Below, piece by piece: positions 1 to 64,000 of a stretch of 64,000 bases of DNA. The notes beneath the pieces were generated by a model. The model ran no database searches, had not been told where the DNA came from, and saw only the letters and a list, made by a program, of their open reading frames with translations. This DNA comes from a virus. Where the stretch lies: positions 116,135 to 180,134 of the IMG/VR virus record IMGVR_UViG_3300023202_000336. The stretch is one strand, 5' to 3'. The position numbers and the translations under genes were made by a program. Positions within the stretch are counted from its first letter, which is position 1. Each line of letters starts with the position of its first letter.

Positions 1-206
1 TACTGTTGTTTCCCGGATCAACGAAGCAGGTGTACAAGAAGAATAGGTCGATATTAATACCTCTGCTCGACGAGATAAGAGTCGATGGTGACATCAAGAA
101 AGGCGAATTCGACACTACCGTAGAGTACGCTTGTGGATACCCTATATATAGGGTCAGAGACTGTTTAACAAAAAGATTTCCTTTTGTTTGCTAGAAAGGA
201 GCAAAC

Positions 207-956
207 GTGCTAGAATTAGGAGATATCACACTCGCTGTTGATGATAGTAAGCACGCTCTCATTATCCTCACCGAGAACTTCGATCATGTACCAGAATGGG
301 CACGAACTTCTAAAGAGAACGACAAGGTATCCCTAAATATCAAGGGTGGCCTTGTCGAGTTGGAAGTCCCATACACAACTCTAAGGCTCGATAGCGATCA
401 GGAAGAGAGTGCGTCAGAGGTGACAGCGCCTCCTCCACCTAATGAGTCGCGCGAAACAGATAAGCCTAAAAAGAAGAGTAAAAGAAGCGCATATAAGACG
501 CGTTTAAGGGCGACGGCATGGCTCCCCTATTTGAAGGGGGTACTCGCTAAGCACGGGTTTACTTACGCGGAAAAGCACGACCACGGCGGAGGCGGTAACC
601 CTAAAATCTGGGAATTCGTCACCGATGGGAAGCGTAAAAATCTTCGGTGTACGGCGTTTACCGAAAGTCCGAAACGGAAATCAGAGCCTGCGAGGGCTAC
701 GCTTAACATCGAGCCTTTCCGTAAGTATAGTGACCTTGTGGACTATTACGCGTTTACATACATGTCGAAAGAAAAGGTGTATCTCGTCTCGAAGAGTTAC
801 ATCAATGTAGTAGTCGACGAGCACGTGAAGTCAGTCACCGATAAGCGAGGCGAAGCTCCGGTTACCTACACCGTCACTCCGCGGCATCTCGACGATATTT
901 GGCTTCGCGAGAGGCGGAAGCCAGCTCATAAGCGCATACTCGAGGTCCTGACGTAG
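207..956 (+). CDS. Hypothetical protein (249 aa)
   Basis: Long ORF with AAGGAG upstream; ends tail-to-tail with the terminase; no motif recognised. Confidence 0.6.
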   Translation: MLELGDITLAVDDSKHALIILTENFDHVPEWARTSKENDKVSLNIKGGLVELEVPYTTLRLDSDQEESASEVTAPPPPNESRETDKPKKKSKRSAYKTRLRATAWLPYLKGVLAKHGFTYAEKHDHGGGGNPKIWEFVTDGKRKNLRCTAFTESPKRKSEPARATLNIEPFRKYSDLVDYYAFTYMSKEKVYLVSKSYINVVVDEHVKSVTDKRGEAPVTYTVTPRHLDDIWLRERRKPAHKRILEVLT

Positions 957-2675
957 TCATATCGACTCGACGAATACCTCAGCGAGCTTCGGCCATCTAT
1001 TGAGCATGTGATAGATGGCCATCACCCCGAAATTAATGGCGTGTACCACGTCGTCGGTTCTTCTACTCATCCGTTTAACGAGTCTCTTCGGAGATCCGCG
1101 CGGATTATCGATGGACTCTTCGTAGATGTTAAGGAAGTCACGAAGATGGTCATCGAGGTACTCATCGTTCTTCGGCAGGAGCACCTGTCCTGACTTGATA
1201 AGTTCACAGAGTAGGAGGACCGAGCGTGGTTTGTCGAGTGTAAAGCTCGAACGAGCGCCGATTAGTTTCGCCGGCTTGTTGTAAAAGACGAGCGGTTTAG
1301 TAGTAGCGGTAACGCTATAAGTAAAAGGAATTACTCTTTCAGCCGGCCACCCAGCGGCGTTGAGCATCTGCTCCTGAACGTTTCCTTGTCCGCCGTAATC
1401 GATAGCTACATATTCGGAATGACTCATACGTGCGACGTTTGCGACGAGTTCCGCTTCGTGTGCATGATCTGTCTCATACGGGATCTTATGAAGCCATTTC
1501 ACTTCTATCACACCCGACGTGAGCACGCCCATCAAGGCGACTGCGGTATTAGATACGAAGTCTTCCGTATCGGTGGTTTTCTCTTTACCACGTCCGCCCC
1601 AGTCAACTCCCACCAGCTGCATGATGTACTGACCGTGAGGCATGTTCTCAGGGTGACACGGTTCGACCTTACATGCTTCGCGAATCTGTTCGGCGGTAAT
1701 AACTTTCGCACCGACGTCGTACGACTCTCCGAGAATCTCGTTATGAAAGACATATGCGGGCTTGTTCTTCTGAACTTCGAGTATTTCCTGCCACGAATTC
1801 GGAGATTCGTAGTGCATAGGAAGGGTCGGTTGTGAGACGTGATATCCTGCGAATTTAGCCCGGCGCTCGGGAAAATCGTGAACGAAAAATCCGAGCTTAC
1901 TATTCAGCGGCTTACCGCACTTAGAGCATACGAGCGTCTTGGACCCTAACATCTGAAGCAAGTCACCATCGACCGCCGATCGGTTTACACGTTTGCATCC
2001 GATTTCCTGACACGGTATATGCCATATCCCTTGAGAAGAGTCCTCCCAGTACAGCTGTATCGGATTATCAAATGTTTTCGGCGTACCCGTCATTCGCATG
2101 ATTTTAAACGGAGACGCACCCATACAGGCTTCGATGATAGGTATGTCCTCGATAGCGAAATCCTGGGTTTCATCGAGATCTACTTCGTCTGCAGGAACTC
2201 CTCGAATGCGGTTCGGATCCCCGTGTGAGTACATGTAGTAAAGATTCGATTCGTTACCAATGCTTCTCTGTAGTACAGTATCGATGCTTTTATCTCCGAT
2301 TATGAACCGCTTCGCAGGAGACGTCGAGAGGAACGGTTTCACGTAGTTCTGACTGAATTTACGTACCTGCTCGAAGAGAGGCATGACTGTGAGAATGTTG
2401 TAGAACGGTTGCGCAGATGCTCTCAGTATCTGAGACGCCGCCATATTTGTACTTTTCGACGTCTGGCGCCCGGTACGGAAAATCATACGTCTGGGCATAT
2501 TTTTCAGGCGAAACATCGGTTCGAAGAGAAAATGAGACCACTCGAGAGAGTACGGTTTTCCTCTTAAACTAAATAACAGCGGGAGCATCTTTGAAAGTGG
2601 GCGATCATCGCAGTGGTCGTATTTTTCGAGATACGACTCGACCTGATCCGCGACCTGTAAGGGACTCCCCGTCAT
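957..2675 (-). CDS. terL: Terminase large subunit
   Basis: ATPase motifs GRQTSKST and DLDETQD, coupling motif TGTPK, Cys-rich segment, nuclease motif GVDWGG and terminal DDVVHA. Start placed at MTGSP (2675) because the longer ORF overlaps the Fic gene. Confidence 0.85.
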   Translation of the reverse strand: MTGSPLQVADQVESYLEKYDHCDDRPLSKMLPLLFSLRGKPYSLEWSHFLFEPMFRLKNMPRRMIFRTGRQTSKSTNMAASQILRASAQPFYNILTVMPLFEQVRKFSQNYVKPFLSTSPAKRFIIGDKSIDTVLQRSIGNESNLYYMYSHGDPNRIRGVPADEVDLDETQDFAIEDIPIIEACMGASPFKIMRMTGTPKTFDNPIQLYWEDSSQGIWHIPCQEIGCKRVNRSAVDGDLLQMLGSKTLVCSKCGKPLNSKLGFFVHDFPERRAKFAGYHVSQPTLPMHYESPNSWQEILEVQKNKPAYVFHNEILGESYDVGAKVITAEQIREACKVEPCHPENMPHGQYIMQLVGVDWGGRGKEKTTDTEDFVSNTAVALMGVLTSGVIEVKWLHKIPYETDHAHEAELVANVARMSHSEYVAIDYGGQGNVQEQMLNAAGWPAERVIPFTYSVTATTKPLVFYNKPAKLIGARSSFTLDKPRSVLLLCELIKSGQVLLPKNDEYLDDHLRDFLNIYEESIDNPRGSPKRLVKRMSRRTDDVVHAINFGVMAIYHMLNRWPKLAEVFVESI

Positions 2676-2724
2676 TATGCCGCAACTTTTATTGCACAAT
2701 TGCGAAAATGCAAGGAGCTTTTCG

Positions 2725-3270
2725 ATGACCAAGCCATTACCCCTTGATGTAACGAAACTTAGGGATTTCGTGATAGAATCAAATACGGTCGAAGGCATCG
2801 TCAGAGACGAGAAAACACTTAAGGAGGAGGTAGAAGCTCACGAGCGACTGCTTCGGTGCAAAAAGGTCGAGGTTCGAGACGTCGTAAGACTCGTGAACAC
2901 AGTGCAGCCGAACGCTCAGTTCAGGGATCATCAAGATATCCCGGGAGTCTGCGTGATAGCGAGGGTGCAGCGTCGGCATCATACCGAGACAGTCGTTATG
3001 TCCGAACCTCCAGAGAGTGGACCGCTCATCAGGGCCCGTCTACAAGACGTGCTCGATAAAGTCGAGAGGATGGAGAACGTTTATACGAATCATCTTCTTT
3101 ATGAAGAGCTTCACCCTTTTACCGACGGGAACGGTCGTTCAGGACGGGCGGTATGGCTATGGCAGATGTTGCGTACTGATATACCGTGGGGTTATCGATT
3201 CGAGCTACCGTTCCTGCAGAAGTGGTACTATGACTCGTTCTCTATGCTCGCTCAGGAGCCTCGTATCTGA
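2725..3270 (+). CDS. Fic-domain protein (AMPylase family)
   Basis: Canonical HPFTDGNGRSGR motif; AAGGAG at 2712-2717 before ATG 2725. Confidence 0.9.
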   Translation: MTKPLPLDVTKLRDFVIESNTVEGIVRDEKTLKEEVEAHERLLRCKKVEVRDVVRLVNTVQPNAQFRDHQDIPGVCVIARVQRRHHTETVVMSEPPESGPLIRARLQDVLDKVERMENVYTNHLLYEELHPFTDGNGRSGRAVWLWQMLRTDIPWGYRFELPFLQKWYYDSFSMLAQEPRI

Positions 3271-3414
3271 GACGAGATGGATCATCGAGGTAGGCATATA
3301 TGAGGCAGATAGACACCCGAGTATAGGAGTATATATGAGAAAGTAATCGCGAGCTACTAATGCACGAGAAGTAATAGCGAGCTACTAACGTACGAGAAAG
3401 AAGAGGATACTAGA

Positions 3415-3726
3415 GTGAAGTATACGAGAGTGAAACATGCGAGAAACAAGAGTGCCGCGACCTCCGGTGAGAAATTCATTTGGAGTGTATTCGCGTGGTC
3501 AGCGTTAGGCGCTATCGTTCTAATAGCCTTTGATTACATATGGCCCTACGCAGTCGCAGCCGCGTTCTGGTGGTCAGTTTTATGGAGCCTTTGCTGGGTT
3601 CTGAATACTCTATTCGACAAAGTTGAGTGGCTGGATGACTGGCTTGTAGGAGGGCCCGGACTGAGAGAAGTAAAAAGGGAGGTCGCTAAATACCATAAAG
3701 AACAAGTATTAAAAAAAGAAAGTTGA
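3415..3726 (+). CDS. Small membrane protein
   Basis: Two hydrophobic Trp-rich segments; followed by a terminator. Confidence 0.6.
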   Translation: MKYTRVKHARNKSAATSGEKFIWSVFAWSALGAIVLIAFDYIWPYAVAAAFWWSVLWSLCWVLNTLFDKVEWLDDWLVGGPGLREVKREVAKYHKEQVLKKES

Positions 3727-3745
3727 TAGCGCCGAGTGATTGTTC

Positions 3746-3773
3746 GGGCGGGACAAGCCCCCGCCCTCTTTTT
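3746..3773 (+). terminator. Intrinsic terminator
   Basis: GGGCGGG/CCCGCCC stem followed by TCTTTTT. Confidence 0.65.
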
Positions 3774-3941
3774 AAATCGAGTCGAGCTACCGTTCCTGCA
3801 GAAGTGGTACTATGACCCGTTCACTATGCTCGCTCAGGAGCTCCGTATCTGAGATAAAAAAAACTAGTGAATCAGAAAATAGATGATATAGGGTATAATA
3901 AAACGAAGGTAGGCGTATTTCTGTAATAAAGGGGGGACGTC

Positions 3942-4631
3942 ATGATAGATGCGATGGTAGCATATTACGGTAGGCAATTTCGAGTACGTAATAAGAACGT
4001 GTATAGATACCTTTCAGGAATGCAAAAGGATTATAACGAGAGAGCTCGAACGAGGTGTAGAGGGTTCGAATACATGCGTTTACGGAATAGAGGGTCAAAT
4101 TACTGTGGGAACCCATTTTGCCCGACGTGTTGGCACCGTAAACAAGAACATCTTATTAGCTTCATCATGGATGCTCGATCAGATTTATTATTTTTGAGAG
4201 TAACTGACGAGGTCCACTGGGAAGATACACTTAACAAAAGATATCTCGATAAACTAAAAAGTAGAAAATATAGACTCATAGCTCAATGTATTTCTTTTGA
4301 TAACCTTATAGGCGTGATCGATGATATCGGGTATAAAATAGCAGGCATATATAGCGCGAGTAGAGAGGTTCACGATGAGGATACACCAGGAGTGTCTTAT
4401 GTACACGAGCAGGCGAATGATCCTTTGTCGGAGGTGATAGGAGCGGTAGAAAAGCTCGAATACGAAGGAAGCGATAAAGAGAGTCTTATACATGATTGGC
4501 AAGATACTATGAAGCACCCGTATAAGTTTCGTAGGCACTCGAGGTTTAACGAGTATATTCGTAGGTTTGAAACGTTTCGTATTGAACGAAGTTGGGCGAA
4601 ACGCGGAATTGTACCCCGAGGAGGACGTTGA
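3942..4631 (+). CDS. Hypothetical protein with CxxxxCxxC zinc knuckle
   Basis: YCGNPFCPTCW; stop overlaps the sbcD start (TGATG). Confidence 0.55.
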   Translation: MIDAMVAYYGRQFRVRNKNVYRYLSGMQKDYNERARTRCRGFEYMRLRNRGSNYCGNPFCPTCWHRKQEHLISFIMDARSDLLFLRVTDEVHWEDTLNKRYLDKLKSRKYRLIAQCISFDNLIGVIDDIGYKIAGIYSASREVHDEDTPGVSYVHEQANDPLSEVIGAVEKLEYEGSDKESLIHDWQDTMKHPYKFRRHSRFNEYIRRFETFRIERSWAKRGIVPRGGR

Positions 4632-5725
4632 TGGCTAATCCGGCATTTATAGCTCTCGGAGATCTTCATCTTGATTTCTATATTTGGCGTAAATTCAAGC
4701 AAGTAAAAGGCGATTCGTTTCTAGGATTCACCTCTTTGATAAATAGAGGTATAGCTCTCGGCGTTCCGGTCGTACTCGTAGGCGACATATTCGATACAGT
4801 CGAGCCAGACCCAGCTATTATACGATTTTTTCGAAGAGAGATGGATAGATGCAGGGATAACGACGTTGAAGTATACGCGATTCAAGGGAATCACGATCGA
4901 CGCCCGATACCCTGGTACTCCGCAGTCCACGACTGGCCTATTCATATCGGAGACGGTGAGGAAGTAGATATAAACGGTATCGGATGCGTTGCTTTCGACA
5001 ATATGACGCGCGATAAAATAGAAGACGCTATAATGAGCCTGAGAGACTGCGTGCCGAAGCCAGACGTCCTGTTTCTTCATCAAGCGGTGCGTCAGATGCT
5101 GTCATTCGAAGGGGCGTGGAATTGCGATCTCGATTGGATACCGGAAGGCATCCCGGCCACTATAATGGGTGATATACATAAAGAATGGGAACATAAAATA
5201 CGCGAAGGACAGAAGGCGTATTATACCGGCTCGAGCCATCCGAGAGAAGCGCCGGAGATAGGTTCGAAATCATGTATCGTCGTAAATGACGATCTTTCGG
5301 TTGAGAGACTTCCAATTGATTATAGGCCTATGACGAAACTCTATGTGAGATCTGATAAAGAACTAGAGGATCTGCGATCATGGGTCAACGAGGCTGTCGA
5401 GTCGAATCCGAAACTTCCTCCGTTCGCCTGGGTTGTGGCGTCTCCGGAGAAAGAGAGCGATATACTGGAGTTCAGAGAATCCTTCGAGGACGGCTCAGTT
5501 ATAATCATAACCGAACCTTTCACATTTAAAGATGATATAGAAGATCCAATAGTTGATGATGAGGAATGTTTAAGTATAGAAGCGCTACTTTCAAGATTCT
5601 TCGATCCAGATGAAGAACCAAAGAGTTATTCGTTTGCGGCTGACCTGCTCGGTCAGTCGAAGAGCGTTCTCGACGTAATAGGAGAACGCAGGGACCAATT
5701 CTATCAGGAGACCGAAGGTTCATGA
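4631..5725 (+). CDS. sbcD: SbcD/Mre11-family nuclease
   Basis: Metallophosphoesterase motifs GDLH, GDIFD, GNHD, LFLHQ, GDIH, YTGS; sbcC homologue nearby. Confidence 0.9.
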   Translation: MANPAFIALGDLHLDFYIWRKFKQVKGDSFLGFTSLINRGIALGVPVVLVGDIFDTVEPDPAIIRFFRREMDRCRDNDVEVYAIQGNHDRRPIPWYSAVHDWPIHIGDGEEVDINGIGCVAFDNMTRDKIEDAIMSLRDCVPKPDVLFLHQAVRQMLSFEGAWNCDLDWIPEGIPATIMGDIHKEWEHKIREGQKAYYTGSSHPREAPEIGSKSCIVVNDDLSVERLPIDYRPMTKLYVRSDKELEDLRSWVNEAVESNPKLPPFAWVVASPEKESDILEFRESFEDGSVIIITEPFTFKDDIEDPIVDDEECLSIEALLSRFFDPDEEPKSYSFAADLLGQSKSVLDVIGERRDQFYQETEGS

Positions 5726-7254
5726 CGGACACCGCCGAACTGGTATACGTGATAAGAGATTCGCTGAAGAGCGATCTGCTGAGAGAGCTGGAAATAGAGG
5801 TTGAAGAGGACTCGTTGACTTTTCCGGCTACCGACGATGAAGAAGAGTTCACTATCGAATGCTGGCGTTTCCCGAAAGAAGAGGTGAGTAAGTTAATTGA
5901 TTATGGGTACAACTGTACCTCGCTCGCTACTCCTACTAACGAAGACCTTGGGGAAGAGATTCCGGAGGGGCGAAAGATCGAATTCTTGGCTCTGATGAAT
6001 CCGGACAATTCCCCCGCACATCACGATGTAGATCCTCGTGAAAGATTCACGGTCGATATCAATAGCTGGAACAGCCCAGCGCCCGAAAAATTCAAGAGTC
6101 GAATCAAGGAGATATTCGAGGAGAGGCTGATGCCGGTAGTTCGAAAGAACATCGGCATTACGGTCCCTCACGCCGTAAAGGCGTCCACGGTTACTGAGGG
6201 AAACACTTTCATCGTCCATGTATGGTCCTCTCCGGTCAGTGCGCCAGACCATGGATATGTTGTTCCTCCGCAGATGTGGGGAATACCAGTTCCTTGCGTC
6301 GATGGTAGTTCCCTTGGGATATGGGCGGACGGTAATCCAGTTATAACAGAGGAAGGTGATGAAGTCGCTGCTTTCGATGAATATAATCTCTACATCTATT
6401 TCGACGCTGTTGAGACCGGCAGTGAAAGTGAGGTTGCTATTCTCGAAAAGATCGCAGAAAGTGTCGCAACGCAACTTCGTGATGGCCTCGAATACGATCT
6501 CGATAAAGTAAAGACTAGTTATATAAAGCAGTGTGGTAAGCGTGTAGAGATGCAGAAGAAAAATCTTAAGAAGCAGATGACGGATCTCGAAACTAGAGCT
6601 ACAGAGTTGCAGCAGGAGATGGTGCGTACTCTGCGAGAACATAAGGAAGCTCGAGTACGGGTGGAAACGTTCGATAAGCATTCAGATGACATTAACAAGA
6701 TGCTTTCGGAAGAGTTCGACGCGCTTACCGAGATGCCGAAAATCGAGAGGGTGGAGTACCGTGGTAACAGTCTCGCTGTTCATACGAAAACTCTTTTCTG
6801 TACCGACCCGAGGACCGATAAGGTACACGAAATCGGGGCTTTCAAGCTGGTTATCGATGAGCTGAGAGGCGATGTATACTTCTATAACAAAACGAGAAAG
6901 ATAAATGCGTATAAAGCTCAAATGAACGGTCCCCACCTCTTCCCCGACGGGAGAGCGTGTCTCGGGAACATGACGAAGGTGTTTCCGCAGCTCATTTCGA
7001 GTTATGAGTGGAGCGCGGCTATCAACATGGCGTTGAGTTTTATCGAGCACGTAAATGTGGACGATACCGCCGGCGCCCATATCGACATGTGGCCGATAGC
7101 TACTGACCCGAGTAAGGAACGTAGAGAAGCTGTGGAAGAGGTTGCTGAAGCCGCAGAGGTTGTAACAGAAGGGCATGATGTCCCGGTTACAGAAAACACC
7201 GTACCCGCTGCTGCGACGGAAGACGCAGCAGATACCGTAGAAAGAGAGGGATAA
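5722..7254 (+). CDS. E2 (UBC)-like protein A: N-terminal domain, coiled coil, C-terminal E2-like domain
   Basis: PHLFPDGRACLG (C413) has the same spacing as the E2 motif PNIxxxGxICL; lies directly upstream of JAB, E1 and Ubl genes. Confidence 0.7.
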   Translation: MTDTAELVYVIRDSLKSDLLRELEIEVEEDSLTFPATDDEEEFTIECWRFPKEEVSKLIDYGYNCTSLATPTNEDLGEEIPEGRKIEFLALMNPDNSPAHHDVDPRERFTVDINSWNSPAPEKFKSRIKEIFEERLMPVVRKNIGITVPHAVKASTVTEGNTFIVHVWSSPVSAPDHGYVVPPQMWGIPVPCVDGSSLGIWADGNPVITEEGDEVAAFDEYNLYIYFDAVETGSESEVAILEKIAESVATQLRDGLEYDLDKVKTSYIKQCGKRVEMQKKNLKKQMTDLETRATELQQEMVRTLREHKEARVRVETFDKHSDDINKMLSEEFDALTEMPKIERVEYRGNSLAVHTKTLFCTDPRTDKVHEIGAFKLVIDELRGDVYFYNKTRKINAYKAQMNGPHLFPDGRACLGNMTKVFPQLISSYEWSAAINMALSFIEHVNVDDTAGAHIDMWPIATDPSKERREAVEEVAEAAEVVTEGHDVPVTENTVPAAATEDAADTVEREG

Positions 7255-7259
7255 GATAG

Positions 7260-7928
7260 ATGTTTCTCCCCCATAGTTTCAAAACAGAAGTAGGGGGCGT
7301 TCCCGAGATAATCATCTCTCAGCAGGCGTACTACGACATGTGGACCATCGTCGACAAAGTTACGACCGAAGTGGGGTGGATGGGAACAGCTCACCGTAGA
7401 GACGACGGCAATCTTTTCATCGAAGAAATTCTCTTGCTGAAGCAGCAGTGCCACTCGACCACTACCGAGATGTCCCCTGAGGGGTACGCAGATGCTGTTA
7501 CGCGTCTTGCGATGGAGGACGCCGAGAAAGGAATCAATCCGGAGTCGCCAGACTACAGGGCCAACAAACTTTTCTTCTGGGGCCATTCTCACGTAAACAT
7601 GGATACGTCTCCTTCGTCGCAAGACGATGCCCAGATCGAAATATTCAGAGGCGATGGATGTCCGTGGTTTATCCGCGGCATCTTCAACAAGAAGAAGAGA
7701 GCAGAGTTCACTGTATTTTTCTTCGACGCGAATCTGGCGGTCATAGACTGCCCGTGGTCGATAGAGGCTACCGTCGACGATGGTAGAAGAGAATTCTGGG
7801 AGAAGGAAATCAGTGATAAGGTCAGTACTTTCTCGTCGAGCTCGTATTACGGAAGTAACAAGCACAAAGGCAGCAGCTATACCCCTCGTAGGACGGGTGG
7901 TCAGTTCAGTGATCGGTGGAGTAAGTAA
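7260..7928 (+). CDS. JAB/MPN+ metalloprotease A
   Basis: TEVGW catalytic Glu plus H-S-H-x7-S-x2-D (HSHVNMDTSPSSQD). Confidence 0.9.
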   Translation: MFLPHSFKTEVGGVPEIIISQQAYYDMWTIVDKVTTEVGWMGTAHRRDDGNLFIEEILLLKQQCHSTTTEMSPEGYADAVTRLAMEDAEKGINPESPDYRANKLFFWGHSHVNMDTSPSSQDDAQIEIFRGDGCPWFIRGIFNKKKRAEFTVFFFDANLAVIDCPWSIEATVDDGRREFWEKEISDKVSTFSSSSYYGSNKHKGSSYTPRRTGGQFSDRWSK

Positions 7929-8635
7929 TGAGCGATACCGTGGATACTCTTCGGCATATCAAGGTATTCGACGCCGAGGAGTTCGCGAGCAAGCGGGTCG
8001 ACGTGATAGGGGCCGGAGCTACCGGCTCCCGAATCGCGCTCGCGTTGGCGAAGCTCGGGATCACGAATCTTCACGTGTGGGATTTCGATAAGATAGAGTC
8101 TCATAATATAGCTAATCAGGCTTACGGACTTAAAGATGTCGGTAAGCCGAAAGTACGTGCGTTGGAAGAGCTTATTCACGAGCAGACGGGGATTAGTATC
8201 GCTCCTCACGAAGAGGCTGCTACGAAAGAGTCCGATCTGGGAGCATATGTGTTCCTTCTCACGGATACCATGGCTTCGAGAAAAGAGATTTGGAAAGGTG
8301 CTTTGAAGTACAAAGCCCACGTAGAACTCGTCGTAGAAACGAGGATGGGAATCAGCGAAGGAAGAGTCTATTCCGTAGTTCCGTCAGAACCGGCGGAAGT
8401 TTCATTTTACGAAAAGACGTTCTGCGACGATGACGAAGCAGAGGAGAGCATGTGCGGTGCTCGGACCGTAGTCGGCTCCACCGCTGAGTTGGTGAGCGGC
8501 TACGCTGTGTGGGCTTTTCTCAGGTACTATAAGTATAATCTCGAACGAAAAGAAGAGCGACCAGAGGTAGAAATGCTGTTTTTTGCCAGCCCGGCAATGA
8601 CTATGACGAACTCGCCGAAACCGGTGCTCGTCTAA
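7928..8635 (+). CDS. ThiF/E1-family adenylyltransferase A
   Basis: GAGATGS, DFDKIESHNIANQ, GKPKV; candidate catalytic Cys176 (MCGART); no CxxC zinc pairs. Confidence 0.92.
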   Translation: MSDTVDTLRHIKVFDAEEFASKRVDVIGAGATGSRIALALAKLGITNLHVWDFDKIESHNIANQAYGLKDVGKPKVRALEELIHEQTGISIAPHEEAATKESDLGAYVFLLTDTMASRKEIWKGALKYKAHVELVVETRMGISEGRVYSVVPSEPAEVSFYEKTFCDDDEAEESMCGARTVVGSTAELVSGYAVWAFLRYYKYNLERKEERPEVEMLFFASPAMTMTNSPKPVLV

Positions 8636-8661
8636 CCAACTTCAAAAGGGAAGAACAAACT

Positions 8662-8913
8662 ATGATCGACATTTCCATCGGAGCGCCTCCCCGCTCTCCC
8701 ATGCGCACCGTCACCGTCCCCGACGATGCTTCCGTCGCGGATGCCATCGAAGCGGCTGGGCTCAACGGCCCGGAGTATCGGAACTTCGAGATCCGGGCGG
8801 GCGGCAACCACATCGATCACCCCGAGCGCGAACGCGCCACTCCGGGGATGACGGTGATCCTGGCCCCTCAGGTGAAGGGGAACGAGTTCGAAATTCGCAT
8901 CAAGACACGATAG
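8662..8913 (+). CDS. Ubiquitin-like (beta-grasp) protein A with masked C-terminal Gly
   Basis: TVTVPDDASVADAIEAAGL beta-grasp pattern ending PQVKG plus a 10-aa tail; follows the E1 gene. Confidence 0.75.
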   Translation: MIDISIGAPPRSPMRTVTVPDDASVADAIEAAGLNGPEYRNFEIRAGGNHIDHPERERATPGMTVILAPQVKGNEFEIRIKTR

Positions 8914-8926
8914 ATGGCCAGAAATA

Positions 8927-8950
8927 CCGGGGAGGAATCGTTCTCCCCGG
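8927..8950 (+). promoter_or_regulatory. Stem-loop after Ubl A
   Basis: CCGGGGAG/CTCCCCGG 8-bp stem with no U tract; function (mRNA stabiliser or pause site) is inferred. Confidence 0.45.
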
Positions 8951-8976
8951 CGTCATCTATGAGGAAGTGAGATAGC

Positions 8977-11340
8977 ATGATTACGAGAGTAAAAATTAAG
9001 AACTTCGGCGTTCATAAGTATATGGATATCGAGTTAGAAAAAGGTATAAACGGGATCATTGGTACGAATGGTTCCGGTAAATCAACGATACTCGAAGCTA
9101 TTAGATTCGGATTTACTGGTCAGGTATCTATGTCGGGGAATAAAGACGATAATGTTTCATGGGGCGAAGATCGCGGTAGTGTAGAGATTTGGTTCACGTA
9201 CGGTGACACTGATTATCAGCTGAAACGTACTCTTGGAGCTGGTTCTTCTCAGCGTCTGATCACCCCGGAAGACACTTATCGTCGAAAGACTGAAATCGAG
9301 CAGTATTTGAGAGAGCTTCTCGGCGCGAGTGCTGACGCGCTTTTGAACAATATTTTTCCTCCACAAGGAGATATAGATAAGATACTTTTCGATACGCGTA
9401 CCCAACGTTTGAAAGAGATGCAGCAAACCGTAGGGCTCCAAAGAGCTGCGGAAGCTGAAAAAGCCCTCGGTAACGAGATTAACAGTTATATATTAACGAT
9501 AGGTCTTGACGCACAGATAGAGGCAATCGAAGAAGAATTTGAAAAAGTAGACGAAGAGCTGAAAGATGCCACTCGACATAAAAGTTCAGTAGATGACGAG
9601 ATAGATTGTCTCGAAACCTATAGAGATAAGCTCAACGAGTTCATGATTTCGCAAGAAAATAGGGTCATATTGGATGATACCAAAAAGGAAATAGACGGCC
9701 TCGAACGAGAGCTCTACAAATCTAATCATGAGCGTCTTGAAATATCCAGTCATATAGAGGCAATGGCGTATCTTCGTGACTCGAAGAAACCGCTCGTAGA
9801 GGATGCTCAGGAGAAACTTCTCGACATCAGGTCGAGAGAGAAACAGATCAAAACGGTCGAATCTTTGAAAGAGAAACTCGTAAAGATAGATAAAGCGATA
9901 GTGGATCTCACAGAGTCGCGAGATGACCTTCTCGATATTATAGAGTCTAAGGAAGATCTCTTACGAAAGAAGCGTTCCAAGCTCGATCAATTAGTAGACA
10001 TCGAGAAGGAAAAGATCCCATACCCGGAGACAGAAGAGGAAAAAGAATATAAAGAAGAATATCAGAACATCGCAGCTGAGCTCGATGATCTGACGAAAAA
10101 GGAGCTGTTTTCGGAAGAGCTGGACGATCTTCAGAAGAAGTTAGAGGGTAGGAATCTCATGCTCGAGTCTATCGACGAGGGTAGCTGCTACGCATGCGGA
10201 GCTCCTGTAGACGACGTTAAGAGGGCCTTTGTTGAGAATGAAATAGAGGAGCTAGAAGGGTCGATTTCGGAGGTTTCAAAGGCTCTTCGCGCAGAACGCG
10301 ATGAGAAGGTACGCGAGTTGACCGAGTATCTCTCTGGTCTCGAAAAGAAAATAGAGTATTACATTAAGACGGCCCGCGAGGTAATATCCTCGAGAAGAAA
10401 GAAAATCGAAAAAGAAGTAGAGGAGCTCGAGAATGACTTGAAGATGCTCAGGTCCGAGAAAGAAACGCTCGGCGAGCTTCGTGCAAAGAAAACAGCAGTA
10501 GAAGAGCAGATATCCAATAACGAAGTAGTAGAGTCTCATGACGTGGATATCGACGAGCTTAAGAGCACGGTCGATAAATACGATAAGGTTCTTACGAAAT
10601 TGAGTGATCTCGAGAGCGAACTTAAGTTAAAGGAACAGAAAATAGAGAATATAGAATCCTCGTTACAGCGAGCTAATGAAAGGAAAGAAAAGATAGAAAG
10701 TAATACCGTCAGTTTTAGTGATGAGGAAATAGCTGAGGCGAAGGAGAAAGTGGACGTTCTTGCTGAGAGACTAAATTTTCGTAAGAGCCTCATAGAGGCC
10801 CTCACTGGACTGGAAGTGAAATATAAGGAATACTCTTCTTCGCTTAAGAGCCTTCATGAGAAATATGAGAGGGAAAAGAAAGATCAAGAATGGGTGAAAT
10901 TCTGTAAAAAAGTAAGAGACGTGTTTCATGTAAGTGCACTTCCGTCCCTCGCCATGAGAGAATACGCGACGGTACTGAACAAGCGTGTCGACTACTATCT
11001 GTCTACGTGGGAGGCTCATTTTACTATGGAGCTCGACGAAGAGCTGTCATTTATAGCTAAATTCGACGATAGAATACATCCGGCGAAGAGGTTGTCGGGT
11101 GGACAAAGGATAATTGCGAGTACAAGTTTTAGACTCGCGATGGGTGATACGTTCGCCAAACGCGTCGGATTGCTAGTTTTAGATGAGCCATCAGTCTATC
11201 TAGACAAAGATAACATCATACATCTACAGAGACTTTTACTGAAGTTGAAGGAGCTGGCCGGCGCGACCGGTAAACAGATCCTCTTGGTTACACACGAAGA
11301 GACATTAAGTGGTTTCTTCGATAACATCATCAGACTGTAA
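8977..11340 (+). CDS. sbcC: SbcC/Rad50 SMC-family ATPase
   Basis: Walker A GTNGSGKST, long coiled coil with central CYAC zinc hook, signature LSGGQ, Walker B LLVLDEP, H-loop VTHE. Confidence 0.93.
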   Translation: MITRVKIKNFGVHKYMDIELEKGINGIIGTNGSGKSTILEAIRFGFTGQVSMSGNKDDNVSWGEDRGSVEIWFTYGDTDYQLKRTLGAGSSQRLITPEDTYRRKTEIEQYLRELLGASADALLNNIFPPQGDIDKILFDTRTQRLKEMQQTVGLQRAAEAEKALGNEINSYILTIGLDAQIEAIEEEFEKVDEELKDATRHKSSVDDEIDCLETYRDKLNEFMISQENRVILDDTKKEIDGLERELYKSNHERLEISSHIEAMAYLRDSKKPLVEDAQEKLLDIRSREKQIKTVESLKEKLVKIDKAIVDLTESRDDLLDIIESKEDLLRKKRSKLDQLVDIEKEKIPYPETEEEKEYKEEYQNIAAELDDLTKKELFSEELDDLQKKLEGRNLMLESIDEGSCYACGAPVDDVKRAFVENEIEELEGSISEVSKALRAERDEKVRELTEYLSGLEKKIEYYIKTAREVISSRRKKIEKEVEELENDLKMLRSEKETLGELRAKKTAVEEQISNNEVVESHDVDIDELKSTVDKYDKVLTKLSDLESELKLKEQKIENIESSLQRANERKEKIESNTVSFSDEEIAEAKEKVDVLAERLNFRKSLIEALTGLEVKYKEYSSSLKSLHEKYEREKKDQEWVKFCKKVRDVFHVSALPSLAMREYATVLNKRVDYYLSTWEAHFTMELDEELSFIAKFDDRIHPAKRLSGGQRIIASTSFRLAMGDTFAKRVGLLVLDEPSVYLDKDNIIHLQRLLLKLKELAGATGKQILLVTHEETLSGFFDNIIRL

Positions 11341-11354
11341 AAAAGGGTCACATA

Positions 11355-12092
11355 ATGCCCAGAATCACTTTCATCAACGACGACGGCGCCGGATTCGGAT
11401 CCCCGCGCGAGGTCCCCTACGGCACCACCATGGCCGGTCTCTTCCGCGAGATCTGGCCGACGGGTAATCCGGAGCACTTCCGGTTTACTCTCAACGGTCG
11501 CTCCGCTACCGGTGACGATCGTCTCTCGGATGGCGATCGTGTCGCCATGATCGCCGCTACCGACGAGGCGCGTTACCCGGGTTACGGCCAGCGCCTCGGC
11601 GGTACCGTCGGTGGTTATGGTGCGGTCGACCGCGATGGTGGCGACCGCGTCGCTTTCATCGCTCCGCACGGCACCGGTTTCGCCGATTGGTACTACATCC
11701 GTCCTGGTACCACTCTCGAGCAGTTCGTTTATGAGCGTCTCGGTCGTCATTTCGACGTTCGCAATCACGTCATCAGCGTCGATGGCGTTCAGGGTCCCCC
11801 GGCCTCGCAGGTTCTCCGGGCGAACAACCATATCTCGGTCACTCCGCGCAACATCAAGGCTGCGTCGGATGTCGAGATCACCCTCATCAAGGGTTCCGGT
11901 GCCGGTTATGCGGCTCGTCGGCGTATCCCCCAGGGGACCACGCTCGGCGAGCTGTTTCACCGGGAGACCGAGGGTGACGATCCGGAGCGGACTCACATCA
12001 TCAAGCTCAACGGTGAGACCGCCACCCGCGATCGGGTTCTCGAGAACGGCGACTCGGTGACGATCTCTCCGAAGAACGTCAAAGGCGCCTGA
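11355..12092 (+). CDS. Triple ubiquitin-like (tandem beta-grasp) protein B
   Basis: Three similar domains each with GxGxxxxxxxxxGTT(M/L); the third ends PKNVKGA and the second PRNIKAA. Confidence 0.8.
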   Translation: MPRITFINDDGAGFGSPREVPYGTTMAGLFREIWPTGNPEHFRFTLNGRSATGDDRLSDGDRVAMIAATDEARYPGYGQRLGGTVGGYGAVDRDGGDRVAFIAPHGTGFADWYYIRPGTTLEQFVYERLGRHFDVRNHVISVDGVQGPPASQVLRANNHISVTPRNIKAASDVEITLIKGSGAGYAARRRIPQGTTLGELFHRETEGDDPERTHIIKLNGETATRDRVLENGDSVTISPKNVKGA

Positions 12093-12099
12093 GCAGTTA

Positions 12100-12140
12100 G
12101 AGGGGAGGCAGCATTCGTCTGCCTCCCCTCGTTTTTGTTT
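12100..12140 (+). terminator. Intrinsic terminator after triple Ubl
   Basis: 12-bp stem GAGGGGAGGCAG/CTGCCTCCCCTC followed by GTTTTTGTTT. Confidence 0.8.
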
Positions 12141-12194
12141 ACCCCATCTCACCACGATCGAGAGATCGAGAGATCGAAAACCATAAGGAGCGTT

Positions 12195-14267
12195 ATGGCC
12201 TCAATCGAGGATACTCTGCAAGGAACGTTCGTTCCTACTCCTCATCAGATCCAGAAGTACAAGTTCGTAGGTGATGATCTCTCCATATACCCGTGCGAAG
12301 GGCTCGAAGAGCGTAGGTTCCTAAGGCTTTTGATGCTCGCTGCAAGATTCTATAGTATTCTCTGTGAGAACGAAGGTAAGACGGCTCTCAATAGAAACAG
12401 GCAGTTGATACAGTCAGAGATTGAAGGATTCTCGCGATCGATCAATAATCTCCGAAGATCAGTTGGAGAGTTAAATCAAAAGAGTTCCGTGAAATTCATG
12501 AAGGAAGTTCAGAAGACTTCTGGATACGTGGAAGCTATGGAAAAGACGATAGGAGAAATAGTAGACCGTGGAGTAGAGAAGTCGTCTCTTTTCGATTTTA
12601 TGACGATCTATAAAGACTTCTACCATATGAGTGTCGGTGACGTTTACGAAGGGGTTTACCCCATTTTCTACGAAGATATCAAAAAAGACAAAAAGTTGGC
12701 AGTTATAGGTAAACCAGAGGCGGAAGTTTTTAATGACAAGATCGTAATACTTACAAAGCCGGCATCTATTAAGCACAATAAGAGAATTATTGACTTCGGA
12801 AACTATTTTATCACGTACTCTTTCCAGGTGTTGAACGATGCTTTACGGTCTGGAAACTCGGCTGCAATTCATAGCGGTTTGCGCCTCTCATCGCCGTCTC
12901 CACGTTACCCAAAAGACGATGACGGGGATAATATACACCCTCACATATCCGGTAACGGTATGTGCACAGGAGAGGCAGGTTACCGTATCTTGAGCTTTCT
13001 CCAGCAGGGCGTACTTTCAGGGGTTTTCCAACTCGTAAACAGCATCCTGAATACACTCGGATCAGGTCCCTACAGAGCGATCAGCGCCTGGGATCCTCGC
13101 CCGTCGTGTGCGGGGTGTGGCGAGATTATCGGTGAAGATGACGAAAGGGTCAATTGTTCTTCGAATGGTGCAGCGCTTCACAAGTCGTGCGCATATGAAG
13201 ACGAGGATGGGAACTTTCACGAACATCGCTTCGTCAAGACTTGTACCTTCTGTTTCAACGAGGGTGTTTTCGATGACAGGACTACGCGTGGAGGCAATGT
13301 CGGATGTCCTCTGTGCATTGAGGAGCTTTCGCGAGTCGAAAATCTCGTCAACGAAGGAAAGTTCCCTTGCCCGAACTGTAATCACGTTCATGAAGGCGAA
13401 GACGCGTTCGATCATAAGATAGAGCTCGGAGAGAAGGACTACGCGTGTACCAGATGTGTGAGCTGGGTCAGAGAGCCCAACGAGGACGGCGTCGGCACCT
13501 GTGAAGTAGAAGGAATAGGTCGCGTCACTACAAGTCGCATGATAACCCAGAGGAGTCGCCGCTCTTTTCCGCGTATTCCGAATATCGTCGTCTGCAGCTG
13601 CGGATCGAGAGTAGCCGAAGAAAATATCAGAAGAGACGATTTCGCAATGTCCAACTGTTGCCAGGTATGCGACCCCGATAATCTCGGAATGTCTCAGTCG
13701 TTCCTTGCGCAGGTGCCTATCATGGAAGCGTGGCTGTGGAACTTTTACGGAACGCATATAGGTGAGATGACGACGCAGTATTGCCGCCTCTATAGTTTCG
13801 TCGGCGAAGACGTTTCTGCCGAACGGGCTGCGAGCGTGGTCAAGAGATTGCGATGCTGGGAGATTAACCTGAGTAGAACCATGTGCTACGTCGATCGCCA
13901 TACCTCTCTGAGAGAGAAGGCCATATTCTGGGAAACCGTTTTAGCCGATACCGGCTTCATCATCCTGACCGCAGACGAGGAAAGCATCCGTATCCATGAC
14001 GAAATCCAAAGATTCCGAACAGAAGACGCGACGCGCGCCGGTAACGCGCCGGAAGGCGTCCTCGAAAGAGAAAGAGAAAGGATCCAGGAAACCCTCCGGC
14101 GGCTCAGAGACTTCTTCTCCGGAAGAAGAGCCGCAAGAGATGAAGAAGGAAGAGAAGAAGAAGGAAGAGAAGAAGACGGAAGAGAAAGAACCGACGAAGA
14201 TCGAGAAGAAATCCGAGCAGGCGAAGCAGGAGTCGTCGAGGCCGTCGATACCGGTGACGGCGCCTGA
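12195..14267 (+). CDS. E2-like protein B fused to multiple zinc fingers
   Basis: HPHISGNGMCTG E2-like motif (Cys codon 12963) followed by CAGC-C-HKSC, CTFC, CPLC, CPNC, CTRC, CSC and CCQVC; AAGGAG before ATG 12195. Confidence 0.7.
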   Translation: MASIEDTLQGTFVPTPHQIQKYKFVGDDLSIYPCEGLEERRFLRLLMLAARFYSILCENEGKTALNRNRQLIQSEIEGFSRSINNLRRSVGELNQKSSVKFMKEVQKTSGYVEAMEKTIGEIVDRGVEKSSLFDFMTIYKDFYHMSVGDVYEGVYPIFYEDIKKDKKLAVIGKPEAEVFNDKIVILTKPASIKHNKRIIDFGNYFITYSFQVLNDALRSGNSAAIHSGLRLSSPSPRYPKDDDGDNIHPHISGNGMCTGEAGYRILSFLQQGVLSGVFQLVNSILNTLGSGPYRAISAWDPRPSCAGCGEIIGEDDERVNCSSNGAALHKSCAYEDEDGNFHEHRFVKTCTFCFNEGVFDDRTTRGGNVGCPLCIEELSRVENLVNEGKFPCPNCNHVHEGEDAFDHKIELGEKDYACTRCVSWVREPNEDGVGTCEVEGIGRVTTSRMITQRSRRSFPRIPNIVVCSCGSRVAEENIRRDDFAMSNCCQVCDPDNLGMSQSFLAQVPIMEAWLWNFYGTHIGEMTTQYCRLYSFVGEDVSAERAASVVKRLRCWEINLSRTMCYVDRHTSLREKAIFWETVLADTGFIILTADEESIRIHDEIQRFRTEDATRAGNAPEGVLERERERIQETLRRLRDFFSGRRAARDEEGREEEGREEDGRERTDEDREEIRAGEAGVVEAVDTGDGA

Positions 14268-15960
14268 AGAGAAGAGAAAAGAGGCAGAGGATCTTCCAGC
14301 CTCTCCCGTGAGGCCTATACTCGAGTATTCCGAGGGAGTCGACGCCCTGTATTTCACGCCGTATGCTTGGGCGAAGCTCCAGTTCATGTGTCACTCCGTC
14401 GATACCGAAATCGGCGGAATGGCACTTACGGCAGCAGACAATCCGTTTCTCATCGAGGATATAGGTATCGTCAAGCAGAAGGCGAGTGCAGCTTTCGTTG
14501 ATTTCGATGACGAGGCGTTGAACGATTTCATGACCGAGCAGTTCGTAAAGCACGATCGTCAGCCGATCAACTGCATGAGGATCTGGATACATACGCATCC
14601 GCATGGATGCACGAAGCCTTCGGGACAGGACGAAAATACGTTCAGAGACGCTTTCGGAAGCGCAGACTGGGCAGTGATGTTCATTCTTGCGAAATCAGGA
14701 GAGGTCTACGCGCGTATGCGGGCTGATACTGCGCACGGCGTTTCGATCAACAAGCATCTCGACGTAGATATAGACTGGTCCAAACCTTTCGAGGGTTCGG
14801 ACCACGACAGCTGGCTCGAAGAGATCCGTGAGAAGGTCACTATCAGAACGTATTCGACTCCAGCAAAAGTAACGAGGTTCCCTGGTACGAGAAGCCGCGG
14901 CGTAAACGCGCTGATAAGCGATAAGAGATCGAGCTCGAACTCCACGAAGTCTTACATCGATGATGATTATATTTTAGATAATGAGTGGTACGGCGGTGGA
15001 TACGGTTACGGAGACGGTTACGGCGGTCAGAGAAGGTATTCCCGCGATAGTACGACGCACGGGAGGAAGGTGGAGATTCGCCTGTATCCTGAACACGTCT
15101 GCTACGATATGCCGAACCAGCTTTATATCAATCTGCTGAAGATGCCCCGTAAGAATTCGTTCTTCATTCATTCGGATAAGAAGGTTCTCGAGAAACTCGG
15201 GGCGGTGATGGTTCCGTACAAGAAGCACGAGGGCAAAGAGACCGCTAAGTTCCTCTGCTATATCAAGAGTCATGGCAAGAAGTATACAGTCGATTCGAGA
15301 GCACTCACTATGATGGTCGACCACCCCGTTCCCGTCCTCAAAGCTATTTTGGAAGAGCGTCACGAAGCCGAACAGAAGCTTCTGAAGATAGCGGATGGCA
15401 GGAACGAGAACATGTACGGTTTTACCGATATCTTCGGTAAACGGTGTCATGTAATCGTTCCTTGGTTCTGCCTGAACAGGAGGCTGATCTGGCTTTCGGA
15501 GGACGAGTATGTGACGATGGAAGAGATAAACGACGGTATTACTTCGCTTGAAGAGTCACTCGATAAAGAGGAAGATGATACGAAGGAGCTTACGACAGTG
15601 GGCAGCGAGGACGATAAGGGTGACGAACAGTTTTTGGATAAGGAAATCGAAGATTTGGAGACCGGGTTCTTCTTGGAAGAGAAGGAGCTGGCGGACGGTA
15701 AGCGTAAGATAAATCTCAGTTTCGATCACTTCTTCTCGGAAGCGTGGGATAACGTAATAGCGTACCTTAAGGCAGCGAACTATTTCGGAGCGAGTGAGAA
15801 GGACATCGAGACGAGACTCTTCAAGTACGAAATGGAAGCCAAAGCAGATGTAGAGAGAGAAGCTTACGAGGCGGTGAATAAGCTGGTGAGGTTGAAGGGT
15901 TACGACGTAGAAGCTCTCAAAGCCGTGATGATCAGTGACCAGAAGGAGGAAGAGGAATGA
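14254..15960 (+). CDS. JAB/MPN+ metalloprotease B with long C-terminal extension
   Basis: TEIGG plus H-T-H-x7-S-x2-D (HTHPHGCTKPSGQD); start uncertain (GTG 14254 preferred over 13996). Confidence 0.88.
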   Translation: MTAPEEKRKEAEDLPASPVRPILEYSEGVDALYFTPYAWAKLQFMCHSVDTEIGGMALTAADNPFLIEDIGIVKQKASAAFVDFDDEALNDFMTEQFVKHDRQPINCMRIWIHTHPHGCTKPSGQDENTFRDAFGSADWAVMFILAKSGEVYARMRADTAHGVSINKHLDVDIDWSKPFEGSDHDSWLEEIREKVTIRTYSTPAKVTRFPGTRSRGVNALISDKRSSSNSTKSYIDDDYILDNEWYGGGYGYGDGYGGQRRYSRDSTTHGRKVEIRLYPEHVCYDMPNQLYINLLKMPRKNSFFIHSDKKVLEKLGAVMVPYKKHEGKETAKFLCYIKSHGKKYTVDSRALTMMVDHPVPVLKAILEERHEAEQKLLKIADGRNENMYGFTDIFGKRCHVIVPWFCLNRRLIWLSEDEYVTMEEINDGITSLEESLDKEEDDTKELTTVGSEDDKGDEQFLDKEIEDLETGFFLEEKELADGKRKINLSFDHFFSEAWDNVIAYLKAANYFGASEKDIETRLFKYEMEAKADVEREAYEAVNKLVRLKGYDVEALKAVMISDQKEEEE

Positions 15961-16634
15961 GCGAAGAGCAGACCACTGTAGAAGAGCGCTATAGCCGACA
16001 GGCATCTCTGATACCTCCCGATAAAATCGCTACTTTGACGGTATGCGTGATCGGTGTCGGCGCTATCGGGAGGCAAGCTGCACTTCAGCTTGCCGCCTCA
16101 GGTGTCGGACGTCTGAAACTGATAGATCACGACGATATCGAAAGGGTGAATCTCGGTCCTCAGGGCTATTACGAGTCGGACATCGGGAAGAAGAAAGTCG
16201 AAGCGACAGCTGACGTGGCGCGATCGAACAACCCGGAGATCAGCATCGAGGCGGTAGATCGACGTTACAATCCTGTAGACGGCGATTGTGATGCGGTCTT
16301 CATGTGCGTCGATAGCATCGAGACTCGAAGGTTCATCTATGAATCTTTGATGGATCGGAAGCCGTTCCTTGTCGACGGCAGGATGGCCGCTGAGACGCTG
16401 AGAATCGTGACCGCCTACGATGATTCGACTTACGAGGACTACGAAGAGACACTCTTTTCAGATGATGAAGCTTTCGAGGGAGAGTGTACTGCAAGAAGCA
16501 CTATCTATTCGGCGAACATCGCCGCAGGACTGATGGTTGCGCAGTTCGCAAAGTGGGTTAGAGAGATGGAGATGATTATCAAGCCTGACTTCATTCTTAA
16601 TCTTCTGAGTGGAGAGCTATTCGAAACGGAGTAA
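15957..16634 (+). CDS. ThiF/E1-family adenylyltransferase B
   Basis: GVGAIG, DHDDIERVNLGPQ, GKKKV, CVDSIETR; candidate catalytic Cys177 (ECTARST). Confidence 0.92.
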   Translation: MSEEQTTVEERYSRQASLIPPDKIATLTVCVIGVGAIGRQAALQLAASGVGRLKLIDHDDIERVNLGPQGYYESDIGKKKVEATADVARSNNPEISIEAVDRRYNPVDGDCDAVFMCVDSIETRRFIYESLMDRKPFLVDGRMAAETLRIVTAYDDSTYEDYEETLFSDDEAFEGECTARSTIYSANIAAGLMVAQFAKWVREMEMIIKPDFILNLLSGELFETE

Positions 16635-16635
16635 A

Positions 16636-18102
16636 ATGGCGTATCTCGCGTATATCGGTAGAGCTTTGGCGCTATACCCAGCGAAACTGGGTGAGCTTTT
16701 CGAAGAGCACTGTACGGTAGAAAAAGTAGTTAGCGAAGAGGTATGGAAAACCAGTAGGTCGACCGGTCGACGGTATCGTAAAGTCGAGCGGATAGGCAAA
16801 AAGGTAGAGATGTACTGGTACGCCGAAGACGATGGAAAAGAAGTTTTCTGTGCCTATTCAGGGTACGGTGCTCATATCGAAAAGACGCTAAAGCAACGAA
16901 AGATTCCATACACCACCGAGAACCGTGTCGATCACGGTCTTCCGAAACCAAATCTTGAAGCGATCAGACATATAGAATGGCGGCCACGGCAAAAAGAAGT
17001 CGTGGCCGCCATTCTGGCTTACAACGGGGGTGCTATCGATTGCCCGACGGCGTTCGGTAAAACCTTTATAGTTAAGCAGATCGCAAAAGTTTATCCGGAG
17101 TCCCCTATTATCGTAACTGTTCCGTCCGTGGATATCGCAAATGACATCTACGATGGATTACGTTTCGATATACCGGGGGTGGGAATGGTCGGCGACGGAA
17201 AGAATAAACCAGATAGGGTTACAGTTGCGGTAAGCCAGTCGTTACACAAGTGCGATAGGCACGCGAGTTTGGTTCTTGTAGACGAGTGTCATGCGATTCT
17301 CACGACGAATTTCATAAAGAAGCTTCATAGATTCTATCGGGCAAAGTTCTTCGGATTTACCGCTTCTCCGGAAGGTAGAAGCGACAAGGCAGACAGGTTT
17401 TTAGAGGCTTTATTCGGGGAGGTATTAGTCCGTGTTTCCTATCAAGAGTGCGTAGAGAGCGGAAACGTTGCTCCTATTAAAGTACACGCTTACACCGTAG
17501 AAGACGGGCCTGACGTTTCAGCAATAGAGAATCATACGAAGGCAGATCGCCTCGGTATATGGACGAACCGTACAAGAAACGAATTCATTGCGCGTGTAGT
17601 AAGAAAAGTAGAAAAGGATGTTGGCGACAACGAACAGATTCTGATTATGGTCGATAAGACCGAGCACGCCTATGCTCTTGGGCAGTATCTCGACGACTAC
17701 ACCGTTGTTTCAGCCGAACCCGATCCGAGACGAGTTGCCCAAATGCGACGAAACGGGTCGATGTTACGGGCGCAAAAGATATGTACTAAGAAGTCGCGGG
17801 GATATTATAAACGTATGTTCGAGCTCGGGAGACTCAAAAAGGTTATCGCAACGAAGGTGTGGAAACAGGGAGTCGATTTTCAGGACCTTTCGGTTCTCGT
17901 ACGCGCTGATGCCGTTTCAACTCCGATACAGTCTACACAGATCCCGGGAAGACTTAGTAGACTCGGACGAGAAAAAGAGAAAGATTACGGCATACTTATA
18001 GATTTCTTCGATAAGTTTAGTGGGAATTTGTACGCGCGTTCACTAAATAGATTCAAGGTGTATCGCAGCAAAGGGTGGAGTATCGAGAACAAGACATGTT
18101 AA
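16636..18102 (+). CDS. SF2 helicase (UvsW-like)
   Basis: PTAFGKT, VDECH, TASP, QGVD, QIPGRLSR motifs. Confidence 0.88.
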   Translation: MAYLAYIGRALALYPAKLGELFEEHCTVEKVVSEEVWKTSRSTGRRYRKVERIGKKVEMYWYAEDDGKEVFCAYSGYGAHIEKTLKQRKIPYTTENRVDHGLPKPNLEAIRHIEWRPRQKEVVAAILAYNGGAIDCPTAFGKTFIVKQIAKVYPESPIIVTVPSVDIANDIYDGLRFDIPGVGMVGDGKNKPDRVTVAVSQSLHKCDRHASLVLVDECHAILTTNFIKKLHRFYRAKFFGFTASPEGRSDKADRFLEALFGEVLVRVSYQECVESGNVAPIKVHAYTVEDGPDVSAIENHTKADRLGIWTNRTRNEFIARVVRKVEKDVGDNEQILIMVDKTEHAYALGQYLDDYTVVSAEPDPRRVAQMRRNGSMLRAQKICTKKSRGYYKRMFELGRLKKVIATKVWKQGVDFQDLSVLVRADAVSTPIQSTQIPGRLSRLGREKEKDYGILIDFFDKFSGNLYARSLNRFKVYRSKGWSIENKTC

Positions 18103-18647
18103 CTTTCGATGAGATTATAGATGAGGAGGGGAATCACCGAGTTCCTGATCCAGAGCTCGTAAAGCTTGCAAACGAGATATTAGATGCTTTCAAAGAGATA
18201 GCCCCAGAGATACCGATCCCCCGTAAAAGTAAGATGCAGTTCTATAAAGCTGCTGCGATATGTAAAGAACACGGAATGGCGCCGATCGACTTCGTACGGT
18301 CGCGAGTGCACGATATGAGAACTTCTGGTATGAAGTGGGCAACAGCGATCGCCTGTGATAGATTCGGTACGGTGGAGTCCGACCACAACATATTGTGTAT
18401 CGAAGATATTAGGCACTATAAATCGCAGGTTGACCTTTTCCGCCGGCTCTCAAGTATCTACGGCTCTCAGCTCACAGTAGAGGATCGGTCGAACGCGTTT
18501 ACTCCGCTTTTCCGTTGTATGCTCGCGTATACCTATGGGAACGAGGAGGTTTTTAAGCAGTACAAAGAGGCTGCGAAGGAAGAGTTGAAGATTGTTTCGG
18601 TGGCGAAAGAGATATTTAAGGAGTTAGCGAAGGTGCTTGATGACTAA
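18075..18647 (+). CDS. Hypothetical protein
   Basis: ORF overlapping both neighbouring helicase genes. Confidence 0.6.
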   Translation: MEYREQDMLTFDEIIDEEGNHRVPDPELVKLANEILDAFKEIAPEIPIPRKSKMQFYKAAAICKEHGMAPIDFVRSRVHDMRTSGMKWATAIACDRFGTVESDHNILCIEDIRHYKSQVDLFRRLSSIYGSQLTVEDRSNAFTPLFRCMLAYTYGNEEVFKQYKEAAKEELKIVSVAKEIFKELAKVLDD

Positions 18648-20073
18648 ATCTTTCACACGACTGCAGTACTGTATTATGCTGTATCATATTATGCAGTCCG
18701 AAACAGTCGCTGACATAGCTCTCGATAGACTCGAGCCTCGGCACATCGTTGAGATGTCGGGAAGGAAGTCTTTTGGACTCGTATTTAAAGTAATTGGAAG
18801 TTATAGAAAGAGATACGATAGTCTTCCAGATCTCGCAGTTATAGTCACGGAAATAAGGAGGTTTGTAAAAGAGCATTTGCATAACGATACTGAGGTAAGA
18901 GATAACATATTAAAAGATGTACGAGCATTTATAGAGATATCGAAGGTAGCTGACGAGCGCAGTGAAGAGATGGCGCGAGATATGATCACCTACATAGTAG
19001 ATGAGTGTATACTTACGCCAGAGCTCCACAATATTCTCGACGAAGCAAAAGAGTCCGAAGTGATAGAAGGCCTTGGTGAGCGCATTACAAACCTCGAGGA
19101 TAGAAAGAGATCGCTAAGTGGCGGACGTTCATTTACCGGTATTTTCGATGACGATGATACCTTCGGGGAGCGTGTACCCACTAATATACCGTGGCTGGAT
19201 TCTCGCTTCGGAGGAGGAAGAGGTCTCGTAAAAGGGTCTACAATTGGAATCATAGCTCCGCAAGGTACAGGTAAAACGTCTCTTGGGATACAGCTCGCAG
19301 TAGGTCAAGCGCTCGCCGGTAGTAGCGCTTTGCTGGTTCTGGCGGAGGAAGGTCTTTCGCGGTCGATGCGGTATAAAATACAGGCGGCAGCGCTCGGATT
19401 CTCGTACACCGAACTAGAAGAGACTAAAGGCGACTTGAACGCAGTACTGAAGAAAAATGATATACCGAAAGAAATTGCTGATAAGAAGATAGAAATGATG
19501 CAGAAGAATTTTAACGTACTTGATTTGGTGGATAAAGAAAATGATCTCGAAGCGATACAAGATGAGTTACAACATCTTATGCGGCAAGACCGGACGCCAG
19601 TTTACACATACGTAGATTGGGCGGGAGTAATCGCAGACAAGATGGTAGGGTCGAAGGTAAAAGGGAGGACCTTTAACACAAAGGAAGAGGCTCTGAAAAC
19701 TATTAGCTATACGCTTTCAAGATATGCTCAGAGAACGGATAGTATCGTAGCAATCAGCCAGCAGATGGCTGGAAGGTTCGCCGCTAGAGGGCCTTTCGCA
19801 ATAAACGACCATTACTGCGCTGCGGATTGTAGAGGCTTTACGGAGCCTATGAAATACGTGTTGGTTATTAACCCTCAAGATAGCCGAACGAGACTTTCCC
19901 TTATGAACGTGGCAAAAGCTCGGGACGATAAAGTCTGTCAGCCGTTTCCTATTCGGCTGAGGGGCGAGATCCCAGTGATAGAAGACGCGAGTAATCAGTT
20001 CTCTATGAAGGGTAAGCGGTTCGTGAGCAAGCGTTCGAGTCTGAGTAAGGATCGGGTGCCGAGCGAGGTGTAA
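18640..20073 (+). CDS. DnaB-like replicative helicase
   Basis: APQGTGKT Walker A, LAEE, YVDW Walker B, ISQQ; adjacent to primase and polymerase. Confidence 0.75.
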   Translation: MTKSFTRLQYCIMLYHIMQSETVADIALDRLEPRHIVEMSGRKSFGLVFKVIGSYRKRYDSLPDLAVIVTEIRRFVKEHLHNDTEVRDNILKDVRAFIEISKVADERSEEMARDMITYIVDECILTPELHNILDEAKESEVIEGLGERITNLEDRKRSLSGGRSFTGIFDDDDTFGERVPTNIPWLDSRFGGGRGLVKGSTIGIIAPQGTGKTSLGIQLAVGQALAGSSALLVLAEEGLSRSMRYKIQAAALGFSYTELEETKGDLNAVLKKNDIPKEIADKKIEMMQKNFNVLDLVDKENDLEAIQDELQHLMRQDRTPVYTYVDWAGVIADKMVGSKVKGRTFNTKEEALKTISYTLSRYAQRTDSIVAISQQMAGRFAARGPFAINDHYCAADCRGFTEPMKYVLVINPQDSRTRLSLMNVAKARDDKVCQPFPIRLRGEIPVIEDASNQFSMKGKRFVSKRSSLSKDRVPSEV

Positions 20074-20074
20074 G

Positions 20075-21130
20075 ATGGTATTAAATCCAAGCCTTTACGC
20101 TGCTCTGAAGCATAAATTCGGAGAAGTGTACGTTACTAACGAGAATGAACGGCGGCTAGAATCGAGAGTACCCGGTGAGAGGTTTCCAGAGGTTATAGAG
20201 AGAGGAGAGCACTACAACGTATGCTGTCCGTACTGTGGAGATACGAGAAATAGACTTTCTATTTCGTACAAATGGCTCGATAAGCACCCGTTCAGCGGAA
20301 AGTTGATGACGCATCTTATAAACTGTTACAACGAGTCTTGCGAAGATATCAGGTCTGAAGACTTTTATCTCGACATTATCGAGAAGATGGAGCTTGCGGA
20401 CCTCGGGATGCTCCCCGAAGCCGATAACATTCCGGCCGGAACGCCGAAAGTGCAGCAATATGCTATACCGATGCCTGAAGGCTGCGTTCCTATAGGGTCG
20501 CTTCCAGAAGAGCATGAGGCGATACAATTCATAAAGCATAAGTACAATTTCAACATAAGATTCATAGACAAATTTTATGAAGTGAAATGGTGTGGATATA
20601 CCGATCCAAAATTTAAATGTTCGAAAAATAGAATCATCTTCCCGATACGTAAAGACGGGGAGCTGGTTGCTTGGCAAGGGAGGACTATAGAGGCCGACAA
20701 TAGTATGCGATGGTTCCTACCTCCCGGCTTTGTAAAATGCTTCTATAACGGCGATATGGTAGATCCTATCGAGACGCCAGTCATAACCGAAGGTATTCCA
20801 GCGTCTATCGCTTGTGGTCCTAAGGGGATATGTATATTTGGTAAAAAGCTGAGCCTTATGAGAAGCAAGGAGTTTTCTGATAAATGGACGTCCGCTATAG
20901 TAGCTACCGACCCTGATACGTTCGTGAAAGACCCTAAAAGCGGTAGAATACCTGCGTACGATACGAAGAGTAATCTTGAAAGATTTATAAACGATGTCAG
21001 GCTGATAAGATGGCCGAGTGAGATACTTACTCGAGCGAAAAGGAAGTTAGACGGGGAAGATATTTTCGTCCCGGATCCGGCAGATATCGGGATGAAAGCT
21101 ATGAAACGACTTATAGAAGAAGCGAGATAG
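20075..21130 (+). CDS. DNA primase (DnaG/TOPRIM type)
   Basis: N-terminal CPYC zinc finger, RIIFP and WQGR motifs, TOPRIM ITEG and TDPD. Confidence 0.8.
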   Translation: MVLNPSLYAALKHKFGEVYVTNENERRLESRVPGERFPEVIERGEHYNVCCPYCGDTRNRLSISYKWLDKHPFSGKLMTHLINCYNESCEDIRSEDFYLDIIEKMELADLGMLPEADNIPAGTPKVQQYAIPMPEGCVPIGSLPEEHEAIQFIKHKYNFNIRFIDKFYEVKWCGYTDPKFKCSKNRIIFPIRKDGELVAWQGRTIEADNSMRWFLPPGFVKCFYNGDMVDPIETPVITEGIPASIACGPKGICIFGKKLSLMRSKEFSDKWTSAIVATDPDTFVKDPKSGRIPAYDTKSNLERFINDVRLIRWPSEILTRAKRKLDGEDIFVPDPADIGMKAMKRLIEEAR

Positions 21131-21132
21131 AT

Positions 21133-24100
21133 ATGCCTACAGTAGTAACTTCTTCGACAGTAAACGAAGACCATTTCGATTTTTTCGAAAGGATAAACGA
21201 GGATGAACCTAGCACGCCATACTCGTTGATCTGGAAAGTATGTAACCAGGGGCTGGTCCTCCCGGAAGAGAAGGTAGGAAATGCCTTTCATCTCCCGGCG
21301 TGTAAACTTGATGGACCGCTCAGTCAGAGCTACGTGCCAGAGAGAAGAGAGAGAGAAGAAGCCGTATACAAGTGTCAGAGGCTTGGATGGGGTCATCGGA
21401 AGTATCTTTTAGTTCTTCCATCCCCAGACGATATAGACTTTATGGACCAGATAGCATTACACCCTAAATCACGTGGTGGCGCATTTCTTAGGAATGAGCT
21501 GGAACTCGCTGGGTTTAATCCTACGGAGGTAATCGTTACTCACGTATGTAGATTTCCGCTTCCGCAAGGTATGAAGCGATATCGCTCTAAACATGTGAAA
21601 GCATGCCTTCCGTATCTCCTAGCCGACATATACCATATAAATCCGGACGTTATGATACTATGTGGAAGCGATTCACTGAAAGCATTATACGGTAAGAACG
21701 CGAAGCTTGATACATATAGAGGTAACGTACTCAACTATAAATTCGGAAAAGAGGAGACGGAGATAAAAGTAATTCCTACGGTCAGTCATCTTGCGTTTCT
21801 TGGAGGCTACGCAAATCTCAGCGTGTTCAGAAGCGAGCTTATAAGAGCTCGGAATATAGGTAAATCGATCGACATAGCAAAAGTTGAGGAAGAGGAGAAA
21901 GATTACAGAGTTTGTGATACCATAGAAAGCGTTAAGGAACTGATCGAAGACATCAGGAAAGATAGCCCTAGGCATATAGCTGTCGATACCGAGTTTGGAA
22001 ATGATTATGCGAGAGAAGAATATACGTACACACTATCGATACAGCTTTGTTGGGCTAAGGGAAAAGCTGCGTTTATAAAATTGAGAGACCAGATAAAAAG
22101 GCCTCCTCACGATTTCGTAAAGTTTCACGGTACGCGAAGGAAAGATGGTACGAGAAGAGCAAAGGTAGAGAAAAGGAATACACCTGATCGTGTAGGCGTT
22201 CCTATGTTTTCGAAAGAAGATGAATCGAAAATATGGGAGATGGTACACGGCCTTCTTTCAGACGAGGGCATTAGGCTCGACGGACAGCATTTGAGAGCTG
22301 ACGTTAACCAGTTTTATATCAACGGGTGGCCTCTCGATGAGAAAGTAACAACTGGGTTCGATACGATGCTAGTTCATCATCTTCTTTACGGCGATGAGCA
22401 TCAGGGCCTGGATCATCTCGTCCGTAAGTACGTACCAGAATACGGTGCGTACTGGCAAGAGCTAGAAGAATGGTTAGGCAATAATAGTAGACAGTCTAGG
22501 CTTAGGTTTGGATATCGAGATATACCCCTCGATATACTGATACCTTATGCTTTGAAGGACGCCGATGCTACGTGGGAGATAGCTGAATTCCTCGAGGAGG
22601 AGCTCAGGAAGAATAATAAACTTTGGAAGCTCTACTGGACTCAAAGCGCTCCTACTTCGCTACATCTTATGGATATCGAGCGTAACGGGATATTGATAGA
22701 CGAAGAACAGCGTCAGTTCATCCGTGACACGTACGAACCGATATATAACGATCTTTTGAGTAGATTCCAGGAAGAGAACAACTGGCCTGGGTTTAATCCT
22801 CGCAGCAGATATGACGTGTCAGCGTTCCTCTACAGCGATACTGAATATTCTGATAAGAAAGATGCTCCTCCGGGGGCAAGGGTATTAAGTCTGAAACCTC
22901 TTTATAACACGGATAAGTATCCTAAGAGCTGGGAAGAGATCGAAGAGCGCGGTGAACAGCGGTTCCATAATCCTTCGATTAAATCTACTACGCTAGAGGT
23001 TCTACAGACGGTCTATCCTGACGTTAAAGAGATCAAAGCTATAAGACAGCTGAGCGTCATAGGTAAGTTTCTTACTGCGTATCTAAAGCCGCAGGTGCCG
23101 AACGAGTTCGGAGTTCCAGCCGGTGGGGATGGATTTCATAATAATATATGGAGTGATGGGCGTGTACGTACGCATCTTTCGCAACTGACTCAGACGGGTA
23201 GATATTCATCTAAAGCTGCGAATCTCCAGACGAAGCCAAAGAAACAGGAAGCTGCTGCGTTCGAGGTACTGGTTGACTACTATTTTGGTGTAAGCGTCGA
23301 GGAGTATAATAGACGGATAGAGCCCGATTACGACGGGCCCGATAAGATATCCGAAGAGGAAAGAGTACCTTATATACCTTTCGCATCATGTTTCATAGCT
23401 CCTGAAGACTACTGTCTTATCGAAGCCGACTTCAAAAATGCAGAGATTTTTATATGGGCATACTGCAGCGGTGATAAGGAACTGATACGGGTTGTTGATA
23501 GCGGAAGAGATCTTCATTCGGAAGTAGCTTGCAGATCGTTTAATCTCGATCCGCTCCCGGAGTTGAATAGGGTGCTTAGGACACTCGAGGAATCAGGTGA
23601 TATTGGTCCCTATAAGGAGTGGAATAAAGACTTTAAAGCGAGATTCGAGTCTCAGAGAGTTGCTGCGAAAACTGTTAATTTCGGTGTGATGTACGGGCGA
23701 CGCGCTCCGGCGCTTGCTCGTGAAATTATACGCCAAGGTGTTGATGTATCTATTAGCGACTGTGAAAGCATCATTAACGGTGTTGCGAATAACTTCAAAG
23801 TAGCTTGGAAATGGCTGAATGACAACGCAGAGTTCGCAGTAGAAAACGAATATATCGAGAATGCTTTTGGAAGAAGACGGTACTTTCAAGGAGTTCGGGA
23901 ACTTTCTGAAAGAGACCAGGCCTCTGTAAAAAGAGAGGCGAAAAATAGCCCGATCCAGGGAACTGTCGCAGACCTCCTTGCCCGCGCTGGAATAAATCTT
24001 TATACATTAATGAATAAAACAGACGTCGGAAATAAATTAGATTTCAAAATATTGCTCCCTATCCATGACGCTTTTCTTTTCGAGGTACGGAAGTCTCAGG

Positions 24101-24219
24101 TCAAAGAAATATCGAAAGCGATAAACCTGTGCATGTCAAAGATGAATCCAGTTCCAAATACGGACTACAGACTAAAGCTTGATATAGAGGTAATGGATCA
24201 TAGGTGGAGTGACCACTAG
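21133..24219 (+). CDS. Family A DNA polymerase with N-terminal UDG-like domain and 3'-5' exonuclease
   Basis: Exo AVDTEF, DTML, YALKDADAT; polymerase TGRYSS, EADF, DLH, KTVNFGVMYG, NSPIQGTVAD, IHDAF; UDG-like CLPYLLADIYHINPDVMILCG. Confidence 0.93.
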   Translation: MPTVVTSSTVNEDHFDFFERINEDEPSTPYSLIWKVCNQGLVLPEEKVGNAFHLPACKLDGPLSQSYVPERREREEAVYKCQRLGWGHRKYLLVLPSPDDIDFMDQIALHPKSRGGAFLRNELELAGFNPTEVIVTHVCRFPLPQGMKRYRSKHVKACLPYLLADIYHINPDVMILCGSDSLKALYGKNAKLDTYRGNVLNYKFGKEETEIKVIPTVSHLAFLGGYANLSVFRSELIRARNIGKSIDIAKVEEEEKDYRVCDTIESVKELIEDIRKDSPRHIAVDTEFGNDYAREEYTYTLSIQLCWAKGKAAFIKLRDQIKRPPHDFVKFHGTRRKDGTRRAKVEKRNTPDRVGVPMFSKEDESKIWEMVHGLLSDEGIRLDGQHLRADVNQFYINGWPLDEKVTTGFDTMLVHHLLYGDEHQGLDHLVRKYVPEYGAYWQELEEWLGNNSRQSRLRFGYRDIPLDILIPYALKDADATWEIAEFLEEELRKNNKLWKLYWTQSAPTSLHLMDIERNGILIDEEQRQFIRDTYEPIYNDLLSRFQEENNWPGFNPRSRYDVSAFLYSDTEYSDKKDAPPGARVLSLKPLYNTDKYPKSWEEIEERGEQRFHNPSIKSTTLEVLQTVYPDVKEIKAIRQLSVIGKFLTAYLKPQVPNEFGVPAGGDGFHNNIWSDGRVRTHLSQLTQTGRYSSKAANLQTKPKKQEAAAFEVLVDYYFGVSVEEYNRRIEPDYDGPDKISEEERVPYIPFASCFIAPEDYCLIEADFKNAEIFIWAYCSGDKELIRVVDSGRDLHSEVACRSFNLDPLPELNRVLRTLEESGDIGPYKEWNKDFKARFESQRVAAKTVNFGVMYGRRAPALAREIIRQGVDVSISDCESIINGVANNFKVAWKWLNDNAEFAVENEYIENAFGRRRYFQGVRELSERDQASVKREAKNSPIQGTVADLLARAGINLYTLMNKTDVGNKLDFKILLPIHDAFLFEVRKSQVKEISKAINLCMSKMNPVPNTDYRLKLDIEVMDHRWSDH

Positions 24220-24329
24220 ATATAGTCCGTTTCGGCCAGTAGCCACAATATATAGTAGACGTTTTCACTATGGAACCCTGCGGAGAACCGGCATACTGCC
24301 GTACCCGCTTACATTAAGGACGAACTAAT

Positions 24330-25415
24330 ATGGGATGGAAGCACAAGAAGGATAGCGACGACCAGCGTCAGCGTCGGGAGGACTGGTTTCAGACCTGTCT
24401 CAACCCCGGTACGCTTCAGGCGGCAAAACCTGCCGGGAAGGAAGGCGAGACTGTCATCCGTTTGATACCAGAGTACAAAGATGGCGAACGCCTTCCGATG
24501 GTGATCGCCGATTCCGAAGAAGGACCTGAGTTCAGCAACGGGTTTAACGAATCGATGTCCATCAACGTCGGTCTTGACGAAAAGTTTACCGGCTTCACCC
24601 TGGCGTCTGACCAGGAAGAGGGCACGAAGGACCTGAATAAGGTGTTTAGTGGCCTTTACATCCGGCTGAAAAATCGTCTGAAGAACAACAAGGTTCCCGA
24701 AGATAAGCTCGAGAAGGTGAAGAGCCTGTTCGAGCGCCCCACCCGTGACGGGCGTGAGCTTCCTCCACCTCTTCCGAATTCGTCAGAATGGACACTGGTG
24801 CAGGGAATCGTTTACGTGTTTAACGGGGAACGTCTTCCGAAGCCGAAGGGTAAGCAGTGCATCTTTCTCAATCCGACGACGTCGTCTTCGGTAGGAGAAC
24901 TGCTCGTTAAGGCCCATGAGGACAACGTCGATTTGTTCGATCCGAAGGAGGGCCGCCTGATCATTTTGAAGCCCGAGAGGTCTCGTATCGGAGGGTTCAT
25001 GCTTCTCTCCGCCGAAATGGGGGAGGCTACCTCGATTCCTGAGGATACGTGCAAGAAGCTGTGGACGCCGTGGAGCAAGGTGATCAAGAGGTATACGTAC
25101 GACGAGCATCTTCAGCAGGCTTTCAAGTGTTTCGGACGTGACATCATTCGCATCGCGTTCCCCGACGAGGTTGCGCAGTATGAAGCGCGTCACGAAGGTA
25201 AGGCGTCGACTCCGGAGGCTTCTCCGGAGAGGGTTTCTGAGAAGCCGGAATCGTCGGGAGGTATGGAGATCGATGTTGACGTCGAAGGAGGGCCGCTGGG
25301 GTCGTCTGACGACTCGCCGACTGAGCCGACTTCTGATGATCTCGACGTTAAGTCTCCTGAAGAGATGAAGAGTGAGTATGAGAAGTTGCTCGATATGGAA
25401 GACCTCGAAGATTAG
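24330..25415 (+). CDS. Probable single-stranded DNA-binding protein (gp32-like)
   Basis: Lies between polymerase and recombinase; VIRLIP motif and highly acidic C-terminal tail; function inferred. Confidence 0.45.
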   Translation: MGWKHKKDSDDQRQRREDWFQTCLNPGTLQAAKPAGKEGETVIRLIPEYKDGERLPMVIADSEEGPEFSNGFNESMSINVGLDEKFTGFTLASDQEEGTKDLNKVFSGLYIRLKNRLKNNKVPEDKLEKVKSLFERPTRDGRELPPPLPNSSEWTLVQGIVYVFNGERLPKPKGKQCIFLNPTTSSSVGELLVKAHEDNVDLFDPKEGRLIILKPERSRIGGFMLLSAEMGEATSIPEDTCKKLWTPWSKVIKRYTYDEHLQQAFKCFGRDIIRIAFPDEVAQYEARHEGKASTPEASPERVSEKPESSGGMEIDVDVEGGPLGSSDDSPTEPTSDDLDVKSPEEMKSEYEKLLDMEDLED

Positions 25416-25449
25416 ACAGTGAATGCGCGGTCACAATCAGGAGTAGGAT

Positions 25450-26691
25450 ATGAGCGAACATAACGAGCTAGTAGATGATCTGATTTCTGTGATGAACAAG
25501 AGCTCGACGAGCTCGAAGGCTTACCTTCAGGGAGATCATGCCCAACATACATGGGGCGTTGAGATACCGTGGCTTCCGTTCCAGTGGTTGATCGGTGGGT
25601 CAAATGTATTACCAGCCCAGCGATACTTTGGAGTAAGCGGAGAGCCGAAAACATTCAAATCGACTATGATTACGGAAATAGGCAATTGGTTCATAGCGAG
25701 TGGCGGCATTCACGTTCTCATCGATAACGAGAACAAGACGTCGCCGACTATGTTAGATGCGATGACGTGGCATAATGAAACGATCGCATCGAGAAACTCG
25801 CGGATATTCAAGGTAACAACATCAGTATCAGAGTGGCAGACTCAGATGACGAAAGTTATCGAGTTCAATAGATCCAAGGGGGAGCAGGAGAAAGGATCGA
25901 GAATCCCGGTATTCGTTTCGGTAGACTCGCTCGCGGCTCGCGGGACCGAGTCTGCCGACCGGGACCTCCGGAAAGAAGGTGCAGCAGCAGAGCGAGGATA
26001 TCCGATCGGGTCGCTCCAGATTACGAACTATTTCGAGACGCTGAACCTTCTCGGTACGACGGCCTCTATAGGCTTCGTTCAGCACTCGAAAAGGGCTATG
26101 GAGCAGAGCGGCGGGTACGGCGGCCCCGATCTTAAAGAGAAAGGGGCGCAGTCCGCCGCTTTTTCGTCGTCTACTCACATCCGTATTGCAAAGGGTAAGT
26201 CACTGCATGCTGCGAAGCATGACTCGGCGGTCGATCCGAGCATTCCGGTCGAGGGTTACACGTTGTATCTGAAGACGATTAGAGCATGTACCGGGCCCGC
26301 CGATAACCGGGTTCTTCCGGTAGATCTCCTGTGGCAGTACATCAAGGATGAAGAAGGTCGTAAGCGCCAGGCGATGTGGTTTGACTGGCATGGCGCGCTC
26401 GGTCGTATGCTGATTTATATGAAGTACTCGGATAAGTGGCGTCCGAAGTTGTTCAAATCGGAGAAGGATGAGCTGAACGATATCATTCACTTCACCGAGC
26501 CGAATACCAATAGAGTTAACTGCAAGCGGCTTGATCTGAAGGAAGTGAGCTACACTGAGTTTGGAAGAGCTATTTACGACAATATGGACGTTTACGACGA
26601 GCTCATGAAGTTTCTCGGGATCTCTGAGTACCCCGATATCCAGGCTGCTGACATCGACTTTTCTGCAGGCGACCTTCCGAGTAAGAGATGA
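25450..26691 (+). CDS. RecA/UvsX-like recombinase
   Basis: GEPKTFKST Walker A, IDNE, VSVDSLA Walker B. Confidence 0.75.
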   Translation: MSEHNELVDDLISVMNKSSTSSKAYLQGDHAQHTWGVEIPWLPFQWLIGGSNVLPAQRYFGVSGEPKTFKSTMITEIGNWFIASGGIHVLIDNENKTSPTMLDAMTWHNETIASRNSRIFKVTTSVSEWQTQMTKVIEFNRSKGEQEKGSRIPVFVSVDSLAARGTESADRDLRKEGAAAERGYPIGSLQITNYFETLNLLGTTASIGFVQHSKRAMEQSGGYGGPDLKEKGAQSAAFSSSTHIRIAKGKSLHAAKHDSAVDPSIPVEGYTLYLKTIRACTGPADNRVLPVDLLWQYIKDEEGRKRQAMWFDWHGALGRMLIYMKYSDKWRPKLFKSEKDELNDIIHFTEPNTNRVNCKRLDLKEVSYTEFGRAIYDNMDVYDELMKFLGISEYPDIQAADIDFSAGDLPSKR

Positions 26692-27188
26692 CAGACGTTA
26701 CAGATTACGCTGATAACCTTAAGGACCTCCTCGATGAGGAGGGGGCCCAGAAGATTGCGAAAAACATCTCGTTCGAGCAGTCTACGCTTGCGTATGTTCT
26801 CAGACAGCTCGGATACCCCGCAAAAAAGGTCAAAGGACTACAAAGAGATTTCGGGGCAGGGTTCACGTTCGACTGGTTTAACCACGAAGGATTCATCTAT
26901 CCGACTGTAGAGTCGGTGCGCATCTTCGATTTCAACTTCAAAGATATTCTTTTCGAATCGGAGAAGCATCCGATTTCCCGTCACGTGAAGTCGATCTTCT
27001 CTCAGGAGGTTTTGGCTGCAGACGAATTCTGTCTCGTCTTTAAGGCCTACGATCTTGGACGCATGGTTGCTACGAATATAGACGTATCTTTATATACGCA
27101 CATCCACGTGCCATTATCAGACTACAGTTATTCAATCACCCCTTTCAAAGGATTTTTTAAATCCAAATTTGGAAGTATTACAGACTAA
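26688..27188 (+). CDS. Hypothetical protein
   Basis: ATGA overlap with the recombinase gene. Confidence 0.6.
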   Translation: MTDVTDYADNLKDLLDEEGAQKIAKNISFEQSTLAYVLRQLGYPAKKVKGLQRDFGAGFTFDWFNHEGFIYPTVESVRIFDFNFKDILFESEKHPISRHVKSIFSQEVLAADEFCLVFKAYDLGRMVATNIDVSLYTHIHVPLSDYSYSITPFKGFFKSKFGSITD

Positions 27189-27316
27189 GGAGGCGTGACC
27201 TAGGTATCGAAAAGGTAGACGGGTTTACAACTGATCGTTGAAATATGGCATTCTATATCTTTCTATGGCATGGGTTCAATGTTGACACAGTGCATAGGTG
27301 ATGTAGGTTTTCAATC

Positions 27317-27460
27317 ATGAAGATGCACCGGACACAGATAAGCCTCCCGCCCGTCCTCTTCGGTTGGCTCAAAGCCGAAGCTGAAAGAAAAGGAATCAGC
27401 ATCGCTGAACTCATTCGCCGCGTCTTGGATCGTGAATATGAAGATCAGCAGAAGCAGTAA
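27317..27460 (+). CDS. Ribbon-helix-helix (CopG-like) protein, 47 aa, not in the ORF track
   Basis: MHRTQISL beta strand plus AERKGISIAELIRRVL helices; overlaps the tnpB start. Confidence 0.75.
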   Translation: MKMHRTQISLPPVLFGWLKAEAERKGISIAELIRRVLDREYEDQQKQ

Positions 27461-28520
27461 GTGCTCCCTCAAGTTTACGACGGCATCAAAACTGTCGAAA
27501 CTGGATGTCGTGCTCACCGAGTACGGTCAGGTGGTCAACCGCTTCATCGACCTGTTCTGGGTTGAGTGCCCAGCCAAGAGCAGGCTACTCAAACCTATCG
27601 TGGATTCGGTTGATAGCTGGTTCACTGCCCGTCTCCGTAAGGTTGCTGCTCGTGAAGCCATCGACATGGTGAAGGCCGCTAAAGAGCGTTGGGGCGAGAA
27701 GGCCGTAAAGCCGACCCACCGTGGACAACGGATGTGCGTCAGTAGCACCATTGCTCGACTGGACGTTGCCAAGGATTCAACCTTCGACTGCTGGCTGCAC
27801 CTATCGTCCATCGGCAATGGCATCATCCTCGACCTGCCGATTAAACGGCACAGGCACTTCAACGATCTGGCTACTGCCGGTCGTAGGCAAGAGTCTTACA
27901 TTATCACCAGGGATTCAGTGCAGTTCTGCTTTGAGATCGAAACTGGGCCGAAACAGGAACCGGATCGCTGTGTCGGTGTTGATACTGGAATCAACGCCTT
28001 AGCCAGTTTGTCCACTGGTGATCAGTTAGGCACTGAAATCAAGGTTGGTATCGAACGAATCAAACGCTGTAAGCACGGAAGCAAAGGTCAGAAGCGAGCC
28101 GTTCGTGCGTTGCGACAGCGGATGGATGAAGTCGCCAAAGAGGTGGTTGGAAAAGCCTCGTTGGTTGCTGTCGAGAACTTGAAGAACATCACGAAGAATA
28201 CCAAACGCCGCTTGGGTAAAAATATGCGGCGCTCTATCGGTCGTTGGAATGTGCGATACTGGTTGACGAGATTGCAGCAAGTCTGTGAACGAAACCGTGT
28301 TTCGTTCCGGTCTGTCTCGCCACGCTACACTTCGCAGCAGTGTTCCAAATGTGGCTTCACCGATAGGAGGAATCGAAACGGTGAGTTGTTCCGTTGCCTC
28401 AGTTGTGGCTATGAGGCAAACGCAGATGTGCAGGCATCACGGAACATCCTCACCCGATTCCTTACCGGACCCTACGGTGCCGGTTGCAAACCTCTCGTGT
28501 CCTGTAATGGGATACTTTGA
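27432..28520 (+). CDS. tnpB: TnpB RNA-guided nuclease, apparently intact
   Basis: RuvC-I GVDTG, RuvC-II VENL, CSKC/CLSC zinc finger, RuvC-III NADVQASRNI. Confidence 0.92.
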   Translation: MNMKISRSSKCSLKFTTASKLSKLDVVLTEYGQVVNRFIDLFWVECPAKSRLLKPIVDSVDSWFTARLRKVAAREAIDMVKAAKERWGEKAVKPTHRGQRMCVSSTIARLDVAKDSTFDCWLHLSSIGNGIILDLPIKRHRHFNDLATAGRRQESYIITRDSVQFCFEIETGPKQEPDRCVGVDTGINALASLSTGDQLGTEIKVGIERIKRCKHGSKGQKRAVRALRQRMDEVAKEVVGKASLVAVENLKNITKNTKRRLGKNMRRSIGRWNVRYWLTRLQQVCERNRVSFRSVSPRYTSQQCSKCGFTDRRNRNGELFRCLSCGYEANADVQASRNILTRFLTGPYGAGCKPLVSCNGIL

Positions 28521-28677
28521 GGAACGGTATCCTCCAGGACCAACCGACTCGCCGAAGCAGGAACTTGGTAAATAAGGTCTCTCCATGAGCCTTATCCCAG
28601 GACGTGAGAGGACGTGAGCAGGGCTGTGAGAGGATTGTGAGAATCACCGGCGGCTTCTACAAGTTGCCACATTTAGG
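28521..28677 (+). ncRNA. Candidate omegaRNA 3' region / right end
   Basis: GAAGCAGGAAC and hairpin GGCGGCTT-CTAC-AAGTTGCC-ACATTTAGG, shared with two other loci. Confidence 0.45.
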
Positions 28678-28690
28678 AAGGAAGGATACT

Positions 28691-29629
28691 ATGCCCGGTA
28701 CTCTTACTGCCGCGGATAGACGCTATAACGCTCTCATCGATAAGATCTGCGAAGATGTGAAGTCGATTGAGGTCAACAATCTGAAGAGATATCATCATCT
28801 CGGGAAGCACTTTACCGGGTTCTGTAGAGCTGTGAGCAGCGAAGACGGTGCTGATCGCAACCCGTACGGAGATCGCACTGTCGATCGCCTCGCTGAGGAT
28901 CTCGTTGAGAGAGGTGTTTTTCAGGCGAGTGAAAACGGCTCTGTTACGAATGTCCGGAGAGCTCTCTATTGGGCGAAGAATCTCTATGATTCCTATACCG
29001 ATTTTACGAGCCTCCAGAATCTCGCTGACCAGGGCTTCACCCTGGCGCACGCGAAGCCGCTCTTTTCGCTCGATGATAAGACCAGAGAAGAAGTCGAGAA
29101 CAACATGATCGTCGATGGGAAGGTTATCCCATCGCGATCGCTTCCCGATTTGATCACGAAGACACAGAAGAAGATGTTGACCCGTCACGCTGAGGAAGCT
29201 CTCGACGATCTCGAGAGAGCGAAGAAAGGAGAGACTCCTGTCGCAGAAGAAGCGAAGGGAGACGAAGCTGGAGACGGGGATATCGAAATTCCGGATCAGG
29301 GAGAGGGGGAAAAGGAAGAGGAAGGGTCCGATAAGAAGGAAGGTAACCCTCCTCAGGCCGTGAGGCCGAGGGAGTGGTCGGTTCAGAACCCTCTGAAGGT
29401 TGTCCGAGCGATGGATAAGACGGTTACGAAGGCTCACTCTTTGGTAGGAGATGTTTGCACGGTTATCCGTGAGGCTTCCACGATCGGATTCGATAGCGAC
29501 CGCGCTATGCAGAACTACAACAAGTCCATCGGTGAACTTCGCGACTCGCTGACCGACGCCACGGAGCTGCTCAACTCTCTTCTGAAGCAGATCCACGAGG
29601 AGGTAGGCGGTCTCCCCGCGAGGAGCTAG
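28691..29629 (+). CDS. Hypothetical protein resembling the DUF1016 N-terminal domain
   Basis: YHHLGKH, YGDRTVDRLAEDL, NVRRALYWAKNLY, LAHAKPL pattern; resemblance judged by eye. Confidence 0.4.
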   Translation: MPGTLTAADRRYNALIDKICEDVKSIEVNNLKRYHHLGKHFTGFCRAVSSEDGADRNPYGDRTVDRLAEDLVERGVFQASENGSVTNVRRALYWAKNLYDSYTDFTSLQNLADQGFTLAHAKPLFSLDDKTREEVENNMIVDGKVIPSRSLPDLITKTQKKMLTRHAEEALDDLERAKKGETPVAEEAKGDEAGDGDIEIPDQGEGEKEEEGSDKKEGNPPQAVRPREWSVQNPLKVVRAMDKTVTKAHSLVGDVCTVIREASTIGFDSDRAMQNYNKSIGELRDSLTDATELLNSLLKQIHEEVGGLPARS

Positions 29630-29682
29630 TCATCGGACTCCCTCGACTCAATATTAAAGAAATAGATATACGCTACAGTAAC

Positions 29683-30471
29683 ATGCTGCAGCTGTTCGGT
29701 GAGTACTACGGCCAGCCGTTGTCGCGCGATGCGTGTCACCGGCTGGCCGATCTTATTTGTAAATCGATAGAGTTTCTCCGAGGCGTTAGGAACACCGTCG
29801 TGCAGACGGTACTTCAATACGAAGGTGCAGTGCTCTCGAGGAGGCGTGCTCGGATACTGGCCCGCCAGCTCGCCGCAAGAGATAGCGATCTCAAAAAGGG
29901 CCCCCTCCAGCCGTTCGAGCGTCCGATAAGAGACGAATGGGTGCCTATGGAGGTCAGTCGTACGGAGCCTTGCGTATGGAGAGAGGACGAAGAAGGATAC
30001 ATCCTTCACCTCTTCTGTCTCGCAGGTCATCCGGCGGGCCACTTGCTCCAGAAGAAAGTTCCGGAGACGTGGCTGGCGTGGCTGGCGTATCAGATCGGAT
30101 TCAGCAAGAAGGTGCCTTACACCTATGAGCCCGAGATGTTCATCGGGCTACGGTTCTGGGGTTACCTCCTGGCAGAGGAGAGCGAGGGGTCTGGCCTCTT
30201 GACATTCGAGAGGTGGGATATTAGCTTAAAGTTCCGTAAGTATAATCGTACCATAATCTTACGTAGGAGCAGGCTCGATCTCGGCCTGGATGACTACGAC
30301 GGTGAAACAGGTCGGAAGTTAGAACACTCTTGCCCTTTTGATTTCGAGCACTATTGTTCTGAATGTTCAGTAGACGTAAATGATTGTGTAGCATCGTATA
30401 ATCGCGACGTACTTAACGACGGGGCAGCACGTGGAGTCGACAGACGGGAAACCGGGGTTCGAGGACTATGA
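29683..30471 (+). CDS. Hypothetical protein
   Basis: 262-aa ORF in operon orientation. Confidence 0.6.
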   Translation: MLQLFGEYYGQPLSRDACHRLADLICKSIEFLRGVRNTVVQTVLQYEGAVLSRRRARILARQLAARDSDLKKGPLQPFERPIRDEWVPMEVSRTEPCVWREDEEGYILHLFCLAGHPAGHLLQKKVPETWLAWLAYQIGFSKKVPYTYEPEMFIGLRFWGYLLAEESEGSGLLTFERWDISLKFRKYNRTIILRRSRLDLGLDDYDGETGRKLEHSCPFDFEHYCSECSVDVNDCVASYNRDVLNDGAARGVDRRETGVRGL

Positions 30472-31048
30472 AGAGGCCCGGTCGGCTCATGAGGTACTTG
30501 CTCGCCCGAGCGGCGTTCCAAGGGGCCACGAGCGCCTGGGGATGCTCCGTAAGTCGCACGTAGAAGAGATCGCACCGTCACCGAAGTATCTCGACCGTGA
30601 ACGAACATGGTTTATCCCTGCACTTGCTTACTGCATGATGCGGATGGACCGGTCGCTTTTCGAACTCTACTCTTGGGCGATTGATAAAGATATAGATGTA
30701 GTTTCGTATAGAACTGATTCGCCTCTAGTAACATTCTCGGGGGTCGATATATCGAAGAATCCGTGGTTCCACACGGTACAGGGGGCTGAAACTCCGATAG
30801 CAGGCGCGTTCACAGAGTATATCAAAACGTATAAATTTAACGACACCATCAATAACGTTGAGTGGTGTCTTCACGCAGCGCCTTTACGTATCGCAGATCC
30901 ATTCCACGATGGAGAGATGAGATCTGGTATCGATGCTATAGTATTTCTTCCGGAGTGTATGACCACGAAACGGAAAGTGTGCGTTATAAAAGGAGCAGGA
31001 CTCCACCTGGGGATACCTGAACTCGGTATCGTCGGGAGCCCTGAATGA
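30431..31048 (+). CDS. Hypothetical protein
   Basis: 205-aa ORF overlapping neighbours. Confidence 0.6.
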   Translation: MESTDGKPGFEDYEEARSAHEVLARPSGVPRGHERLGMLRKSHVEEIAPSPKYLDRERTWFIPALAYCMMRMDRSLFELYSWAIDKDIDVVSYRTDSPLVTFSGVDISKNPWFHTVQGAETPIAGAFTEYIKTYKFNDTINNVEWCLHAAPLRIADPFHDGEMRSGIDAIVFLPECMTTKRKVCVIKGAGLHLGIPELGIVGSPE

Positions 31049-31377
31049 GCTCGATCCCCTTTAGAATTACGACTATTTTCAAAACTACGGAAGCAGGGTA
31101 TAGCTTTGGTACAGATGAATACCTTTCTCGTAGTCTCGTTTCCGAGCGAGAAGAGAAGGTTTTTGCATTTGCGATTACTGAGCGATCGAGACCCCGAGTT
31201 TTCGAATACGACTACGATAGAGACGGTTTAGAAGCTCTTGCGAATCTAATCAGGAGCGAAGAGGTTATATCGGTCGTGAAAGGTCGGAGAGCCGACTTTG
31301 CTCACGAATCGGTGGTTTCGTTATCGGACGGGCGTGATCGGATGGAAAACAGAATCATAGTATCGAGGAATATATGA
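31045..31377 (+). CDS. Hypothetical protein
   Basis: ATGA-coupled ORF. Confidence 0.55.
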   Translation: MSSIPFRITTIFKTTEAGYSFGTDEYLSRSLVSEREEKVFAFAITERSRPRVFEYDYDRDGLEALANLIRSEEVISVVKGRRADFAHESVVSLSDGRDRMENRIIVSRNI

Positions 31378-31784
31378 CCACGAAACGGCGTAAAAAGAAG
31401 AAAGCTGGTCCGAAGAAAATCCCGATACGTTACGTCGACGGTAACGAGCACGTGGAGTACGTTCCGCGTACTTCGAAAGAACTTAAGACGGAACTAGAAA
31501 GAATACAACTCGCTATTCGTCGCGCACTGCGCGTTCTCTCTAAATTACGAAGAAAGAGGCATATCGTCCTCGTGACCGTAAGGTTTCAGCTTCGTAACTG
31601 TTTAAAAGAGATCGTGAACGACGCTTCTGACGAAGCAGTGGCTGACGAGATAGCGCGCCTCAGTTATGTTATGGAGGACACGGTAATGCTTCTTGAGCAT
31701 CTGAAGCATTCGAGAATCCCGTGCCTCGAAGAGGCAAGATTTTTGTTAACCTACGGGCAAACCCCTAAGCAACGAGAAACGTAG
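31374..31784 (+). CDS. Hypothetical basic protein
   Basis: ATGA-coupled ORF. Confidence 0.55.
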   Translation: MTTKRRKKKKAGPKKIPIRYVDGNEHVEYVPRTSKELKTELERIQLAIRRALRVLSKLRRKRHIVLVTVRFQLRNCLKEIVNDASDEAVADEIARLSYVMEDTVMLLEHLKHSRIPCLEEARFLLTYGQTPKQRET

Positions 31785-31807
31785 CATCCCGGAAGGTAAC
31801 AGACAAA

Positions 31808-32446
31808 ATGGGTAAAATTTTAGTTACAGCAGATAGAGAAATTATCGTACGGGGGACACCGCCGTTCCGTCTTCCAGACATTGTTGCTCCGGATCTCGCG
31901 ATCGCGCTCCTTGCGACTGAACCCGGTGACAAATATTTCGTAGCTGAAGTAGCGAGGTGTTTTACGCCGTCAGATAAAAAGCGGCTCAGAAAAGAATGTA
32001 AAAGAATAGGAGGAAGCGTATGGGACCTGTACAGGAGTAAGGCTACAAAATGGTCCTCGCTTATCAATAACGATAATAGGTGGCATATCGAAGACTTCGA
32101 TGTGATCTATCGAGTAGAGATCGGAAGTGATCATGCTAAAGAGATCATTGTTACTTCAGCGAATGTAAGGTTTGTTTCAAACGGAGAGCGACTATTGACG
32201 TTTCCTGAGTTCGAATTGACCTATGGGATTAACGTGAGCCACTATCTCGAGGAGTTTAGACACTCTATCAATGAAACGATCGATGAATGTCAGCGGCATA
32301 TTACTTCGGATGTCATTCAAAAAAATATGTCGGTGATCGATCCGAACGGTCACGTACAGACGAAAGGATTCATAGTCCTCGAGTCTCAGGACGAGAAAGA
32401 CTGGCGTCTCCCGAATGGGTACACGCTCCTTTCTCCCGACGAATAG
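31808..32446 (+). CDS. Hypothetical protein
   Basis: 212-aa ORF. Confidence 0.6.
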   Translation: MGKILVTADREIIVRGTPPFRLPDIVAPDLAIALLATEPGDKYFVAEVARCFTPSDKKRLRKECKRIGGSVWDLYRSKATKWSSLINNDNRWHIEDFDVIYRVEIGSDHAKEIIVTSANVRFVSNGERLLTFPEFELTYGINVSHYLEEFRHSINETIDECQRHITSDVIQKNMSVIDPNGHVQTKGFIVLESQDEKDWRLPNGYTLLSPDE

Positions 32447-32450
32447 ACTC

Positions 32451-32479
32451 TTGACAAACCTACCTACGAACACTAGCGT
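32451..32479 (+). promoter_or_regulatory. Sigma70-like promoter
   Basis: TTGACA, 17-bp spacer, TAGCGT; the same TTGACAAACC recurs at 38536. Confidence 0.5.
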
Positions 32480-32499
32480 CCCATCGCAACGGAGACATT

Positions 32500-32799
32500 A
32501 TGGCTATTGAGCAGTTCGATTTCGAGGTTCATTCACCGGAGGAATTCCCTGAATCTCATTCTTTCACTATTACTATTCACGTTCCTGTTCCCGAGGAGGG
32601 CAAGCAGTCGGGCGTTCTGAATTACCTGCGCTCGAAGCAGCTCAAGGAAGACGTCGTGAACAACTGGGTGCGGAAGAACGCGACCGGATACGGTATCGAG
32701 ATCCGTAATGGTCCTCGGCCGGTACATTCGGTCGATAACGACCGCAATTCCCCGGTAATTGCGTATGAGCAGGACTTCCGTCTGACGAGGCCTATCTAA
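32500..32799 (+). CDS. Hypothetical protein
   Basis: GGAG RBS and promoter upstream. Confidence 0.65.
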   Translation: MAIEQFDFEVHSPEEFPESHSFTITIHVPVPEEGKQSGVLNYLRSKQLKEDVVNNWVRKNATGYGIEIRNGPRPVHSVDNDRNSPVIAYEQDFRLTRPI

Positions 32800-33266
32800 T
32801 GCAGGATATGTCGAGTCCCGAGGAAGCGGCGCATTCGGCGTTCTCACAAGGGTATCAGCAGGATTCGGTCACGAAGTTTCTGCTGGGGGTCGGTCTCGCT
32901 GAACACGAGCCGATCTTCAGAATGACTTTGAAGACCATTTCTGACAGGCCGGATGAGCCGGGTATACGAGAAATTACGATAGCTACTATTTCGCTTTTGA
33001 TGACCCTCGGGCAGATATCGATGCCGGTTATCATGTATACGGTCGGTCATCTGAACAAACGTAGTGAAGAAGAGATCAAAGGTGATGCGATTGCAATTAT
33101 GAACGGAGCGTATATAGTTTTGCCCGATTCAGAACGGGAGAGCGGTAACATCATACTGAGCTTGGAGACCATGAAGGAAGTTGATACCAGACCGGTATCG
33201 TTCGTTTCATCTGTTTACTCACTGGCGGCAATATGGGAAGAAGCGGAGAGAATTCTCGAAAGTTGA
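32799..33266 (+). CDS. Hypothetical protein
   Basis: TAATG-coupled ORF. Confidence 0.6.
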   Translation: MQDMSSPEEAAHSAFSQGYQQDSVTKFLLGVGLAEHEPIFRMTLKTISDRPDEPGIREITIATISLLMTLGQISMPVIMYTVGHLNKRSEEEIKGDAIAIMNGAYIVLPDSERESGNIILSLETMKEVDTRPVSFVSSVYSLAAIWEEAERILES

Positions 33267-33799
33267 GAAGTAGGTGCTCGATATGTGGCACCGAATACGA
33301 AGAATCTTCGCTCGAAACATTAAAGAAAAGAATAGTAAACTGCTGCAAATCTCCTACGCGGAGAAAATATACTATACCTAACATACAGAAAACCGGGGTA
33401 AGCTTGCCGGCCTCTCAGCCGGCAAGCTTACCCTTTTCGGTCGAATTCGACCGGCATATCGAAAGTCAAAATTCATCACACTACGCTCATTGGTCGAGAG
33501 GGCGTAAAGATAAGACCGATTGGATGCGGCGAGTCGCTATAAAGCTCGGGAAGATGCGCGGACTGCTACTCCCCTGGTCTTCATGGATGATTCAACGCAT
33601 TTACTGTCATCCGAAACGCGAAATGGATTTCGCGAATATCGTTGGGGGCGCGAAACCTCTCATCGATTCCTTGCGGGATTGCTCGATTATCAAGGACGAT
33701 AGTCCTCGGTACTTTCATTGTGAATACGAGCAGCATAAAGGTGACCGAAATGTTACCGTTCTCACCCTTGTCGAGGTAACCTATGACGACAACGATTAG
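33233..33799 (+). CDS. rusA: RusA-family Holliday junction resolvase (start uncertain)
   Basis: MDFANIVGGAKPLIDSL and IKDD align with RusA RDLDNxxKxxxDxL and DD; adjacent to ruvB and ruvA. Confidence 0.65.
   Translation: MGRSGENSRKLRSRCSICGTEYEESSLETLKKRIVNCCKSPTRRKYTIPNIQKTGVSLPASQPASLPFSVEFDRHIESQNSSHYAHWSRGRKDKTDWMRRVAIKLGKMRGLLLPWSSWMIQRIYCHPKREMDFANIVGGAKPLIDSLRDCSIIKDDSPRYFHCEYEQHKGDRNVTVLTLVEVTYDDND
33396..33453. repeat. 16-bp perfect inverted repeat plus adjacent 16-bp palindrome
   Basis: GGGTAAGCTTGCCGGC-CTCTCA-GCCGGCAAGCTTACCC, then TTTT, then CGGTCGAATTCGACCG. Confidence 0.9.
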
Positions 33800-34748
33800 G
33801 CCCGTTTCGTTTGAGGAGTTTCATGGTCAAGAACCCGCAGTGGAGTATCTCAAGGTAGCTATCAAATCAGCGTTGAAGCAAAAGAAACCTTTCGGACATG
33901 TCCTTCTCGTCGGAATGGCTGGGATTGGTAAAACCACGCTCGGAGCGTCGGTGATACCGCATGAGCTCGGCGCAGAAGTAGCGTCACTCAACTGCGCGTC
34001 GATCGAGAAGGTATCCGAGTTCATCCCTACGATTACCAGTGTGCCGGAAGGCAGTGTTTTGTTTCTCGACGAGATCCATAGTTTAATCCCGCCGGCGCGA
34101 GAGCATCTCCTTACAGTGATGGAGGACCGGTACATCAACGTACCGATGGGGAACGGCGAAGAGGTTATGAGGGTGTCGCTCGACCCGTTTACGGTCATAG
34201 GCGCGACTACACGGCAAGGCGTGCTTCCCGCACCCCTCCTGAGTAGATTCGCACACGACCTGAGGCTATCGCTTTATAATGATGACGAGATGCTAGAGGT
34301 ACTTTGCTGGACCGTCGACAAGCGTGCTCTCAAGATTGATCATCGAGCGGCTGAGAAGTTGGTTCCCGTATGTCATGGGACTGCGCGTAGATGCGTGAAC
34401 TTAGTAGAGGCATGCGCCGACACGCTGTTCGGCATTGGTTCTGAAGATGTAACTAGAGACGGAAAGAACGTCATAAACAGCGAAAATGTAGATCTTACGT
34501 TAGAGCGACTCGGATATCGAGGAGAATTTAGTCGCGACGAGTGGCGTTATCTCGAGACGATAGTAGAGACCCCCAAAAAGAGGGCAGGAATCAAGACGTT
34601 GAGTACCCTTCTCGACGAGACGGAGCGTACAATCGAAGATATCTACGAACCGTGGCTTATTCAGAGAGGGTATATCATGAAGGAGAGCCATGGCCGCCAC
34701 GTCACTGAGAAAGGATTAGAAGCTTATGATAGGTTATGTGAACGGTAA
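33783..34748 (+). CDS. ruvB: Holliday junction branch-migration helicase RuvB
   Basis: RPxSFEEFxGQ, HVLLVGxAGIGKTT, LFLDEIH, IGATTRxGxLPAPLxSRF, IYEPWLIQ. Confidence 0.95.
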   Translation: MTTTIRPVSFEEFHGQEPAVEYLKVAIKSALKQKKPFGHVLLVGMAGIGKTTLGASVIPHELGAEVASLNCASIEKVSEFIPTITSVPEGSVLFLDEIHSLIPPAREHLLTVMEDRYINVPMGNGEEVMRVSLDPFTVIGATTRQGVLPAPLLSRFAHDLRLSLYNDDEMLEVLCWTVDKRALKIDHRAAEKLVPVCHGTARRCVNLVEACADTLFGIGSEDVTRDGKNVINSENVDLTLERLGYRGEFSRDEWRYLETIVETPKKRAGIKTLSTLLDETERTIEDIYEPWLIQRGYIMKESHGRHVTEKGLEAYDRLCER

Positions 34749-35358
34749 GGTTATATACGTCGATGACGAGTCGGTAACTATTTCAATATCGACGAGCGAA
34801 ACTGATGAAATCGGTTACGATCTAAAATTTCGAGATGCTTCTTCGTTTTTTGACGTCTATTCTCCAAAATACGCGGCAGGCCGCATCATAGTAGCCTCCC
34901 TATGGGTCTGGTCGGTACTGACCGAACGAGGAGCGTCGCTTTACGGGTTTTTCAGTCCGGCGGACAAGGTCGCGGCGAAACTCATCAGCAAAACTCCGAA
35001 AGTCGGTCCAGCGCTCGCGTCGAGACTCGTACAACCCCACGGAACAGATTACATAAAGAGCCTTGTACGGGCGGGTGATGCGAAGGCGATGGCGAAGACC
35101 TGTTCAGGCCTTGGAGAACAGAAAGCAAAGGCCATAATACAAGGCTTGCAGCGGAGCTTCCCGAAAACTCTAGAGGCTCACGACGGCGAGCCGGAGCATC
35201 CGATGACGAGTCGATTGGCGGAGACCTTAGCTGGTATTGGCGTAGACGTGGATAGGAAAGTCGTATCTCAAGTAATCGAAGAGGCAGCTGAGAAGAGTCT
35301 TCCGATGTCTCAATGTCTTGAACTTTATTTTCGTGCAACGAAACGGAGCCGTAAATGA
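34726..35358 (+). CDS. ruvA: Holliday junction binding protein RuvA
   Basis: MIGYVNGKV, IGY, LYGF, KVGPALA and GLGEQKA helix-hairpin-helix motifs. Confidence 0.85.
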   Translation: MIGYVNGKVIYVDDESVTISISTSETDEIGYDLKFRDASSFFDVYSPKYAAGRIIVASLWVWSVLTERGASLYGFFSPADKVAAKLISKTPKVGPALASRLVQPHGTDYIKSLVRAGDAKAMAKTCSGLGEQKAKAIIQGLQRSFPKTLEAHDGEPEHPMTSRLAETLAGIGVDVDRKVVSQVIEEAAEKSLPMSQCLELYFRATKRSRK

Positions 35359-36569
35359 CAAATGAAAGCTATCATGACTCTCGTGTAGAGTCGATCAAAA
35401 AGTCGTCTGAGAAGGCGTTCAGAGAACTCCCCGAGTCGGAGGTCGATACTGCGAAGGCAATGCGAGCGCAGCTTTTCGAATGGCTCGTTCAGATGGACTC
35501 GACATATCGGGATGTACGAAATCTCGCGAACGATGACATGGCGAATATCGCTGCAAACGCCGCAGAAGCGTACGCTTCCTCTCAGAAGCACGGGGCGTTG
35601 AAGAAGGCGCTCGAAGATCTTTCGGACGATGAGCAGCTCAATTTGATGCGGTACGTTCTGCGTTCCGTATTCGGGGTTTACGCGAGAGGCGCTGCGCTCA
35701 TGACCCGCGCCGGCGATGACCGTCCGTGGGATAGTATCGGTTTTCATGTCGATGCAGGTTGTAACGGTGTTTTCGCGAAGGTCGGATCGAACCCGTATCA
35801 GCCGATCGGATTTGATGACGGCGAAAAGTATATCGGAACCGAAGGATCGAAGACGCTTTGGATACGAGATTTCGCATTTGCGCTTATGTTGCCGTATGCG
35901 CCTCCTTTCGAGGTCGAATCGGCAGAGATTGATACCGAGCGCGTTTCGGATGAAGTGTCGCTTTCCGATAAGGAACGTGAGCTCATCCAGGAAGCGATTG
36001 ATGCGTTTGATGAAGATATCTCGAAGCATTCCAAAGCGAAAAATAAGAAAGAACGTAATGAGACTGAAGACTTCATGCGTGATACTACTCTGAAACTGAT
36101 GCGACTCAGGGTCCCACGCCTTGACAAGAAGCTCGATGAGGTTTCAGAAGAGCATCCGGAGCTTGGAAGCGATTTTAGAAATTCGAATATCGTCGAGCTT
36201 TTTCTCGCGATGCGAGAGTTTCTTTCCTTGAAGCTCGAAGACGACGCTGTGAAACGGGACATCGAAGCAACGCAGCTTCGTATCAAGAGTTCTGAAGATG
36301 CAGCGCGGGGGCTTGTCGTTCAGCTCCTTGACAAGCTCGCCGCGGAGATCCCGAAGGAAGGCGAAGGTCCGGACTCGGATAACATCCAGCGCATAGTTAC
36401 GGAGGTAGAAGTAGCTTTCCCTAAAGTGAAAGAGATTACGAGCGAAATGGTAGGTAAGTCAGACGTTACAGAGGCTGCGAAGGCAGTTATGGTGTTCCTC
36501 CAGAGGGAACTCGATCATATCAACTCAGCAGAGGAGTCTGCGAATGGAGACACCGAACTCGAGTCTTGA
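35355..36569 (+). CDS. Hypothetical helical protein
   Basis: 404-aa ATGA-coupled ORF. Confidence 0.65.
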   Translation: MTNESYHDSRVESIKKSSEKAFRELPESEVDTAKAMRAQLFEWLVQMDSTYRDVRNLANDDMANIAANAAEAYASSQKHGALKKALEDLSDDEQLNLMRYVLRSVFGVYARGAALMTRAGDDRPWDSIGFHVDAGCNGVFAKVGSNPYQPIGFDDGEKYIGTEGSKTLWIRDFAFALMLPYAPPFEVESAEIDTERVSDEVSLSDKERELIQEAIDAFDEDISKHSKAKNKKERNETEDFMRDTTLKLMRLRVPRLDKKLDEVSEEHPELGSDFRNSNIVELFLAMREFLSLKLEDDAVKRDIEATQLRIKSSEDAARGLVVQLLDKLAAEIPKEGEGPDSDNIQRIVTEVEVAFPKVKEITSEMVGKSDVTEAAKAVMVFLQRELDHINSAEESANGDTELES

Positions 36570-36990
36570 AGGTAAAGGCAATTTTGTTCGATGCGGGCAG
36601 CAATTCGAGTTCTATAGTGAGAGTTTTAAGCTTTCTATACTCGTCGAGAAAGAGGCTGGCGAAGAGAGTACCATTACGATTAATATGTTTGATAAGAAGC
36701 AGCTGAAAGAGAAGGATCCGAAGCCGTTCCTTACGATCCCCGATCAGACAGAGGCAGTTATCGACGAGTTCATGGACCTCATCGGTAATATAGGTCTCAT
36801 AAAGAATCATTTGAGGAAGGATCATTCTTTCAGGATGCTCTCCAGAGCTGCTGAAGACGAGGACGAGGACGAAGAAAAGAAAGAGATTACGAAGAAAGAT
36901 GTTACAGGTGAAGATGTAAAAAGGCTCACGCATAGACCGTCGCCGCCGAGCACCACCGGCTCCAAAGACAGAGTCCCGGCGAAGATATGA
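36544..36990 (+). CDS. Hypothetical protein
   Basis: 148-aa ORF. Confidence 0.55.
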   Translation: METPNSSLEGKGNFVRCGQQFEFYSESFKLSILVEKEAGEESTITINMFDKKQLKEKDPKPFLTIPDQTEAVIDEFMDLIGNIGLIKNHLRKDHSFRMLSRAAEDEDEDEEKKEITKKDVTGEDVKRLTHRPSPPSTTGSKDRVPAKI

Positions 36991-37901
36991 CTTACGTCAG
37001 TATGAGCAAAGTAAGAAGCTATTCACCAGTAATAATCGATATTTTAAGTAAAGAGATGTGCGTATATAAAGGCTACATTTTTAACTATGATGGGAAGTCC
37101 ACAAAAGAAGAGATACCTAGTCTTAATGAGCTGGCGGCGAAAGAAACTCGAAAATCTTTAGGGTATATATTTAAAGTATTGTCCTCATTAGGCGTGGATA
37201 CATTAGTAAAATTTTACGGCGATAGCGATTCGAAAATCCCTATTATACGCGCTTCTCAATCGAAAACAGGTGAGCATTTGGCGCCTATATCTAAAGTGTG
37301 CTTAGATCGGATTACTTTAGCTAAAGAGCTCTTGATGGAGGGTGGTTTCAGCTACTCGCAAGGGGTCAAAAATGGGTATAAAAAGCTAATAAATGAAATT
37401 GCATATAGGGCCCAGCGTAGCGTCGTAACGGTTCGTAGTTATTTGAACAGGGCCGGTTTCAGTAGAAAGGGGGCTGCTAAGTGGGCGAAAAAGAACGGGT
37501 GTTTCGAAAAGAACTGGTTCGGCGATGTATTGAGCGAGTCTCTCGAGTCTCCTAATAATGGTTCAAGAGAGGGCCTTTTCGACATGGGACTCGAGAAGGA
37601 AGGTATAGACGTTGAAGAGGGCGAAGATACCCCAGAGAGTATCGAGGCTAGTCTAGTCGAAGAGCATAAGAAGCGGGTTCAGATAGCTGAAGAGCTAATA
37701 GAGCATGTAAAGAAAAGTGGATATATCGAGAGCGATAAAAAGCTGAGATTGCTAGTACATTATTACGATACGGCACGTAGGACGATTAACATAATGAGCG
37801 ACTGGTTAAGCATAGAGCTCTCAGATGAATACGAATCTGAGATGAACAAGCCTCAAGGGTCTCCCGATATTCTTGAAGTACTTAAAGCCGGCGAAAGGTG
37901 A
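36987..37901 (+). CDS. Hypothetical protein
   Basis: 304-aa ATGA-coupled ORF. Confidence 0.6.
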   Translation: MTYVSMSKVRSYSPVIIDILSKEMCVYKGYIFNYDGKSTKEEIPSLNELAAKETRKSLGYIFKVLSSLGVDTLVKFYGDSDSKIPIIRASQSKTGEHLAPISKVCLDRITLAKELLMEGGFSYSQGVKNGYKKLINEIAYRAQRSVVTVRSYLNRAGFSRKGAAKWAKKNGCFEKNWFGDVLSESLESPNNGSREGLFDMGLEKEGIDVEEGEDTPESIEASLVEEHKKRVQIAEELIEHVKKSGYIESDKKLRLLVHYYDTARRTINIMSDWLSIELSDEYESEMNKPQGSPDILEVLKAGER

Positions 37902-38539
37902 TAATGGCTAAGAAAGCAAAAGCAAAGGCAAGAACAAAAACGAGTCAGTCTTCGGGCTCGCGGAGCGTCCCTCCACTGAACCAGATTCAGCTGAGTGAGG
38001 GTCCGGTCGGTACCGATAAAGCGATGACTTTCGATACATGCATGGATATGTACAAGGCTATCCAGGCGATGTGGTATGACTTCAACCTTCTCCCTTCGAA
38101 AGATAAAACGGTCATCATGAGTCTCGCCTTCAACGGTGGTTTCACGAAGCTCGCACGAGACGCCGCAAACAAGTTCAAAACCATACTCGAGCAGGACAGG
38201 CACAAGGTGAAGGAGATCGTCTACAAGATTAAGCAGTCCGTCATCCAGAAGGTTGCGAGCTATCTCAATCATATCGACGTGGGCTTCCGCCGGATGTACC
38301 CGGCTTCGGTGAGGATCTACTGTTCCCGCTATCCGAGTATAGCGGGCAAGTCCCTGGTACAGAGAGCGAACCGCCATTCGAGGTTGTCCGTGAAGCACGC
38401 AAAAGCGTCGCAGGATATATATGCGAAGCTTCCTGCAGCACAGAAACAACGGGCGGCTCCTGCTTGTGCCGTTGAGATGTCTCGGTCTGCGCTCGCGAGT
38501 GAACGACGTATCATTCGGAAGCTTCTGTTACTTCCTTGA
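37898..38539 (+). CDS. Hypothetical basic protein
   Basis: 213-aa ORF. Confidence 0.6.
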   Translation: MIMAKKAKAKARTKTSQSSGSRSVPPLNQIQLSEGPVGTDKAMTFDTCMDMYKAIQAMWYDFNLLPSKDKTVIMSLAFNGGFTKLARDAANKFKTILEQDRHKVKEIVYKIKQSVIQKVASYLNHIDVGFRRMYPASVRIYCSRYPSIAGKSLVQRANRHSRLSVKHAKASQDIYAKLPAAQKQRAAPACAVEMSRSALASERRIIRKLLLLP

Positions 38540-38570
38540 CAAACCAGCGATTTACGAATAATGATCTCGA

Positions 38571-38918
38571 ATGAGACCAAGTTGCTCCAATTGTGTACGT
38601 AAACACCTTGCGCAAGCGGTAGTCCTCGTCTCGGAAGCCGAACGGGGATATCCGCTTCACGCTTGGTACGCTGTCGGTCATATAGCTGAGGCGGAGGAGG
38701 AGCTCGTCGTCGAGCATCCGGACCTCGCAAACGAGCTGAGACAAGAGCGCCTTGGCTATATGAGCTATGTGACCGGCGGCGAACGTTACGTACCGAAGCT
38801 CGGTGATTTCATAGAAAAGATCTGCCTCATAGAAGATGACCTACGAGAAGATAGTTACGTGATAGACTTACCAGAAGAAGAGAAAGACTTCTTCACAGAA
38901 CCTCAGAAAAAGGAATAG
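38571..38918 (+). CDS. Hypothetical protein
   Basis: 115-aa ORF with N-terminal CxxC. Confidence 0.55.
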   Translation: MRPSCSNCVRKHLAQAVVLVSEAERGYPLHAWYAVGHIAEAEEELVVEHPDLANELRQERLGYMSYVTGGERYVPKLGDFIEKICLIEDDLREDSYVIDLPEEEKDFFTEPQKKE

Positions 38919-38925
38919 GAATATA

Positions 38926-39624
38926 ATGACCAACGAGAACCTCACAGCGGTGATACTCGTCCTCGACCGTTCGTCGTCTATGTTTGCGGTTCGAGGCGAA
39001 ACCATCGAAGGCGTCAATAACATGATCGAAGATCAGAAGGAAGGGGAAGGTGACGCACTCTTCTATATGGTCTCGTTCGCGAGCGCTGGGGACTATCAAG
39101 TAGTAAACGAATGGTCCGACATGAAGAGTGTCCGCCGTTTGACTTCGGAAGACTACGAGCCTTCTGGATTGACTGCGCTCATGGATGCGACAGTCAAGAC
39201 GATAGACGACGTAGGACGCTATTTCGAGTCTCTTCCCGAAGAGAAGCGCCCCGGAAAGATCGTGTTTGCAATCATGACCGATGGTCACGAGAACAACTCG
39301 CAGCACGCGAGTATTAGAGATATGAACAGTAAGATCGAACATCAGAAGAAGAAATATAACTGGCAGTTCCTCTACCTGGGGGCCAATCAGAATGCGATCG
39401 ATGTCGCTCAGGCCTACGGGATCCATCCTTCGAAGGCTATGACCTATGGTCATAGCGGAGAGAAGACTCAGTCGGCGATTCGCAGCTTTTCCGGATCTAT
39501 CCGGCGTGCTCGAATGGCTCATGGAGCTATGATATCGAACTCGGTCGCATTTACGGCCGAAGACAGAAAGTCAGCCGCCCCTGAAGGGGATGAGATCCAT
39601 TATGCGGAGGAAGAACAGAAGTGA
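38926..39624 (+). CDS. von Willebrand factor A domain protein
   Basis: MIDAS DRSSSM, TALMDA, TDGHEN, WQFLYLGAN. Confidence 0.9.
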   Translation: MTNENLTAVILVLDRSSSMFAVRGETIEGVNNMIEDQKEGEGDALFYMVSFASAGDYQVVNEWSDMKSVRRLTSEDYEPSGLTALMDATVKTIDDVGRYFESLPEEKRPGKIVFAIMTDGHENNSQHASIRDMNSKIEHQKKKYNWQFLYLGANQNAIDVAQAYGIHPSKAMTYGHSGEKTQSAIRSFSGSIRRARMAHGAMISNSVAFTAEDRKSAAPEGDEIHYAEEEQK

Positions 39625-39803
39625 TGAAAAAGTACGGTGTCAGTACGCCGTTCGATAAAGGGTTTCAGAGGGGGCTGTCCGGGCTGGACAGCTCCCCTGA
39701 TCCTTCTATCGAGACACGGCAAGATTACATAGCATATATGGAAGGTGTCGCACAAGGGCATCTTGCTCGCAAGGAGCGACAAGAAAACAAGGATAAGAAA
39801 TGA
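39621..39803 (+). CDS. Small hypothetical protein
   Basis: 60-aa ORF coupled to both neighbours. Confidence 0.55.
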   Translation: MMKKYGVSTPFDKGFQRGLSGLDSSPDPSIETRQDYIAYMEGVAQGHLARKERQENKDKK

Positions 39804-40429
39804 CCGATCCTGTTATACTTCTCGATATGGACGGTGTATTATCGGATTTTGCTTCAGCCGTATCTCGAGTATCGCCCGACCCGCATTACGTGTACAACTC
39901 ATTTGAGGCAAAGTTGATGTTCGGGGAGAAGGATCCAGCTCTTCTGGAGGAAGAGTTCGGATTCGATTCCGTAAATGAAATGTGGAGAGCGATCGATTCT
40001 CGAGGAATAGAATTCTGGTCGGAGATGCCGACGTATCCGTGGGCGAAACACCTCGTCGAGACGCTGTCCGGATTCGATGCGAAACTCGTCGTATGCACCG
40101 CACCGTCGCTTTCAGAAAACTCTGCGGCGGGAAAGGTAGTATGGCTTCAAAGATTTTTCAATTCCAGAAATTTCCGTGATTACATGCTCACCCCGGCTAA
40201 ATGGGCAGCCGCTTCAGAAAACACGTTTCTGATAGACGATAGCGAAAGTAATATCGAAAAATTCAGGCGACGGCGAGGAGGGGCTGCTCTCTGGCCTGCC
40301 CCGTGGAACAGTCTCCATAGTCGGTACTCGGATAATGGTATCAAACAGCTCGAGTACGTTCTCGAGCCGTTGAAAAAATGGTATGATGACATTACGGCTG
40401 ATACCCGCGCAGATATGATACACGGTTAG
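39800..40429 (+). CDS. HAD-family 5'(3')-deoxyribonucleotidase-like protein
   Basis: LDMDGVLSDF, CTAP, GKxxWL, LIDD. Confidence 0.85.
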   Translation: MTDPVILLDMDGVLSDFASAVSRVSPDPHYVYNSFEAKLMFGEKDPALLEEEFGFDSVNEMWRAIDSRGIEFWSEMPTYPWAKHLVETLSGFDAKLVVCTAPSLSENSAAGKVVWLQRFFNSRNFRDYMLTPAKWAAASENTFLIDDSESNIEKFRRRRGGAALWPAPWNSLHSRYSDNGIKQLEYVLEPLKKWYDDITADTRADMIHG

Positions 40430-40486
40430 ACGCGTTTACTCAGCCGCATCAGAACCGATACACGCACATCTCAACGGAGGGCGTAC

Positions 40487-40972
40487 ATGTCACGCTTCTT
40501 TAGCTTTCTTGGTGACGTCTTTGACGGTATGTCTATGGTTCAAGGGTCGTTCAAGTATCTATTCGCTGCGCTCGTGTTTTATACTTTTGGATATCTGCCT
40601 GCGCTAATGGCATTCAAATACGATAGTTTCACGACACTTATGGTGATGTTCGGGTTCGTTACGTCACTGACCTGCGTGGCATTCTTCTATCAGCACGTCC
40701 ATCAAGAGCTTCGACACTATGGCTTCGGCGTGAGGTATCCGCATGATAACGGATATACGCAAAGGTTGGAGAAGAAGCTCGCGGAGCGGAGTAAGAAGCA
40801 ACAAGCAGCAGCCGAAGCACTTGAAGAGGGGTACTATATGATTTACCGTGATTACAAAAGGACGCTTCTTAATGGGACTAGCGAAGATATAGCTCGCGCT
40901 CACAAGACCCTGAGTAGATGTTGTAAAGAGATTGACGAAAGCAGAAGCCTTAGTGGAATACCAACTCTCTAA
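40487..40972 (+). CDS. Membrane protein
   Basis: Two hydrophobic segments; GGAG RBS. Confidence 0.6.
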   Translation: MSRFFSFLGDVFDGMSMVQGSFKYLFAALVFYTFGYLPALMAFKYDSFTTLMVMFGFVTSLTCVAFFYQHVHQELRHYGFGVRYPHDNGYTQRLEKKLAERSKKQQAAAEALEEGYYMIYRDYKRTLLNGTSEDIARAHKTLSRCCKEIDESRSLSGIPTL

Positions 40973-40989
40973 CCGAAAGGAATGATACT

Positions 40990-41265
40990 ATGCCACAATT
41001 TACGGTACGTAGAGCGCGTCTTGAGATCGAAGAGTTCGATGTCGACGCTGCTGACGAAGTCCATGCGAAAGCTATCGTCGAGGACGGTCTCGATCAAGCT
41101 ACTCTCACGCCAGATAGGACCGAGACGAAAGATGTACGTTTTGATGAATTCCAGACCAGTTCCGATCCCGCTGCGAGTACGCTCACTGTGACCACCTCGC
41201 AGCAAAACTTCATCACGCCGAATGAGCTTTCGGATATACAAGCCCTCGGCGCAACCATCCAGTGA
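40990..41265 (+). CDS. Hypothetical protein
   Basis: GAAAGGAA RBS, 91 aa. Confidence 0.55.
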   Translation: MPQFTVRRARLEIEEFDVDAADEVHAKAIVEDGLDQATLTPDRTETKDVRFDEFQTSSDPAASTLTVTTSQQNFITPNELSDIQALGATIQ

Positions 41266-41336
41266 AAGGAACCCATGGATAGACTTATAGACAAAATCAT
41301 ACCAATCACTAGCTTTCAGGGCCCGAGATAAGTCCG

Positions 41337-41636
41337 ATGGGTAGGGTCCTCAAGTATATCGTCTATAATAAGGGGAATCTGGATTTTTTCGTCGTAGCTC
41401 CAGAGATCGCAAAACACGTCGACTTTGTGCCTCGAACCGTTGAAAACGAAGACCTGTTATCCGCTGGATTCTGTAAGGTCTATTACACCGGACAGTTGCG
41501 TCTGCACCCGGAAACGTTTGAAGCTGGCTATCAAGAAGTTCGCGTCAGATGCTACGGAAGATCCGTCTCGCTAGGTTTAGAGAGTCGACCTAAAGAAGAC
41601 TCGAAGCTGCTGACGCGTTATATTACACTGTTCTAA
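41337..41636 (+). CDS. Hypothetical protein
   Basis: 99-aa ORF. Confidence 0.55.
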   Translation: MGRVLKYIVYNKGNLDFFVVAPEIAKHVDFVPRTVENEDLLSAGFCKVYYTGQLRLHPETFEAGYQEVRVRCYGRSVSLGLESRPKEDSKLLTRYITLF

Positions 41637-41659
41637 ACTATAATACCGAAAGGAACAGG

Positions 41660-43036
41660 ATGCAGGATATCCTTCAGTTCCTGAAGGAACAGATGAAAGA
41701 CAATCAGTTTCTTCAGGGTGGCCTCGTTTTGGGCCTCGTCGGGAGCGCTATTGTATACTTGAGGCATTTGCCCGTGCTCGTTTATCGGTGGATAAAGTTT
41801 TTACTAACGGTGACGGTAACCTTCGAGAGTAGAGATCCACTTTTTGATTTCTTTAAACAATGGACGAATGACCAAGAATTCATTTACAAGAAGCGTAACG
41901 TCATGGTATCGACGAATGAACACGTTGATCCACCGGTCATAAGGCAAGAGATGGGGAGATCGAGGTATGTACTTCGGATGCATGGATTTTGGCTGACCGT
42001 ATCAAGGTACCGCGACGAAGCAGTTGCCGACAAGAAGGCTGATCGAATGAGCTTTTCGCAGCTTATGAATCCGGAGATGATCACGGTGACGTGTTTCGTC
42101 TGGAACAGAAAGAAGCTCGTCTCTATTCTCGACGAGGTAATCGATTCGTACGGTTCGAACGTGAAATTCGGAGTACCGACGTATCAGTTCGGGTACTGGA
42201 GTTGGGTATCCAGCGGTGTCCAGAGCAAACGCGATGTCGATTCTCTGGTTCTTCGCGAGGGGCTCAAGGAAGAGATACTACGCGACGTTGAAGATTTTTA
42301 CGCTTCGAAGGAATGGTACGATCGATTGCATATCCCTCATCAACGCGGGTATCTCCTCAAAGGACCCCCGGGGACAGGTAAGACCAGCCTTGTTGGGACT
42401 ATGGCTGGCTTCTTCAACTTGAAGCTATGCCCGTTGGAACTCGGGAGCATCGATGACGACTCGACACTGAGACGAGCATTCACCAATGTACCGGGTAGAG
42501 CGATTATCGTTATCGAAGATTTCGATTCGTTTTTTGAAGGCCGCAAACCGAAAAATCCAGATTCGAAGATAACCTTTAGCGGCCTTCTCAATGCCGTTAA
42601 CGGCATCATACATAGCCCCGGGAGACTTCTTGTGCTGACAACTAACAGGGTTGAGAATATCGACCCAGCTCTGAGCCGTGTCGGACGTATCGACCGGATA
42701 TTCGAACTTGGTTACGTCGATGAGTATCAAGCGGGAACGTTGCTTCGTAAATTCGACCCGAGAATTAACGAGGATATCGTAGACGACTTTGCGAAAAGGT
42801 GTGCTGAAAATAAGCTTACGCCGGCGGATCTTCTCGGTTACTTTCAAATGTGCAAGAATGATCCGGAGCGTGTCATCGATGTCGAAGCTATCGTTGAAGA
42901 GCGGAGAAAGCGCGACGCGCTTAGCGAAGAGATAGATAGGGAGGCGGAACTGCAGTTAAAGGAGCAGAGACGGAGAGAGGCCGAGACAAAGCCTGAAGTA
43001 TCTCAGGCGGGCGTCCACCACGGGAGGCCGGTATAA
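41660..43036 (+). CDS. BCS1-like membrane-anchored AAA+ ATPase
   Basis: N-terminal hydrophobic helix, RGYLLxGPPGTGKTS, IEDFD, ITFSGLLNA, TTN and LxRxGRID. Confidence 0.85.
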   Translation: MQDILQFLKEQMKDNQFLQGGLVLGLVGSAIVYLRHLPVLVYRWIKFLLTVTVTFESRDPLFDFFKQWTNDQEFIYKKRNVMVSTNEHVDPPVIRQEMGRSRYVLRMHGFWLTVSRYRDEAVADKKADRMSFSQLMNPEMITVTCFVWNRKKLVSILDEVIDSYGSNVKFGVPTYQFGYWSWVSSGVQSKRDVDSLVLREGLKEEILRDVEDFYASKEWYDRLHIPHQRGYLLKGPPGTGKTSLVGTMAGFFNLKLCPLELGSIDDDSTLRRAFTNVPGRAIIVIEDFDSFFEGRKPKNPDSKITFSGLLNAVNGIIHSPGRLLVLTTNRVENIDPALSRVGRIDRIFELGYVDEYQAGTLLRKFDPRINEDIVDDFAKRCAENKLTPADLLGYFQMCKNDPERVIDVEAIVEERRKRDALSEEIDREAELQLKEQRRREAETKPEVSQAGVHHGRPV

Positions 43037-43534
43037 ATGAGTGAGCTTATATCACTACGGTTGATAATAACTGTACTCGCATTGAGCGCCGGGGCTAGTT
43101 ATGGAGCCTTGACCAGGCATAGCTTCAAAAGTCTTTATGACAAGGTTTATATAGTTTTCGGTCGCGTTTTTTATTCGTTTTTTCCGTTCGCACTTTTGTT
43201 CACAATTGCTGGTGTATTAGTATTGATAAACGCAATACTATTCCTTCCTGAACCTTTCAAGCTGTGTTTTTGTATTTTCCTTGGTTTTCCAGCATACGCG
43301 GTTGGTAATATATCTGCAGCATGGCTTGCCCGAGTTAGTGTAATATCGGTCCAATGTCCGAATCCGACATGCCGGTATATATGTACAAACTGGAGTGCGT
43401 TCAATCCACGGCCGGTAATGAAGTGTAAAAGGTGTCACAGTGAGTTCATGTTTCATATGCTCAAGGACAATATGGTGTACGCCAAGACACTCCAAGACTG
43501 TGCTCGCCGGAGCCTCGTATCTGATGCTCGCTAG
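43037..43534 (+). CDS. Membrane protein with C-terminal zinc ribbon
   Basis: Hydrophobic N-terminal part; CPNPTC and CKRC. Confidence 0.6.
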   Translation: MSELISLRLIITVLALSAGASYGALTRHSFKSLYDKVYIVFGRVFYSFFPFALLFTIAGVLVLINAILFLPEPFKLCFCIFLGFPAYAVGNISAAWLARVSVISVQCPNPTCRYICTNWSAFNPRPVMKCKRCHSEFMFHMLKDNMVYAKTLQDCARRSLVSDAR

Positions 43535-43622
43535 AGCTTCGTATCTGAGACTGAGATGTAGCTGAGACTACAGCCGTTTACACCGTTCCCTCCCCACCCC
43601 TCTGCCGAAAGGAAGGCTGATT

Positions 43623-44513
43623 TTGAGTAAGCAGCACGAACATCTATTTGAAAAAATTTTAGGAGTAGCCTATGGTACCGCTGGCGCCGAGGGCGAAGAA
43701 ATACCGAAATCGAAAGCTAAATTTTGGAGTCGCGACGATAATGGTAACTACCTTTGCTTCTATCCGGAGCTAAACCCACAGAAGCGTCTTGCCCCGGGGG
43801 TTTACAAAGTTTACAAAGTACCTATGGGTACTGTATTTCATCGAGACGACGTCAAACGTATTGATACGATTGATCTCTCGAGCGAACAGATAAAGGTTCT
43901 CGAGCAGGTGAAAAAGTTCTGGGGGTATAGGGAGAAATACCGCGAACTGAACATCCCGCATAAACGTGGGTTCCTGCTGTACGGCGAACCAGGGACAGGG
44001 AAAACTACTATACTCACGGAAGTCGTGCATCGAGTGATCGATATGGGAGGCGTTGCTATCAACGTACCGGAAAGTGCGGAGCTTCGAACTATCTCGCAGG
44101 GTATTAGTGATATTCAAAAGCTTGATGGGCCTCGTCCCATATGTTTCTTCATCGAAGACATCGATATTTATGAGGATAACCATGCTTTCGTAAACTTCTT
44201 GGACGGCACGAATGAGCTCGACGGCGTGATCATTATCGCAACAACGAACTATATAGAGAACATACCGGATCGATTGAAGAATAGGCCAGGGCGATTCGAT
44301 GAGGTGCATAGGATCGTGCCCCCAGAGGCGGCCGAGTGCGCAGGTCTGGTAGATTTCTATACGAGGTCCCTTCGGGAGGAGTACGGAGAGGACTACGGAA
44401 AAGAGATCATGAAGTTTGCACAAGAGTTGGAGGGAAAGACTCCGGCTGAGATCAGGGGAGCTATCGTCGATAGATATATCTATGGCGAATACGAGAAGAG
44501 GAAGAAACGATGA
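43623..44513 (+). CDS. AAA+ ATPase
   Basis: RGFLLYGEPGTGKT, FIEDID, ATTN, RPGRFD. Confidence 0.9.
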   Translation: MSKQHEHLFEKILGVAYGTAGAEGEEIPKSKAKFWSRDDNGNYLCFYPELNPQKRLAPGVYKVYKVPMGTVFHRDDVKRIDTIDLSSEQIKVLEQVKKFWGYREKYRELNIPHKRGFLLYGEPGTGKTTILTEVVHRVIDMGGVAINVPESAELRTISQGISDIQKLDGPRPICFFIEDIDIYEDNHAFVNFLDGTNELDGVIIIATTNYIENIPDRLKNRPGRFDEVHRIVPPEAAECAGLVDFYTRSLREEYGEDYGKEIMKFAQELEGKTPAEIRGAIVDRYIYGEYEKRKKR

Positions 44514-45382
44514 CGGGTAAAGCAGTCGCAGAAGATCGGGAGATACAAGGGGCGCCTTCGAAAGAGCAGTATTTCATCCACGAGGTGATCGATGCTCTTC
44601 AGAGCATCGGTACAGATCCTGCGATCGTGACGTCGCTCGCGTGGGGGATACTCGGCTACTACCAGCAACCATGGAGGAAGTATCATACGGTAGACCACGT
44701 CATGGATATGATAGAGAAAGCGAAGGAGCTCAATTGGTATACACCTTGTGAGATGCGTCTCGCGATCATCTATCACGATATCTGTATGAATCCTCCGGGT
44801 AAACAGCCCGTCGAAGGACATAATGAAGCCATGAGCGCACTCATGATGCGTAGGTCTCTTGAGCGACGAGCGGTTGGTCTCACATCGGAAGAGGGTTCCT
44901 TGGTACCTTCGTATTACCGGAAAAAGATGTTCTGCGTGAGCGTCGAAACCATCGAAGACATGATTCTGATGACCGGAAACTATGCGAGAACAGATATCGA
45001 GTTAATACAGCCGTGGAGCATATCCGACGGCGATCCGCGCGAGGACTACGAACTCAGATTTCAGGCGAGGCTTTGCGACCTTGATCTTTCGAGCCTTGCG
45101 AGAGAGCCTTACGAGGCGTTCTTGCAGCAACAGCGTAACATCATCGAAGAGGCGGGGTACTCGACCGAGGACGGAGATTTCGCCTACATAGAGGGTATGC
45201 GCAAGTGTGCTAAGTTTCTCAAGAAGACGTTCCTCAAGAATAGAGGTGATGCACTCTATTACACCAAGGAAGGCCGCGAGCGGTGGCTGCAAAAAGCGAA
45301 AGATAATATGAAGCGCTTTTGCAAAGAATACGGGGACGAATACGTGATTTCGGCTCCAAAAGCAGAAGAAGTAAGTATGTGA
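44510..45382 (+). CDS. HD-superfamily phosphohydrolase
   Basis: RKYHTVDH, AIIYHD, HNEAMSA, DLDLSSL. Confidence 0.8.
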   Translation: MTGKAVAEDREIQGAPSKEQYFIHEVIDALQSIGTDPAIVTSLAWGILGYYQQPWRKYHTVDHVMDMIEKAKELNWYTPCEMRLAIIYHDICMNPPGKQPVEGHNEAMSALMMRRSLERRAVGLTSEEGSLVPSYYRKKMFCVSVETIEDMILMTGNYARTDIELIQPWSISDGDPREDYELRFQARLCDLDLSSLAREPYEAFLQQQRNIIEEAGYSTEDGDFAYIEGMRKCAKFLKKTFLKNRGDALYYTKEGRERWLQKAKDNMKRFCKEYGDEYVISAPKAEEVSM

Positions 45383-45515
45383 GCTTACTCTCAGTTTTCC
45401 TGGCGGGACCCCCGCCAGTAAACTATGCTCGCTCAGGAGCTTCGTATCTGAGACTGCGCGCGCAGGAGCTTCGTATCTGAGACGTATCTAAGACAAGAGA
45501 GGAGTTTTACCTAGG

Positions 45516-45976
45516 TATCGAAAAGGTAGAAGGTCGTGGTAGCAGACACACCGTGTCGAGAGCCAAGACCGTTGTGATCGAAAATCTGAATGTGCGAGGA
45601 ATGCTGAAGAACCACTGTTTGGCGAGAGCCATCAGCGACATCGGGTTCTACGAGTTCAGACGGCAACTTGAATACAAATGCCAGATGAACGGTGTAGAGC
45701 TAATTATTGCTGATCGGTGGTTCCCGTCCACAAAACTGTGTAGGTTTTGCGGGACAATACATGAGATGTCGTTGTCGGATCGAACCTTCCAGTGTGGCTG
45801 TGGTCATATTGAAGATCGTGATGTCAACGCCGCTAAGAATCTTCGTACTCTCGGCTTGAGAGGAATTGACGCCTGTGGACAGGAAGGCTCTGGTCTTGGT
45901 TTAGATCAAGACGAAACCAGTCTGGATGAAGCAGGAACCCAATCTCTGGTAACTTCTACAAGTTACCACATTTAGG
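45516..45976 (+). mobile_element. Internally deleted TnpB element
   Basis: Same left 22-mer and right hairpin-TAGG end as 27205-28677; left end abuts the C-terminal half of tnpB. Confidence 0.75.
45553..45975 (+). pseudogene. tnpB: tnpB fragment (RuvC-II, zinc finger and RuvC-III only)
   Basis: VIENLNV, CRFC/CGC, DRDVNAAKNL; RuvC-I and N-terminus absent. Confidence 0.88.
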
Positions 45977-45988
45977 AAAGCAGCAACT

Positions 45989-46621
45989 ATGAGTAAGTAC
46001 CACAAGATACAGACCGTATTCAAGCGTGATCCCGCGAACAAAAACAGGACACTGTTGGAGGGTGAGTACTCTCTTCCAGAGTTTGAGTTTTTGAAGAGTA
46101 ACAAGTGGGTGTTCACGGAAAAGGTAGACGGAACTAACATCCGAGTCTACTTTAAGGATGGAGAAATCACCTTCGGCGGGCGAACCGATCAGGCCCAGAT
46201 ACCACCTACACTGGTTGAGCGACTTAATGACCTGTTCTTATCGCAGCGTGAACGTTTCGTTGAGAAGTTTGGCGAAGCAGAGGTGTGTCTATATGGCGAG
46301 GGTTACGGACCGAAGATTCAGAAGGGCGGAGGGAATTACCGGGATGATCAAAGTTTTGTTTTGTTCGACGTGAACGTTGGGGGCTGGTGGTTGCAGCGTA
46401 ACGATGTCGATGACGTGTCTCAATTTTTTGGTTTAGACATTGTTCCAATCGTTGGCGAGGGCACCCTGCTGGATATGGTCGAACTCGTCAGAGGCGGGAT
46501 CAAATCGGCGTGGGGCGATTTCCAGGCCGAAGGCTTGGTGGCCAGGCCCGAGATAGAGTTGCGGACACGCGGTGGCCATCGGATTATAACCAAGATTAAG
46601 TGCCGTGATTTTCCCGTTTAA
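45989..46621 (+). CDS. RNA ligase (Rnl2-like nucleotidyltransferase)
   Basis: EKVDGTN, YGEGYG, FVLFDV, EGLV, TKIK. Confidence 0.85.
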   Translation: MSKYHKIQTVFKRDPANKNRTLLEGEYSLPEFEFLKSNKWVFTEKVDGTNIRVYFKDGEITFGGRTDQAQIPPTLVERLNDLFLSQRERFVEKFGEAEVCLYGEGYGPKIQKGGGNYRDDQSFVLFDVNVGGWWLQRNDVDDVSQFFGLDIVPIVGEGTLLDMVELVRGGIKSAWGDFQAEGLVARPEIELRTRGGHRIITKIKCRDFPV

Positions 46622-46762
46622 TCTAGTTAAAGGAGGAGCAATCGTGAACCATGCGGTGGTTTTGTTTCCAGGTGGGAGGGACAGCATCTATGAAAAGAGA
46701 AGCAGAAAAATCAGGTATTACGATATACGACCGTACGTCAATCTAACGATGGAGATAAACGC

Positions 46763-47044
46763 GTGAGCGAAGCGAATCCACTTGACCGTTTTGTTAGCAC
46801 AATTTCCTCCCCAAAAGTTGGGTGGCACTGCACAACAAAGGCCAAGTTAGAAAAGTACCGCGCAAGCGGCAGGATCATCGCACCAGTTAGATTCTGGCCG
46901 AATGAAGAAACGGCGAGGCGCTGGGCGAAAAGAACGGGCAGAGAGTTGGTGATAAAAATTACCCTGCCCGGAATTTCATATCCGCTGCCTGATCATAAAC
47001 CGGCGCTATTCTGTCCGCACGATGTGGTGCAGTTTGATTGCTAA
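46763..47044 (+). CDS. Hypothetical cassette protein
   Basis: Stop codon lies inside the attC-like R'' box. Confidence 0.55.
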   Translation: MSEANPLDRFVSTISSPKVGWHCTTKAKLEKYRASGRIIAPVRFWPNEETARRWAKRTGRELVIKITLPGISYPLPDHKPALFCPHDVVQFDC

Positions 47045-47092
47045 CGCCGGCATCAGCGGCGCGGCAGCGTCCGCTGCATGCACTTGTCAGCT
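47039..47092 (+). other. Integron attC-like site 1
   Basis: TGCTAAC to GTCAGCT with inner ATCAGCGG/CCGCTGCAT arms and one extra base. Confidence 0.65.
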
Positions 47093-47114
47093 TCAGGGAC
47101 AGAAAGGATAAGCC

Positions 47115-47546
47115 ATGCCCGGTTATGCTGCTATTGGACTCGATAACCCCAAGAATGCATGCAACATCGGCAGCGCACTAAGAGCCTGTGGTGTTTATGG
47201 AGCATCTATGCTTGCCACCACTGGGGCAAGATTTGGCAGAGCACCAACTGATACCATGAAAGCCTTTAGACACCTGCCTTGGCTGCGCGTTGATGACCTG
47301 CATGACATCGTGCCTTATGACTGCGTGCCGGTTGCCGTTGATTTGATCGAAGGCGCAGCACCGTTGCCAGAGTACAAACACCCAGAACGCGCCTTCTATG
47401 TGTTTGGAGCAGAGGACGCGACTCTAGGCCAAAGAACGCTTTCATGGTGCCGTGATGTAGTCTATGTGCCGACCAATGGTTGTATGAACCTTGCGGCGAC
47501 CATCAACGTGATCCTGTACGATCGTGCAGCAAAACGAGAAAGCTAA
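47115..47546 (+). CDS. SpoU/TrmH-family RNA methyltransferase
   Basis: NIGSALRAC, VFGAED, CMNLAAT SPOUT motifs. Confidence 0.9.
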   Translation: MPGYAAIGLDNPKNACNIGSALRACGVYGASMLATTGARFGRAPTDTMKAFRHLPWLRVDDLHDIVPYDCVPVAVDLIEGAAPLPEYKHPERAFYVFGAEDATLGQRTLSWCRDVVYVPTNGCMNLAATINVILYDRAAKRES

Positions 47547-47596
47547 CGCACCAAAATCAGCGGCGCGGCAGCGTCCGCTGCATGCACTTGTTAGAA
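47541..47596 (+). other. Integron attC-like site 2
   Basis: AGCTAAC to GTTAGAA with the same inner arms; TrmH stop codon lies in the TAAC box. Confidence 0.7.
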
Positions 47597-47616
47597 CATT
47601 AACCCAAGGAGCGGAA

Positions 47617-47919
47617 ATGAAACAAAGCGACATCAAACCATGCTGCGTGTGCGGGGAAGGAGTGGGGCATTGCGGCCCGGCCTTCTACACCGTCCGACTC
47701 ACCCAACAGATATTGCTGGAGAGAAACATCACGCGCCATGCCGGCCTGGAACAGATGTTGGGATCAGCCACCTTGGCGTCTGTGATGGGAGTAGATGCTG
47801 ACATCAGTCAGGAAATGTGCGCAACGGCTGATCTCTGGATCTGCCAAGAATGCGCGATGAAGACGCCGATTCTCATGCTCTTGGAATACGTTGAGGCATC
47901 CGAGGAGGACGAAAAATGA
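47617..47919 (+). CDS. Hypothetical zinc-binding protein
   Basis: AAGGAG RBS; CxxC at both ends. Confidence 0.6.
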   Translation: MKQSDIKPCCVCGEGVGHCGPAFYTVRLTQQILLERNITRHAGLEQMLGSATLASVMGVDADISQEMCATADLWICQECAMKTPILMLLEYVEASEEDEK

Positions 47920-48035
47920 ATCACACCCCCACCGATCTCGCCATGTCGTCCGACCCCTGGACCTCCCTGCTGTGGATTGGGATCCTGATCGCCGTTGCGA
48001 TGGGGACGGCGTGGGTTGTGTTGCGGAGAAAGTAG
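47916..48035 (+). CDS. Small single-TM peptide (39 aa)
   Basis: ATGA overlap, GAGGAG RBS, hydrophobic core followed by RRK. Confidence 0.45.
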   Translation: MNHTPTDLAMSSDPWTSLLWIGILIAVAMGTAWVVLRRK

Positions 48036-48295
48036 ATGAAACACCACCACAGTCAAGACGACATTGGATTCGCTGCATTCCTTGCGTTCGTGCAGCGGGG
48101 CGGCTTCGGCCCCCATACACGCAAGAGTGCCACAAACGCCTCTGCGTTTTGGCGCAAGGAGGACGCCGGCCGCAAAGATCGGGAGAAAGAGGACCACCGA
48201 TGAAACACCACTACAACTACGACGGCGCCTATGCCCGCTCAGAGGCTTCGTATCTGAGACGTACCTGAAACCATACCACGAAAGGAGGAGGGCAA

Positions 48296-48646
48296 TTGAG
48301 AAAGCATCCGCCCACTAAAGTCAGTATTACTGCGATCGCTATACTCGTTGCCGTACGAACACAGACGAACCTGGTGACGATCAAGTTCATATCAGAAAGA
48401 ACTGGTTATACCTACCAACAGGTGAAAGATGTGACTATCGGACTAGTTGAACGGAAGCTGCTCAAGCAGTATCGCCACGGAGGACAGTCGGATAACCCGA
48501 ACGCTCGTAAACAGCCCGACGGGTTTAGCATCACTACGAGGGGCAAGAAGATCGCGAGGTCTTTTAGCCCGAAGTTGGTTCAGGCGCTCCAAGAAATGGG
48601 CAAAGTAAAAATATGGCGGTATGGCGGAAAGGGAGCAGAGGGATGA
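48296..48646 (+). CDS. Winged-HTH DNA-binding protein
   Basis: TIKFISERTGYTYQQVKDVTIGLVERKLL helix-turn-helix, wing and FSITTRG. Confidence 0.6.
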   Translation: MRKHPPTKVSITAIAILVAVRTQTNLVTIKFISERTGYTYQQVKDVTIGLVERKLLKQYRHGGQSDNPNARKQPDGFSITTRGKKIARSFSPKLVQALQEMGKVKIWRYGGKGAEG

Positions 48647-48972
48647 AACCTAGCGATTACGGGCTCCCCGACGACGCAGCCGGGTACGTATGTTATCAAG
48701 AGGGCGACGAGTGGTGCTGCCACGATACGCTTGTAGACGCGGTAGACGAGTATGTGTCTGAGTGTTTGTTCGTGAATAAAATCAATGACACCGGCTGCCG
48801 AGATTGCGAGGTCTACCTCGCGAGCGTGCGGAAAAACCCGGATCCCGAGGATCCTGATGGCCTCGATGAATACATCACTCACCACAGGGTCCCATGCGTG
48901 ATAGTCCTGCGGGCCGAGGTTCGCGGGCCCGTGGAGGTACTCGAAGAAGACAACGAAGGAGGCGAGGGTTGA
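48643..48972 (+). CDS. Hypothetical protein
   Basis: ATGA-coupled ORF. Confidence 0.55.
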   Translation: MKPSDYGLPDDAAGYVCYQEGDEWCCHDTLVDAVDEYVSECLFVNKINDTGCRDCEVYLASVRKNPDPEDPDGLDEYITHHRVPCVIVLRAEVRGPVEVLEEDNEGGEG

Positions 48973-49043
48973 CGCTCTGGTCAAGCGCCACCACTCACCA
49001 CTGAGACGTATCTGAAACTCAAACAACAGGAAGGAAACGTCCA

Positions 49044-49529
49044 ATGCGACAACATATCGACGCGGTTCGGAAGTTCATGGAACTTGCCGGCCAGGATCTC
49101 CCGGAGACACCCCAGGTACCCGATGAGGATACCCGTCTGCTCCGAGCAAAACTCATCTTCGAAGAAGCGATGGAAACGATCGAGCGCGGTCTCGGAGTTT
49201 CCGTACGTGTACAGAAGCATAGGGCGGCCGTCGGAAACAACGTCGAGTTTTTCCTCACGGAGGGACAGAAGCCCAATTTGGAGGAGCTCATCGACGGTGT
49301 AAACGATATATTTGTCGTTTCGACCGGGACGGCGCTGGCAGCAGGAATCGACCCCGAGAAGCACCAGGAGGAGGTCGATAACGCGAATCTACGAAAGTTC
49401 AGCGAGGACGGGTACCAGAGCGACGGCTCAGACGGGAACCCCGAAGGAAAGTGGATCAAGCCGCCTGACTGGCAGCCGCCGAACCACCAGAAACTGCTCG
49501 AGCAGGCATCTGAAAGACAGTCTGAATAG
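49044..49529 (+). CDS. MazG-like NTP pyrophosphohydrolase
   Basis: LIFEEAME, EELIDGVND, EVDNANLRK, GKWIKP. Confidence 0.8.
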   Translation: MRQHIDAVRKFMELAGQDLPETPQVPDEDTRLLRAKLIFEEAMETIERGLGVSVRVQKHRAAVGNNVEFFLTEGQKPNLEELIDGVNDIFVVSTGTALAAGIDPEKHQEEVDNANLRKFSEDGYQSDGSDGNPEGKWIKPPDWQPPNHQKLLEQASERQSE

Positions 49530-49625
49530 AGGCTCAAATTTGAACGATCTTTTCCGGCGGTACCAGCGCACATATTAAAGGAGATCGTTTAATCTCGAGC
49601 CAGAAAACCGGATTCCTGGCGGTTT

Positions 49626-49748
49626 GAGCTTCGTATCTGAGACGGTTATAACAGCTATGGCTGGCCTATGCTCGCTCAGGAGCTTCGTATCTGAGACCAC
49701 GGCAGCACCATTTCGATTATGTTCGCTCAGGAGCTTCGTATCTGAGAC
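49626..49748 (+). repeat. Three tandem copies of the dispersed 31-bp motif with 23- and 20-bp spacers
   Basis: Copies at 49626-49643 (partial), 49667-49697 and 49718-49748. Confidence 0.9.
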
Positions 49749-49785
49749 AGACAGACAGACGAGACGACGGGGGTGGCGGTCGGAA

Positions 49786-49826
49786 CTCTTTTCTTTTTTC
49801 TTTTTTTTTTCTTTTTTCTTTTCTCT
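49786..49826 (+). repeat. 41-nt pure pyrimidine (T-rich) tract
   Basis: Read directly. Confidence 0.9.
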
Positions 49827-49860
49827 ACGAGCGTTCACGAAATGAGATACGATCGTAAAC

Positions 49861-49979
49861 GAATGAAACCTCGCATCCGAATGAAACCTCGCATCCGAAG
49901 AAAAACCCCGGTCGCGAATCGCAAACTAAGGAAACCTCGCATCCGTTCGTGAGCAAGTCGCAGGCAAAGGAAACCTCGC
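49861..49979 (+). repeat. Iteron-like repeats GAAACCTCGCATCCG
   Basis: 18-bp tandem pair at 49861-49896, copy at 49931-49945, partial copy at 49970-49979. Confidence 0.85.
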
Positions 49980-50167
49980 GCACGACGGACACGAACGTAT
50001 CTCTCGTATCTATTAAAAAAATAATCTATCGTATCTACGTAGTAGATACTCTCTCGAAGTCTGCACGGTAATCAATATTGACCCATACCTTACAGTCAGT
50101 TTTGACCTACGTTTTTGACCTTACTTAACGAGCGTTTACGAACGGGTGTGAGATCGTTCGTATACGA

Positions 50168-50860
50168 ATGAAATTTGTGAACGCGCGGACAAAATTGATA
50201 AAATCCGCCGAAACTTACCATTATCCGCCAACGAAAGGGCCGCTCATGGATCCAGTCCAGTTCCATAGAATTCTTCGACTTCAAACTGAAGCGTTTCTTT
50301 ACGCGATGATGTTTCGTGGTTACATTGATGTTGATTCGCAGCGATTTACGCATCTTGCTCCGACGGTGAATAAGATCCGCGGAATGACCGCTGAAGAGTG
50401 GGCGATGACCGTTGCAGATCTTACTGTTTCGGCCAACCCAGACATACCGTTCGCACCAGAACCGCTCTGGCTCGATGAATACGACCCGTCCTACATCGAT
50501 CACGGTATCCACCACTGTGTTTTACATGTTCCCGAATATGGGCGTTATTACGATCCTACCTGTCTCGAAGGGATCGAGGATATCGATTATCTTGCGATCG
50601 ACCCGACTCCCGACGCGAAGTATATACCCCTCATCGTACCGGCGGAATCTAAGTCCACACGGGTTCCGTTCCTTGCAACGAAGCGGGTTACCGATGAACC
50701 GCTCGATGACGAGGATGACGAGGAAGAGCGGCCCGGTGTCTTCGATGACGTGGAAAAGCGGGAAACCGGTTCGGCGCGTCACCAGCCGGCTGAAGTGGAA
50801 ATCGAAGACTTCGTGAGAGAGATCGAAGAAGCACCTTCGGGTGGCGAAGTCTCAATCTGA
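50168..50860 (+). CDS. Hypothetical protein
   Basis: 230-aa ORF with acidic tail. Confidence 0.6.
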   Translation: MKFVNARTKLIKSAETYHYPPTKGPLMDPVQFHRILRLQTEAFLYAMMFRGYIDVDSQRFTHLAPTVNKIRGMTAEEWAMTVADLTVSANPDIPFAPEPLWLDEYDPSYIDHGIHHCVLHVPEYGRYYDPTCLEGIEDIDYLAIDPTPDAKYIPLIVPAESKSTRVPFLATKRVTDEPLDDEDDEEERPGVFDDVEKRETGSARHQPAEVEIEDFVREIEEAPSGGEVSI

Positions 50861-50869
50861 AAGGACCAG

Positions 50870-51655
50870 ATGACATCAAAAGCCCCTCCGACTGAGGATT
50901 CCAGCGTCGACGCCGACATCGAGAAGGGACCTGAACTAATTTCTGTAAAGCATGATCTCGATATTTCGTGTTTCCTTGAACTTCTCAAGGACAGTGCCCC
51001 TAAAGATATGATTAAGATATACGCGAAGAAAGCTCGCGGTGAAGACTTTATGATTCCTCGTTGGTGTACGCCGGTTACAAGACCTGTTCTGGTAGAGACG
51101 GCCGAACGAATTTTCGGATGTATGGATCCTGTTAACCGCGAAAGTATGAACCGGCTTATTGCAGGGCCAGGGTCGGAGTCCGTCGAACAGTTGAGACGAA
51201 ATGTAGCTTCGTTCATGAATACCTACATGCCTCCGAGTGTGATAACCGATCTTACGCGCCGATTTTTCGACTGCCCGTTGAGCTACATTAAGATGGACTC
51301 TATTTCTGTCCATAACGTCGAGGTAAGTGAGTGTGTTACTACCCGCGTACGGTGGATGAGTCTTCCAGAGATCACGTTACGTTATTACGGTGAAATCTAT
51401 CTCGATGACGAAAACGGGGATTGTCTTCCGCCCGAAGAACTTGGAGATCCTCAGTTCGATGGGAAGTTTCATTTTAATAGCTTTTTACAAAACCTTGAAA
51501 CCTATGTAAGCAACTTTCCGACGACGCTTTTACCTTTTGTGGTATTCTACATCTCAGAGCTTGTTCACATGGTGAGCCTGCCCGAGCTCGGATCACCGAT
51601 TAGCATCATGAAAGATACGCCTTCACTTTCGTATACTATTGTCGAGGAGGAATAA
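50870..51655 (+). CDS. Hypothetical protein
   Basis: GAAAGGA RBS, 261 aa. Confidence 0.65.
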   Translation: MTSKAPPTEDSSVDADIEKGPELISVKHDLDISCFLELLKDSAPKDMIKIYAKKARGEDFMIPRWCTPVTRPVLVETAERIFGCMDPVNRESMNRLIAGPGSESVEQLRRNVASFMNTYMPPSVITDLTRRFFDCPLSYIKMDSISVHNVEVSECVTTRVRWMSLPEITLRYYGEIYLDDENGDCLPPEELGDPQFDGKFHFNSFLQNLETYVSNFPTTLLPFVVFYISELVHMVSLPELGSPISIMKDTPSLSYTIVEEE

Positions 51656-51793
51656 GTAATAGGCTCTGACGATCCGTCCGTATCTGAGACGTGGATACGA
51701 GTTGATACAGGGAAAAGAAGTCCCTGCGTGGAGCGGTCTCACGCTCGAAGAACTCGTCGACGAACTCATCGGTAAGGCTAATTAGTGTGGTCG

Positions 51794-52204
51794 TTACTTC
51801 GGCGACGGAGTGCCGTACTCGACCCTTTGTTCCAGCATGAACCGGCCGATTTCGGACTCTTTTACCCTGGTTGGCATCGGGCGGTTCATGCGAGCATGGT
51901 CCTCTTCGCTTACGAGCCCAATCTTTCTCGCTGGGATAATTACGAATCGTTCGATCATTTCGAGTTTGGCCCGGTAGACCTCTATTTTGATATCATGTTC
52001 TTTCGTGGTCCCGTAGAGTGCTTTCCGATCGGCTTTGAGGTCCTCGATGCTTTCGATGATCTCTTGCTGTCGGTCGTAGACCTGTATCGATTTCATGACG
52101 ACGAGGGCAATACCGCCTATTACCGCGGCCCAGCCAAACTTCGAGACGACCCAGTTGAAGACCTTCTGGGTAAGCTGCGTCGGGGTATCGGTCTGGCCGG
52201 CCAT
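51794..52204 (-). CDS. Membrane-anchored coiled-coil protein
   Basis: One TM segment followed by a coiled coil; start uncertain. Confidence 0.5.
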   Translation of the reverse strand: MAGQTDTPTQLTQKVFNWVVSKFGWAAVIGGIALVVMKSIQVYDRQQEIIESIEDLKADRKALYGTTKEHDIKIEVYRAKLEMIERFVIIPARKIGLVSEEDHARMNRPMPTRVKESEIGRFMLEQRVEYGTPSPK

Positions 52205-52388
52205 ACGTGCATTTTCGACCCCAAACCATCTATGTGAAGCTGAAAAGGAGGCATCCATGGGCTACATCAACCGTCTCGAGGAGACAGTCGAAGAGCAGTA
52301 TCAAAAGGTCATGAGATTCCAGTGGTGGGAGATACGGGCCGGGACGCTCCCGAGTAGCAAAGAAAAGCAGAAAGCGCTGATACTCGCG

Positions 52389-52664
52389 TCACCGAATTGC
52401 GTCTTCCCTCTTCTGAGTGGCAGGCTTTATCCCTGGCGCCTTGACCGGAACGATCCTCGCCGGAACGATTACCTTGCTACGTGGCCGGGAAGATGGATCG
52501 GCTGCACGGAGGAAGCTGGAAAGGAGCTCGATCAGATGTGCGCGTTTTATACGAGCGAGGGAGATTTCGAGATGCTGACATACACCGCCGCCTGCAGGCG
52601 TCGATTCATCCAGTATGCCTTCCCATCTCTCTTCTTGTATGGAGTGTTCTTGTAAATTAGTCAA
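52389..52664 (-). CDS. Hypothetical protein
   Basis: 91-aa ORF; a competing + strand ORF exists. Confidence 0.35.
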   Translation of the reverse strand: MTNLQEHSIQEERWEGILDESTPAGGGVCQHLEISLARIKRAHLIELLSSFLRAADPSSRPRSKVIVPARIVPVKAPGIKPATQKREDAIR

Positions 52665-52739
52665 ATCGGCTATCCTTGCTCAGGAGTTTCGTATCTAAGA
52701 CGTATCAGAAAATCTGAAACACAACTGAAAGGAAACGTT

Positions 52740-53282
52740 ATGAACTTAGACAACCCCACTCTCGTGCTGATCAGGGGCCTTCCCGGGAGCGGCCGTAGCA
52801 CGGTGGCGACCGCTCTTCATGAAGATATTTGTCGCTTCGAAGCCGACGATTTTTTCATGATCGATGGTGAGTACAACTTCGATCGTCGGTTTTTGAAGGA
52901 CGCGCACAACTGGTGCCGTGCGCAGGCCGCGTACTATTTGTTCAGAGATGAGGACATCGCTGTTTCGAACACTTTATCCATGTTCTTCGAAATGGTTCCG
53001 TACTTTAAGCTCGCGGATTATTACGGCGCCAACAAGGTCGTGATCGAGTGCTGCGGGGATTTCGGATCGACGAAACCGATCCCCGATTACGTAACTGAAC
53101 GGGTGCGCAATCGGTGGGAAGAGATCTTCGAGCCGAAGAAACACGATATCTGTGTGATCAAGCTTCCCGAGCACGTCATCGAAGATCTTCGTGATGCCCC
53201 GGGGACGCTCGATATCGAAGATATCCTGACCTTCGCTGGCGATTTCTCGGGGTCCGAATCTTCGAGATACGCGGCGGTGTAG
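52740..53282 (+). CDS. P-loop kinase (AAA_33 / polynucleotide kinase-like)
   Basis: LIRGLPGSGRST (Arg replaces the Walker A Lys), EADDFF, AHNWC, VSNT. Confidence 0.75.
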   Translation: MNLDNPTLVLIRGLPGSGRSTVATALHEDICRFEADDFFMIDGEYNFDRRFLKDAHNWCRAQAAYYLFRDEDIAVSNTLSMFFEMVPYFKLADYYGANKVVIECCGDFGSTKPIPDYVTERVRNRWEEIFEPKKHDICVIKLPEHVIEDLRDAPGTLDIEDILTFAGDFSGSESSRYAAV

Positions 53283-53290
53283 AACGAGGT

Positions 53291-53329
53291 GCCGCCACCT
53301 GTAGCACTTGTTACAGGTGGCGGCGCTTT
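53291..53329 (+). terminator. Intrinsic terminator
   Basis: 13-bp perfect stem GCCGCCACCTGTA/TACAGGTGGCGGC followed by a short T run. Confidence 0.65.
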
Positions 53330-53423
53330 CGACGGAGGCGAGGTGACCGTGGCAGCAGAAGTGAATGCAGTACTTAATGACCATTAACCAAGGTACAGTG
53401 CGGAGCTAAAAAGTAAGTGTGAG

Positions 53424-53930
53424 TTGCATGAGCTTACACCGAATGACCTCATTTATCCTCATGTGAGGGCTGAGGTGATACGCCAGTTGAAAGATGTATA
53501 TTCTGGTCGCGATTTTATAAAGCTCTGGCAGGAGGTATCATACGGTGACTATAGGGGTTTAAGAGACTTATTTTATAATCCTTTCAGTAAGAAGATGAAG
53601 AGGAAGTGCGTTGCGCTATTACAGGAGGGCGATGTAATTCAGTTGAATTCGTTAGGCGGCTTTCCTGGTTGGGTATCTGACTTCAATAACTATCACGGTA
53701 AACTCGCGGTCATTACCGCTTTGTACAAGATTCCGGTGGCTAATATAAGATTCCTAGACGATTGCGAATTTATCAGCGATAAAGGCTATTTAGTTCCTTT
53801 GGGAGCGTGTGTTCCGTTAAAAGCCGTTGTTTATGCTCGCTCAGGAGCTCCGCGTCTGAGACACCGTATAAAATCGAAGGGAGGTGTACCTTGGCTGAAG
53901 AAGTGGATCAAAAAGATCGCAAGATTATAG
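53424..53930 (+). CDS. Hypothetical protein
   Basis: 168-aa ORF; 3' end contains the dispersed motif. Confidence 0.55.
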   Translation: MHELTPNDLIYPHVRAEVIRQLKDVYSGRDFIKLWQEVSYGDYRGLRDLFYNPFSKKMKRKCVALLQEGDVIQLNSLGGFPGWVSDFNNYHGKLAVITALYKIPVANIRFLDDCEFISDKGYLVPLGACVPLKAVVYARSGAPRLRHRIKSKGGVPWLKKWIKKIARL

Positions 53931-54643
53931 TACCGCGCCGTAGTTATTATGAGAAAACGTCAGATTTCGTGAGGAATTGGGTAAGGTTTTCAGAAGGAAA
54001 AGAACCGGTTATACCCACTATAGATAACGTGGGTATGAGTTACGTAGAGTTTATAGATAGATATAATGACCTATGTTGGAGAGAGGCTGAGTTTTGTGAG
54101 GACGATAACGGGGCGGAAGACGAGGATGAAGACTTCTACGAAGACGAGAGGGGTGTAAGAGCCCTTCTTTCTGAGGCGTTTAATAGAGAGTACCTAGATT
54201 TGGTCGTTAATTCGGGGCTAGTGTACGGGCCTATTAATAATTACGAGGCTCGTTTTAGCGACCGTTTTTATAGGGTGTTATCCCCCTTTTTTAAAGAGGG
54301 TTCTCGAGGGATCGTGGAATCATTCAGAAGATGCGCGAAAGCGTGTTTAGATCCTTACAGCGCTCTTCGTGAGCGTAGCTGCTATTGTAACAGCGACCAT
54401 GATGACCATACAATCGAAATCGGAATTATGTTAGTCAGCGCTGGTATCGGTACCACCTTTTACACTACGTTTCCGTATGTAAGCAATCCACTCTACCAGC
54501 TTTCTCAGGATGCCAGTTTCGTGAGCGTGATGGTTTATAGCCTCGCCCGTTGGACGTATGATACTGGTGCTTTTGGTACATCGGATCCATTTGATCACGA
54601 GTATATCAAATGGTTCGATCAGAGTATTATATGTGTCTCGTAG
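53891..54643 (+). CDS. Hypothetical protein, paralog family member 1
   Basis: GGGAGG before TTG 53891; shared N-terminal motif. Confidence 0.6.
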   Translation: MAEEVDQKDRKIIVPRRSYYEKTSDFVRNWVRFSEGKEPVIPTIDNVGMSYVEFIDRYNDLCWREAEFCEDDNGAEDEDEDFYEDERGVRALLSEAFNREYLDLVVNSGLVYGPINNYEARFSDRFYRVLSPFFKEGSRGIVESFRRCAKACLDPYSALRERSCYCNSDHDDHTIEIGIMLVSAGIGTTFYTTFPYVSNPLYQLSQDASFVSVMVYSLARWTYDTGAFGTSDPFDHEYIKWFDQSIICVS

Positions 54644-54647
54644 TGAC

Positions 54648-54902
54648 ATGAACGATGACGCCGTATATGAGGCTGAACGACTTATCGCGCGGTCACGATA
54701 CGAGTTAGATACAGAGGATCACGGGGTGCTTACATTGACCGTTACGCTTCCTAATGGATTTATTCTTAAGGAAAAAGAGTGCACGAGTACGCCTCGCGAA
54801 GTAGCACGTAGTATTCTGTATTCTAAGATCTTATGTCGATTAATGGAGTTAGAACGTTACCGCAAGGCATGTGAAGAGCACCGTCTTCGCATGGTCACTT
54901 AA
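54648..54902 (+). CDS. Hypothetical protein resembling the phage Gp49/gene 66 family
   Basis: TVTLPNGF and terminal LMELERY pattern. Confidence 0.4.
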   Translation: MNDDAVYEAERLIARSRYELDTEDHGVLTLTVTLPNGFILKEKECTSTPREVARSILYSKILCRLMELERYRKACEEHRLRMVT

Positions 54903-54913
54903 GGAGGACCTGA

Positions 54914-55519
54914 ATGAATACGTCAACGGTTATTACACCGTCCCCTTCTCACTACAGAACTGCCAGACAGTTCATCAAATCGTGGAGCATGTTTTCTTCC
55001 GGAGGAGAGGTTTTGGCCCCGGATACCGGCGACATCAGGTCTCTCGACGCTTTAGAAGGCGATATCAGAGATCTTGTCTCCAAAAGTAAAAGGAATCATA
55101 ATTCGAACGCGCGGTTTAAGGAGTCACTGAATAACATCGTTTCCAGCTTCCTGAGTCCGCGCGTTCGTGACGCGAGCTTTGAGGCGAGGTGTACGGTAAA
55201 GTGGAGGGTTAATCCTATACATATTCAGGTGATAGGAAACCTCCAGACAGACCCGAGCTCGTATCTATTAGATATTACTTATCGTAAACGTCGCACGCTT
55301 TATGATCGGAGGTACCAAGTAAGATATGATACTTTTAAAAAGCGGGTCGCTTCACTTCCTGTGCTGTTTACTGATATCCTTATGATGCTTCATATAGGTT
55401 TCACGTTTTATGGATTGCCGCCTTCAATAGCCTGTAAAGCGATATTTCTCAAAGAACTTCGTGACAACCCGGCACTTACGCGCGTACCTCGCGTAATGAT
55501 ACCAGAGTTGGTGCAATGA
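54914..55519 (+). CDS. Hypothetical protein, paralog family member 2
   Basis: AAGGAGG RBS; shared N-terminal motif. Confidence 0.6.
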   Translation: MNTSTVITPSPSHYRTARQFIKSWSMFSSGGEVLAPDTGDIRSLDALEGDIRDLVSKSKRNHNSNARFKESLNNIVSSFLSPRVRDASFEARCTVKWRVNPIHIQVIGNLQTDPSSYLLDITYRKRRTLYDRRYQVRYDTFKKRVASLPVLFTDILMMLHIGFTFYGLPPSIACKAIFLKELRDNPALTRVPRVMIPELVQ

Positions 55520-56091
55520 AAATTACACCGTCGATGTATCCGGATGCTCGTTCTTTCGTAAAAGACTGGGAGAAGGTTACTCGTGGAGAGGAAGCATCGC
55601 CCCCTATTCTCACGCTTGATGGTATCGACGCGGCATTTAGTAACGGCGTGTATAAAGGGGGCGATTACGACCATATTCTAAGTTATGTACCTAATGTTAG
55701 TCTGATGCGCCGTCACAGATCAGATTTTATTCGGCGAGGTATTTTGGATAAGCGTACACTTGATAAGCTGAGACACTACAGCCCTATTACTGAGTCGGAT
55801 ATTGAGTCGGATATTGAGCCCGTTACTGTGAGTTTTTCTACGGGGAGCCCTGCCACTTATCGCGTCCCTTTTAGTAACCCGGGCGGGCCCCAAAAGTATC
55901 CTATTATTCGCGTGATGTACAAGCTTCTGCGGGATAGGGCCGAGGTTATACGATGCGAGCACAAAATATGGTTACAAACTATGCTGCGAGCAGCTTATAG
56001 TGGTGTACATACACCTGTTAGTAGGGTTTTGAGTTATGATCAGGAAGTGGGTCAGGCAAGCGTAGAGATGTTGCTTTCATTATATATTTGA
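55516..56091 (+). CDS. Hypothetical protein, paralog family member 3
   Basis: ATGA-coupled; shared N-terminal motif. Confidence 0.6.
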   Translation: MKITPSMYPDARSFVKDWEKVTRGEEASPPILTLDGIDAAFSNGVYKGGDYDHILSYVPNVSLMRRHRSDFIRRGILDKRTLDKLRHYSPITESDIESDIEPVTVSFSTGSPATYRVPFSNPGGPQKYPIIRVMYKLLRDRAEVIRCEHKIWLQTMLRAAYSGVHTPVSRVLSYDQEVGQASVEMLLSLYI

Positions 56092-56100
56092 GGATTTTCT

Positions 56101-56313
56101 ATGCGGATTATACACGGCTGTACTCCTCCAAGCGAGGACGATTTTGAGGAAGAATGTCAAGAATGCGAATGTAGATTCGAGTGGCATGAGATTGGATGGG
56201 ATTATGCGTACGGAGATGAACTCGGGTATTATATTGAAGGTTATGAAGCAGTATGCCCTATATGCGGCATCACTCTTGACGAGCAGAAAACGTACAACGA
56301 CGAGGAGGAATGA
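56101..56313 (+). CDS. Small zinc-ribbon protein
   Basis: CQEC and CPIC. Confidence 0.6.
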   Translation: MRIIHGCTPPSEDDFEEECQECECRFEWHEIGWDYAYGDELGYYIEGYEAVCPICGITLDEQKTYNDEEE

Positions 56314-56615
56314 TGATTCCTATTTTCAGAGGCGTGAGCATCGTGGGTTACTCTTACCTCGATGAAAACGCGAAACAGCTCCACGAGGACCTGGAGCAGG
56401 GTGAAGAGGTTATCCTCGAGCCCGTTACGAATAACGAGTTTGATTCTCTGGCCGTGGAAGTTTGGGCCGATATGAGGGTTGGTTACATAGCGAAAGAGAT
56501 AAGTCCGGTGATCCACTACTTCAAGAAAGCCGGAATACCATACGTGGCGAAAGTTACCGATCGGCGTAGGAAGTCACAGTGCGTCGATGTTTTTATACTC
56601 GAACAGGAGGGGTAG
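56310..56615 (+). CDS. HIRAN-domain protein
   Basis: IVGYSY, LEPVTNNEFDSLAVEV, VGYIAKE. Confidence 0.85.
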   Translation: MMIPIFRGVSIVGYSYLDENAKQLHEDLEQGEEVILEPVTNNEFDSLAVEVWADMRVGYIAKEISPVIHYFKKAGIPYVAKVTDRRRKSQCVDVFILEQEG

Positions 56616-56652
56616 TAGACGTGACAGTCGGACGGACGAAATTAAGGTTTAT

Positions 56653-56731
56653 GGTTGAGATCAAGACGAAACCAGCCTGGATGAAGCAGGAACCCAATCT
56701 CTGGTAACTTCTACAAGTTACCACATTTAGG
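56653..56731 (+). mobile_element. Orphan TnpB right end / omegaRNA fragment
   Basis: Near-identical to 45898-45976 (two substitutions seen); no tnpB upstream. Confidence 0.8.
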
Positions 56732-56807
56732 AAAGCAGTAATCCATTTCGTAATGAGACTCTTCTATTCTCGCTCAGGAGCTCCGTATCTGAGACGTATC
56801 TGAAACG

Positions 56808-56852
56808 AGGCTTGCCGGGCTAGAATACTCACCATCATGTCCCGGCAAGCCT
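56808..56852. repeat. 12-bp perfect inverted repeat
   Basis: AGGCTTGCCGGG, 21-bp spacer, CCCGGCAAGCCT. Confidence 0.85.
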
Positions 56853-56921
56853 GGCTCAGAAACTGGCGTTCGTCGATTGCGCGAGCTCAGAGCTTCGTAT
56901 CTAAGACAGAAAGGAACACTA

Positions 56922-58235
56922 ATGCCATCAGATGAACTACTTTACACGCTTCAAGGTATCATGGATGAAACACTCAAGTGTGAGGAGCTCGAAGAGATCG
57001 AGAAGAAGATGCATGAGATATTTAGGATTCCAAACCCATCCGAGCTTCCTCGTCCCGGGGAGGTCGGGTCGTGGGAAATCTCAGATTGGGAGTCATTCCT
57101 CGCCCCACTCGGTTTCGTGGTAGTACGCACTGCGAAGCACGGATTCGTTTTCGGGCACCCCGAGCTCTCGAGCATCCGATCGGAGTTTTCAAAGACTCCG
57201 GGCGATGTCCGAGCAGGCAAAAATTTCGCGAGGTATCTACGTTCTACGTGTCGAACTTCGTATTCGAATATTTGCTATGCTGCGGAGATGATCGCGAAGC
57301 ATCGTGGGGATTTCTTCGAATGCTTCAGTGAAGAAGAGCGAAAACAAGAAGTGCCACTCGGCCGCATAGAATCGATGCTGGAAGAAGCAACACTCGAGGC
57401 TACGTCTAAGATAACAGAAAAAGATATCGCAAAATATGTGAGTGAAGAGGCGCTCGAGAAGACTCGCAAGAAGTACGAGCGTCTCTGGCGTCTAATAGGT
57501 AAGCTCAATGACGTCGGTATGCGTACGGATGACGTCATCAAAGATATGTCGCCTACGAGGCGTGCTCAGGAGAGGATAATTAGAATCCTTTACCAGAAAA
57601 AGGACCCCATTATCCCGGTGCCAGGCGGATTACTCGAGGAACTCGAAGACCTTCTCGAACAAGTAAGGGAAGAAGCGAAGATCGATAAAGAGCGTCGTAA
57701 GCGGGAGAAGAAGCTCAACCAGGCTATTCGTACCATCGTAAATAATCCGGAAAAGACGCTCGCCGATTACGAAGAGAGCGTACTCAGATGCCGCGCTGTA
57801 ACCGACAACATAAAGGCGTCAATTTCGGAGAAAGTAGGGCAACTGCAGCAATTGCAGGCCGAGGTTCAGAGAATATGTGAAGGGTTCGAGACTGATATCA
57901 CGCCTGACGTTCGATCCTTTGAGATTACTATCAAGGCGCTGAAATCTCAGATCGATGATAACGTTCGTCTAGACTCCGAGTTGAAGGATCTCAAGCGTCA
58001 GAACAGGGGGCTCGAGAAGAAACGAAAAACCGCAGAGCGCAATATTGATAATCTTGAGAAGTCGTTGTCGGGCGCTGTGAAGAAGGATCGCGTCGAGAAG
58101 TTCCTTAAGTTTCTTCGTGATAAGATCGATAACTTCAGCTTAGGCGATCATATGCGTGAATTCGAAGAGATCGAGAAGGAGTTACTTGAGCTTGCGGTGG
58201 ATGCTGGGATAGATTCCATCACGACCGCGGCGTAA
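56922..58235 (+). CDS. Coiled-coil protein with N-terminal HicA-like domain
   Basis: LGFVVVRTAKHGFVFGHP and KTPGDVRAGKN; GAAAGGAA RBS. Confidence 0.5.
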   Translation: MPSDELLYTLQGIMDETLKCEELEEIEKKMHEIFRIPNPSELPRPGEVGSWEISDWESFLAPLGFVVVRTAKHGFVFGHPELSSIRSEFSKTPGDVRAGKNFARYLRSTCRTSYSNICYAAEMIAKHRGDFFECFSEEERKQEVPLGRIESMLEEATLEATSKITEKDIAKYVSEEALEKTRKKYERLWRLIGKLNDVGMRTDDVIKDMSPTRRAQERIIRILYQKKDPIIPVPGGLLEELEDLLEQVREEAKIDKERRKREKKLNQAIRTIVNNPEKTLADYEESVLRCRAVTDNIKASISEKVGQLQQLQAEVQRICEGFETDITPDVRSFEITIKALKSQIDDNVRLDSELKDLKRQNRGLEKKRKTAERNIDNLEKSLSGAVKKDRVEKFLKFLRDKIDNFSLGDHMREFEEIEKELLELAVDAGIDSITTAA

Positions 58236-58328
58236 ATCACAAACAGCGAGGACTACGTAGAATGCACGCCCACCGTTTCGACTATTTTCGTTCAAGAGTT
58301 TCGTATCTGAGACTATATTCATACTTGC

Positions 58329-58745
58329 GTGGCTGGATCGTCGTGGCTGGGGCTCGGGAACATGTTGACGCTTCCTGATACCGTTACCGCGATATCCCCG
58401 GGGGTTGGCGGCCTCGTTATCCAGCCACGTAAGTATGAGGTTTATATAGCGGCCCGCGAGTTAATACCTGCGAAAGAACTTGTAAGAGGTATGATTCTGC
58501 ATAGGCTTGATACGGATTATATAATACAAATATTGCGAGTTAACGAGCCTGGCCCTATACTCTGGAGAAAGTATATCGGTGAGGATTGTACGTGGGTACC
58601 TGGTCAGGAGAGGTATGTAGCCGTGGTACAATACGAGAGGGAGATCAAGAACAAGAATATCACAGTAATAGCAAAGCTTATGGACGTAAGAGCTTGGATT
58701 AAGTCTGAGTATCCTCATGCCGTATACAATGATTCAGCTGGCTGA
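58329..58745 (+). CDS. Hypothetical protein
   Basis: ORF; start uncertain. Confidence 0.5.
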   Translation: MAGSSWLGLGNMLTLPDTVTAISPGVGGLVIQPRKYEVYIAARELIPAKELVRGMILHRLDTDYIIQILRVNEPGPILWRKYIGEDCTWVPGQERYVAVVQYEREIKNKNITVIAKLMDVRAWIKSEYPHAVYNDSAG

Positions 58746-59073
58746 GATAGCTGCCGAGTCAGTTCGTTCAAAAGCTGGATCGAGGATCCACATCAAGAGA
58801 TATCGAAAAGATATTGATGACGTGGATTCGTTTATCGACGCTGTGAAGGAGCTGACTCCTTATGTCGTGAGGATGACTTCGGTGAGGCCTCGCCGTCTGG
58901 AGGAGATTTGCGAGTTTTTCTATTTAGATAGTGGTAACAGGTTCGTAATGTCTGCGCTCGAGTGGGTTGCGAAACTGTTCTGCGAAGAAGTTACGGCAAT
59001 GAATCAGGAAAAAGGAATCCGTACCCCCGGGTTTTGGAGGTTAAAAGATGATTACTGTATATGGAGTCATTGA
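58717..59073 (+). CDS. Hypothetical protein
   Basis: 118-aa ORF. Confidence 0.5.
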   Translation: MPYTMIQLAEIAAESVRSKAGSRIHIKRYRKDIDDVDSFIDAVKELTPYVVRMTSVRPRRLEEICEFFYLDSGNRFVMSALEWVAKLFCEEVTAMNQEKGIRTPGFWRLKDDYCIWSH

Positions 59074-59275
59074 AAAAGGGCGAGCCGAACGCTTTATGTC
59101 TTTTCGTGAATTCGTGAAAGCGTGGCGCCGAAGCGTTCTCGAAAGTGACAAGCGTTTCCTTGTAGATATTATGGTTCCTACAACGAACGTGCATATAGCT
59201 AATGCAAGCGGCTACGTGAGCCCGACTTATACTAGCGGTAATTTAGAGGGTTATGGGGGTACCAATACCAGTTGA
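59048..59275 (+). CDS. Hypothetical protein
   Basis: 75-aa ORF containing FREFVKAW. Confidence 0.45.
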   Translation: MITVYGVIEKGRAERFMSFREFVKAWRRSVLESDKRFLVDIMVPTTNVHIANASGYVSPTYTSGNLEGYGGTNTS

Positions 59276-59308
59276 TACATCACCAACCTCCTGTTTAAGG
59301 AGCTTTTC

Positions 59309-59713
59309 TTGTCAGAATCACACGAACAAGAAATTGATAATCTGCCCCGGTATAACATTCATCGTGAGAACGAGGGTAGATTCGAGGCGGTGAGACTTTC
59401 GAAAGCTCGTTCCATCGTTAAACGAGCAGACAACGAGCTGGAAGCTTACAAACGTGTCGTTGCGCTTTTCGGGGAGACTCTCGAGCTGCTCGCCGCTTAT
59501 TCAGTGAGCGATGAGAACTTTGATGCGATTTCAATGAGAGCTATAGCGAGTCTAGCGTTTGTCGAGCTTACCGGTTTCGAATGTTCAGACGGGTGGACTA
59601 AAAGCGCAAGATCTAGTAAGATAAAAGAGTTATGGCATAAAGACGAAGATCTGCAAGACGGAACGGTTGGTGACGCTAGTCAACGGCCTCAGCGTTCGGA
59701 AACGAGACGGTGA
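59309..59713 (+). CDS. Hypothetical protein
   Basis: AAGGAG RBS before TTG. Confidence 0.55.
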   Translation: MSESHEQEIDNLPRYNIHRENEGRFEAVRLSKARSIVKRADNELEAYKRVVALFGETLELLAAYSVSDENFDAISMRAIASLAFVELTGFECSDGWTKSARSSKIKELWHKDEDLQDGTVGDASQRPQRSETRR

Positions 59714-59748
59714 GCGCGCGTTCACTGTTTCGACGTAGAGGGTAAGCC

Positions 59749-60312
59749 GTGGAGGAAGAGCCGATGCATATCGATGAGCTAAGTCTTAGGTCTACACAGG
59801 AGCTGGTTCACGAGCTTTCGAAGAGAGCGAGCTCCTCAGAGCGTCATGCTATGATCCTCGTAATGGGAAGGCCGCAGGAGGGCGACCCTGAGATGTCAGA
59901 AGGAAGCGTGACGATAGCCGGTCACGATCCTTCGTTGATAAGCTATTTACTTATAATGCTTATGAAGCGGTTCCAAGTGCAGGTCTCGGATGAGCGGACG
60001 ATACTCGTTCCGGTGTTCAATCTTACCGGTTTGGCGACTGACGTTCACGAACCTGAGGCAGCTTCCGATTATACAGTTGTCGCTGAAGACCGTTACGCCA
60101 CTGCTGTAGAGGCCTGCAGACCCTTCTCTACCGAGTCTCTTCACTACGGAGTACTTGAGAAGCTCCTCACAGTTACTGACGTTCTTATCGAGGCGTACAA
60201 GGCTTGCGAAGAAGAAGGGGCACTCAACTGGCAGGACATAGATGACGCTTATCATCTCTCGCTTGAGATACGGTCACTCATGAATCGATATGGTGAAAAA
60301 GAGAATGAATAG
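59749..60312 (+). CDS. Hypothetical protein
   Basis: 187-aa ORF. Confidence 0.6.
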   Translation: MEEEPMHIDELSLRSTQELVHELSKRASSSERHAMILVMGRPQEGDPEMSEGSVTIAGHDPSLISYLLIMLMKRFQVQVSDERTILVPVFNLTGLATDVHEPEAASDYTVVAEDRYATAVEACRPFSTESLHYGVLEKLLTVTDVLIEAYKACEEEGALNWQDIDDAYHLSLEIRSLMNRYGEKENE

Positions 60313-60539
60313 AATGAGGCATAGACACAGGGCTAACAAAGTTTATTACTGTTAATTCCTGAAATTTCCTAAAACGATCTAGGAGGGCGGCGAGCTATGT
60401 GCCCGGCCCCAACCCGTTCGCGATAAATTTTGAGTAGGAAAAGTGACGCTCCGTAATATATGGTTGTTCCGTTGTCAGCTTTAGACGATTTTAGGACGTT
60501 CGTCAAAAGTACGAAACAAGCAGTAGAAGGGGTCATACG

Positions 60540-60962
60540 ATGACGAGAACCAGTGAATACGATGAACGGGCGGTTAATTTCGATTGGAGGAACTGGTTTC
60601 CGGATCCAGGCGATGAAGTACGATTTCTCACAGAGGAGGAGATGAGAGACCGGTGCGGCTGCAGCAAGTACTACGATGTTACACCCGCGGCCGGCTGGGA
60701 TTATACGATGAATAGATACTTTGGACTTCACGTTATCATTGAAAGGAAAGGATCCAGTATCTACCCTGTAGAGTTTGCTCCGGCTGACGACATGGAATGC
60801 CCGTATCAGGTCTACATTTTAGTAGACGGCGAGCTTGATGAAGAGTGGACCTACTCGAAAGATATGTTCGTTCCTCTTTCGTATCTCGAAGAGGTTCGGG
60901 TATCTTTCAGGAATTTTGTTAAACAAACGGTGGATAATGTAAAAAAGGTGGACATCCGCTAG
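60540..60962 (+). CDS. Hypothetical protein (intact paralog of 61694-62123)
   Basis: FDWRNWFP, VRFLT, AGW, FVPL and SFRNFVKQT motifs. Confidence 0.65.
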   Translation: MTRTSEYDERAVNFDWRNWFPDPGDEVRFLTEEEMRDRCGCSKYYDVTPAAGWDYTMNRYFGLHVIIERKGSSIYPVEFAPADDMECPYQVYILVDGELDEEWTYSKDMFVPLSYLEEVRVSFRNFVKQTVDNVKKVDIR

Positions 60963-60987
60963 TACATAAACAGAAAGGAAATAACAG

Positions 60988-61701
60988 ATGTCGGGAAAAG
61001 TGGCAAAGCGTAAAATGGGTAAACGTTCGAAGAACGCGAAGACGGTAAGTAAGAAAGCGAAGAAAGCGAGGAGGCCGAAGGAGTCGAAGAAGAAAGCTAC
61101 AAAGAAGAGCAGTGAAAAGCGTACAGCCGGTCGCAACTCTTTAAAAAGCTCGGGGCCGAAGGCGTGGGCGCCAGATCCCACAAGCGAGGTAAACAAGGTA
61201 ATAGAGGAGGTCAATCAACTCGTACCGGACGTGATATATGTCAATATGGAGAAGCGGAGCAATGCAGTTACAAATGAAGCGATCAAAAGATATATTGGTC
61301 AGGGTTACCTCGTGTACGATAAGGATTGCGAGGGGCTAATACGGCATAGAGGCAGGTACCTCATGGTTGAGTTAAACAGCGATCTCGCGGACAACCCGTT
61401 GGATGAGCACGCTATAGTTACTGATATTATGGGCCACGTTACCGAGCACCAACTACATAGCCTAGTTTTTAGCCAGTTTTTTGCGCGTAAAGTCTGGTCG
61501 ACATTGGACGAACTTTCTCTTGATAGTTATTTAGGCTCGATCAATGACGGCGCCGTGGAGCTTCATGTAAATCAGAAAACTGTGCATTTTGCTTGTAGTA
61601 CATATAAGCTTGGCGAAGTCGAAACGGTAGCTGTCGAGCTTCTCAAACGTCTTGGGTACTCGGTACAGCTCGGTAAAAACGAGGAGGGATACAGTGACTG
61701 A
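60988..61701 (+). CDS. Hypothetical protein with Lys-rich N-terminus
   Basis: GAAAGGAA RBS, 237 aa. Confidence 0.65.
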   Translation: MSGKVAKRKMGKRSKNAKTVSKKAKKARRPKESKKKATKKSSEKRTAGRNSLKSSGPKAWAPDPTSEVNKVIEEVNQLVPDVIYVNMEKRSNAVTNEAIKRYIGQGYLVYDKDCEGLIRHRGRYLMVELNSDLADNPLDEHAIVTDIMGHVTEHQLHSLVFSQFFARKVWSTLDELSLDSYLGSINDGAVELHVNQKTVHFACSTYKLGEVETVAVELLKRLGYSVQLGKNEEGYSD

Positions 61702-62123
61702 CGGGTCGGTTGATCCTTTGTCGTATAGTCAAATAGCCGTCGACTTCGAGTGGAAAGATTGGCTGCCCGAGATGGGTAGTCGAGTGAGGTTTCTTACCAG
61801 AAACGAAATGTTTGCTAAATTCGGGGGCGGTCTTAATGGCGCCCCTAATCCCCCCCGCCGGTTGGAGTAATACCCTGCACTTCCTTTTCGGAAGAGCGGT
61901 TACGGTGCGGAGTTTGCATACTACTCTGGACCCCGTCGTTCATATACTGGATTTTCAGGAGCGGAGTTGGTTTTCTCTTGAGCATGACGGCAGTGTTGTT
62001 TCGGCGTGGAACTTTTGTAAAGGGTGTTTCGTTCCGCTTAACCTCTCTTTTAGGTCTTTCGTCAAGCAGACGATAGAAAGGACCAATAAGGCATGGGAAA
62101 GCAAGGCCCCCGCCGACATATGA
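61694..62123 (+). pseudogene. Paralog of 60540-60962 frameshifted at a C7 run (61850-61856)
   Basis: Deleting one C joins NPP to AGW and restores colinearity with the paralog. Confidence 0.8.
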
Positions 62124-62596
62124 GTATAGATATCGGTGATATAGAAGCCGTTTTGGACGACCGCGAGAAGTTAGAAAAAGAAAGAGATCACTATCGAGAA
62201 CTTGTGCACAGTTCAAGGGTTATGAGTAGTTTTACAGAGCGGCCCTGGCTCGAGCCGGATGACTCAGGGGCGAAGTTCAAAGTGGTGCGATCTTTCGAGT
62301 ACCACATCGATCATCTCGGAAGCGGAAACGTAATACGAGTACCAGCGGGATTCATAACTGATCTCGCGAGTATACCTCGTGCGGCGCGATCTATTATTCC
62401 ACGGCTTGGGAAGCATCTACAGGCAGCGATCGTTCACGATTTTCTCTACAAGACAAAGAGCGTCTCGCGTAAGAAGGCAGATGATATATTTCTCGAAGCG
62501 ATGGAAGTTTTAGGGGTACCGGTATGGAAACGGTACTCGATGTATTACTCTGTTCGTATGTTCGGATGGCTTGCCTGGAAGCACGGGGAACCATGA
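62120..62596 (+). CDS. DUF1353-family protein
   Basis: VPAGFITDLASIPR, AAIVHDFLY, ADDIFLEAM. Confidence 0.85.
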   Translation: MSIDIGDIEAVLDDREKLEKERDHYRELVHSSRVMSSFTERPWLEPDDSGAKFKVVRSFEYHIDHLGSGNVIRVPAGFITDLASIPRAARSIIPRLGKHLQAAIVHDFLYKTKSVSRKKADDIFLEAMEVLGVPVWKRYSMYYSVRMFGWLAWKHGEP

Positions 62597-62888
62597 CAAT
62601 GCTCGCTCAGGAGCTCCGTGTATGAGGTGAAGTACCGCGTTGCTTCGCGGCGAGACAGCGAAGCTTAACTCTTAACTCTTAACCGAGAGGAACGAAATGA
62701 ATCGGTATAGCATATTTGACCGCTTCGTTATAGCCAGTTTACTAGGGGGATTCCTAACATTAGTTATCGCAGGTAGGTATGACTTGGCTAATTCTAATAT
62801 TCTGCTGGTTATTGCTTACGCAATACTATTCAGAGAGGACCCCGAGTGAAGCCATTACGCAGTACACTTACTCCTGAAAGGAGGCCAA

Positions 62889-63416
62889 ATGGTTGAACAG
62901 AAATTTCACCACGGAGATGTGGTAAAACTCGTAGACGAATTCCCGTCCTACATGAACCACTTTGACGGTGCTGGCGAAGAGGCGATCGTCATTGGAAGCT
63001 ACGAAGATCAATATGGAGGAAGAGGGGGCTACGGTGAGCCTGATTACACCCTTCTATTGCGGGACGGGTCAACACATTCCTGGTACCAGGAGTCACTGAT
63101 GACCTACGTCAGGCACGGCGAGGAACTGATAGATCAGTGGAAGAAAGAGAGAGAAGAACGCGAGCAGAAGTACAGGGATATTGATTGGATTCTCGAGAAC
63201 TGGGCCGATATAGCAGAGACCACGCCGGGGGTCGTGATCGATACCCTCAGCAAATTCGTCGGTGCCGGTAATATGTGGGGATCTCACGGAGAGGCGTTTA
63301 CCTATTATCAAAACGCTCTGGCGCTTCGTGGATTGTTGAATGAGGCACTACATACCGGGGACAAGGAAATCTTTCTTGCTCGGTGTGAAGAGGTGAAAAC
63401 CGAATACGTGAGATAG
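62889..63416 (+). CDS. Hypothetical protein
   Basis: GAAAGGAGG RBS, 175 aa. Confidence 0.65.
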   Translation: MVEQKFHHGDVVKLVDEFPSYMNHFDGAGEEAIVIGSYEDQYGGRGGYGEPDYTLLLRDGSTHSWYQESLMTYVRHGEELIDQWKKEREEREQKYRDIDWILENWADIAETTPGVVIDTLSKFVGAGNMWGSHGEAFTYYQNALALRGLLNEALHTGDKEIFLARCEEVKTEYVR

Positions 63417-63499
63417 CTTCGACAATGTCCGCTCAGAGGCTTCGTATTTCAGACTCGTATCTGAGACTACAATGCGCTGATCCTACGTTGAAGCTCTCC

Positions 63500-64000
63500 G
63501 TGGGACGACCTGAAGGAGTACCGCGATGAAACTTGATTTGGGAGAGAGGCGGGACCTGCTGGACAACCTGCCCAGCCTGCAGGTCAGCCTGCGGGACAGC
63601 CTGCAGGACGACCTGCGGGACAACCTGTGGGACAACCTGTGGGCCAGCCTGTGGCACGGCCTGCGGGCCAGCCTGTGGGACAACCTGCGGGACGACCTGA
63701 AGGAGTACCGCGATGAAACTTGATTTGGGCGAGAAGCGAGGCCTGCGGGACAGCCCGTTAGCCAGCCCGTGGGCCAGCCTGTTGCACGGCCTGCGGGCCA
63801 GCCTGTGGGACAACCTGTGGGACGACCTGCGGGACAGCCTGCAGGACGACCTGCGGGACAACCTGTGGGACAACCTGTGGGCCAGCCTGTGGCACGGCCT
63901 GCGGGCCAGCCTGTGGGACAACCTGTGGGACGACCTGAAGGAGTACCGCGATGAAACTTGATCTGGGCGAGAAGCGAAGCCTGCGGGACAGCCCGTTAGC
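63500..64000 (+). repeat. Tandem array of coupled small ORFs built from 12-nt (LxDx) repeats; runs off the window
   Basis: Starts at 63526, 63713 and 63951, each after GAAGGAG and overlapping the previous stop in GATGAAACTTGA. Confidence 0.88.

Follow-up and report, generated by a model that had tools for sequence, protein, structure and literature searches.

PeSL elements of the T4-type phages consist of an early promoter and a stem-loop, and they are short repeats that border small accessory genes. The CRISPR effector Cas12m descends from TnpB. The omega-RNA of TnpB is a scaffold that takes its guide from the DNA next to the element (PMC10097598). In the published Cas12m2 crRNA, the scaffold is 36 nt long, its 5′ end is disordered, and positions -22 to -17 pair with -8 to -3 in a pseudoknot accompanied by a stacked stem (PMC10442227). 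Cas12m binds DNA without cutting it and makes use of no more than about 17 bp of the guide (PMC10442227, PMC11013384), and the published orthologues cut inside their own repeats (PMC11013384, PMC10442227). Solitary repeat units in phages, often placed after a promoter and sometimes co-transcribed with an anti-CRISPR gene, are known as RNA anti-CRISPRs, or Racrs (PMC10651486). Viral crRNA-like RNAs hijack host Cas proteins (10.1101/2024.10.29.618823); the Cracr types listed in the section consulted are V-A, I-B, I-C, I-E, and I-F, and V-M is absent from that list. CreR, CreA, and Cracr RNAs act by way of a pseudo-spacer with a partial match to a PAM-adjacent promoter (10.1101/2023.03.10.532045; 10.1101/2024.10.29.618823).

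In this study we analyzed a 64,000-nt stretch of viral DNA (the window; positions 116,135 to 180,134 of IMG/VR record IMGVR_UViG_3300023202_000336) and the ~180-kb phage genome to which it belongs (G000). Its repeats resemble those of type V-M (Cas12m2, PDB 8HHL; PMC10442227; PMC11013384): a 36-nt repeat with a variable or disordered 5′ end lies by the Cas12m gene, a predicted pseudoknot and stacked stem occupy the 3′ ~30 nt, and short guides follow directly 3′, tracrRNA-free. Unlike type V-M, two thirds of the copies are located off-array, singly or clustered between protein genes, the arrays contain internal duplications (G000) or a mixture of repeat variants (phages G006, G001, and G005), and no cas1 was found. 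Like Racrs, they include single intergenic viral repeats, some behind a predicted promoter and some upstream of a putatively co-transcribed gene. However, Racrs are described as cas-unassociated mimics of the host repeat, whereas here the cognate effector and array are in the phage, with about 20 copies per genome, most of which lack a recognizable own promoter, and the subtype is V-M. The degenerate off-array repeats, one of them in a cas gene leader with a partial repeat, recall CreR, CreA, and Cracr, but a search of the phage genome found no copy with a pseudo-spacer matching the promoter of a cas or toxin gene (~9 or more PAM-proximal bp). With PeSL they share the position of a short repeated element beside small accessory genes and homology breakpoints at the element; in contrast to the omega-RNA, transposon ends are lacking, the scaffold is much shorter, and the effector gene occupies another part of the genome.

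The Motif Is a Cas12m CRISPR Repeat

The initial annotation had noticed a repeated, co-oriented 31-bp motif, and the motif is real. A covariance model (R1) finds 15 window copies significant at E < 0.01 plus 5–6 fragments (Table 1), all on the + strand, and the - strand is without any significant copy. The full 31-mer gives eight matches at three or fewer mismatches (0 expected from shuffles), and its 18-nt 3′ core gives 16, again all on the + strand, against 0.03 expected. Positions 43501, 49001/49007, 49626, and 51679 of the annotation are fragments of the motif 3′ end, and in the copy at 62599 the 3′ half has decayed. The gap that it had claimed between 3.9 and 43.5 kb was upheld, with zero R1 copies there. 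Genome-wide, the copies are neither spread evenly nor found on both strands: all 31 R1 matches are on the + strand, 10 of them belonging to the array and 21 occurring elsewhere as single copies or small clusters, and these 21 fall within 21% of the genome. Outside the window, copies are found at genome 2.7–4.1 kb and 107.7–112.7 kb.

A Cas12m gene and its array are located 6–8 kb upstream of the window. The 574-aa ORF L001:3825-5549 matches solved Cas12m structures (23vw_A, E 6e-47; Cas12m2 8hhl, E 1e-24) and PADLOC Cas12u1 (1.5e-81), and its D313/E469/D554 triad is intact. Directly after this ORF, past a terminator-like hairpin and an AT-rich leader, comes an array of 10 repeats of 36 nt (genome 109646-110229). 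The 31-mer covers positions -31 to -1, the 3′ part of the array repeat; the conserved unit is part of a 36-nt repeat. The window copy at 48225-48260 agrees with the array repeat at 31/31 motif positions and 34/36 overall, and the remaining window copies differ at 1–6 of the 31 positions. The motif is therefore the Cas12m (type V-M) CRISPR repeat, that is, the scaffold part of the crRNA. In related viral loci (L041, L045, L047, L054, and others) R1 matches also lie downstream of cas12m on the same strand. The “GTATCTGAAAC extension” noticed at many copies proved to be a duplicate of the motif's own last 11 nt.

Table 1. Repeat copies and fragments in the window (window positions; R1, covariance model)
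Feature	Position	Strand	R1 score	R1 match start	Surroundings
Solitary Cas12m repeat, full scaffold	3238..3273	+	45.1 bits	3238	Overlaps last codons of ORF 2725-3270; stop codon of this ORF inside the motif; region paralogous with 3776-3855 (family D5), homology stopping at scaffold 3′ end
Solitary Cas12m repeat, full scaffold	3820..3855	+	39.6 bits	3820	
Two overlapping degenerate copies	43492..43551	+	23.1 bits, E 0.005 (43518-43551)	43518	AAA-ATPase gene 43623-44513 starts 71 nt downstream
Full copy, 5′-truncated copy, 11-nt duplicated tail, in order	45419..45494	+	46.5 and 31.3 bits	45419, 45455	Hairpin upstream; truncated TnpB-like ORF downstream
Full copy, array-type variant, with 11-nt tail	48225..48271	+	50.6 bits	48225	35 nt upstream of ORF 48296-48646
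12-nt fragment, scaffold 3′ end	49007..49018	+			25 nt upstream of MazG-like gene 49044-49529
Mini-array: one 3′ half-copy and two full copies	49608..49748	+	45.9 and 44.8 bits	49662, 49713	Non-coding; ~20-nt spacers, then ~50-nt T-rich tract
12-nt core-only fragment	51679..51690	+			Just 3′ of gene 50870-51655
Full copy with degenerate tails	52666..52720	+	34.2 bits	52666	Upstream stop 11 nt before; ATG of 52740-53282 38 nt after
Full copy	53827..53862	+	36.2 bits	53827	About 28 nt upstream of TTG start of 53891-54643
Full copy with 11-nt tail, then 11-bp hairpin	56760..56806	+	40.0 bits	56760	
Copy, scaffold with one-base gap	56872..56907	+	31.5 bits	56873	ATG of 56922-58235 14 nt downstream; RBS at the guide's would-be position
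Decaying copy	58278..58313	+	30.2 bits	58278	15 nt upstream of ORF 58329-58745
Copy, 5′ half intact, 3′ half decayed	62593..62628	+	22.6 bits, E 0.007	62593	Directly 3′ of gene 62093-62596
Copy with duplicated 3′ tail	63419..63467	+	37.6 bits	63419	16 nt past gene 62889-63416

RNA Fold of the Handle

Set beside the published description only, the 31-mer matches the part of the Cas12m2 crRNA that forms the ordered pseudoknot scaffold. The CTCAG/CTGAG inverted pair already seen in the motif is predicted to pair at the RNA level, as CUCAG (-23 to -19) with CUGAG (-7 to -3), and GCY pairs with RGC. Among 62 copies from related phages, 86.5% of the cells are paired against 76.2% in shuffles, and double-change cells number 57 against 19.9, a value reached by 0/500 shuffles. 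Compensatory changes are present at three pairs, slid controls drop to 30–50% pairing, and the outcome is unchanged in the 29 copies from outside the main arrays. The pseudoknot fold is thus supported by compensatory base changes.

The initial annotation had offered a promoter or operator as one interpretation. Such an element could serve the phage's own RNA polymerase or a DNA-binding protein such as that of ORF 48296-48646. Conservation, co-orientation with genes, and siting upstream of them are indeed typical of phage-specific promoters. However, the motif is identical to a CRISPR repeat and varies in the compensatory manner of an RNA. Moreover, the syntenic relative G006 and phage G015, both complete Cas12m-carrying genomes, have no copy outside the array, several copies of phages G001 and G013 are preceded by a separate promoter, and ORF 48296-48646, the winged-helix candidate binder, has no family match. 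We regard a promoter or operator as highly improbable. As binder, the Cas12m whose gene lies upstream of the window is the evident candidate.

Placement of the Off-Array Copies

The off-array copies are nearly all intergenic and co-oriented with the genes, usually 11–45 nt past a stop codon and 14–130 nt ahead of the next start. By the gene calls of a crude, home-made ORF scorer, 16/21 fall in non-coding DNA, where 1.6 would be expected (20,000 random draws gave 8 at most), and the overlaps of the remaining five are restricted to ORF ends or doubtful ORFs. Their proximity to RBSs may be a mere consequence of short intergenic spacers. One copy is located upstream of cas12m itself, flanked by a partial repeat, which by analogy suggests autoregulation.

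As for the Racr trait of an own promoter, four G001 and two G013 copies have one; before the window copies no sigma-70-like sites were found and there was no enrichment (22 found against 21.1 expected), judged by a sigma-70 consensus that may not be the phage's. The PeSL cassettes proposed as the analogue are not supported, since the window copies have no promoter-like site and the structure is that of a crRNA pseudoknot.

The suggestion of a recombination site receives limited support, in that homology within four paralogue sets (three pairs, four cassettes) stops exactly at the motif 3′ end. The copies might accordingly be DNA-level relics or by-products spread by recombination, serving at most as PeSL-like homology patches that shuffle accessory modules. 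Decayed copies (58278, 62593), a copy pair that abuts the truncated TnpB-like gene, and the restriction of copies to variable regions fit this explanation. Nevertheless, strict sense orientation and intergenic siting are unexpected for neutral relics, as is a pseudoknot with compensatory changes in the scattered copies of distant phages, and we consider a relic origin very unlikely.

Copies in Other Phages and in Bacteria

Scattered copies also occur in four other phage genomes, G001 (same lineage), G005, G012, and G013. Several copies of G001 and G013 have their own sigma-70-type promoter upstream; the four in G001 are antisense to genes, and two of the three G013 copies show a TTGAC(T/A)-N16-17 -10 promoter followed by scaffold, RBS, and ATG. 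A Myxococcales contig likewise has scaffold, RBS, and ATG in order. The scattered copies are most like the array of their own genome in 4/5 genomes, and those of G000 are equally like their own array and that of G001 (tie, 0.85). A pattern scan of 185,579 species genomes found no bacterial V-M array with this scaffold, which was seen there as one spacer and one solitary copy.

These comparisons bear on whether the copies act as Racr- or Cracr-type RNA decoys that titrate or reprogram the Cas12m of the host or of a co-infecting phage. Solitary phage repeats acting as RNA anti-CRISPRs and viral crRNA-like RNAs that hijack host Cas are precedents, as introduced above, and the promoter-scaffold units of G001 and G013 share such a layout. 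On the other hand, the matching Cas12m and array are encoded by the phage itself, whose own effector would be titrated too, the copies track lineage-specific features of their own array except in the tied genome, and the scaffold is in no bacterial V-M array scanned. A decoy role thus appears quite unlikely.

Some copies look like stand-alone RNA genes. These include the four promoter-scaffold cassettes of G001, the copy at genome 112642, where a terminator lies 12 nt downstream of the scaffold, and the mini-array. Such copies could be single-guide crRNA or crRNA-like genes, in which the 17–20 nt after the scaffold guide Cas12m to silence host, rival-phage, or own DNA; the non-cutting DNA binding and short guide requirement of Cas12m would suit this role. 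In the four paralogue sets similarity is lost right at the scaffold end, much like the transition from repeat to spacer. Five window copies are directly followed by a sequence nearly identical to the scaffold's last 11 nt, which, taken as a guide, would match every scaffold DNA, each after TTC, the trinucleotide that also precedes the single database match of an array spacer. However, when the 36 nt following each copy were searched against the genome with BLAST, only repeat-to-repeat matches and no pseudo-spacer target appeared, there was no anchored match in the single candidate host-like MAG, and many putative guides are merely an RBS and start codon. We therefore judge it unlikely that the scattered copies are crRNA genes.

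Proposed Action of Cas12m on the Phage's Own Transcripts

Quite possibly, with a chance that we put a little below even, the scattered copies are cis-acting RNA handles for the phage's own Cas12m, serving mRNA processing or translation control, a reading drawn from sequence comparison. Of the three roles first suggested for the motif, an RNA-processing site is the best match: the motif is a CRISPR repeat, a kind of element in which the published Cas12m orthologues cut, and we infer that the scattered copies themselves are transcribed, bound, and cut, with a regulatory outcome. The window copies, transcribed within phage mRNAs, would fold as the crRNA pseudoknot handle and be bound by the phage Cas12m, which would probably cut just upstream of the handle as its orthologues do. 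Polycistronic transcripts would thereby be split, and Cas12m would stay at the 5′ end of the mRNA that lies downstream of the cut. An RBS often occupies the guide position after the handle, so that the amount of Cas12m would govern how well some 20 accessory genes, among them cas12m, are translated or how stable their messages are. Against this stand G006 and G015, which carry Cas12m and do without scattered copies, and the mini-array, the copy at 112642, and the four G001 copies, which are clearly no 5′ leaders. The high mutual identity of the G000 copies could also stem from recent spread instead of selection.

A wider version of the mRNA-handle proposal, which we find somewhat doubtful, is that Cas12m has turned into a regulator of the phage's own genes through about 20 handles in leaders and junctions, while the flanking gene starts serve as guides against co-infecting relatives lacking the handle. 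Handles in the leaders of accessory operons, that of cas12m among them, would let mRNA processing set translation or stability. Such a regulator would be comparable to a RegA-type early-gene repressor made of CRISPR parts, and a handle that turns a gene start into a guide would parallel the use of flanking DNA by the TnpB omega-RNA.

Implications

Phage-encoded Cas12m seems commoner than reported, since 20 viral contigs carry it in this analysis and a 2026 preprint calls its own case the first. The bacterial CRISPR spacer that targets the handle is a host clue for this uncultured phage group. We found no description in the literature of a CRISPR protein used on a virus's own transcripts via scattered handles. 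Solitary viral CRISPR repeats are currently taken as weapons against host CRISPR; here effector and handles alike belong to the virus, with the handles in cis to about 20 viral genes, and scattered copies are found in at least five phage genomes. If the proposal is true, it would represent a natural use of a CRISPR protein for viral gene regulation or operon processing, and would provide a compact RNA tag of ~30 nt.

The Repeated Motif and the Cas12m Array

The co-oriented 31-bp motif reported in the initial annotation is real and occurs far above chance: the 31-mer at up to three mismatches gave eight matches against 0 expected, its 18-nt 3' core is matched 16 times in the window against 0.03 expected, and a covariance model of the repeat scaffold (R1) finds 15 matches within the window at E < 0.01. 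As had been described, all matches lie on the + strand and nothing is found between 3.9 and 43.5 kb of the window. Four sites listed among the full or partial copies (window 43501, 49001, 49626, and 51679) are fragments of the 3' end of the motif rather than full copies, and the site at 62599 is a copy with a degraded 3' half. The proposed extension is present directly after five copies, where it repeats, with slight alterations, the final 11 nt of the motif itself. A genome-wide count of the 12-nt core gives 35 occurrences, every one on the + strand, and approximately 10 regularly spaced copies form a cluster 6 kb upstream of the window. The phage genome is complete at 180,134 bp and carries terminal repeats; the window covers its final 64 kb, in which small accessory genes accompany a terminase and a replication module. 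No Rfam family was matched within the window at gathering thresholds, a tRNA search of it found none, and a megablast of 10 kb against phage records gave no match.

The 31-mer corresponds to positions −31 to −1, counted back from the guide, of the 36-nt repeat of a CRISPR array, and it is nearly certain that the motif is the repeat of the phage's Cas12m (type V-M) array. A 574-aa ORF directly upstream of the array matches solved Cas12m structures (23vw_A, E 6e-47; Cas12m2 8hhl, E 1e-24), the PADLOC Cas12u1 model (1.5e-81), and the Pfam Cas12f1-like TNB domain, with an intact RuvC triad (D313/E469/D554). Downstream of the gene come a hairpin of 20 bp resembling a terminator and an AT-rich leader, and then the ten 36-nt repeats, whose spacers measure 18–35 nt; a search of the genome for the Cas1 family found none. 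Spacers 1 and 6 are near-duplicates, and the duplicated spacer matches, over 24 of 24 nt, the coding sense of an ORF that has an HEMGH motif and lies in a Woeseiaceae MAG; TTC stands just upstream, and the chance expectation of such a match in the searched collection is about 0.004. Since the match stops after 24 nt, another genome probably holds the true target, as an orthologue, and the HEMGH-motif ORF may represent either a targeted host gene or an orthologue of such a gene. The remaining spacers have no match in this MAG, and no self-targets were found in the phage's own genome. Among four relatives the sole cross-target is a 16-nt seed of spacer 1 in a complete 180-kb relative (G006), which is likely a chance match.

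A Conserved Scaffold Fold

The Cas12m2 crRNA has a 36-nt repeat-derived scaffold with the first seven nucleotides disordered, a pseudoknot pairing −22 to −17 with −8 to −3 on which the stem is stacked, and a non-canonical pair of G(−23) with A(−2), and only 17 bp of its guide pair with DNA (PMC10442227). The phage repeat can adopt this topology, with CUCAG (−23 to −19) facing CUGAG (−7 to −3), G(−24) opposite A(−2), and GCY (−28 to −26) paired with RGC (−17 to −15). Over 62 distinct copies, from this phage and from relatives identified by pattern scan, 86.5% of the cells are paired against 76.2% in shuffled sets and 57 cells show double changes against 19.9, values that none of 500 shuffles reaches in either respect, although relatedness of the sequences inflates the counts. 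Pair −22:−4 occurs as GC (23 copies), UA (20), GU (7), and AU (5), pair −23:−3 as CG (42) and UA (14), and stem pair −26:−17 as CG (47) and UA (10); the 29 copies from outside the main arrays show the same pairing behaviour. When the 3' partner is slid as a control, pairing falls to 30–50%, and this collapse together with the fit to the solved structure argues that the fold is real. It is because of this scaffold fold that the scattered copies, those outside the array, conserve 31 nt rather than 36.

Placement of the Scattered Copies

At E < 0.1, R1 finds 31 copies in the whole genome, and every one is on the + strand; 10 make up the array and 21 lie elsewhere. The latter are confined to three spans amounting to 21% of the genome, which hold small-gene regions by the genome ends, the cas12m locus, and the terminase; in the virion, RNA-polymerase, and replication blocks the scan found no scattered copy. 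Sixteen of the 21 are non-coding against 1.6 expected (maximum 8 in 20,000 draws, using a home-made and crude ORF scorer), and the coding overlap of the remaining five is limited to the final codons of an ORF or to doubtful ORFs. A copy usually starts 11–45 nt past a stop codon and ends 14–130 nt before the next start, and in approximately seven cases the RBS falls inside the first 20–35 nt 3' of the copy, the place of a guide. The genes downstream are diverse, including an AAA ATPase, a MazG-like pyrophosphatase, a P-loop kinase-like protein, and several unknowns.

Published Cas12m orthologues process their pre-crRNA by a cut in the repeat, upstream of the scaffold, that needs neither tracrRNA nor RuvC; they stay bound afterwards, and their block on transcription comes from DNA binding without cleavage (PMC11013384, PMC10442227). 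By analogy, a scaffold in a sense transcript should be bound and cut. Such cutting would segment operon transcripts. Cas12m would then stay attached to the downstream mRNA at its 5' end, and the RBS would lie in or close to the guide channel. The most likely reading, which we hold tentatively, is that the scattered copies may act as cis-acting handles for processing and for control of translation or stability, autoregulation included.

Some units are not leaders. One copy has an intrinsic terminator 12 nt downstream, and a three-unit mini-array in non-coding DNA ends in a T-rich tract. The leader of cas12m itself carries one copy and one partial copy, which form a mini-array; a role like that of CreR, a host crRNA-like RNA, was rejected for it, as its 22-nt spacer has no match to the upstream region by eye or in a genome search. 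The main rival explanation, that the scattered units are single-guide genes, is unlikely. It would account for units driven by a promoter and units ended by a terminator, for the sharp repeat-spacer-like boundaries, and for the recurrent 11-nt tail, which would match TTC plus scaffold in DNA, but the sequence after the scattered copies has no targets in the phage genome or, in an anchored search, in the Woeseiaceae MAG.

Several other features were observed around the copies. The three-unit mini-array is followed by a non-coding stretch of about 700 nt with a T-rich tract of about 50 nt and then three to four copies of a unit of about 15 nt (GAAACCTCGCATCCG). An RNA ligase, a SpoU-type RNA methylase, and the P-loop kinase-like protein are among the repeat-flanked accessory genes and may form an RNA-repair or RNA-modification set. 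Directly 3' of two Cas12m repeats lies a 5'-truncated TnpB-like ORF with RuvC-II, zinc finger, and RuvC-III (PF07282, 3e-21; phrog_506 transposase), the last ~80 nt of which, with ~10 nt downstream, recur at 97% identity just before another repeat; this is possibly a vestige of an IS that retains part of its omega-RNA region. An exact 22-nt repeat is found in two unrelated intergenic or leader contexts, and small ORFs in tandem, showing a 12-nt periodic repeat as well as repeating units of ~190–240 nt, extend across the terminal repeat. In four DNA sequencing runs, assembly unitigs break at the repeats.

Coordinates of the repeat-associated and neighbouring features
Feature	Sequence	Position
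cas12m ORF	cas12m locus (L001)	3825-5549
Array of ten repeats	phage genome	109646-110229
Array spacers 1 and 6	cas12m locus (L001)	5682-5716; 5987-6021
Match of spacer 1/6	Woeseiaceae MAG (L038)	4650-4673
Spans with scattered copies	phage genome	2.7-4.1 kb; 107.7-120 kb; 159.6-180 kb
Copy with terminator	phage genome	112642
Three-unit mini-array	window	49608-49748
Non-coding stretch after it	window	49750-50050
RNA ligase, SpoU-type methylase, P-loop kinase-like protein	window	45989-47546; 52740-53282
Truncated TnpB-like ORF	window	45574-45975
Recurrence of its end	window	56652-56741
Exact 22-nt repeat	window	27198-27219; 45508-45529
Tandem small ORFs	window; phage genome	63500-64000; 1-1300
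Paralogue pair ending at scaffold	window	3194-3273 / 3776-3855
Paralogue pair ending at scaffold	phage genome	2715 / 2891
Paralogue pair ending at scaffold	G001	26830 / 27824
Promoter-scaffold cassettes	G001 (L007)	3105-3184; 11848-11927; 14847-14926
Promoter-scaffold cassette	G001 (L011)	2743-2822
Arrays	G005 (L037)	1606-5095
Array	G006 (L031)	18436-19770
Scaffold-copying spacer	Acidobacteriota MAG CAVUJU010000005.1 (L039)	7768-7801

Scattered Copies in Related Phages

A distant relative represented by an 87-kb fragment (G001), with a syntenic replication module and terminase at 23–33% protein identity, has a cluster of at least 13 copies at the place corresponding to window 3.2–3.9 kb, as well as sense-strand copies in the order stop codon, scaffold, RBS, ATG. 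It also carries four promoter-scaffold cassettes of ~80 nt, ~90% alike, in which a sigma-70-type promoter (TTGAC-N17-TA(C/T)AGT) has its predicted start at the scaffold and which run antisense into gene 3' ends. Homology ends exactly at the scaffold 3' end in these four cassettes and in three paralogue pairs, which gives some support to a purely DNA-level role resembling the PeSL cassettes of T4-type phages, but such a role leaves the orientation and the kept fold unexplained and we regard it as improbable.

Another relative (G005) has three sense-strand copies at gene junctions and arrays flanking cas12m on both sides, and in G006 the array consists of approximately 20–25 mixed repeat variants while the R1 scan found no copy outside it. 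In the arrays of both there are many repeat variants with 17–20-nt spacers, and the pseudoknot is kept by compensatory changes. Five further genomes were scanned, four of them at least 90% complete: G012 has 27 matches, single or in several clusters, over both strands, G013 a canonical array and three scattered copies, G014 one weak match, and G015 the array only, and the fifth (G016, 45% complete) gave no match. Two of the three scattered copies in G013 show a near-consensus promoter followed by scaffold, RBS, and ATG; the handle would then form the 5' terminus of an mRNA. Scaffold, RBS, and ATG are found in the same order in a Myxococcales MAG contig.

That the motif is itself a promoter or operator, as had been suggested, is hardly credible given the covariation, the array-only G006 and G015, and the separate promoters in G001 and G013. 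Sigma-70-type sites were not enriched in a promoter scan, and a search of the genome found no sigma-70 region 2 and no match to a T7-type RNA polymerase, though the RNA-polymerase control also matched nowhere, which leaves that blank uninformative.

In four of the five genomes that carry scattered copies, these resemble their own array best (0.97, 0.87, 0.88, and 0.92 on the diagonal), and in the present phage the value for its own array, 0.85, is level with that for the array of G001. Being closest to their own array, with a tie in this phage, the copies belong with the phage's own Cas12m system, by co-evolution or recent origin. Decoys of the type of Racr (solitary repeat units acting as RNA anti-CRISPRs) or Cracr (viral crRNA-like RNAs) are improbable: their layout of promoter and repeat is known from the literature, but they fit poorly with a phage-encoded cognate effector, and the scaffold is absent from bacterial V-M arrays among 185,579 species genomes. 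Handles acting in cis through the phage's own Cas12m remain our preferred interpretation.

Phage-Encoded Cas12m and Clues to its Host

Solitary viral repeats (Racr), host crRNA-like regulators (CreR/CreA), and viral Cracr RNAs are already known. The present case differs from them in that type V-M handles are scattered in cis to the phage's own genes and the effector is encoded by the phage, a combination of which we found no description in the literature. A September 2026 preprint presents a self-described first phage Cas12m, with an array and targets not identified, whereas a profile search with an alignment of Cas12m (a single-protein query found none) shows 20 viral contigs in IMG/VR (L041–L059) that encode Cas12m relatives; these contigs are large, reaching 228 kb, and the arrays follow directly downstream in the same orientation as the gene. 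In an Acidobacteriota MAG, one spacer of a large CRISPR array with an unrelated repeat is a copy of this phage group's scaffold, which shows that at least one phage of the group has encountered that host lineage. Candidate hosts are Acidobacteriota or Woeseiaceae-like Gammaproteobacteria. The Acidobacteriota spacer provides a clue to the host, and it shows a host aiming at the multi-copy handle of the phage.

Follow-up and report, generated by a model that had tools for sequence, protein, structure and literature searches.

Two unlike Ubl-conjugation cassettes lie on either side of sbcC in the window (the whole 64,000-nucleotide stretch of DNA that was analyzed), the source record of which is that of a complete phage (180 kb; direct terminal repeats). 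We consider it probable (at roughly 0.6) that these are accessory, phage-specific, self-contained tagging cassettes set in plastic junctions of the early/middle DNA metabolism block, and that their position beside sbcC reflects insertion and not a partnership with SbcCD that holds across the family. The conserved part would be the backbone for recombination and replication (sbcD, sbcC, SF2 helicase, small ORF, DnaB-like helicase, primase, and PolA), the two cassettes having been placed at the junctions that flank sbcC. Host or competitor proteins, in host takeover or counterdefense, are judged more likely targets than the phage's own SbcCD because the distribution of the cassettes is patchy and cargo-like.

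The genes follow the order sbcD, cassette A (E2-JAB-E1-Ubl), sbcC, cassette B (Ubl-E2-JAB-E1), SF2 helicase, small ORF, DnaB-like helicase, primase, and PolA, all on the plus strand (Table 1). ORF coordinates, junction sequences, and family matches bear out the order given in the first-pass annotation, with the amendment that a 190-amino-acid (aa) ORF lies between the SF2 helicase and DnaB-like genes. The tight junctions that it had listed were likewise found in the sequence: ATGA at 5722 to 5725 contains the overlapping sbcD stop and E2A start (an overlap seen in the window and in contig L011), base 7928 is common to JABA and E1A (TAATG), ATGA at 15957 to 15960 is the JABB/E1B overlap, and the E1B stop (16632 to 16634) is separated by one base (16635) from the SF2 helicase ATG at 16636. 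Within a purine-rich stretch, the last 272 nucleotides of the E2B ORF (to 14267) are also the first 272 of the JABB ORF (from 13996). The Cys-rich gene preceding sbcD has orthologues 5' of sbcD in L003, L004, and L011 and had no match in a Pfam search.

The genes are co-oriented and tightly spaced, which makes the suggested coexpression of the cassettes with the replication and recombination genes plausible, but the hairpin after UblB, which is GC rich and is followed by a T-run, means that the block is not one plain operon. A strong hairpin occupies the equivalent position in four genomes (the window, L003, L004, and L011), and three repeats of GATCGAGA lie 3' of it in the window (12156 to 12177).

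Table 1. Features of the sbcCD and replication block, in coordinates of the window
Feature	Coordinates	Strand	Observations
Cys-rich conserved gene (229 aa) 5' of sbcD	3942..4631	+	Stop overlaps sbcD start (TGATG)
sbcD, Mre11-like nuclease	4631..5725	+	Metallophos 1.8e-07; Mre11 and sbcD NCBIfam matches
E2A	5722..7254	+	N-terminal alpha/beta domain, ~100-residue coiled coil, C-terminal UBC-fold domain (predicted)
JABA, JAMM metallopeptidase	7260..7928	+	HSHx7Sx2D, read in translation
E1A, minimal single-domain ThiF-type E1 (235 aa)	7928..8635	+	ThiF 4.7e-21
UblA, beta-grasp Ubl precursor	8662..8913	+	Ends ...VKGN plus 9-residue tail
sbcC, Rad50-like ATPase with CxxC hook	8977..11340	+	AAA_23 1.2e-22, SMC_N, Rad50 models near 1e-40
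UblB, three tandem beta-grasp units	11355..12092	+	Ends ...VKGA; ThiS 4.9e-10 in two stretches, plus Ub-Mut7C
Terminator-like hairpin	12100..12130	+	12 bp (9 GC), then GTTTTTGTTT; dG -31.8, z -6.2
E2B	12195..14267	+	N-terminal helical region, core H268-P269-H270...C277.G279, then conserved CxxC pairs (zinc-ribbon-like)
JABB, JAMM peptidase	13996..15960	+	HTHx7Sx2D; K/E-rich N-terminus, ~350-aa C-terminal extension; PADLOC JAB 5.9e-06
E1B, minimal ThiF-type E1 (225 aa)	15957..16634	+	ThiF 5.5e-30
SF2 helicase (ResIII/SNF2-like)	16636..18102	+	First backbone gene 3' of cassette B
190-aa ORF	18075..18647	+	
DnaB-like helicase, primase, PolA (block)	18637..24219	+	Family matches
DnaB-like helicase	18637..20073	+	Family match
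Primase	20075..21130	+	Family match
PolA with UDG-like N-terminus	21133..24219	+	Family match

In T4, the phage Mre11/Rad50 pair is gp47/gp46, and the bacterial counterpart is SbcCD. The window sbcD and sbcC products keep the hallmarks of such pairs: the phosphoesterase (nuclease) motif residues D11, H13, G51-D52, G86-N87-H88-D89, H150, and H183 of the former are invariant in six orthologues, and the translation of the latter contains Walker A, the LSGGQ signature motif, Walker B, a coiled coil, and a CxxC hook (CYAC) and matches PHROG 77 (SbcC-like) at 1.2e-40. All sbcD and sbcC NCBIfam equivalog scores are below their cutoffs, and the two are therefore divergent members of Mre11/Rad50. As in the backbone relatives, they head the replication block, but here they are split by a 3.2-kb four-gene cassette. 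The normal adjacency of sbcD and sbcC, as stated earlier, is only half true in this group: the genes adjoin directly in four lineages, whereas two or three unrelated ORFs separate them in four others.

In cassette A, E2A contains the invariant motif P404-H405...G410..C413.G415 in its UBC-fold domain, and P404-H405...C413 is invariant in nine homologues. In a Foldseek search with the AF2 model of E2A (pLDDT, 77.7), the top 30 matches and nearly all of the others listed were E2 enzymes (probability, up to 0.99), and the best ten VIA-align rows were also all E2 enzymes, headed by UbcH10 (rmsd, 3.7; 115 residues aligned; model residues 322 to 459) with a Z of 8.0, a value that the tool's own note calls borderline. 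By predicted fold, as recovered in two independent structure searches, E2A is thus a member of the UBC/E2 superfamily. Neither E2A nor E2B matched Pfam at E<=0.01, Prok-E2_A to Prok-E2_E included. A single Atlas structure row linked E2A residues 325 to 465 to a Prok-E2_D cluster, with TM values of 0.20/0.39 that make it a lead only. JABA had no match of its own in Pfam and PADLOC searches; its translation contains the JAMM/MPN+ metal site HSHVNMDTSPSSQD with a Glu upstream, and the gene is kept beside E1 in 20 loci. E1A also has matches to the Cap2 E1 domain. An Arg, GxGAxG, DxD..N..Q, RM..R, and one Cys are invariant in 23 E1s. The units of the UblA family end in KGN in the alignment, and many relatives are tandem poly-Ubls; ThiS was matched by 6 of the 16 family members, and a Pfam search with window UblA itself gave no match.

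In cassette B, the orthologues of UblB end in [KE]G[AN] followed by 0 to 8 aa. The most likely start of E2B is ATG 12195, which has an AAGGAG Shine-Dalgarno sequence, and not TTG 12135. Its core residues H268-P269-H270...C277.G279 and a W are invariant in four orthologues, and hhalign paired it with the E2A family (E, 4e-4; probability, 34%) with HPH..C.G and the W in register. The AF2 model of E2B was poor (pLDDT, 42) and unusable for fold, leaving its UBC fold putative. JABB contains the JAMM/MPN+ metal site HTHPHGCTKPSGQD, again with a Glu upstream, and matches Pfam Prok-JAB at 0.0049; a family search with its C-terminal extension gave no match. E1B has 3,888 homologues at E<=1e-10, those listed being ~50 to 55% identical.

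E1A and E1B are 31% identical and belong to separate clades, JABA and JABB are 24% identical across the motif, and BLAST showed no similarity between the A and B E2s or between the A and B Ubls; we read the cassettes as having probably diverged anciently. Both look catalytically intact. In nearly all members, the conserved Ubl glycine is followed by 1 to 17 extra residues, which vary, and poly-Ubl arrays occur among relatives. Each cassette is most likely a self-contained tagging machine. The observations cover gene content, motifs, synteny, distribution, and the fold of E2A; the class of target and all of the following chemical steps are inferred: (i) JAB would trim the Ubl precursor after its invariant-position glycine (type A, KG|N; type B, [K/E]G|[A/N]); (ii) the small ThiF-type E1, presumably a homodimer, would adenylate the Ubl glycine and pass the Ubl to the invariant E1 cysteine; (iii) the UBC-type E2 would then receive the Ubl on its own invariant cysteine; and (iv) targets would be chosen by the large noncatalytic parts of each E2, namely, the N-terminal domain and coiled coil of E2A and the helical N-terminus and Cys-rich zinc-ribbon region of E2B. 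The cassettes would be transcribed with the early/middle DNA metabolism genes, and the hairpin after UblB probably raises the Ubl:enzyme ratio.

A gene neighborhood survey of homologues placed both cassette types in unrelated contexts in many phages. The interleaving with the Mre11/Rad50 genes is conserved, but in only five genomes (the window and four other phage contigs; 35 to 59% protein identity), whereas ~17 type A and ~40 type B loci of other phage contigs are found apart from sbcCD. The same sbcD-sbcC-SF2-DnaB-primase backbone lacks Ubl genes at both junctions in 8 or 9 phage lineages, and SF2 helicase orthologues in cassette-free relatives directly follow sbcC or come one or two ORFs later. 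In other lineages, the sbcD-sbcC and sbcC-SF2 junctions hold 0 to 3 unrelated ORFs, and several of the lineages without Ubl genes there have unrelated cargo in their place, including an RNA ligase. Sister phages G002 and G005, which have the same backbone, keep sbcD, sbcC, and the SF2 helicase together or almost together (in G005, two small ORFs intervene between sbcD and sbcC, and one ORF precedes the helicase), and their cassette is 19 to 30 kb off. The E1 gene is absent from G010, a complete backbone relative of 164,893 bp; an SbcC match is absent from three cassette-bearing genomes; and the nearest relative of window E1A outside its own clade is in a phage without detectable SbcC.

The E2A family gathered 3,315 clusters of metagenome proteins at E<=1e-3, and its Atlas look-alikes are mostly viral; across 185,579 species genomes, a pattern scan turned up a single locus. 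We read this distribution as that of probably phage-specific cassettes, and a literature search found no paper describing phage-borne Ubl cassettes. In several unrelated phage lineages, cassettes or E1-JAB cores are near replication or repair genes: beside an SNF2 helicase, a D5 primase-helicase plus SNF2, or RNR; beside ligase and topoisomerase in Xanthomonas phage PhiXhv-12; and beside primase, UDG, and exonuclease VIII in Flavobacterium phage FpV4. A general link to DNA metabolism is therefore possible.

The first-pass annotation had gone further and proposed, from adjacency, that the Ubl system may modify SbcCD or the replisome. The cassettes would then tag the phage's own SbcC, SbcD, SF2 helicase, or replisome and regulate recombination-dependent replication, by analogy with the SUMO/ubiquitin control of MRN and SMC complexes. 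We consider this unlikely. The interleaved order in five genomes, the sbcD/E2A codon overlap, the one-base gap before the SF2 helicase, the adjoining of Ubl genes to sbcC on either side, and the recurrence of cassettes elsewhere by helicases, primase, ligase, topoisomerase, and RNR all fit it, but the survey lends it no support and largely gave the outcome that the annotation itself had named as contrary: most cassettes of both types are not near sbcCD, some carriers lack an SbcC match, backbone relatives have sbcD-sbcC-SF2 without a cassette (one complete relative being without E1), and other lineages have other cargo at the same junctions. In addition, a terminator-like hairpin stands between UblB and E2B, and any early/middle phage gene would by default lie close to replication genes. 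The more specific claim, that the machinery tags and regulates the phage's Mre11/Rad50 nuclease or the neighboring helicase and that the cassettes are retained beside sbcC for acting on its product, appears quite unlikely; if true, it would provide a prokaryotic-virus counterpart of the SUMO/ubiquitin control of MRN and SMC complexes. Several observations do weigh against the preferred reading of the cassettes as inserted cargo: both flank sbcC with the Ubl genes facing it on each side, the five genomes retain this layout although they are deeply diverged, the sbcD stop and E2A start overlap in the window and in L011, and cassettes or E1-JAB cores recur beside replication or repair genes in several unrelated lineages.

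It is also quite improbable that the cassettes serve phage-borne exclusion, tagging the structural proteins of competing phages and blocking their assembly in coinfection as Bil would. The parts list is that of Bil, i.e., BilA Ubl, BilB E2, BilC JAB, and BilD E1 (PMC11601596; 10.1101/2023.09.04.556158), the cassettes are distributed patchily, like cargo, and many cassette loci have more than one E2 paralogue. However, membership in Bil was not found by sequence, the E1 is a single minimal domain where Bil has a multidomain E1, and the cassettes are carried by a phage (180 kb, direct terminal repeats) and not by a defense island. Very improbable, finally, is that the Ubls are ThiS/MoaD-type thiocarboxylate carriers, activated by ThiF-like enzymes, through which a cofactor, nucleotide, or tRNA is thio-modified, JAB only unmasking the glycine: among families, the E1s and UblB best match ThiF and ThiS/MoaD, and databases label homologues ThiS adenylyltransferase, but all ThiF and MoeB NCBIfam equivalog scores are far below the cutoffs (best ThiF scores of 67 and 81 bits against 159), each cassette has a UBC-type protein with an invariant Cys (the E2B fold being putative), poly-Ubl precursors exist, and rhodanese, ThiG/H, and MoaE biosynthetic partners are absent among the genes scanned.

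In type II CBASS, Cap2 is an E2-E1 fusion acting on CD-NTase and Cap3 is a JAB. Cap2 is the nearest solved or profiled relative of the window E1 adenylation domain (Cap2, 3.5e-06; PADLOC E1-E2, 9.2e-16), and the window cassettes too have a JAB partner. Unlike in CBASS, their E2 and E1 are separate genes and the substrate would be a dedicated Ubl rather than CD-NTase; neither a CD-NTase family match nor an effector was seen among the neighboring genes scanned. Bub (formerly 6E/DUF6527) uses Ser and Tyr oxyester chemistry, and the DUF6527 protease BubE is always present (PMC11601596). The window cassettes resemble Bub in being a divergent prokaryotic complement of E1, E2, Ubl, and peptidase in which multidomain Ubls occur, but the window E1s and E2s keep invariant cysteines and no DUF6527 match was found among the genes scanned.

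A close parallel in gene content is Bil, reportedly operon class 6d of Iyer et al. 2006. Both window cassettes bring together a Ubl with a conserved C-terminal Gly, a cysteine E2 (putative in fold for E2B), a JAB, and an E1, with no E3. In Bil, a short tail masks the reactive C-terminal glycine of the Ubl in some cases, some Ubls have tandem beta-grasp domains, and the E2 is thought to choose targets because there is no E3 (PMC11601596; 10.1101/2023.09.04.556158). The differences are that (i) the window cassettes are phage encoded, whereas Bil systems are bacterial defense loci; (ii) BilD has an IAD-AAD-CYS architecture, whereas E1A and E1B (225 to 235 aa) each consist of one ThiF adenylation domain filling the protein; (iii) the window E2s, of 510 to 710 aa, have large extra domains and matched none of the Pfam, PADLOC, and NCBIfam E2 models; and (iv) the gene orders are E2-JAB-E1-Ubl and Ubl-E2-JAB-E1, with Ubls ending in KGN or [K/E]G[A/N].

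The virus record is 180,134 bp long, carries direct terminal repeats, and was rated complete; the window is its final 64 kb. Genes from 3.9 to 24.2 kb of the window form a single co-directional, densely packed run on the + strand. The ORF map matches the order described in the first-pass annotation, namely, sbcD, cassette A (E2A-JABA-E1A-UblA), sbcC, cassette B (UblB-E2B-JABB-E1B), SF2 helicase, DnaB-like helicase, primase, and polymerase; a 190-aa ORF additionally lies between the two helicase genes. The tight junctions reported there were also seen in the sequence: stop and start codons overlap at 5722 to 5725 (ATGA), around 7928 (TAATG), and at 15957 to 15960 (ATGA), and a 1-bp gap is found at 16635 (TAA-A-ATG). 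The PolA-type polymerase (21133 to 24219) contains a UDG-superfamily domain at residues 115 to 217, N-terminal to its 3'-5' exonuclease and polymerase domains. A 197-aa protein with a Fic/DOC domain (1.4e-05) is encoded immediately upstream of the block, at 2677 to 3270, adjoining the gene for the large terminase (957 to 2798), which has the opposite orientation.

Genes of the sbcD-to-SF2 helicase block in the window
Feature	Position	Strand	Remarks
sbcD	4631-5725	+	Metallophos, Mre11, and SbcD model matches; Mre11 motif residues invariant in 6 orthologues
E2A	5722-7254	+	Cassette A, between sbcD and sbcC
JABA	7260-7928	+	Cassette A
E1A	7928-8635	+	ThiF, 4.7e-21
UblA	8662-8913	+	Cassette A, last gene
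sbcC	8977-11340	+	AAA_23, SMC_N, PHROG 77 "SbcC-like," and Rad50 models; Walker A and B, LSGGQ, CYAC hook
UblB	11355-12092	+	Cassette B, first gene; three beta-grasp units
E2B	12195-14267	+	ORF open from 12135
JABB	13996-15960	+	Cassette B
E1B	15957-16634	+	ThiF, 5.5e-30
SF2 helicase	16636-18102	+	Followed by 190-aa ORF, DnaB-like helicase, primase, PolA

A terminator-like 12-bp GC-rich hairpin with a T-run (12100 to 12130; dG, -31.8; z, -6.2) follows UblB, and three orthologous loci have equally strong hairpins of different sequence at the corresponding position. On the 3' side of the window's hairpin are three tandem GATCGAGA units (12156 to 12177), a strong Shine-Dalgarno sequence (AAGGAG), and the ATG at 12195. 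These repeats may act as a regulatory element or as a promoter for the phage's own polymerase; matches to sigma-70-type promoters were at chance level. Since the hairpin, the repeats, and the strong Shine-Dalgarno sequence all lie between UblB and E2B, the "operon" is at least punctuated. Such a hairpin would allow Ubl to be made in excess of the enzymes.

The predicted enzymes of the cassettes retain the expected motifs. An alignment of 23 phage E1 proteins showed that an N-terminal Arg, GxGAxG, DxD..N..Q, a Lys, and RM..R are kept and that one Cys, located after a T..D acidic loop, is invariant. E1B homologues number 3,888 at E<=1e-10. For E2A, the AF2 model (pLDDT, 77.7) has a UBC fold at residues ~320 to 460, and nine homologues share an invariant PH..G..C.G motif. 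Nearly all Foldseek matches listed for E2A, including the first 30, were E2 enzymes, and E2s also made up the ten best rows of an independent VIA-align comparison with 48,161 chains, the top one being UbcH10 (Z, 8.0; rmsd, 3.7; 115 residues aligned). In the VIA-wide search with E2A, the UBC domain and the coiled coil dominated, which left the search uninformative on the fold of residues 1 to 235; a profile of alignment A1 compared with PDB sequences gave coiled-coil noise only. Clustered at 50% identity, the E2A family comprises 3,315 clusters for a threshold of E<=1e-3 and 956 for 1e-30. When 185,579 species genomes were scanned with a pattern, a single locus was detected, and it lies on a MAG contig of 5 kb.

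E2B has an invariant HPH...C.G motif and is probably an E2 enzyme also. In hhalign, its motifs were in register with those of the E2A core, but with an E value of 4e-4 and a probability of 34%; its AF2 model, built from four sequences, had a pLDDT of 42. Downstream of the core, residues ~325 to 515 (window positions 13100 to 13700) contain five or six CxxC pairs that are conserved and, in four orthologues, invariant. These may be zinc ribbons forming a putative built-in E3-like or target-binding module, and the only family match to the region was a weak one to CxxC_VVA0879. Both JABA and JABB carry E...HxHx7Sx2D. The end of the E2B ORF and the beginning of the JABB ORF share 272 nt (13996 to 14267), or 128 nt with ATG 14140 as the JABB start; both frames are open through this stretch, which is rich in GAA and GAG. 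Among the orthologous loci with the same interleaved layout, the overlap is ~155 nt with the same +1 frame relation in L003 and L004 and 4 nt in L011. The overlap may be genuine, or it may stem from an alternative start or from a frameshift that yields an E2-JAB fusion.

The Ubl proteins of type A were recognized at ~20 loci as 67- to 178-aa products of the gene following E1, with units ending in K-G-N; 6 of 16 family members matched ThiS. In many of them, two or three units are arranged in tandem, with KGN at the end of each, and such arrays are predicted from their sequences to be polyubiquitin-like precursors in phages. In the family alignment, the UblA tail that follows KGN (EFEIRIKTR; window positions 8899 to 8913) is similar to the initial strand of a further Ubl unit and looks like the stump of such a unit. 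Type-B Ubls have the C terminus [K/E]-G-[A/N/S] plus 0 to 8 residues. Overall, the features of the cassettes fit a modifier predicted to be processed by JAB, activated by E1, and transferred by E2.

Cassettes A and B are, as judged from sequence comparison, old and distinct. Identities are 31% between E1A and E1B and 24% between JABA and JABB; the two E2s and the two Ubls were not alignable by BLAST, and type-A and type-B E1s formed separate clades in trees. L008, another phage locus, has two E1s, one of which groups with the E1A proteins of the window's clade (support, 99/98); SbcC was not detectable in the phage of L008. E1B is ~50 to 55% identical to the best of its listed homologues but shows a lower identity, 39%, to the L003 and L004 orthologues at the corresponding position. 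In a free tree, the five positional E1B copies did not form a single clade; however, their monophyly was not rejected in the AU test (p, 0.189), and therefore we make no claim of repeated E1B insertion or replacement.

The interleaved layout was found in four more contigs (IMGVR 3300023202_000205, 3300044712_000998, 3300028800_000089, and 3300028800_000073), which have 35 to 59% protein identity to the window. Type-A cassettes also occur in ~17 other contigs, from phages of 110 to 216 kb, with no sbcCD within 10 kb; SbcC lies 19 to 30 kb away in two of these genomes and was not found in three. The type-B order Ubl-E2-JAB-E1 is kept in ~40 further contigs, only two of which, both from the window's clade, have cassettes adjoining sbcC and the SF2 helicase gene, and many type-B loci are surrounded by small unknown ORFs. 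Single-sequence pattern scans of viral contigs for E2A and SbcC gave no matches, and alignment-based scans were needed.

Eight or nine lineages have the same backbone without Ubl genes. Four of these have sbcD directly next to sbcC, four others have two or three unrelated ORFs in between, and zero to two ORFs lie between sbcC and the SF2 helicase gene. No E1 of either type was found in the complete backbone relative G010 (164,893 bp). In the simplest account, the junctions on either side of sbcC serve as cargo sites in this phage group, and the cargo of one lineage is the two Ubl cassettes. A search for cassette-flanking repeats as insertion marks returned only short matches at chance level. 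Among backbone relatives, an RNA ligase gene is present at the sbcD-sbcC junction in L040 (L040:11494-12645), and a conserved ~310-aa ORF without a known family is found at the sbcC-SF2 helicase junction in five lineages (L040 to L043 and L045).

Several other genes were observed around the cassettes. TnpB/Cas12f-like genes (Cas12f1-like_TNB) are located at window positions 27432 to 28520 and 45553 to 45975, and also beside type-A cassettes in L008, L012, and L015; they may be relevant to cassette movement. In ten contigs (L013 to L022), a 695-aa protein without a known family is encoded on the opposite strand, 1 to 3 kb beyond the type-A cassette, and its homologue in genome G000 (C1:35833-38703, L024; 956 aa) has a match to an intein-splicing domain. 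A classical AAA ATPase (PF00004 with AAA_lid_3) is encoded ~2 to 5 kb downstream of the type-B cassette in L053, L055, L056, L061, L063, L066, L076, and L049, and in L061-type loci it is followed by a protein identified in L061 itself as DUF3150. Three PF00004 genes are also present in the phage of the window (~33.9, 42.35, and 43.97 kb), 18 to 28 kb downstream of its cassettes.

In several unrelated lineages, genes of DNA metabolism are neighbours of the cassettes or of E1-JAB cores: a SNF2 helicase ~2 kb upstream in ten contigs, a D5 primase-helicase and SNF2 just downstream in ~7 small-phage contigs, RNR, and NAD-dependent DNA ligase and PolA. Replication and repair neighbours are typical for any early or middle phage gene, and this neighbourhood is therefore evidence for timing, not for targets. 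The first-pass annotation had proposed that the Ubl system is co-expressed with the phage end-processing and replication machinery and may modify it. Co-location holds and co-expression is probable, but the proposed targets were not supported by the survey, as homologous cassettes lie away from sbcCD in the ~17 type-A contigs and in most of the ~40 type-B contigs; adjacency to Mre11/Rad50 thus provides no basis for reading a functional link. A complex prediction for SbcD and E2A (score, 0.00; mark, 0.32) speaks neither for nor against binding.

Megablast with the block and tblastn with E2A gave no matches to cultured phages. E1 homologues are encoded inside replication/repair clusters in Flavobacterium phage FpV4 (near primase, UDG, and exonuclease VIII) and Xanthomonas phage PhiXhv-12 (near DNA ligase and topoisomerase), and their annotation as "thiamine biosynthesis protein ThiF" is probably wrong. 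In FpV4, gp51, the neighbour of the E1 (gp50), is JAB-like (1.2e-06), a weak E2A-like match (1.3e-03) lies near the PhiXhv-12 E1, and no Ubl was found among the E1 neighbours in either phage. With their related E1-JAB genes, the Flavobacterium psychrophilum FpV4 group and PhiXhv-12 are possible experimental models.

To our knowledge, prokaryotic Ubl conjugation has so far been characterized in two settings only, host-encoded defence (type II CBASS and Bil) and operons of unknown role (Bub), and a literature search, with subscription journals outside its coverage, found no paper on phage-encoded E1/E2/JAB/Ubl cassettes. The cassettes described here are complete and phage-carried, number two per genome, combine a minimal E1 with E2s of unclassified families, and belong to large families. 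If they conjugate, phages would possess systems of their own for tagging proteins in the early/middle phase, for which host, rival phage, or self proteins are testable candidate target classes. The cassettes lack the defining features of type II CBASS Cap2/Cap3 and of Bub. Bil corresponds to class 6d of Iyer et al. 2006 (PMC1779556; PMC11601596; 10.1101/2023.09.04.556158). Its parts list is identical to that of the phage cassettes, whereas the latter differ in having a minimal single-domain E1, large E2s without a match to any existing E2 model, and a phage as the carrier.

What the first reader, a model, noticed from the sequence alone, without database searches (positions are those of the whole stretch)
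8662..12092. Both Ubls hide their Gly behind a tail and share a VKG end; the triple Ubl has a Gly-less internal junction
Seen: Ubl A ends PQVKG-NEFEIRIKTR and Ubl B ends PKNVKG-A. Domain 2 of Ubl B ends PRNIKAA (Gly replaced by Ala), and the linker after domain 1 contains RLGG. Each Ubl gene is followed by a strong hairpin and looks GC3-richer than its neighbours. Established: JAB proteases mature pro-Ubls by exposing a C-terminal Gly. Inference: JAB A removes 10 residues, JAB B removes one, domains 2-3 stay fused, and RLGG may be a second processing site; the Ubls may be made in excess.
Basis: partly seen in the sequence, partly recalled or inferred. Interest (0 to 1): 0.7.

Follow-up and report, generated by a model that had tools for sequence, protein, structure and literature searches.

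The report
Phage pro-Ubls with capped glycine ends
A 180-kb phage encodes two ubiquitin-like tags whose reactive glycine is capped by extra residues, and relatives show these caps are almost certainly trimmed by each tag's own JAB protease, as in bacterial Bil systems and eukaryotic polyubiquitin.

Summary
Ubl A (83 aa) ends VKG plus 10 residues. Ubl B (245 aa, three beta-grasp domains) ends VKG plus Ala. Its domain 2/3 junction reads K-A-A, and RLGG lies in the domain 1/2 linker. Both genes are GC3 outliers and are followed by hairpins.

Relatives turn the reading into a supported inference:
- Ubl A orthologues in five syntenic phage contigs keep VKG-N invariant, with unrelated tails of 1 to 33 aa.
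- The wider Ubl A family forms mono-, di- and tri-Ubl arrays with KG-N at 122 of 125 unit ends.
- In the Ubl B family no Gly-bearing member ends at the Gly, and Ala follows it in 83 of 106.
- KG-N Ubls travel with A-type JAB/E1/E2 genes and KG-A Ubls with B-type ones, which suggests two separate cognate pathways.
- The junction Gly is kept in 12 of 14 aligned multi-domain homologues. It appears to have been lost independently here and in L003, so domains 2-3 very probably stay fused.
- RLGG is not conserved and is not supported as a processing site.
- The terminator after Ubl B is present in all six phages.

No cleavage or conjugation was tested. JAB trimming at G-A is already shown for Bil and Bub. 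This scan has met the KG-N poly-Ubl family before on other DNA.

The parts
8662..8913 (+). Ubl A pro-protein gene (83 aa): beta-grasp body of residues 1-73 ending VKG, plus a 10-residue tail
   Evidence: ORF. The profile of six orthologues matches SAMP2 (2l32) at E 2.2e-4, with VKG aligned on SAMP2's IKG(G). hhalign against the Ubl B family gives probability 98.6, E 1e-15. GC3 is 0.786, rank 2 of 194.
8881..8910 (+). Ubl A C-terminal tail (residues 74-83), the predicted propeptide removed after Gly73
   Evidence: Orthologues keep VKG-N, but their tails are 1, 5, 9, 10, 13 and 33 aa with no shared sequence. An 87%-identical relative carries a different 7-aa tail.
8927..8950 (+). 10-bp GC-rich hairpin after Ubl A, with no T-run
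   Evidence: A hairpin at this position is present in only 3 of 6 syntenic loci.
11355..12092 (+). Ubl B pro-protein gene (245 aa): three beta-grasp domains at residues 3-67, 97-164 and 172-239. Gly244 is capped by Ala245
   Evidence: Pfam ThiS 4.9e-10. AF2 mean pLDDT 81 with three beta-grasp units. Foldseek best hits are linear tetra-, tri- and di-ubiquitin, ISG15 and FAT10. VIA single-domain matches are MoaD Z 10.6 and SAMP1 Z 9.4. GC3 is 0.724, rank 8 of 194.
11556..11642 (+). Disordered Gly-rich linker between domains 1 and 2. It holds PGYGQ (residues 75-79) and RLGG (residues 80-83, 11592-11603)
   Evidence: pLDDT is below 50 for residues 80-92. PGYGQ is shared with L002 and L003, and L004 has AGYGQ. 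RLGG is unique to this protein, and the linker varies greatly in length across homologues.
11859..11864 (+). Gly-less domain 2/3 junction: Ala169-Ala170 where the family has Gly-Ala
   Evidence: Gly occupies this column in 12 of 14 aligned homologues. Ala occurs only here and in L003. L003 groups with the Gly-bearing L002 at 96% support in a 2445-column tree, so the two losses look independent.
12084..12089 (+). Predicted JAB-B cleavage site, Gly244 | Ala245
   Evidence: The terminal Gly is invariant in 14 of 14. In the wider family 106 of 121 terminal sites have Gly and none ends at it. Ala follows in 83 of 106. E. aridi BilC cuts BilA between Gly97 and Ala98.
12100..12140 (+). Intrinsic terminator after Ubl B (12-bp stem with 9 GC pairs, then a T-run)
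   Evidence: First-listed, longest-stemmed terminator-like site in 3-19 kb. An equivalent hairpin plus T-run follows Ubl B in 6 of 6 syntenic loci and in the stand-alone cassette L009.
7260..7928 (+). JAB-A, the predicted protease that matures Ubl A
   Evidence: The catalytic Glu and the HxH..S..D motif are invariant in the alignment with orthologues and JAB-B. A-type JABs accompany KG-N Ubls in L023 and L024.
14137..15960 (+). JAB-B, the predicted protease that matures Ubl B (the ORF may start at 13996 and overlaps the E2-B tail)
   Evidence: JAMM motif intact. Weak matches to Pfam Prok-JAB and PADLOC JAB. A B-type JAB accompanies the KG-A Ubl in L009.
7928..8635 (+). E1-A, a single-domain ThiF-type adenylating enzyme (235 aa)
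   Evidence: Pfam ThiF 4.7e-21. GxGxxG, the Asp and one Cys (C176) are invariant across 13 A- and B-type E1s.
15957..16634 (+). E1-B, a single-domain ThiF-type adenylating enzyme (225 aa)
   Evidence: Pfam ThiF 5.5e-30. Alignment A7.
5722..7254 (+). E2-A: C-terminal UBC-like domain with an invariant PHxFPxGxxCxG motif
   Evidence: Alignment A4. The AF2 domain model has mean pLDDT 69, and its Foldseek top hits are nearly all E2 enzymes at weak E-values of 0.06-0.3. An Atlas structure row is Prok-E2_D at TM 0.56.
12195..14267 (+). E2-B: HPxxxxxxxCxG motif followed by a Cys-rich zinc-finger region
   Evidence: His, Pro and Cys are invariant in seven homologues. The profile weakly matches LIM, RING, FYVE and PHD fingers.

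Best explanation
Both proteins are inactive precursors of ubiquitin-like modifiers, each belonging to its own phage-encoded E1-E2-JAB pathway.

- JAB-A cuts Ubl A after Gly73 (VKG|N), discarding a fast-evolving 10-residue cap.
- JAB-B cuts Ubl B after Gly244 (VKG|A), removing one Ala.
- The exposed Gly is then adenylated by the cognate small ThiF-type E1. It passes through the conserved E1 and E2 cysteines and is attached to target lysines.
- Ubl B acts as one 244-residue, three-domain modifier. Its domain 2/3 junction has Ala at the position where a JAMM protease and an E1 need Gly.
- RLGG is an incidental feature of a disordered linker.
- The Ubl genes are tuned for higher output than the enzyme genes, through strong codon skew and a terminator right after Ubl B that should thin transcription of E2-B, JAB-B and E1-B.

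Shown here: the sequence features and their conservation. Inferred: cleavage, conjugation, pairing and expression level.
For: The window lies in a complete 180,134-bp phage record.

Synteny: the same gene order, Mre11 - E2A - JAB-A - E1A - Ubl A - Rad50 - Ubl B - E2B - JAB-B - E1B - helicase, recurs in contigs L002, L003, L004 (with L005 and L006), L007 and L008. These share 41-51% protein identity.

Ubl A:
- VKG-N is invariant, and the tails are 1-33 aa and unrelated in sequence.
- L004 and L006 carry a head-to-tail di-Ubl whose junction and end are both ..VKGN.
- In 70 family members with the motif there are 25 mono-, 35 di- and 10 tri-Ubl proteins. Asn follows Gly at 122 of 125 sites, and at least one residue always follows the last Gly.
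- Unit identity within a protein has median 69%, against 45% between proteins.

Ubl B:
- The terminal Gly is invariant.
- The family-wide tail is at least 1 residue in 106 of 106 Gly-bearing members, and Ala follows in 83.

Enzymes:
- Both JABs keep the JAMM residues.
- Ubl type co-varies with enzyme type in the unrelated contexts L009, L023 and L024.
- E1 and E2 each keep an invariant Cys.

Precedent:
- BilC cleaves BilA at G97|A98, and Type II BilA proteins carry up to nine residues after the Gly.
- BubCD cleaves BubAB after G229 into only two fragments, leaving the three-domain Ubl whole.

Expression: GC3 skew and the terminator are conserved across six loci.
Against: - No biochemical test was possible.
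- The E2 fold assignment is weak: Foldseek E 0.06-0.3, pLDDT below 50 over the catalytic loop, and no Pfam, PADLOC or NCBIfam E2 hit.
- A few family members lack the terminal Gly altogether, so not every member need be conjugated.
- The GC3 skew could not be tied to expression, because the other GC3-rich genes have no recognisable function. The tri-Ubl gene in L023 is skewed towards AT3 and the L024 gene is not skewed.
- The hairpin after Ubl A is missing in 3 of 6 relatives.
- Orthogonality of the two JABs is inferred from co-occurrence only.
Confidence: 0.7

Rival explanations
1. The two pathways are not separate. Because both Ubls end in VKG, one JAB (or one E1) handles both, and the duplication serves dosage or timing rather than specificity.
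For: Both tags share the VKG end. The two Ubl families are homologous at hhalign E 1e-15. JAB-A and JAB-B, and E1-A and E1-B, align with each other.
Against: The residue after Gly is fixed and differs: Asn at 122 of 125 A-type sites, Ala at 83 of 106 B-type sites. A-type Ubls occur with A-type enzymes and B-type with B-type when the cassettes stand alone. A and B enzymes share only about 20-26% identity. In the B family the residue before Gly is variable.
Confidence: 0.12
2. The tails are never removed. The Ubls act non-covalently as adaptors, scaffolds or filaments, or as sulfur carriers of the ThiS/MoaD type, and the variable tails are neutral drift past a structural Gly.
For: The closest solved folds and profile matches are MoaD, ThiS and SAMP. 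The E1s are minimal ThiF-like enzymes. Bacterial three-domain Ubls form Ca2+-dependent filaments. Some family members lack the Gly.
Against: Each cassette keeps a JAMM peptidase with intact catalytic residues and an E2-like protein with an invariant Cys. A strictly invariant P1 Gly and next residue beside a free-running tail is the signature of a cleavage site. The head-to-tail arrays with identical unit ends are hard to explain without processing.
Confidence: 0.1
3. Ubl B is cut more than once, at RLGG (freeing domain 1) and/or at the domain 2/3 junction, so the triple Ubl is a polyprotein in this phage too.
For: RLGG copies the ubiquitin C-terminus. The junction in 12 of 14 homologues looks exactly like the C-terminal site..K-[IV]-x-G-A.
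Against: RLGG is not conserved in any homologue. It lies in a Gly-rich linker that varies greatly in length, and it is about 15 residues beyond the last strand of domain 1 rather than the roughly 6 seen at the real ends. The junction here has Ala at P1. Domain 2 of this protein is the most diverged from domain 3 among eight homologues, at 25% against 31-65%. Citrobacter BubAB was cut only once by its JAB.
Confidence: 0.06
4. The high GC3 marks recent horizontal acquisition of the Ubl genes from a GC-richer donor, not selection for expression.
For: Both genes are compositional islands, 0.63 GC against 0.43-0.51 in neighbours.
Against: The same skew appears in six phages whose Ubls share only about 24-40% identity, and whose background GC ranges from 0.44 to 0.53. 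A transferred signature would have decayed over that distance. Gene order around the Ubl genes is conserved.
Confidence: 0.08

Closest known systems
Type II BilABCD (Bacterial ISG15-like) systems; Chambers et al., preprint 10.1101/2023.09.26.559546
   Same: The gene set is Ubl, E2, JAB and E1, and cassette B even has the Bil gene order. The Ubl is made with residues after a conserved Gly: BilA ends G97-A98 and homologues carry up to nine extra residues. The JAB peptidase BilC trims it. Some Type II BilA proteins have three beta-grasp domains.
   Different: The locus is encoded by a phage, inside its Mre11/Rad50-replication module, not in a bacterial defence island. The E1s are 225-235 aa single ThiF domains without the inactive adenylation domain or helical CYS insertion. 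E2-A and E2-B are 510 and 690 aa with extra domains. A profile of the phage Ubl B family does not match solved BilA sequences. Two paralogous systems sit side by side.
Bub (6E/DUF6527) systems and the bacterial Ubl3 family; Ye et al. PMC11601596, Gong et al. PMC11601603
   Same: They have three-beta-grasp Ubls. The JAB domain cuts immediately after the conserved terminal Gly and leaves the three-domain Ubl whole. PolyUbl proteins of two to three domains were noted as early as 2006 (PMC1779556).
   Different: Bub works through oxyester intermediates, with an E1 lacking a catalytic Cys, and has a DUF6527 serine protease. The phage E1 and E2 keep an invariant Cys, and no DUF6527 hit was seen. In bacterial Ubl3, domains 1-2 pack tightly and domain 3 is flexible. 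Here a 29-residue disordered linker separates domain 1 from a closely joined domain 2-3 pair. Ca2+ sites could not be compared.
Eukaryotic polyubiquitin and other capped Ubl precursors (from general knowledge: UBB, UBC and yeast UBI4 end with one extra residue; NEDD8, SUMO and Atg8 carry short tails)
   Same: The reactive Gly is masked by one or more residues that a protease removes. Relatives of Ubl A are true head-to-tail arrays of 2-3 units with identical unit ends and a final cap. Units within a gene are more alike than between genes.
   Different: The units end K-G rather than G-G, and the next residue is a fixed Asn. The window's own Ubl A is a single unit with a 10-residue cap. Ubl B's internal junction has lost the Gly, so it is not a polyubiquitin-type precursor.
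Archaeal SAMP2 / sampylation (UbaA E1, HvJAMM1)
   Same: This is the best sequence match of the Ubl A profile (E 2.2e-4), with ..VKG aligned on SAMP2's ..IKGG. It also uses a small ThiF-type E1 and a JAMM protease.
   Different: From general knowledge, sampylation has no E2. The aligned solved SAMP2 chains end at or near the diglycine. The phage Ubls have one Gly and always a cap.

Membership tests
Type II BilABCD | Operon encodes a Ubl, an E2, a JAB/JAMM peptidase and an E1 | tested here: met
   ThiF E1s. JAMM motifs. Beta-grasp Ubls. E2-like motif with invariant Cys, though fold support is weak.
Type II BilABCD | The Ubl carries residues after a conserved C-terminal Gly, and the JAB removes them | not testable with these tools
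   The sequence signature is present and conserved. Cleavage itself needs biochemistry.
Type II BilABCD | [quoted passage not shown] | tested here: not met
   E1-A is 235 aa and E1-B 225 aa. Each is a single ThiF domain covering the whole protein.
Type II BilABCD | Resides in bacterial defence islands and acts against phage | tested here: not met
   The locus lies in a complete phage genome between terminase and replication genes. Five syntenic phage contigs share it.
Bub (6E/DUF6527) | E1 and E2 lack catalytic cysteines (oxyester chemistry), and a DUF6527 serine protease is present | tested here: not met
   One Cys is invariant in 13 E1s and in each E2 family. No DUF6527 hit appeared among the cassette proteins in Pfam. 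The rest of the genome was not scanned for it.
Bacterial Ubl3 filament-forming family (Gong et al.) | Three beta-grasp domains | tested here: met
   AF2 model, mean pLDDT 81, three beta-grasp units. Polyubiquitin-like Foldseek matches.
Bacterial Ubl3 filament-forming family (Gong et al.) | Tight domain 1-2 unit with conserved acidic Ca2+-binding residues that mediate dimers and filaments | tested here: inconclusive
   The model shows a disordered 29-residue linker between domains 1 and 2. No solved Ubl3 chain appeared in the profile search or in the listed fold matches, so the Ca2+ residues could not be aligned.
Polyubiquitin-type precursor | Head-to-tail units, each ending in the conjugatable Gly, with a terminal cap | tested here: not met
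   The window's Ubl A is one unit plus a cap. Ubl B's only internal unit end has Ala for Gly. Relatives of Ubl A do meet the feature: 35 di- and 10 tri-unit proteins.
PRTRC cassette (operon type 6d) | Proteins score above the NCBIfam PRTRC model cut-offs | tested here: not met
   Only PRTRC_ThiF matched, at 28-29 bits against a cut-off of 144.75. No other PRTRC model hit.
SAMP2-like beta-grasp modifiers | Sequence similarity over the whole domain, including the C-terminal ..[IV]KG | tested here: met
   The Ubl A profile matches 2l32 at E 2.2e-4 over residues 3-69. The Ubl B profile matches SAMP2 (5lda) at E 0.01.

The most novel reading that the evidence does not exclude
In most phages of this clade Ubl B may be a polyprotein that JAB-B cuts at both G-A sites. 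That would yield two different modifiers from one gene: domains 1-2, and domain 3 alone. This phage and L003 would then have independently welded them together by a Gly-to-Ala change, creating a permanently linear three-domain tag, a natural uncleavable chain mimic. In parallel, the fast-evolving and often basic or amphipathic tails released from Ubl A could be functional peptides, or autoinhibitory plugs that time tag activation during infection.
Probability: 0.15. Interest if true: 0.8.

Novelty: new variant of a known kind. Interest (0 to 1): 0.6.

Why it matters
Capped Ubl precursors trimmed by a JAB protease are established for bacterial Bil and Bub defence systems. Here the same logic appears on the phage side, twice in one genome, with two distinguishable cleavage signatures (G|N and G|A). 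These look like a ready-made pair of separate tagging systems.

The comparison gives exact, cheap predictions:
- Mass loss of ten residues from Ubl A and one from Ubl B.
- No cut at K-A-A or at RLGG.

It also provides a natural experiment on whether poly-Ubl junctions are processed, because the junction Gly is kept in most relatives and lost twice.

The cassettes are locked between the phage's Mre11 and Rad50 genes in six phages. Knowing the mature tag ends is therefore the first step towards finding what a phage tags during replication or counter-defence. The papers I searched do not address that question.

Tried and rejected
- Megablast of the 12-kb module and tblastn of Ubl B against 50,697 deposited phage records found nothing.
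- The search for related loci with E1-B in viral contigs gave no confirmed relative.
- The word-indexed protein search with Ubl B found only itself. Relatives came only from the exhaustive HMMER search.
- phmmer of Ubl B against PDB gave tobamovirus coat proteins, whole-sequence E 1.2e-5 but each stretch about 0.46. I treat this as chance inflated by a duplicated chain.
- Profiles of the E2-A and E2-B families against PDB returned only coiled-coil or zinc-finger noise.
- PADLOC matched only the E1s and weakly JAB-B, not the Ubls, the E2s or JAB-A.
- NCBIfam gave nothing above cut-off.
- No solved bacterial BilA or Ubl3 chain appeared in the profile or fold searches, so homology to those families is undecided.
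- I tried to show that GC3-rich genes are the highly expressed structural genes. PHROGs and Pfam found no structural (virion) function in any of them: the only hits were a DUF6745 domain and transposase/TnpB-like matches.
- GC3 enrichment is not universal outside this clade. It is opposite in L023 and absent in L024.

Full report
**What the locus is**

The window is bases 116,135-180,134 of a complete 180,134-bp phage record with direct terminal repeats. Downstream of the large terminase, on the + strand, the genes run in this order:
- an Mre11/SbcD-like phosphoesterase
- E2-A, 5722-7254
- JAB-A, 7260-7928
- E1-A, 7928-8635
- Ubl A, 8662-8913
- a Rad50/SbcC-like ATPase, 8977-11340
- Ubl B, 11355-12092
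- E2-B, 12195-14267
- JAB-B, to 15960
- E1-B, 15957-16634
- then helicase, DnaB-like helicase, primase, DNA polymerase and a UvsX-like recombinase

**Checking the observation**

Every sequence statement is correct.
- Ubl A has Gly73 at 8878-8880, followed by ten residues.
- Ubl B has Gly244 at 12084-12086, followed by Ala245.
- The domain 2 end reads K168-A169-A170-S171.
- RLGG is residues 80-83.

An AlphaFold2 model built on 14 homologues (mean pLDDT 81) gives three beta-grasp units at residues 3-67, 97-164 and 172-239. A low-confidence linker lies between the first two. Its best Foldseek matches are linear tetra-, tri- and di-ubiquitin, ISG15 and FAT10. Single domains superpose on MoaD (Z 10.6, 1.9 A over 70 residues) and SAMP1 (Z 9.4).

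Ubl A had only a sub-threshold Pfam hit. A profile of six orthologues, however, matches SAMP2 at E 2.2e-4 with VKG aligned on SAMP2's IKG(G). It also matches the Ubl B family at hhalign E 1e-15.

The hairpins are real:
- After Ubl A, a 10-bp stem at 8927-8950 without a T-run.
- After Ubl B, a 12-bp stem plus T-run at 12100-12140, the first-listed and longest-stemmed terminator-like site in 16 kb.

GC3 is 0.786 for Ubl A and 0.724 for Ubl B. These rank 2 and 8 of 194 ORFs, against a genome mean of 0.581.

**Relatives**

Nothing similar is present among deposited phage genomes. An exhaustive HMMER search with Ubl B found 138 representatives. Looking up where the best ones are encoded returned five distinct uncultured phage contigs with the same 11-gene order: L002, L003, L004 (plus two near-copies), L007 and L008. 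They share 41-51% identity over 2445 aligned columns of six proteins. The interleaving of two Ubl cassettes with Mre11 and Rad50 is therefore a conserved trait of a phage clade.

**Ubl A end**

In the six orthologues VKG-N is invariant. What follows is 1, 5, 9, 10, 13 or 33 residues with no common sequence. An 87%-identical protein from another sample has a different 7-residue tail. In L004 and L006 the gene encodes two units head to tail, and the junction and the end both read ..VKGN.

A profile search found 74 family members. Of the 70 with the motif:
- 25 have one unit, 35 have two and 10 have three.
- Asn follows the Gly at 122 of 125 unit ends.
- At least one residue always follows the last Gly.
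- Units within a protein are more alike (median 69%) than units between proteins (45%).

This is the layout of a polyubiquitin gene. An invariant P1 and following residue next to a free-running tail is what a cleavage site looks like.

**Ubl B end and junction**

- The terminal Gly is invariant in 14 of 14 aligned multi-domain homologues.
- Over the 138 representatives, 106 of 121 terminal sites have Gly.
- None of the 106 ends at the Gly, and Ala follows in 83.
- The domain 2/3 junction has Gly-Ala in 12 of 14. It has Ala-Ala only in this phage and in L003.
- In the concatenated tree L003 groups with the Gly-bearing L002 at 96% support and not with the window, so the Gly appears to have been lost twice.
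- Domain 2 of the window protein is also the most diverged from its domain 3 among eight homologues, at 25% against 31-65%.

The terminal Gly is thus indispensable, while the junction Gly is usually kept but can be lost. In this phage the junction cannot serve as a Gly-dependent site. Whether the Gly-bearing junctions of relatives are cut remains open. The one experimental precedent argues against it: Citrobacter BubAB is cut by its JAB into just two pieces.

**RLGG**

RLGG is unique to this protein. The linker that holds it varies greatly in length and composition across homologues. It is modelled as disordered, and it lies about 15 residues past the last strand of domain 1. I see no support for it as a processing site. 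The neighbouring PGYGQ is shared with L002 and L003, and L004 has AGYGQ. It is unexplained.

**Enzymes and pairing**

- Both JAB families keep the catalytic Glu and HxH..S..D.
- Thirteen E1s share the nucleotide-binding glycines, the catalytic Asp and one invariant Cys.
- E2-A keeps PHxFPxGxxCxG and E2-B keeps HPxxxxxxxCxG.
- The E2 fold call is weak. The domain model has pLDDT 69 with a poorly modelled catalytic loop. Its Foldseek list is dominated by UBC enzymes, but at E 0.06-0.3. One Atlas structural row is Prok-E2_D.
- Stand-alone cassettes elsewhere show co-variation. KG-N Ubls (L023, L024) sit with A-type JAB, E1 and E2. A KG-A Ubl (L009) sits with B-type enzymes. This holds whatever the gene order.

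That supports two cognate, probably separate pathways. It makes the shared VKG a mark of common descent rather than of cross-talk.

**Expression signals**

- In all six syntenic loci the two Ubl genes have the highest GC3 of the module (one tie).
- A GC-rich hairpin with a T-run follows Ubl B in six of six.
- A hairpin follows Ubl A in only three of six.
- The stand-alone B cassette L009 shows both features. The tri-Ubl gene in AT-rich L023 is skewed the opposite way, and the L024 gene is not skewed.

Persistence of the skew across such diverged Ubls (roughly 24-40% identity) argues for selection, not recent transfer. I could not show that GC3-rich means highly expressed in this genome. The terminator is the stronger argument that the Ubl is made in excess over E2-B, JAB-B and E1-B.

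**Comparison with known systems**

Trimming of a capped Ubl by the operon's JAB is shown for E. aridi BilA, cut between Gly97 and Ala98. Type II BilA proteins carry up to nine extra residues. It is also shown for Citrobacter BubAB. Two- and three-domain bacterial Ubls are known.

The phage systems work like Bil but are not members:
- The E1s are single 225-235-aa ThiF domains.
- The locus is viral.
- The Ubl profiles do not reach solved BilA or Ubl3 sequences.

They are not Bub, because the cysteines are conserved and no DUF6527 is seen. They are not PRTRC either. I found no paper describing phage-encoded paired Ubl cascades or the KG-N arrays. That library is incomplete.

Earlier notes of this scan report KG-N poly-Ubl genes in several other phage genomes. 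So the family has been seen before in this project on other DNA.

**Verdict**

The main inference, JAB-matured pro-Ubls with domains 2-3 fused here, is well supported by comparison and precedent but untested. RLGG is rejected as a site. The claim of Ubl excess is plausible.

Noticed in passing
window 13996-14267: The E2-B and JAB-B reading frames overlap by 272 nt (131 nt if JAB-B starts at the ATG at 14137). Both frames here encode low-complexity charged sequence, so the true JAB-B start, or a frameshift link between the two genes, is unclear.
   Followed up: no
window 12141-12194: Between the Ubl B terminator and the E2-B start lies a triple direct repeat, GATCGAGA GATCGAGA GATCGAAA, just upstream of the AAGGAG ribosome-binding site. 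It could be a regulatory or restart element for the downstream enzyme genes.
   Followed up: no
window 11577-11591 (Ubl B residues 75-79): The motif PGYGQ, directly after domain 1, is conserved in the window, L002 and L003, and L004 has AGYGQ. The rest of the linker is not conserved. It may be a docking motif of unknown partner.
   Followed up: partly
L003:5480-6583: In this relative the JAB-A gene is called as two pieces (113 and 117 aa) separated by about 400 nt. This could be an insertion, an intervening element or a broken gene.
   Followed up: no
L003:10001-11098: The Ubl B homologue of L003 (365 aa) carries an extra insertion of about 120 residues between domains 1 and 2. This relative also lacks the junction Gly.
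   Followed up: no
L004:7112-7597 and L006:4085-4600: The di-Ubl form of Ubl A ends in a 33-residue, strongly basic Lys/Arg-rich tail. It recalls the basic ribosomal-protein extensions fused to eukaryotic ubiquitin. Another family member has a similar 38-residue basic tail.
   Followed up: partly
window 12195-14267: The Cys-rich region of E2-B weakly matches LIM, RING (TRIM5/TRIM25), FYVE and PHD fingers with a family profile (E 0.003-0.1). This is compatible with a built-in E3-like or substrate-binding module.
   Followed up: partly
L023:5363-5992: A tri-Ubl KG-N gene in a 42% GC phage contig has GC3 of 0.27 against 0.32-0.50 in its neighbours. This is a strong codon skew in the opposite direction to the one seen in the window.
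   Followed up: partly
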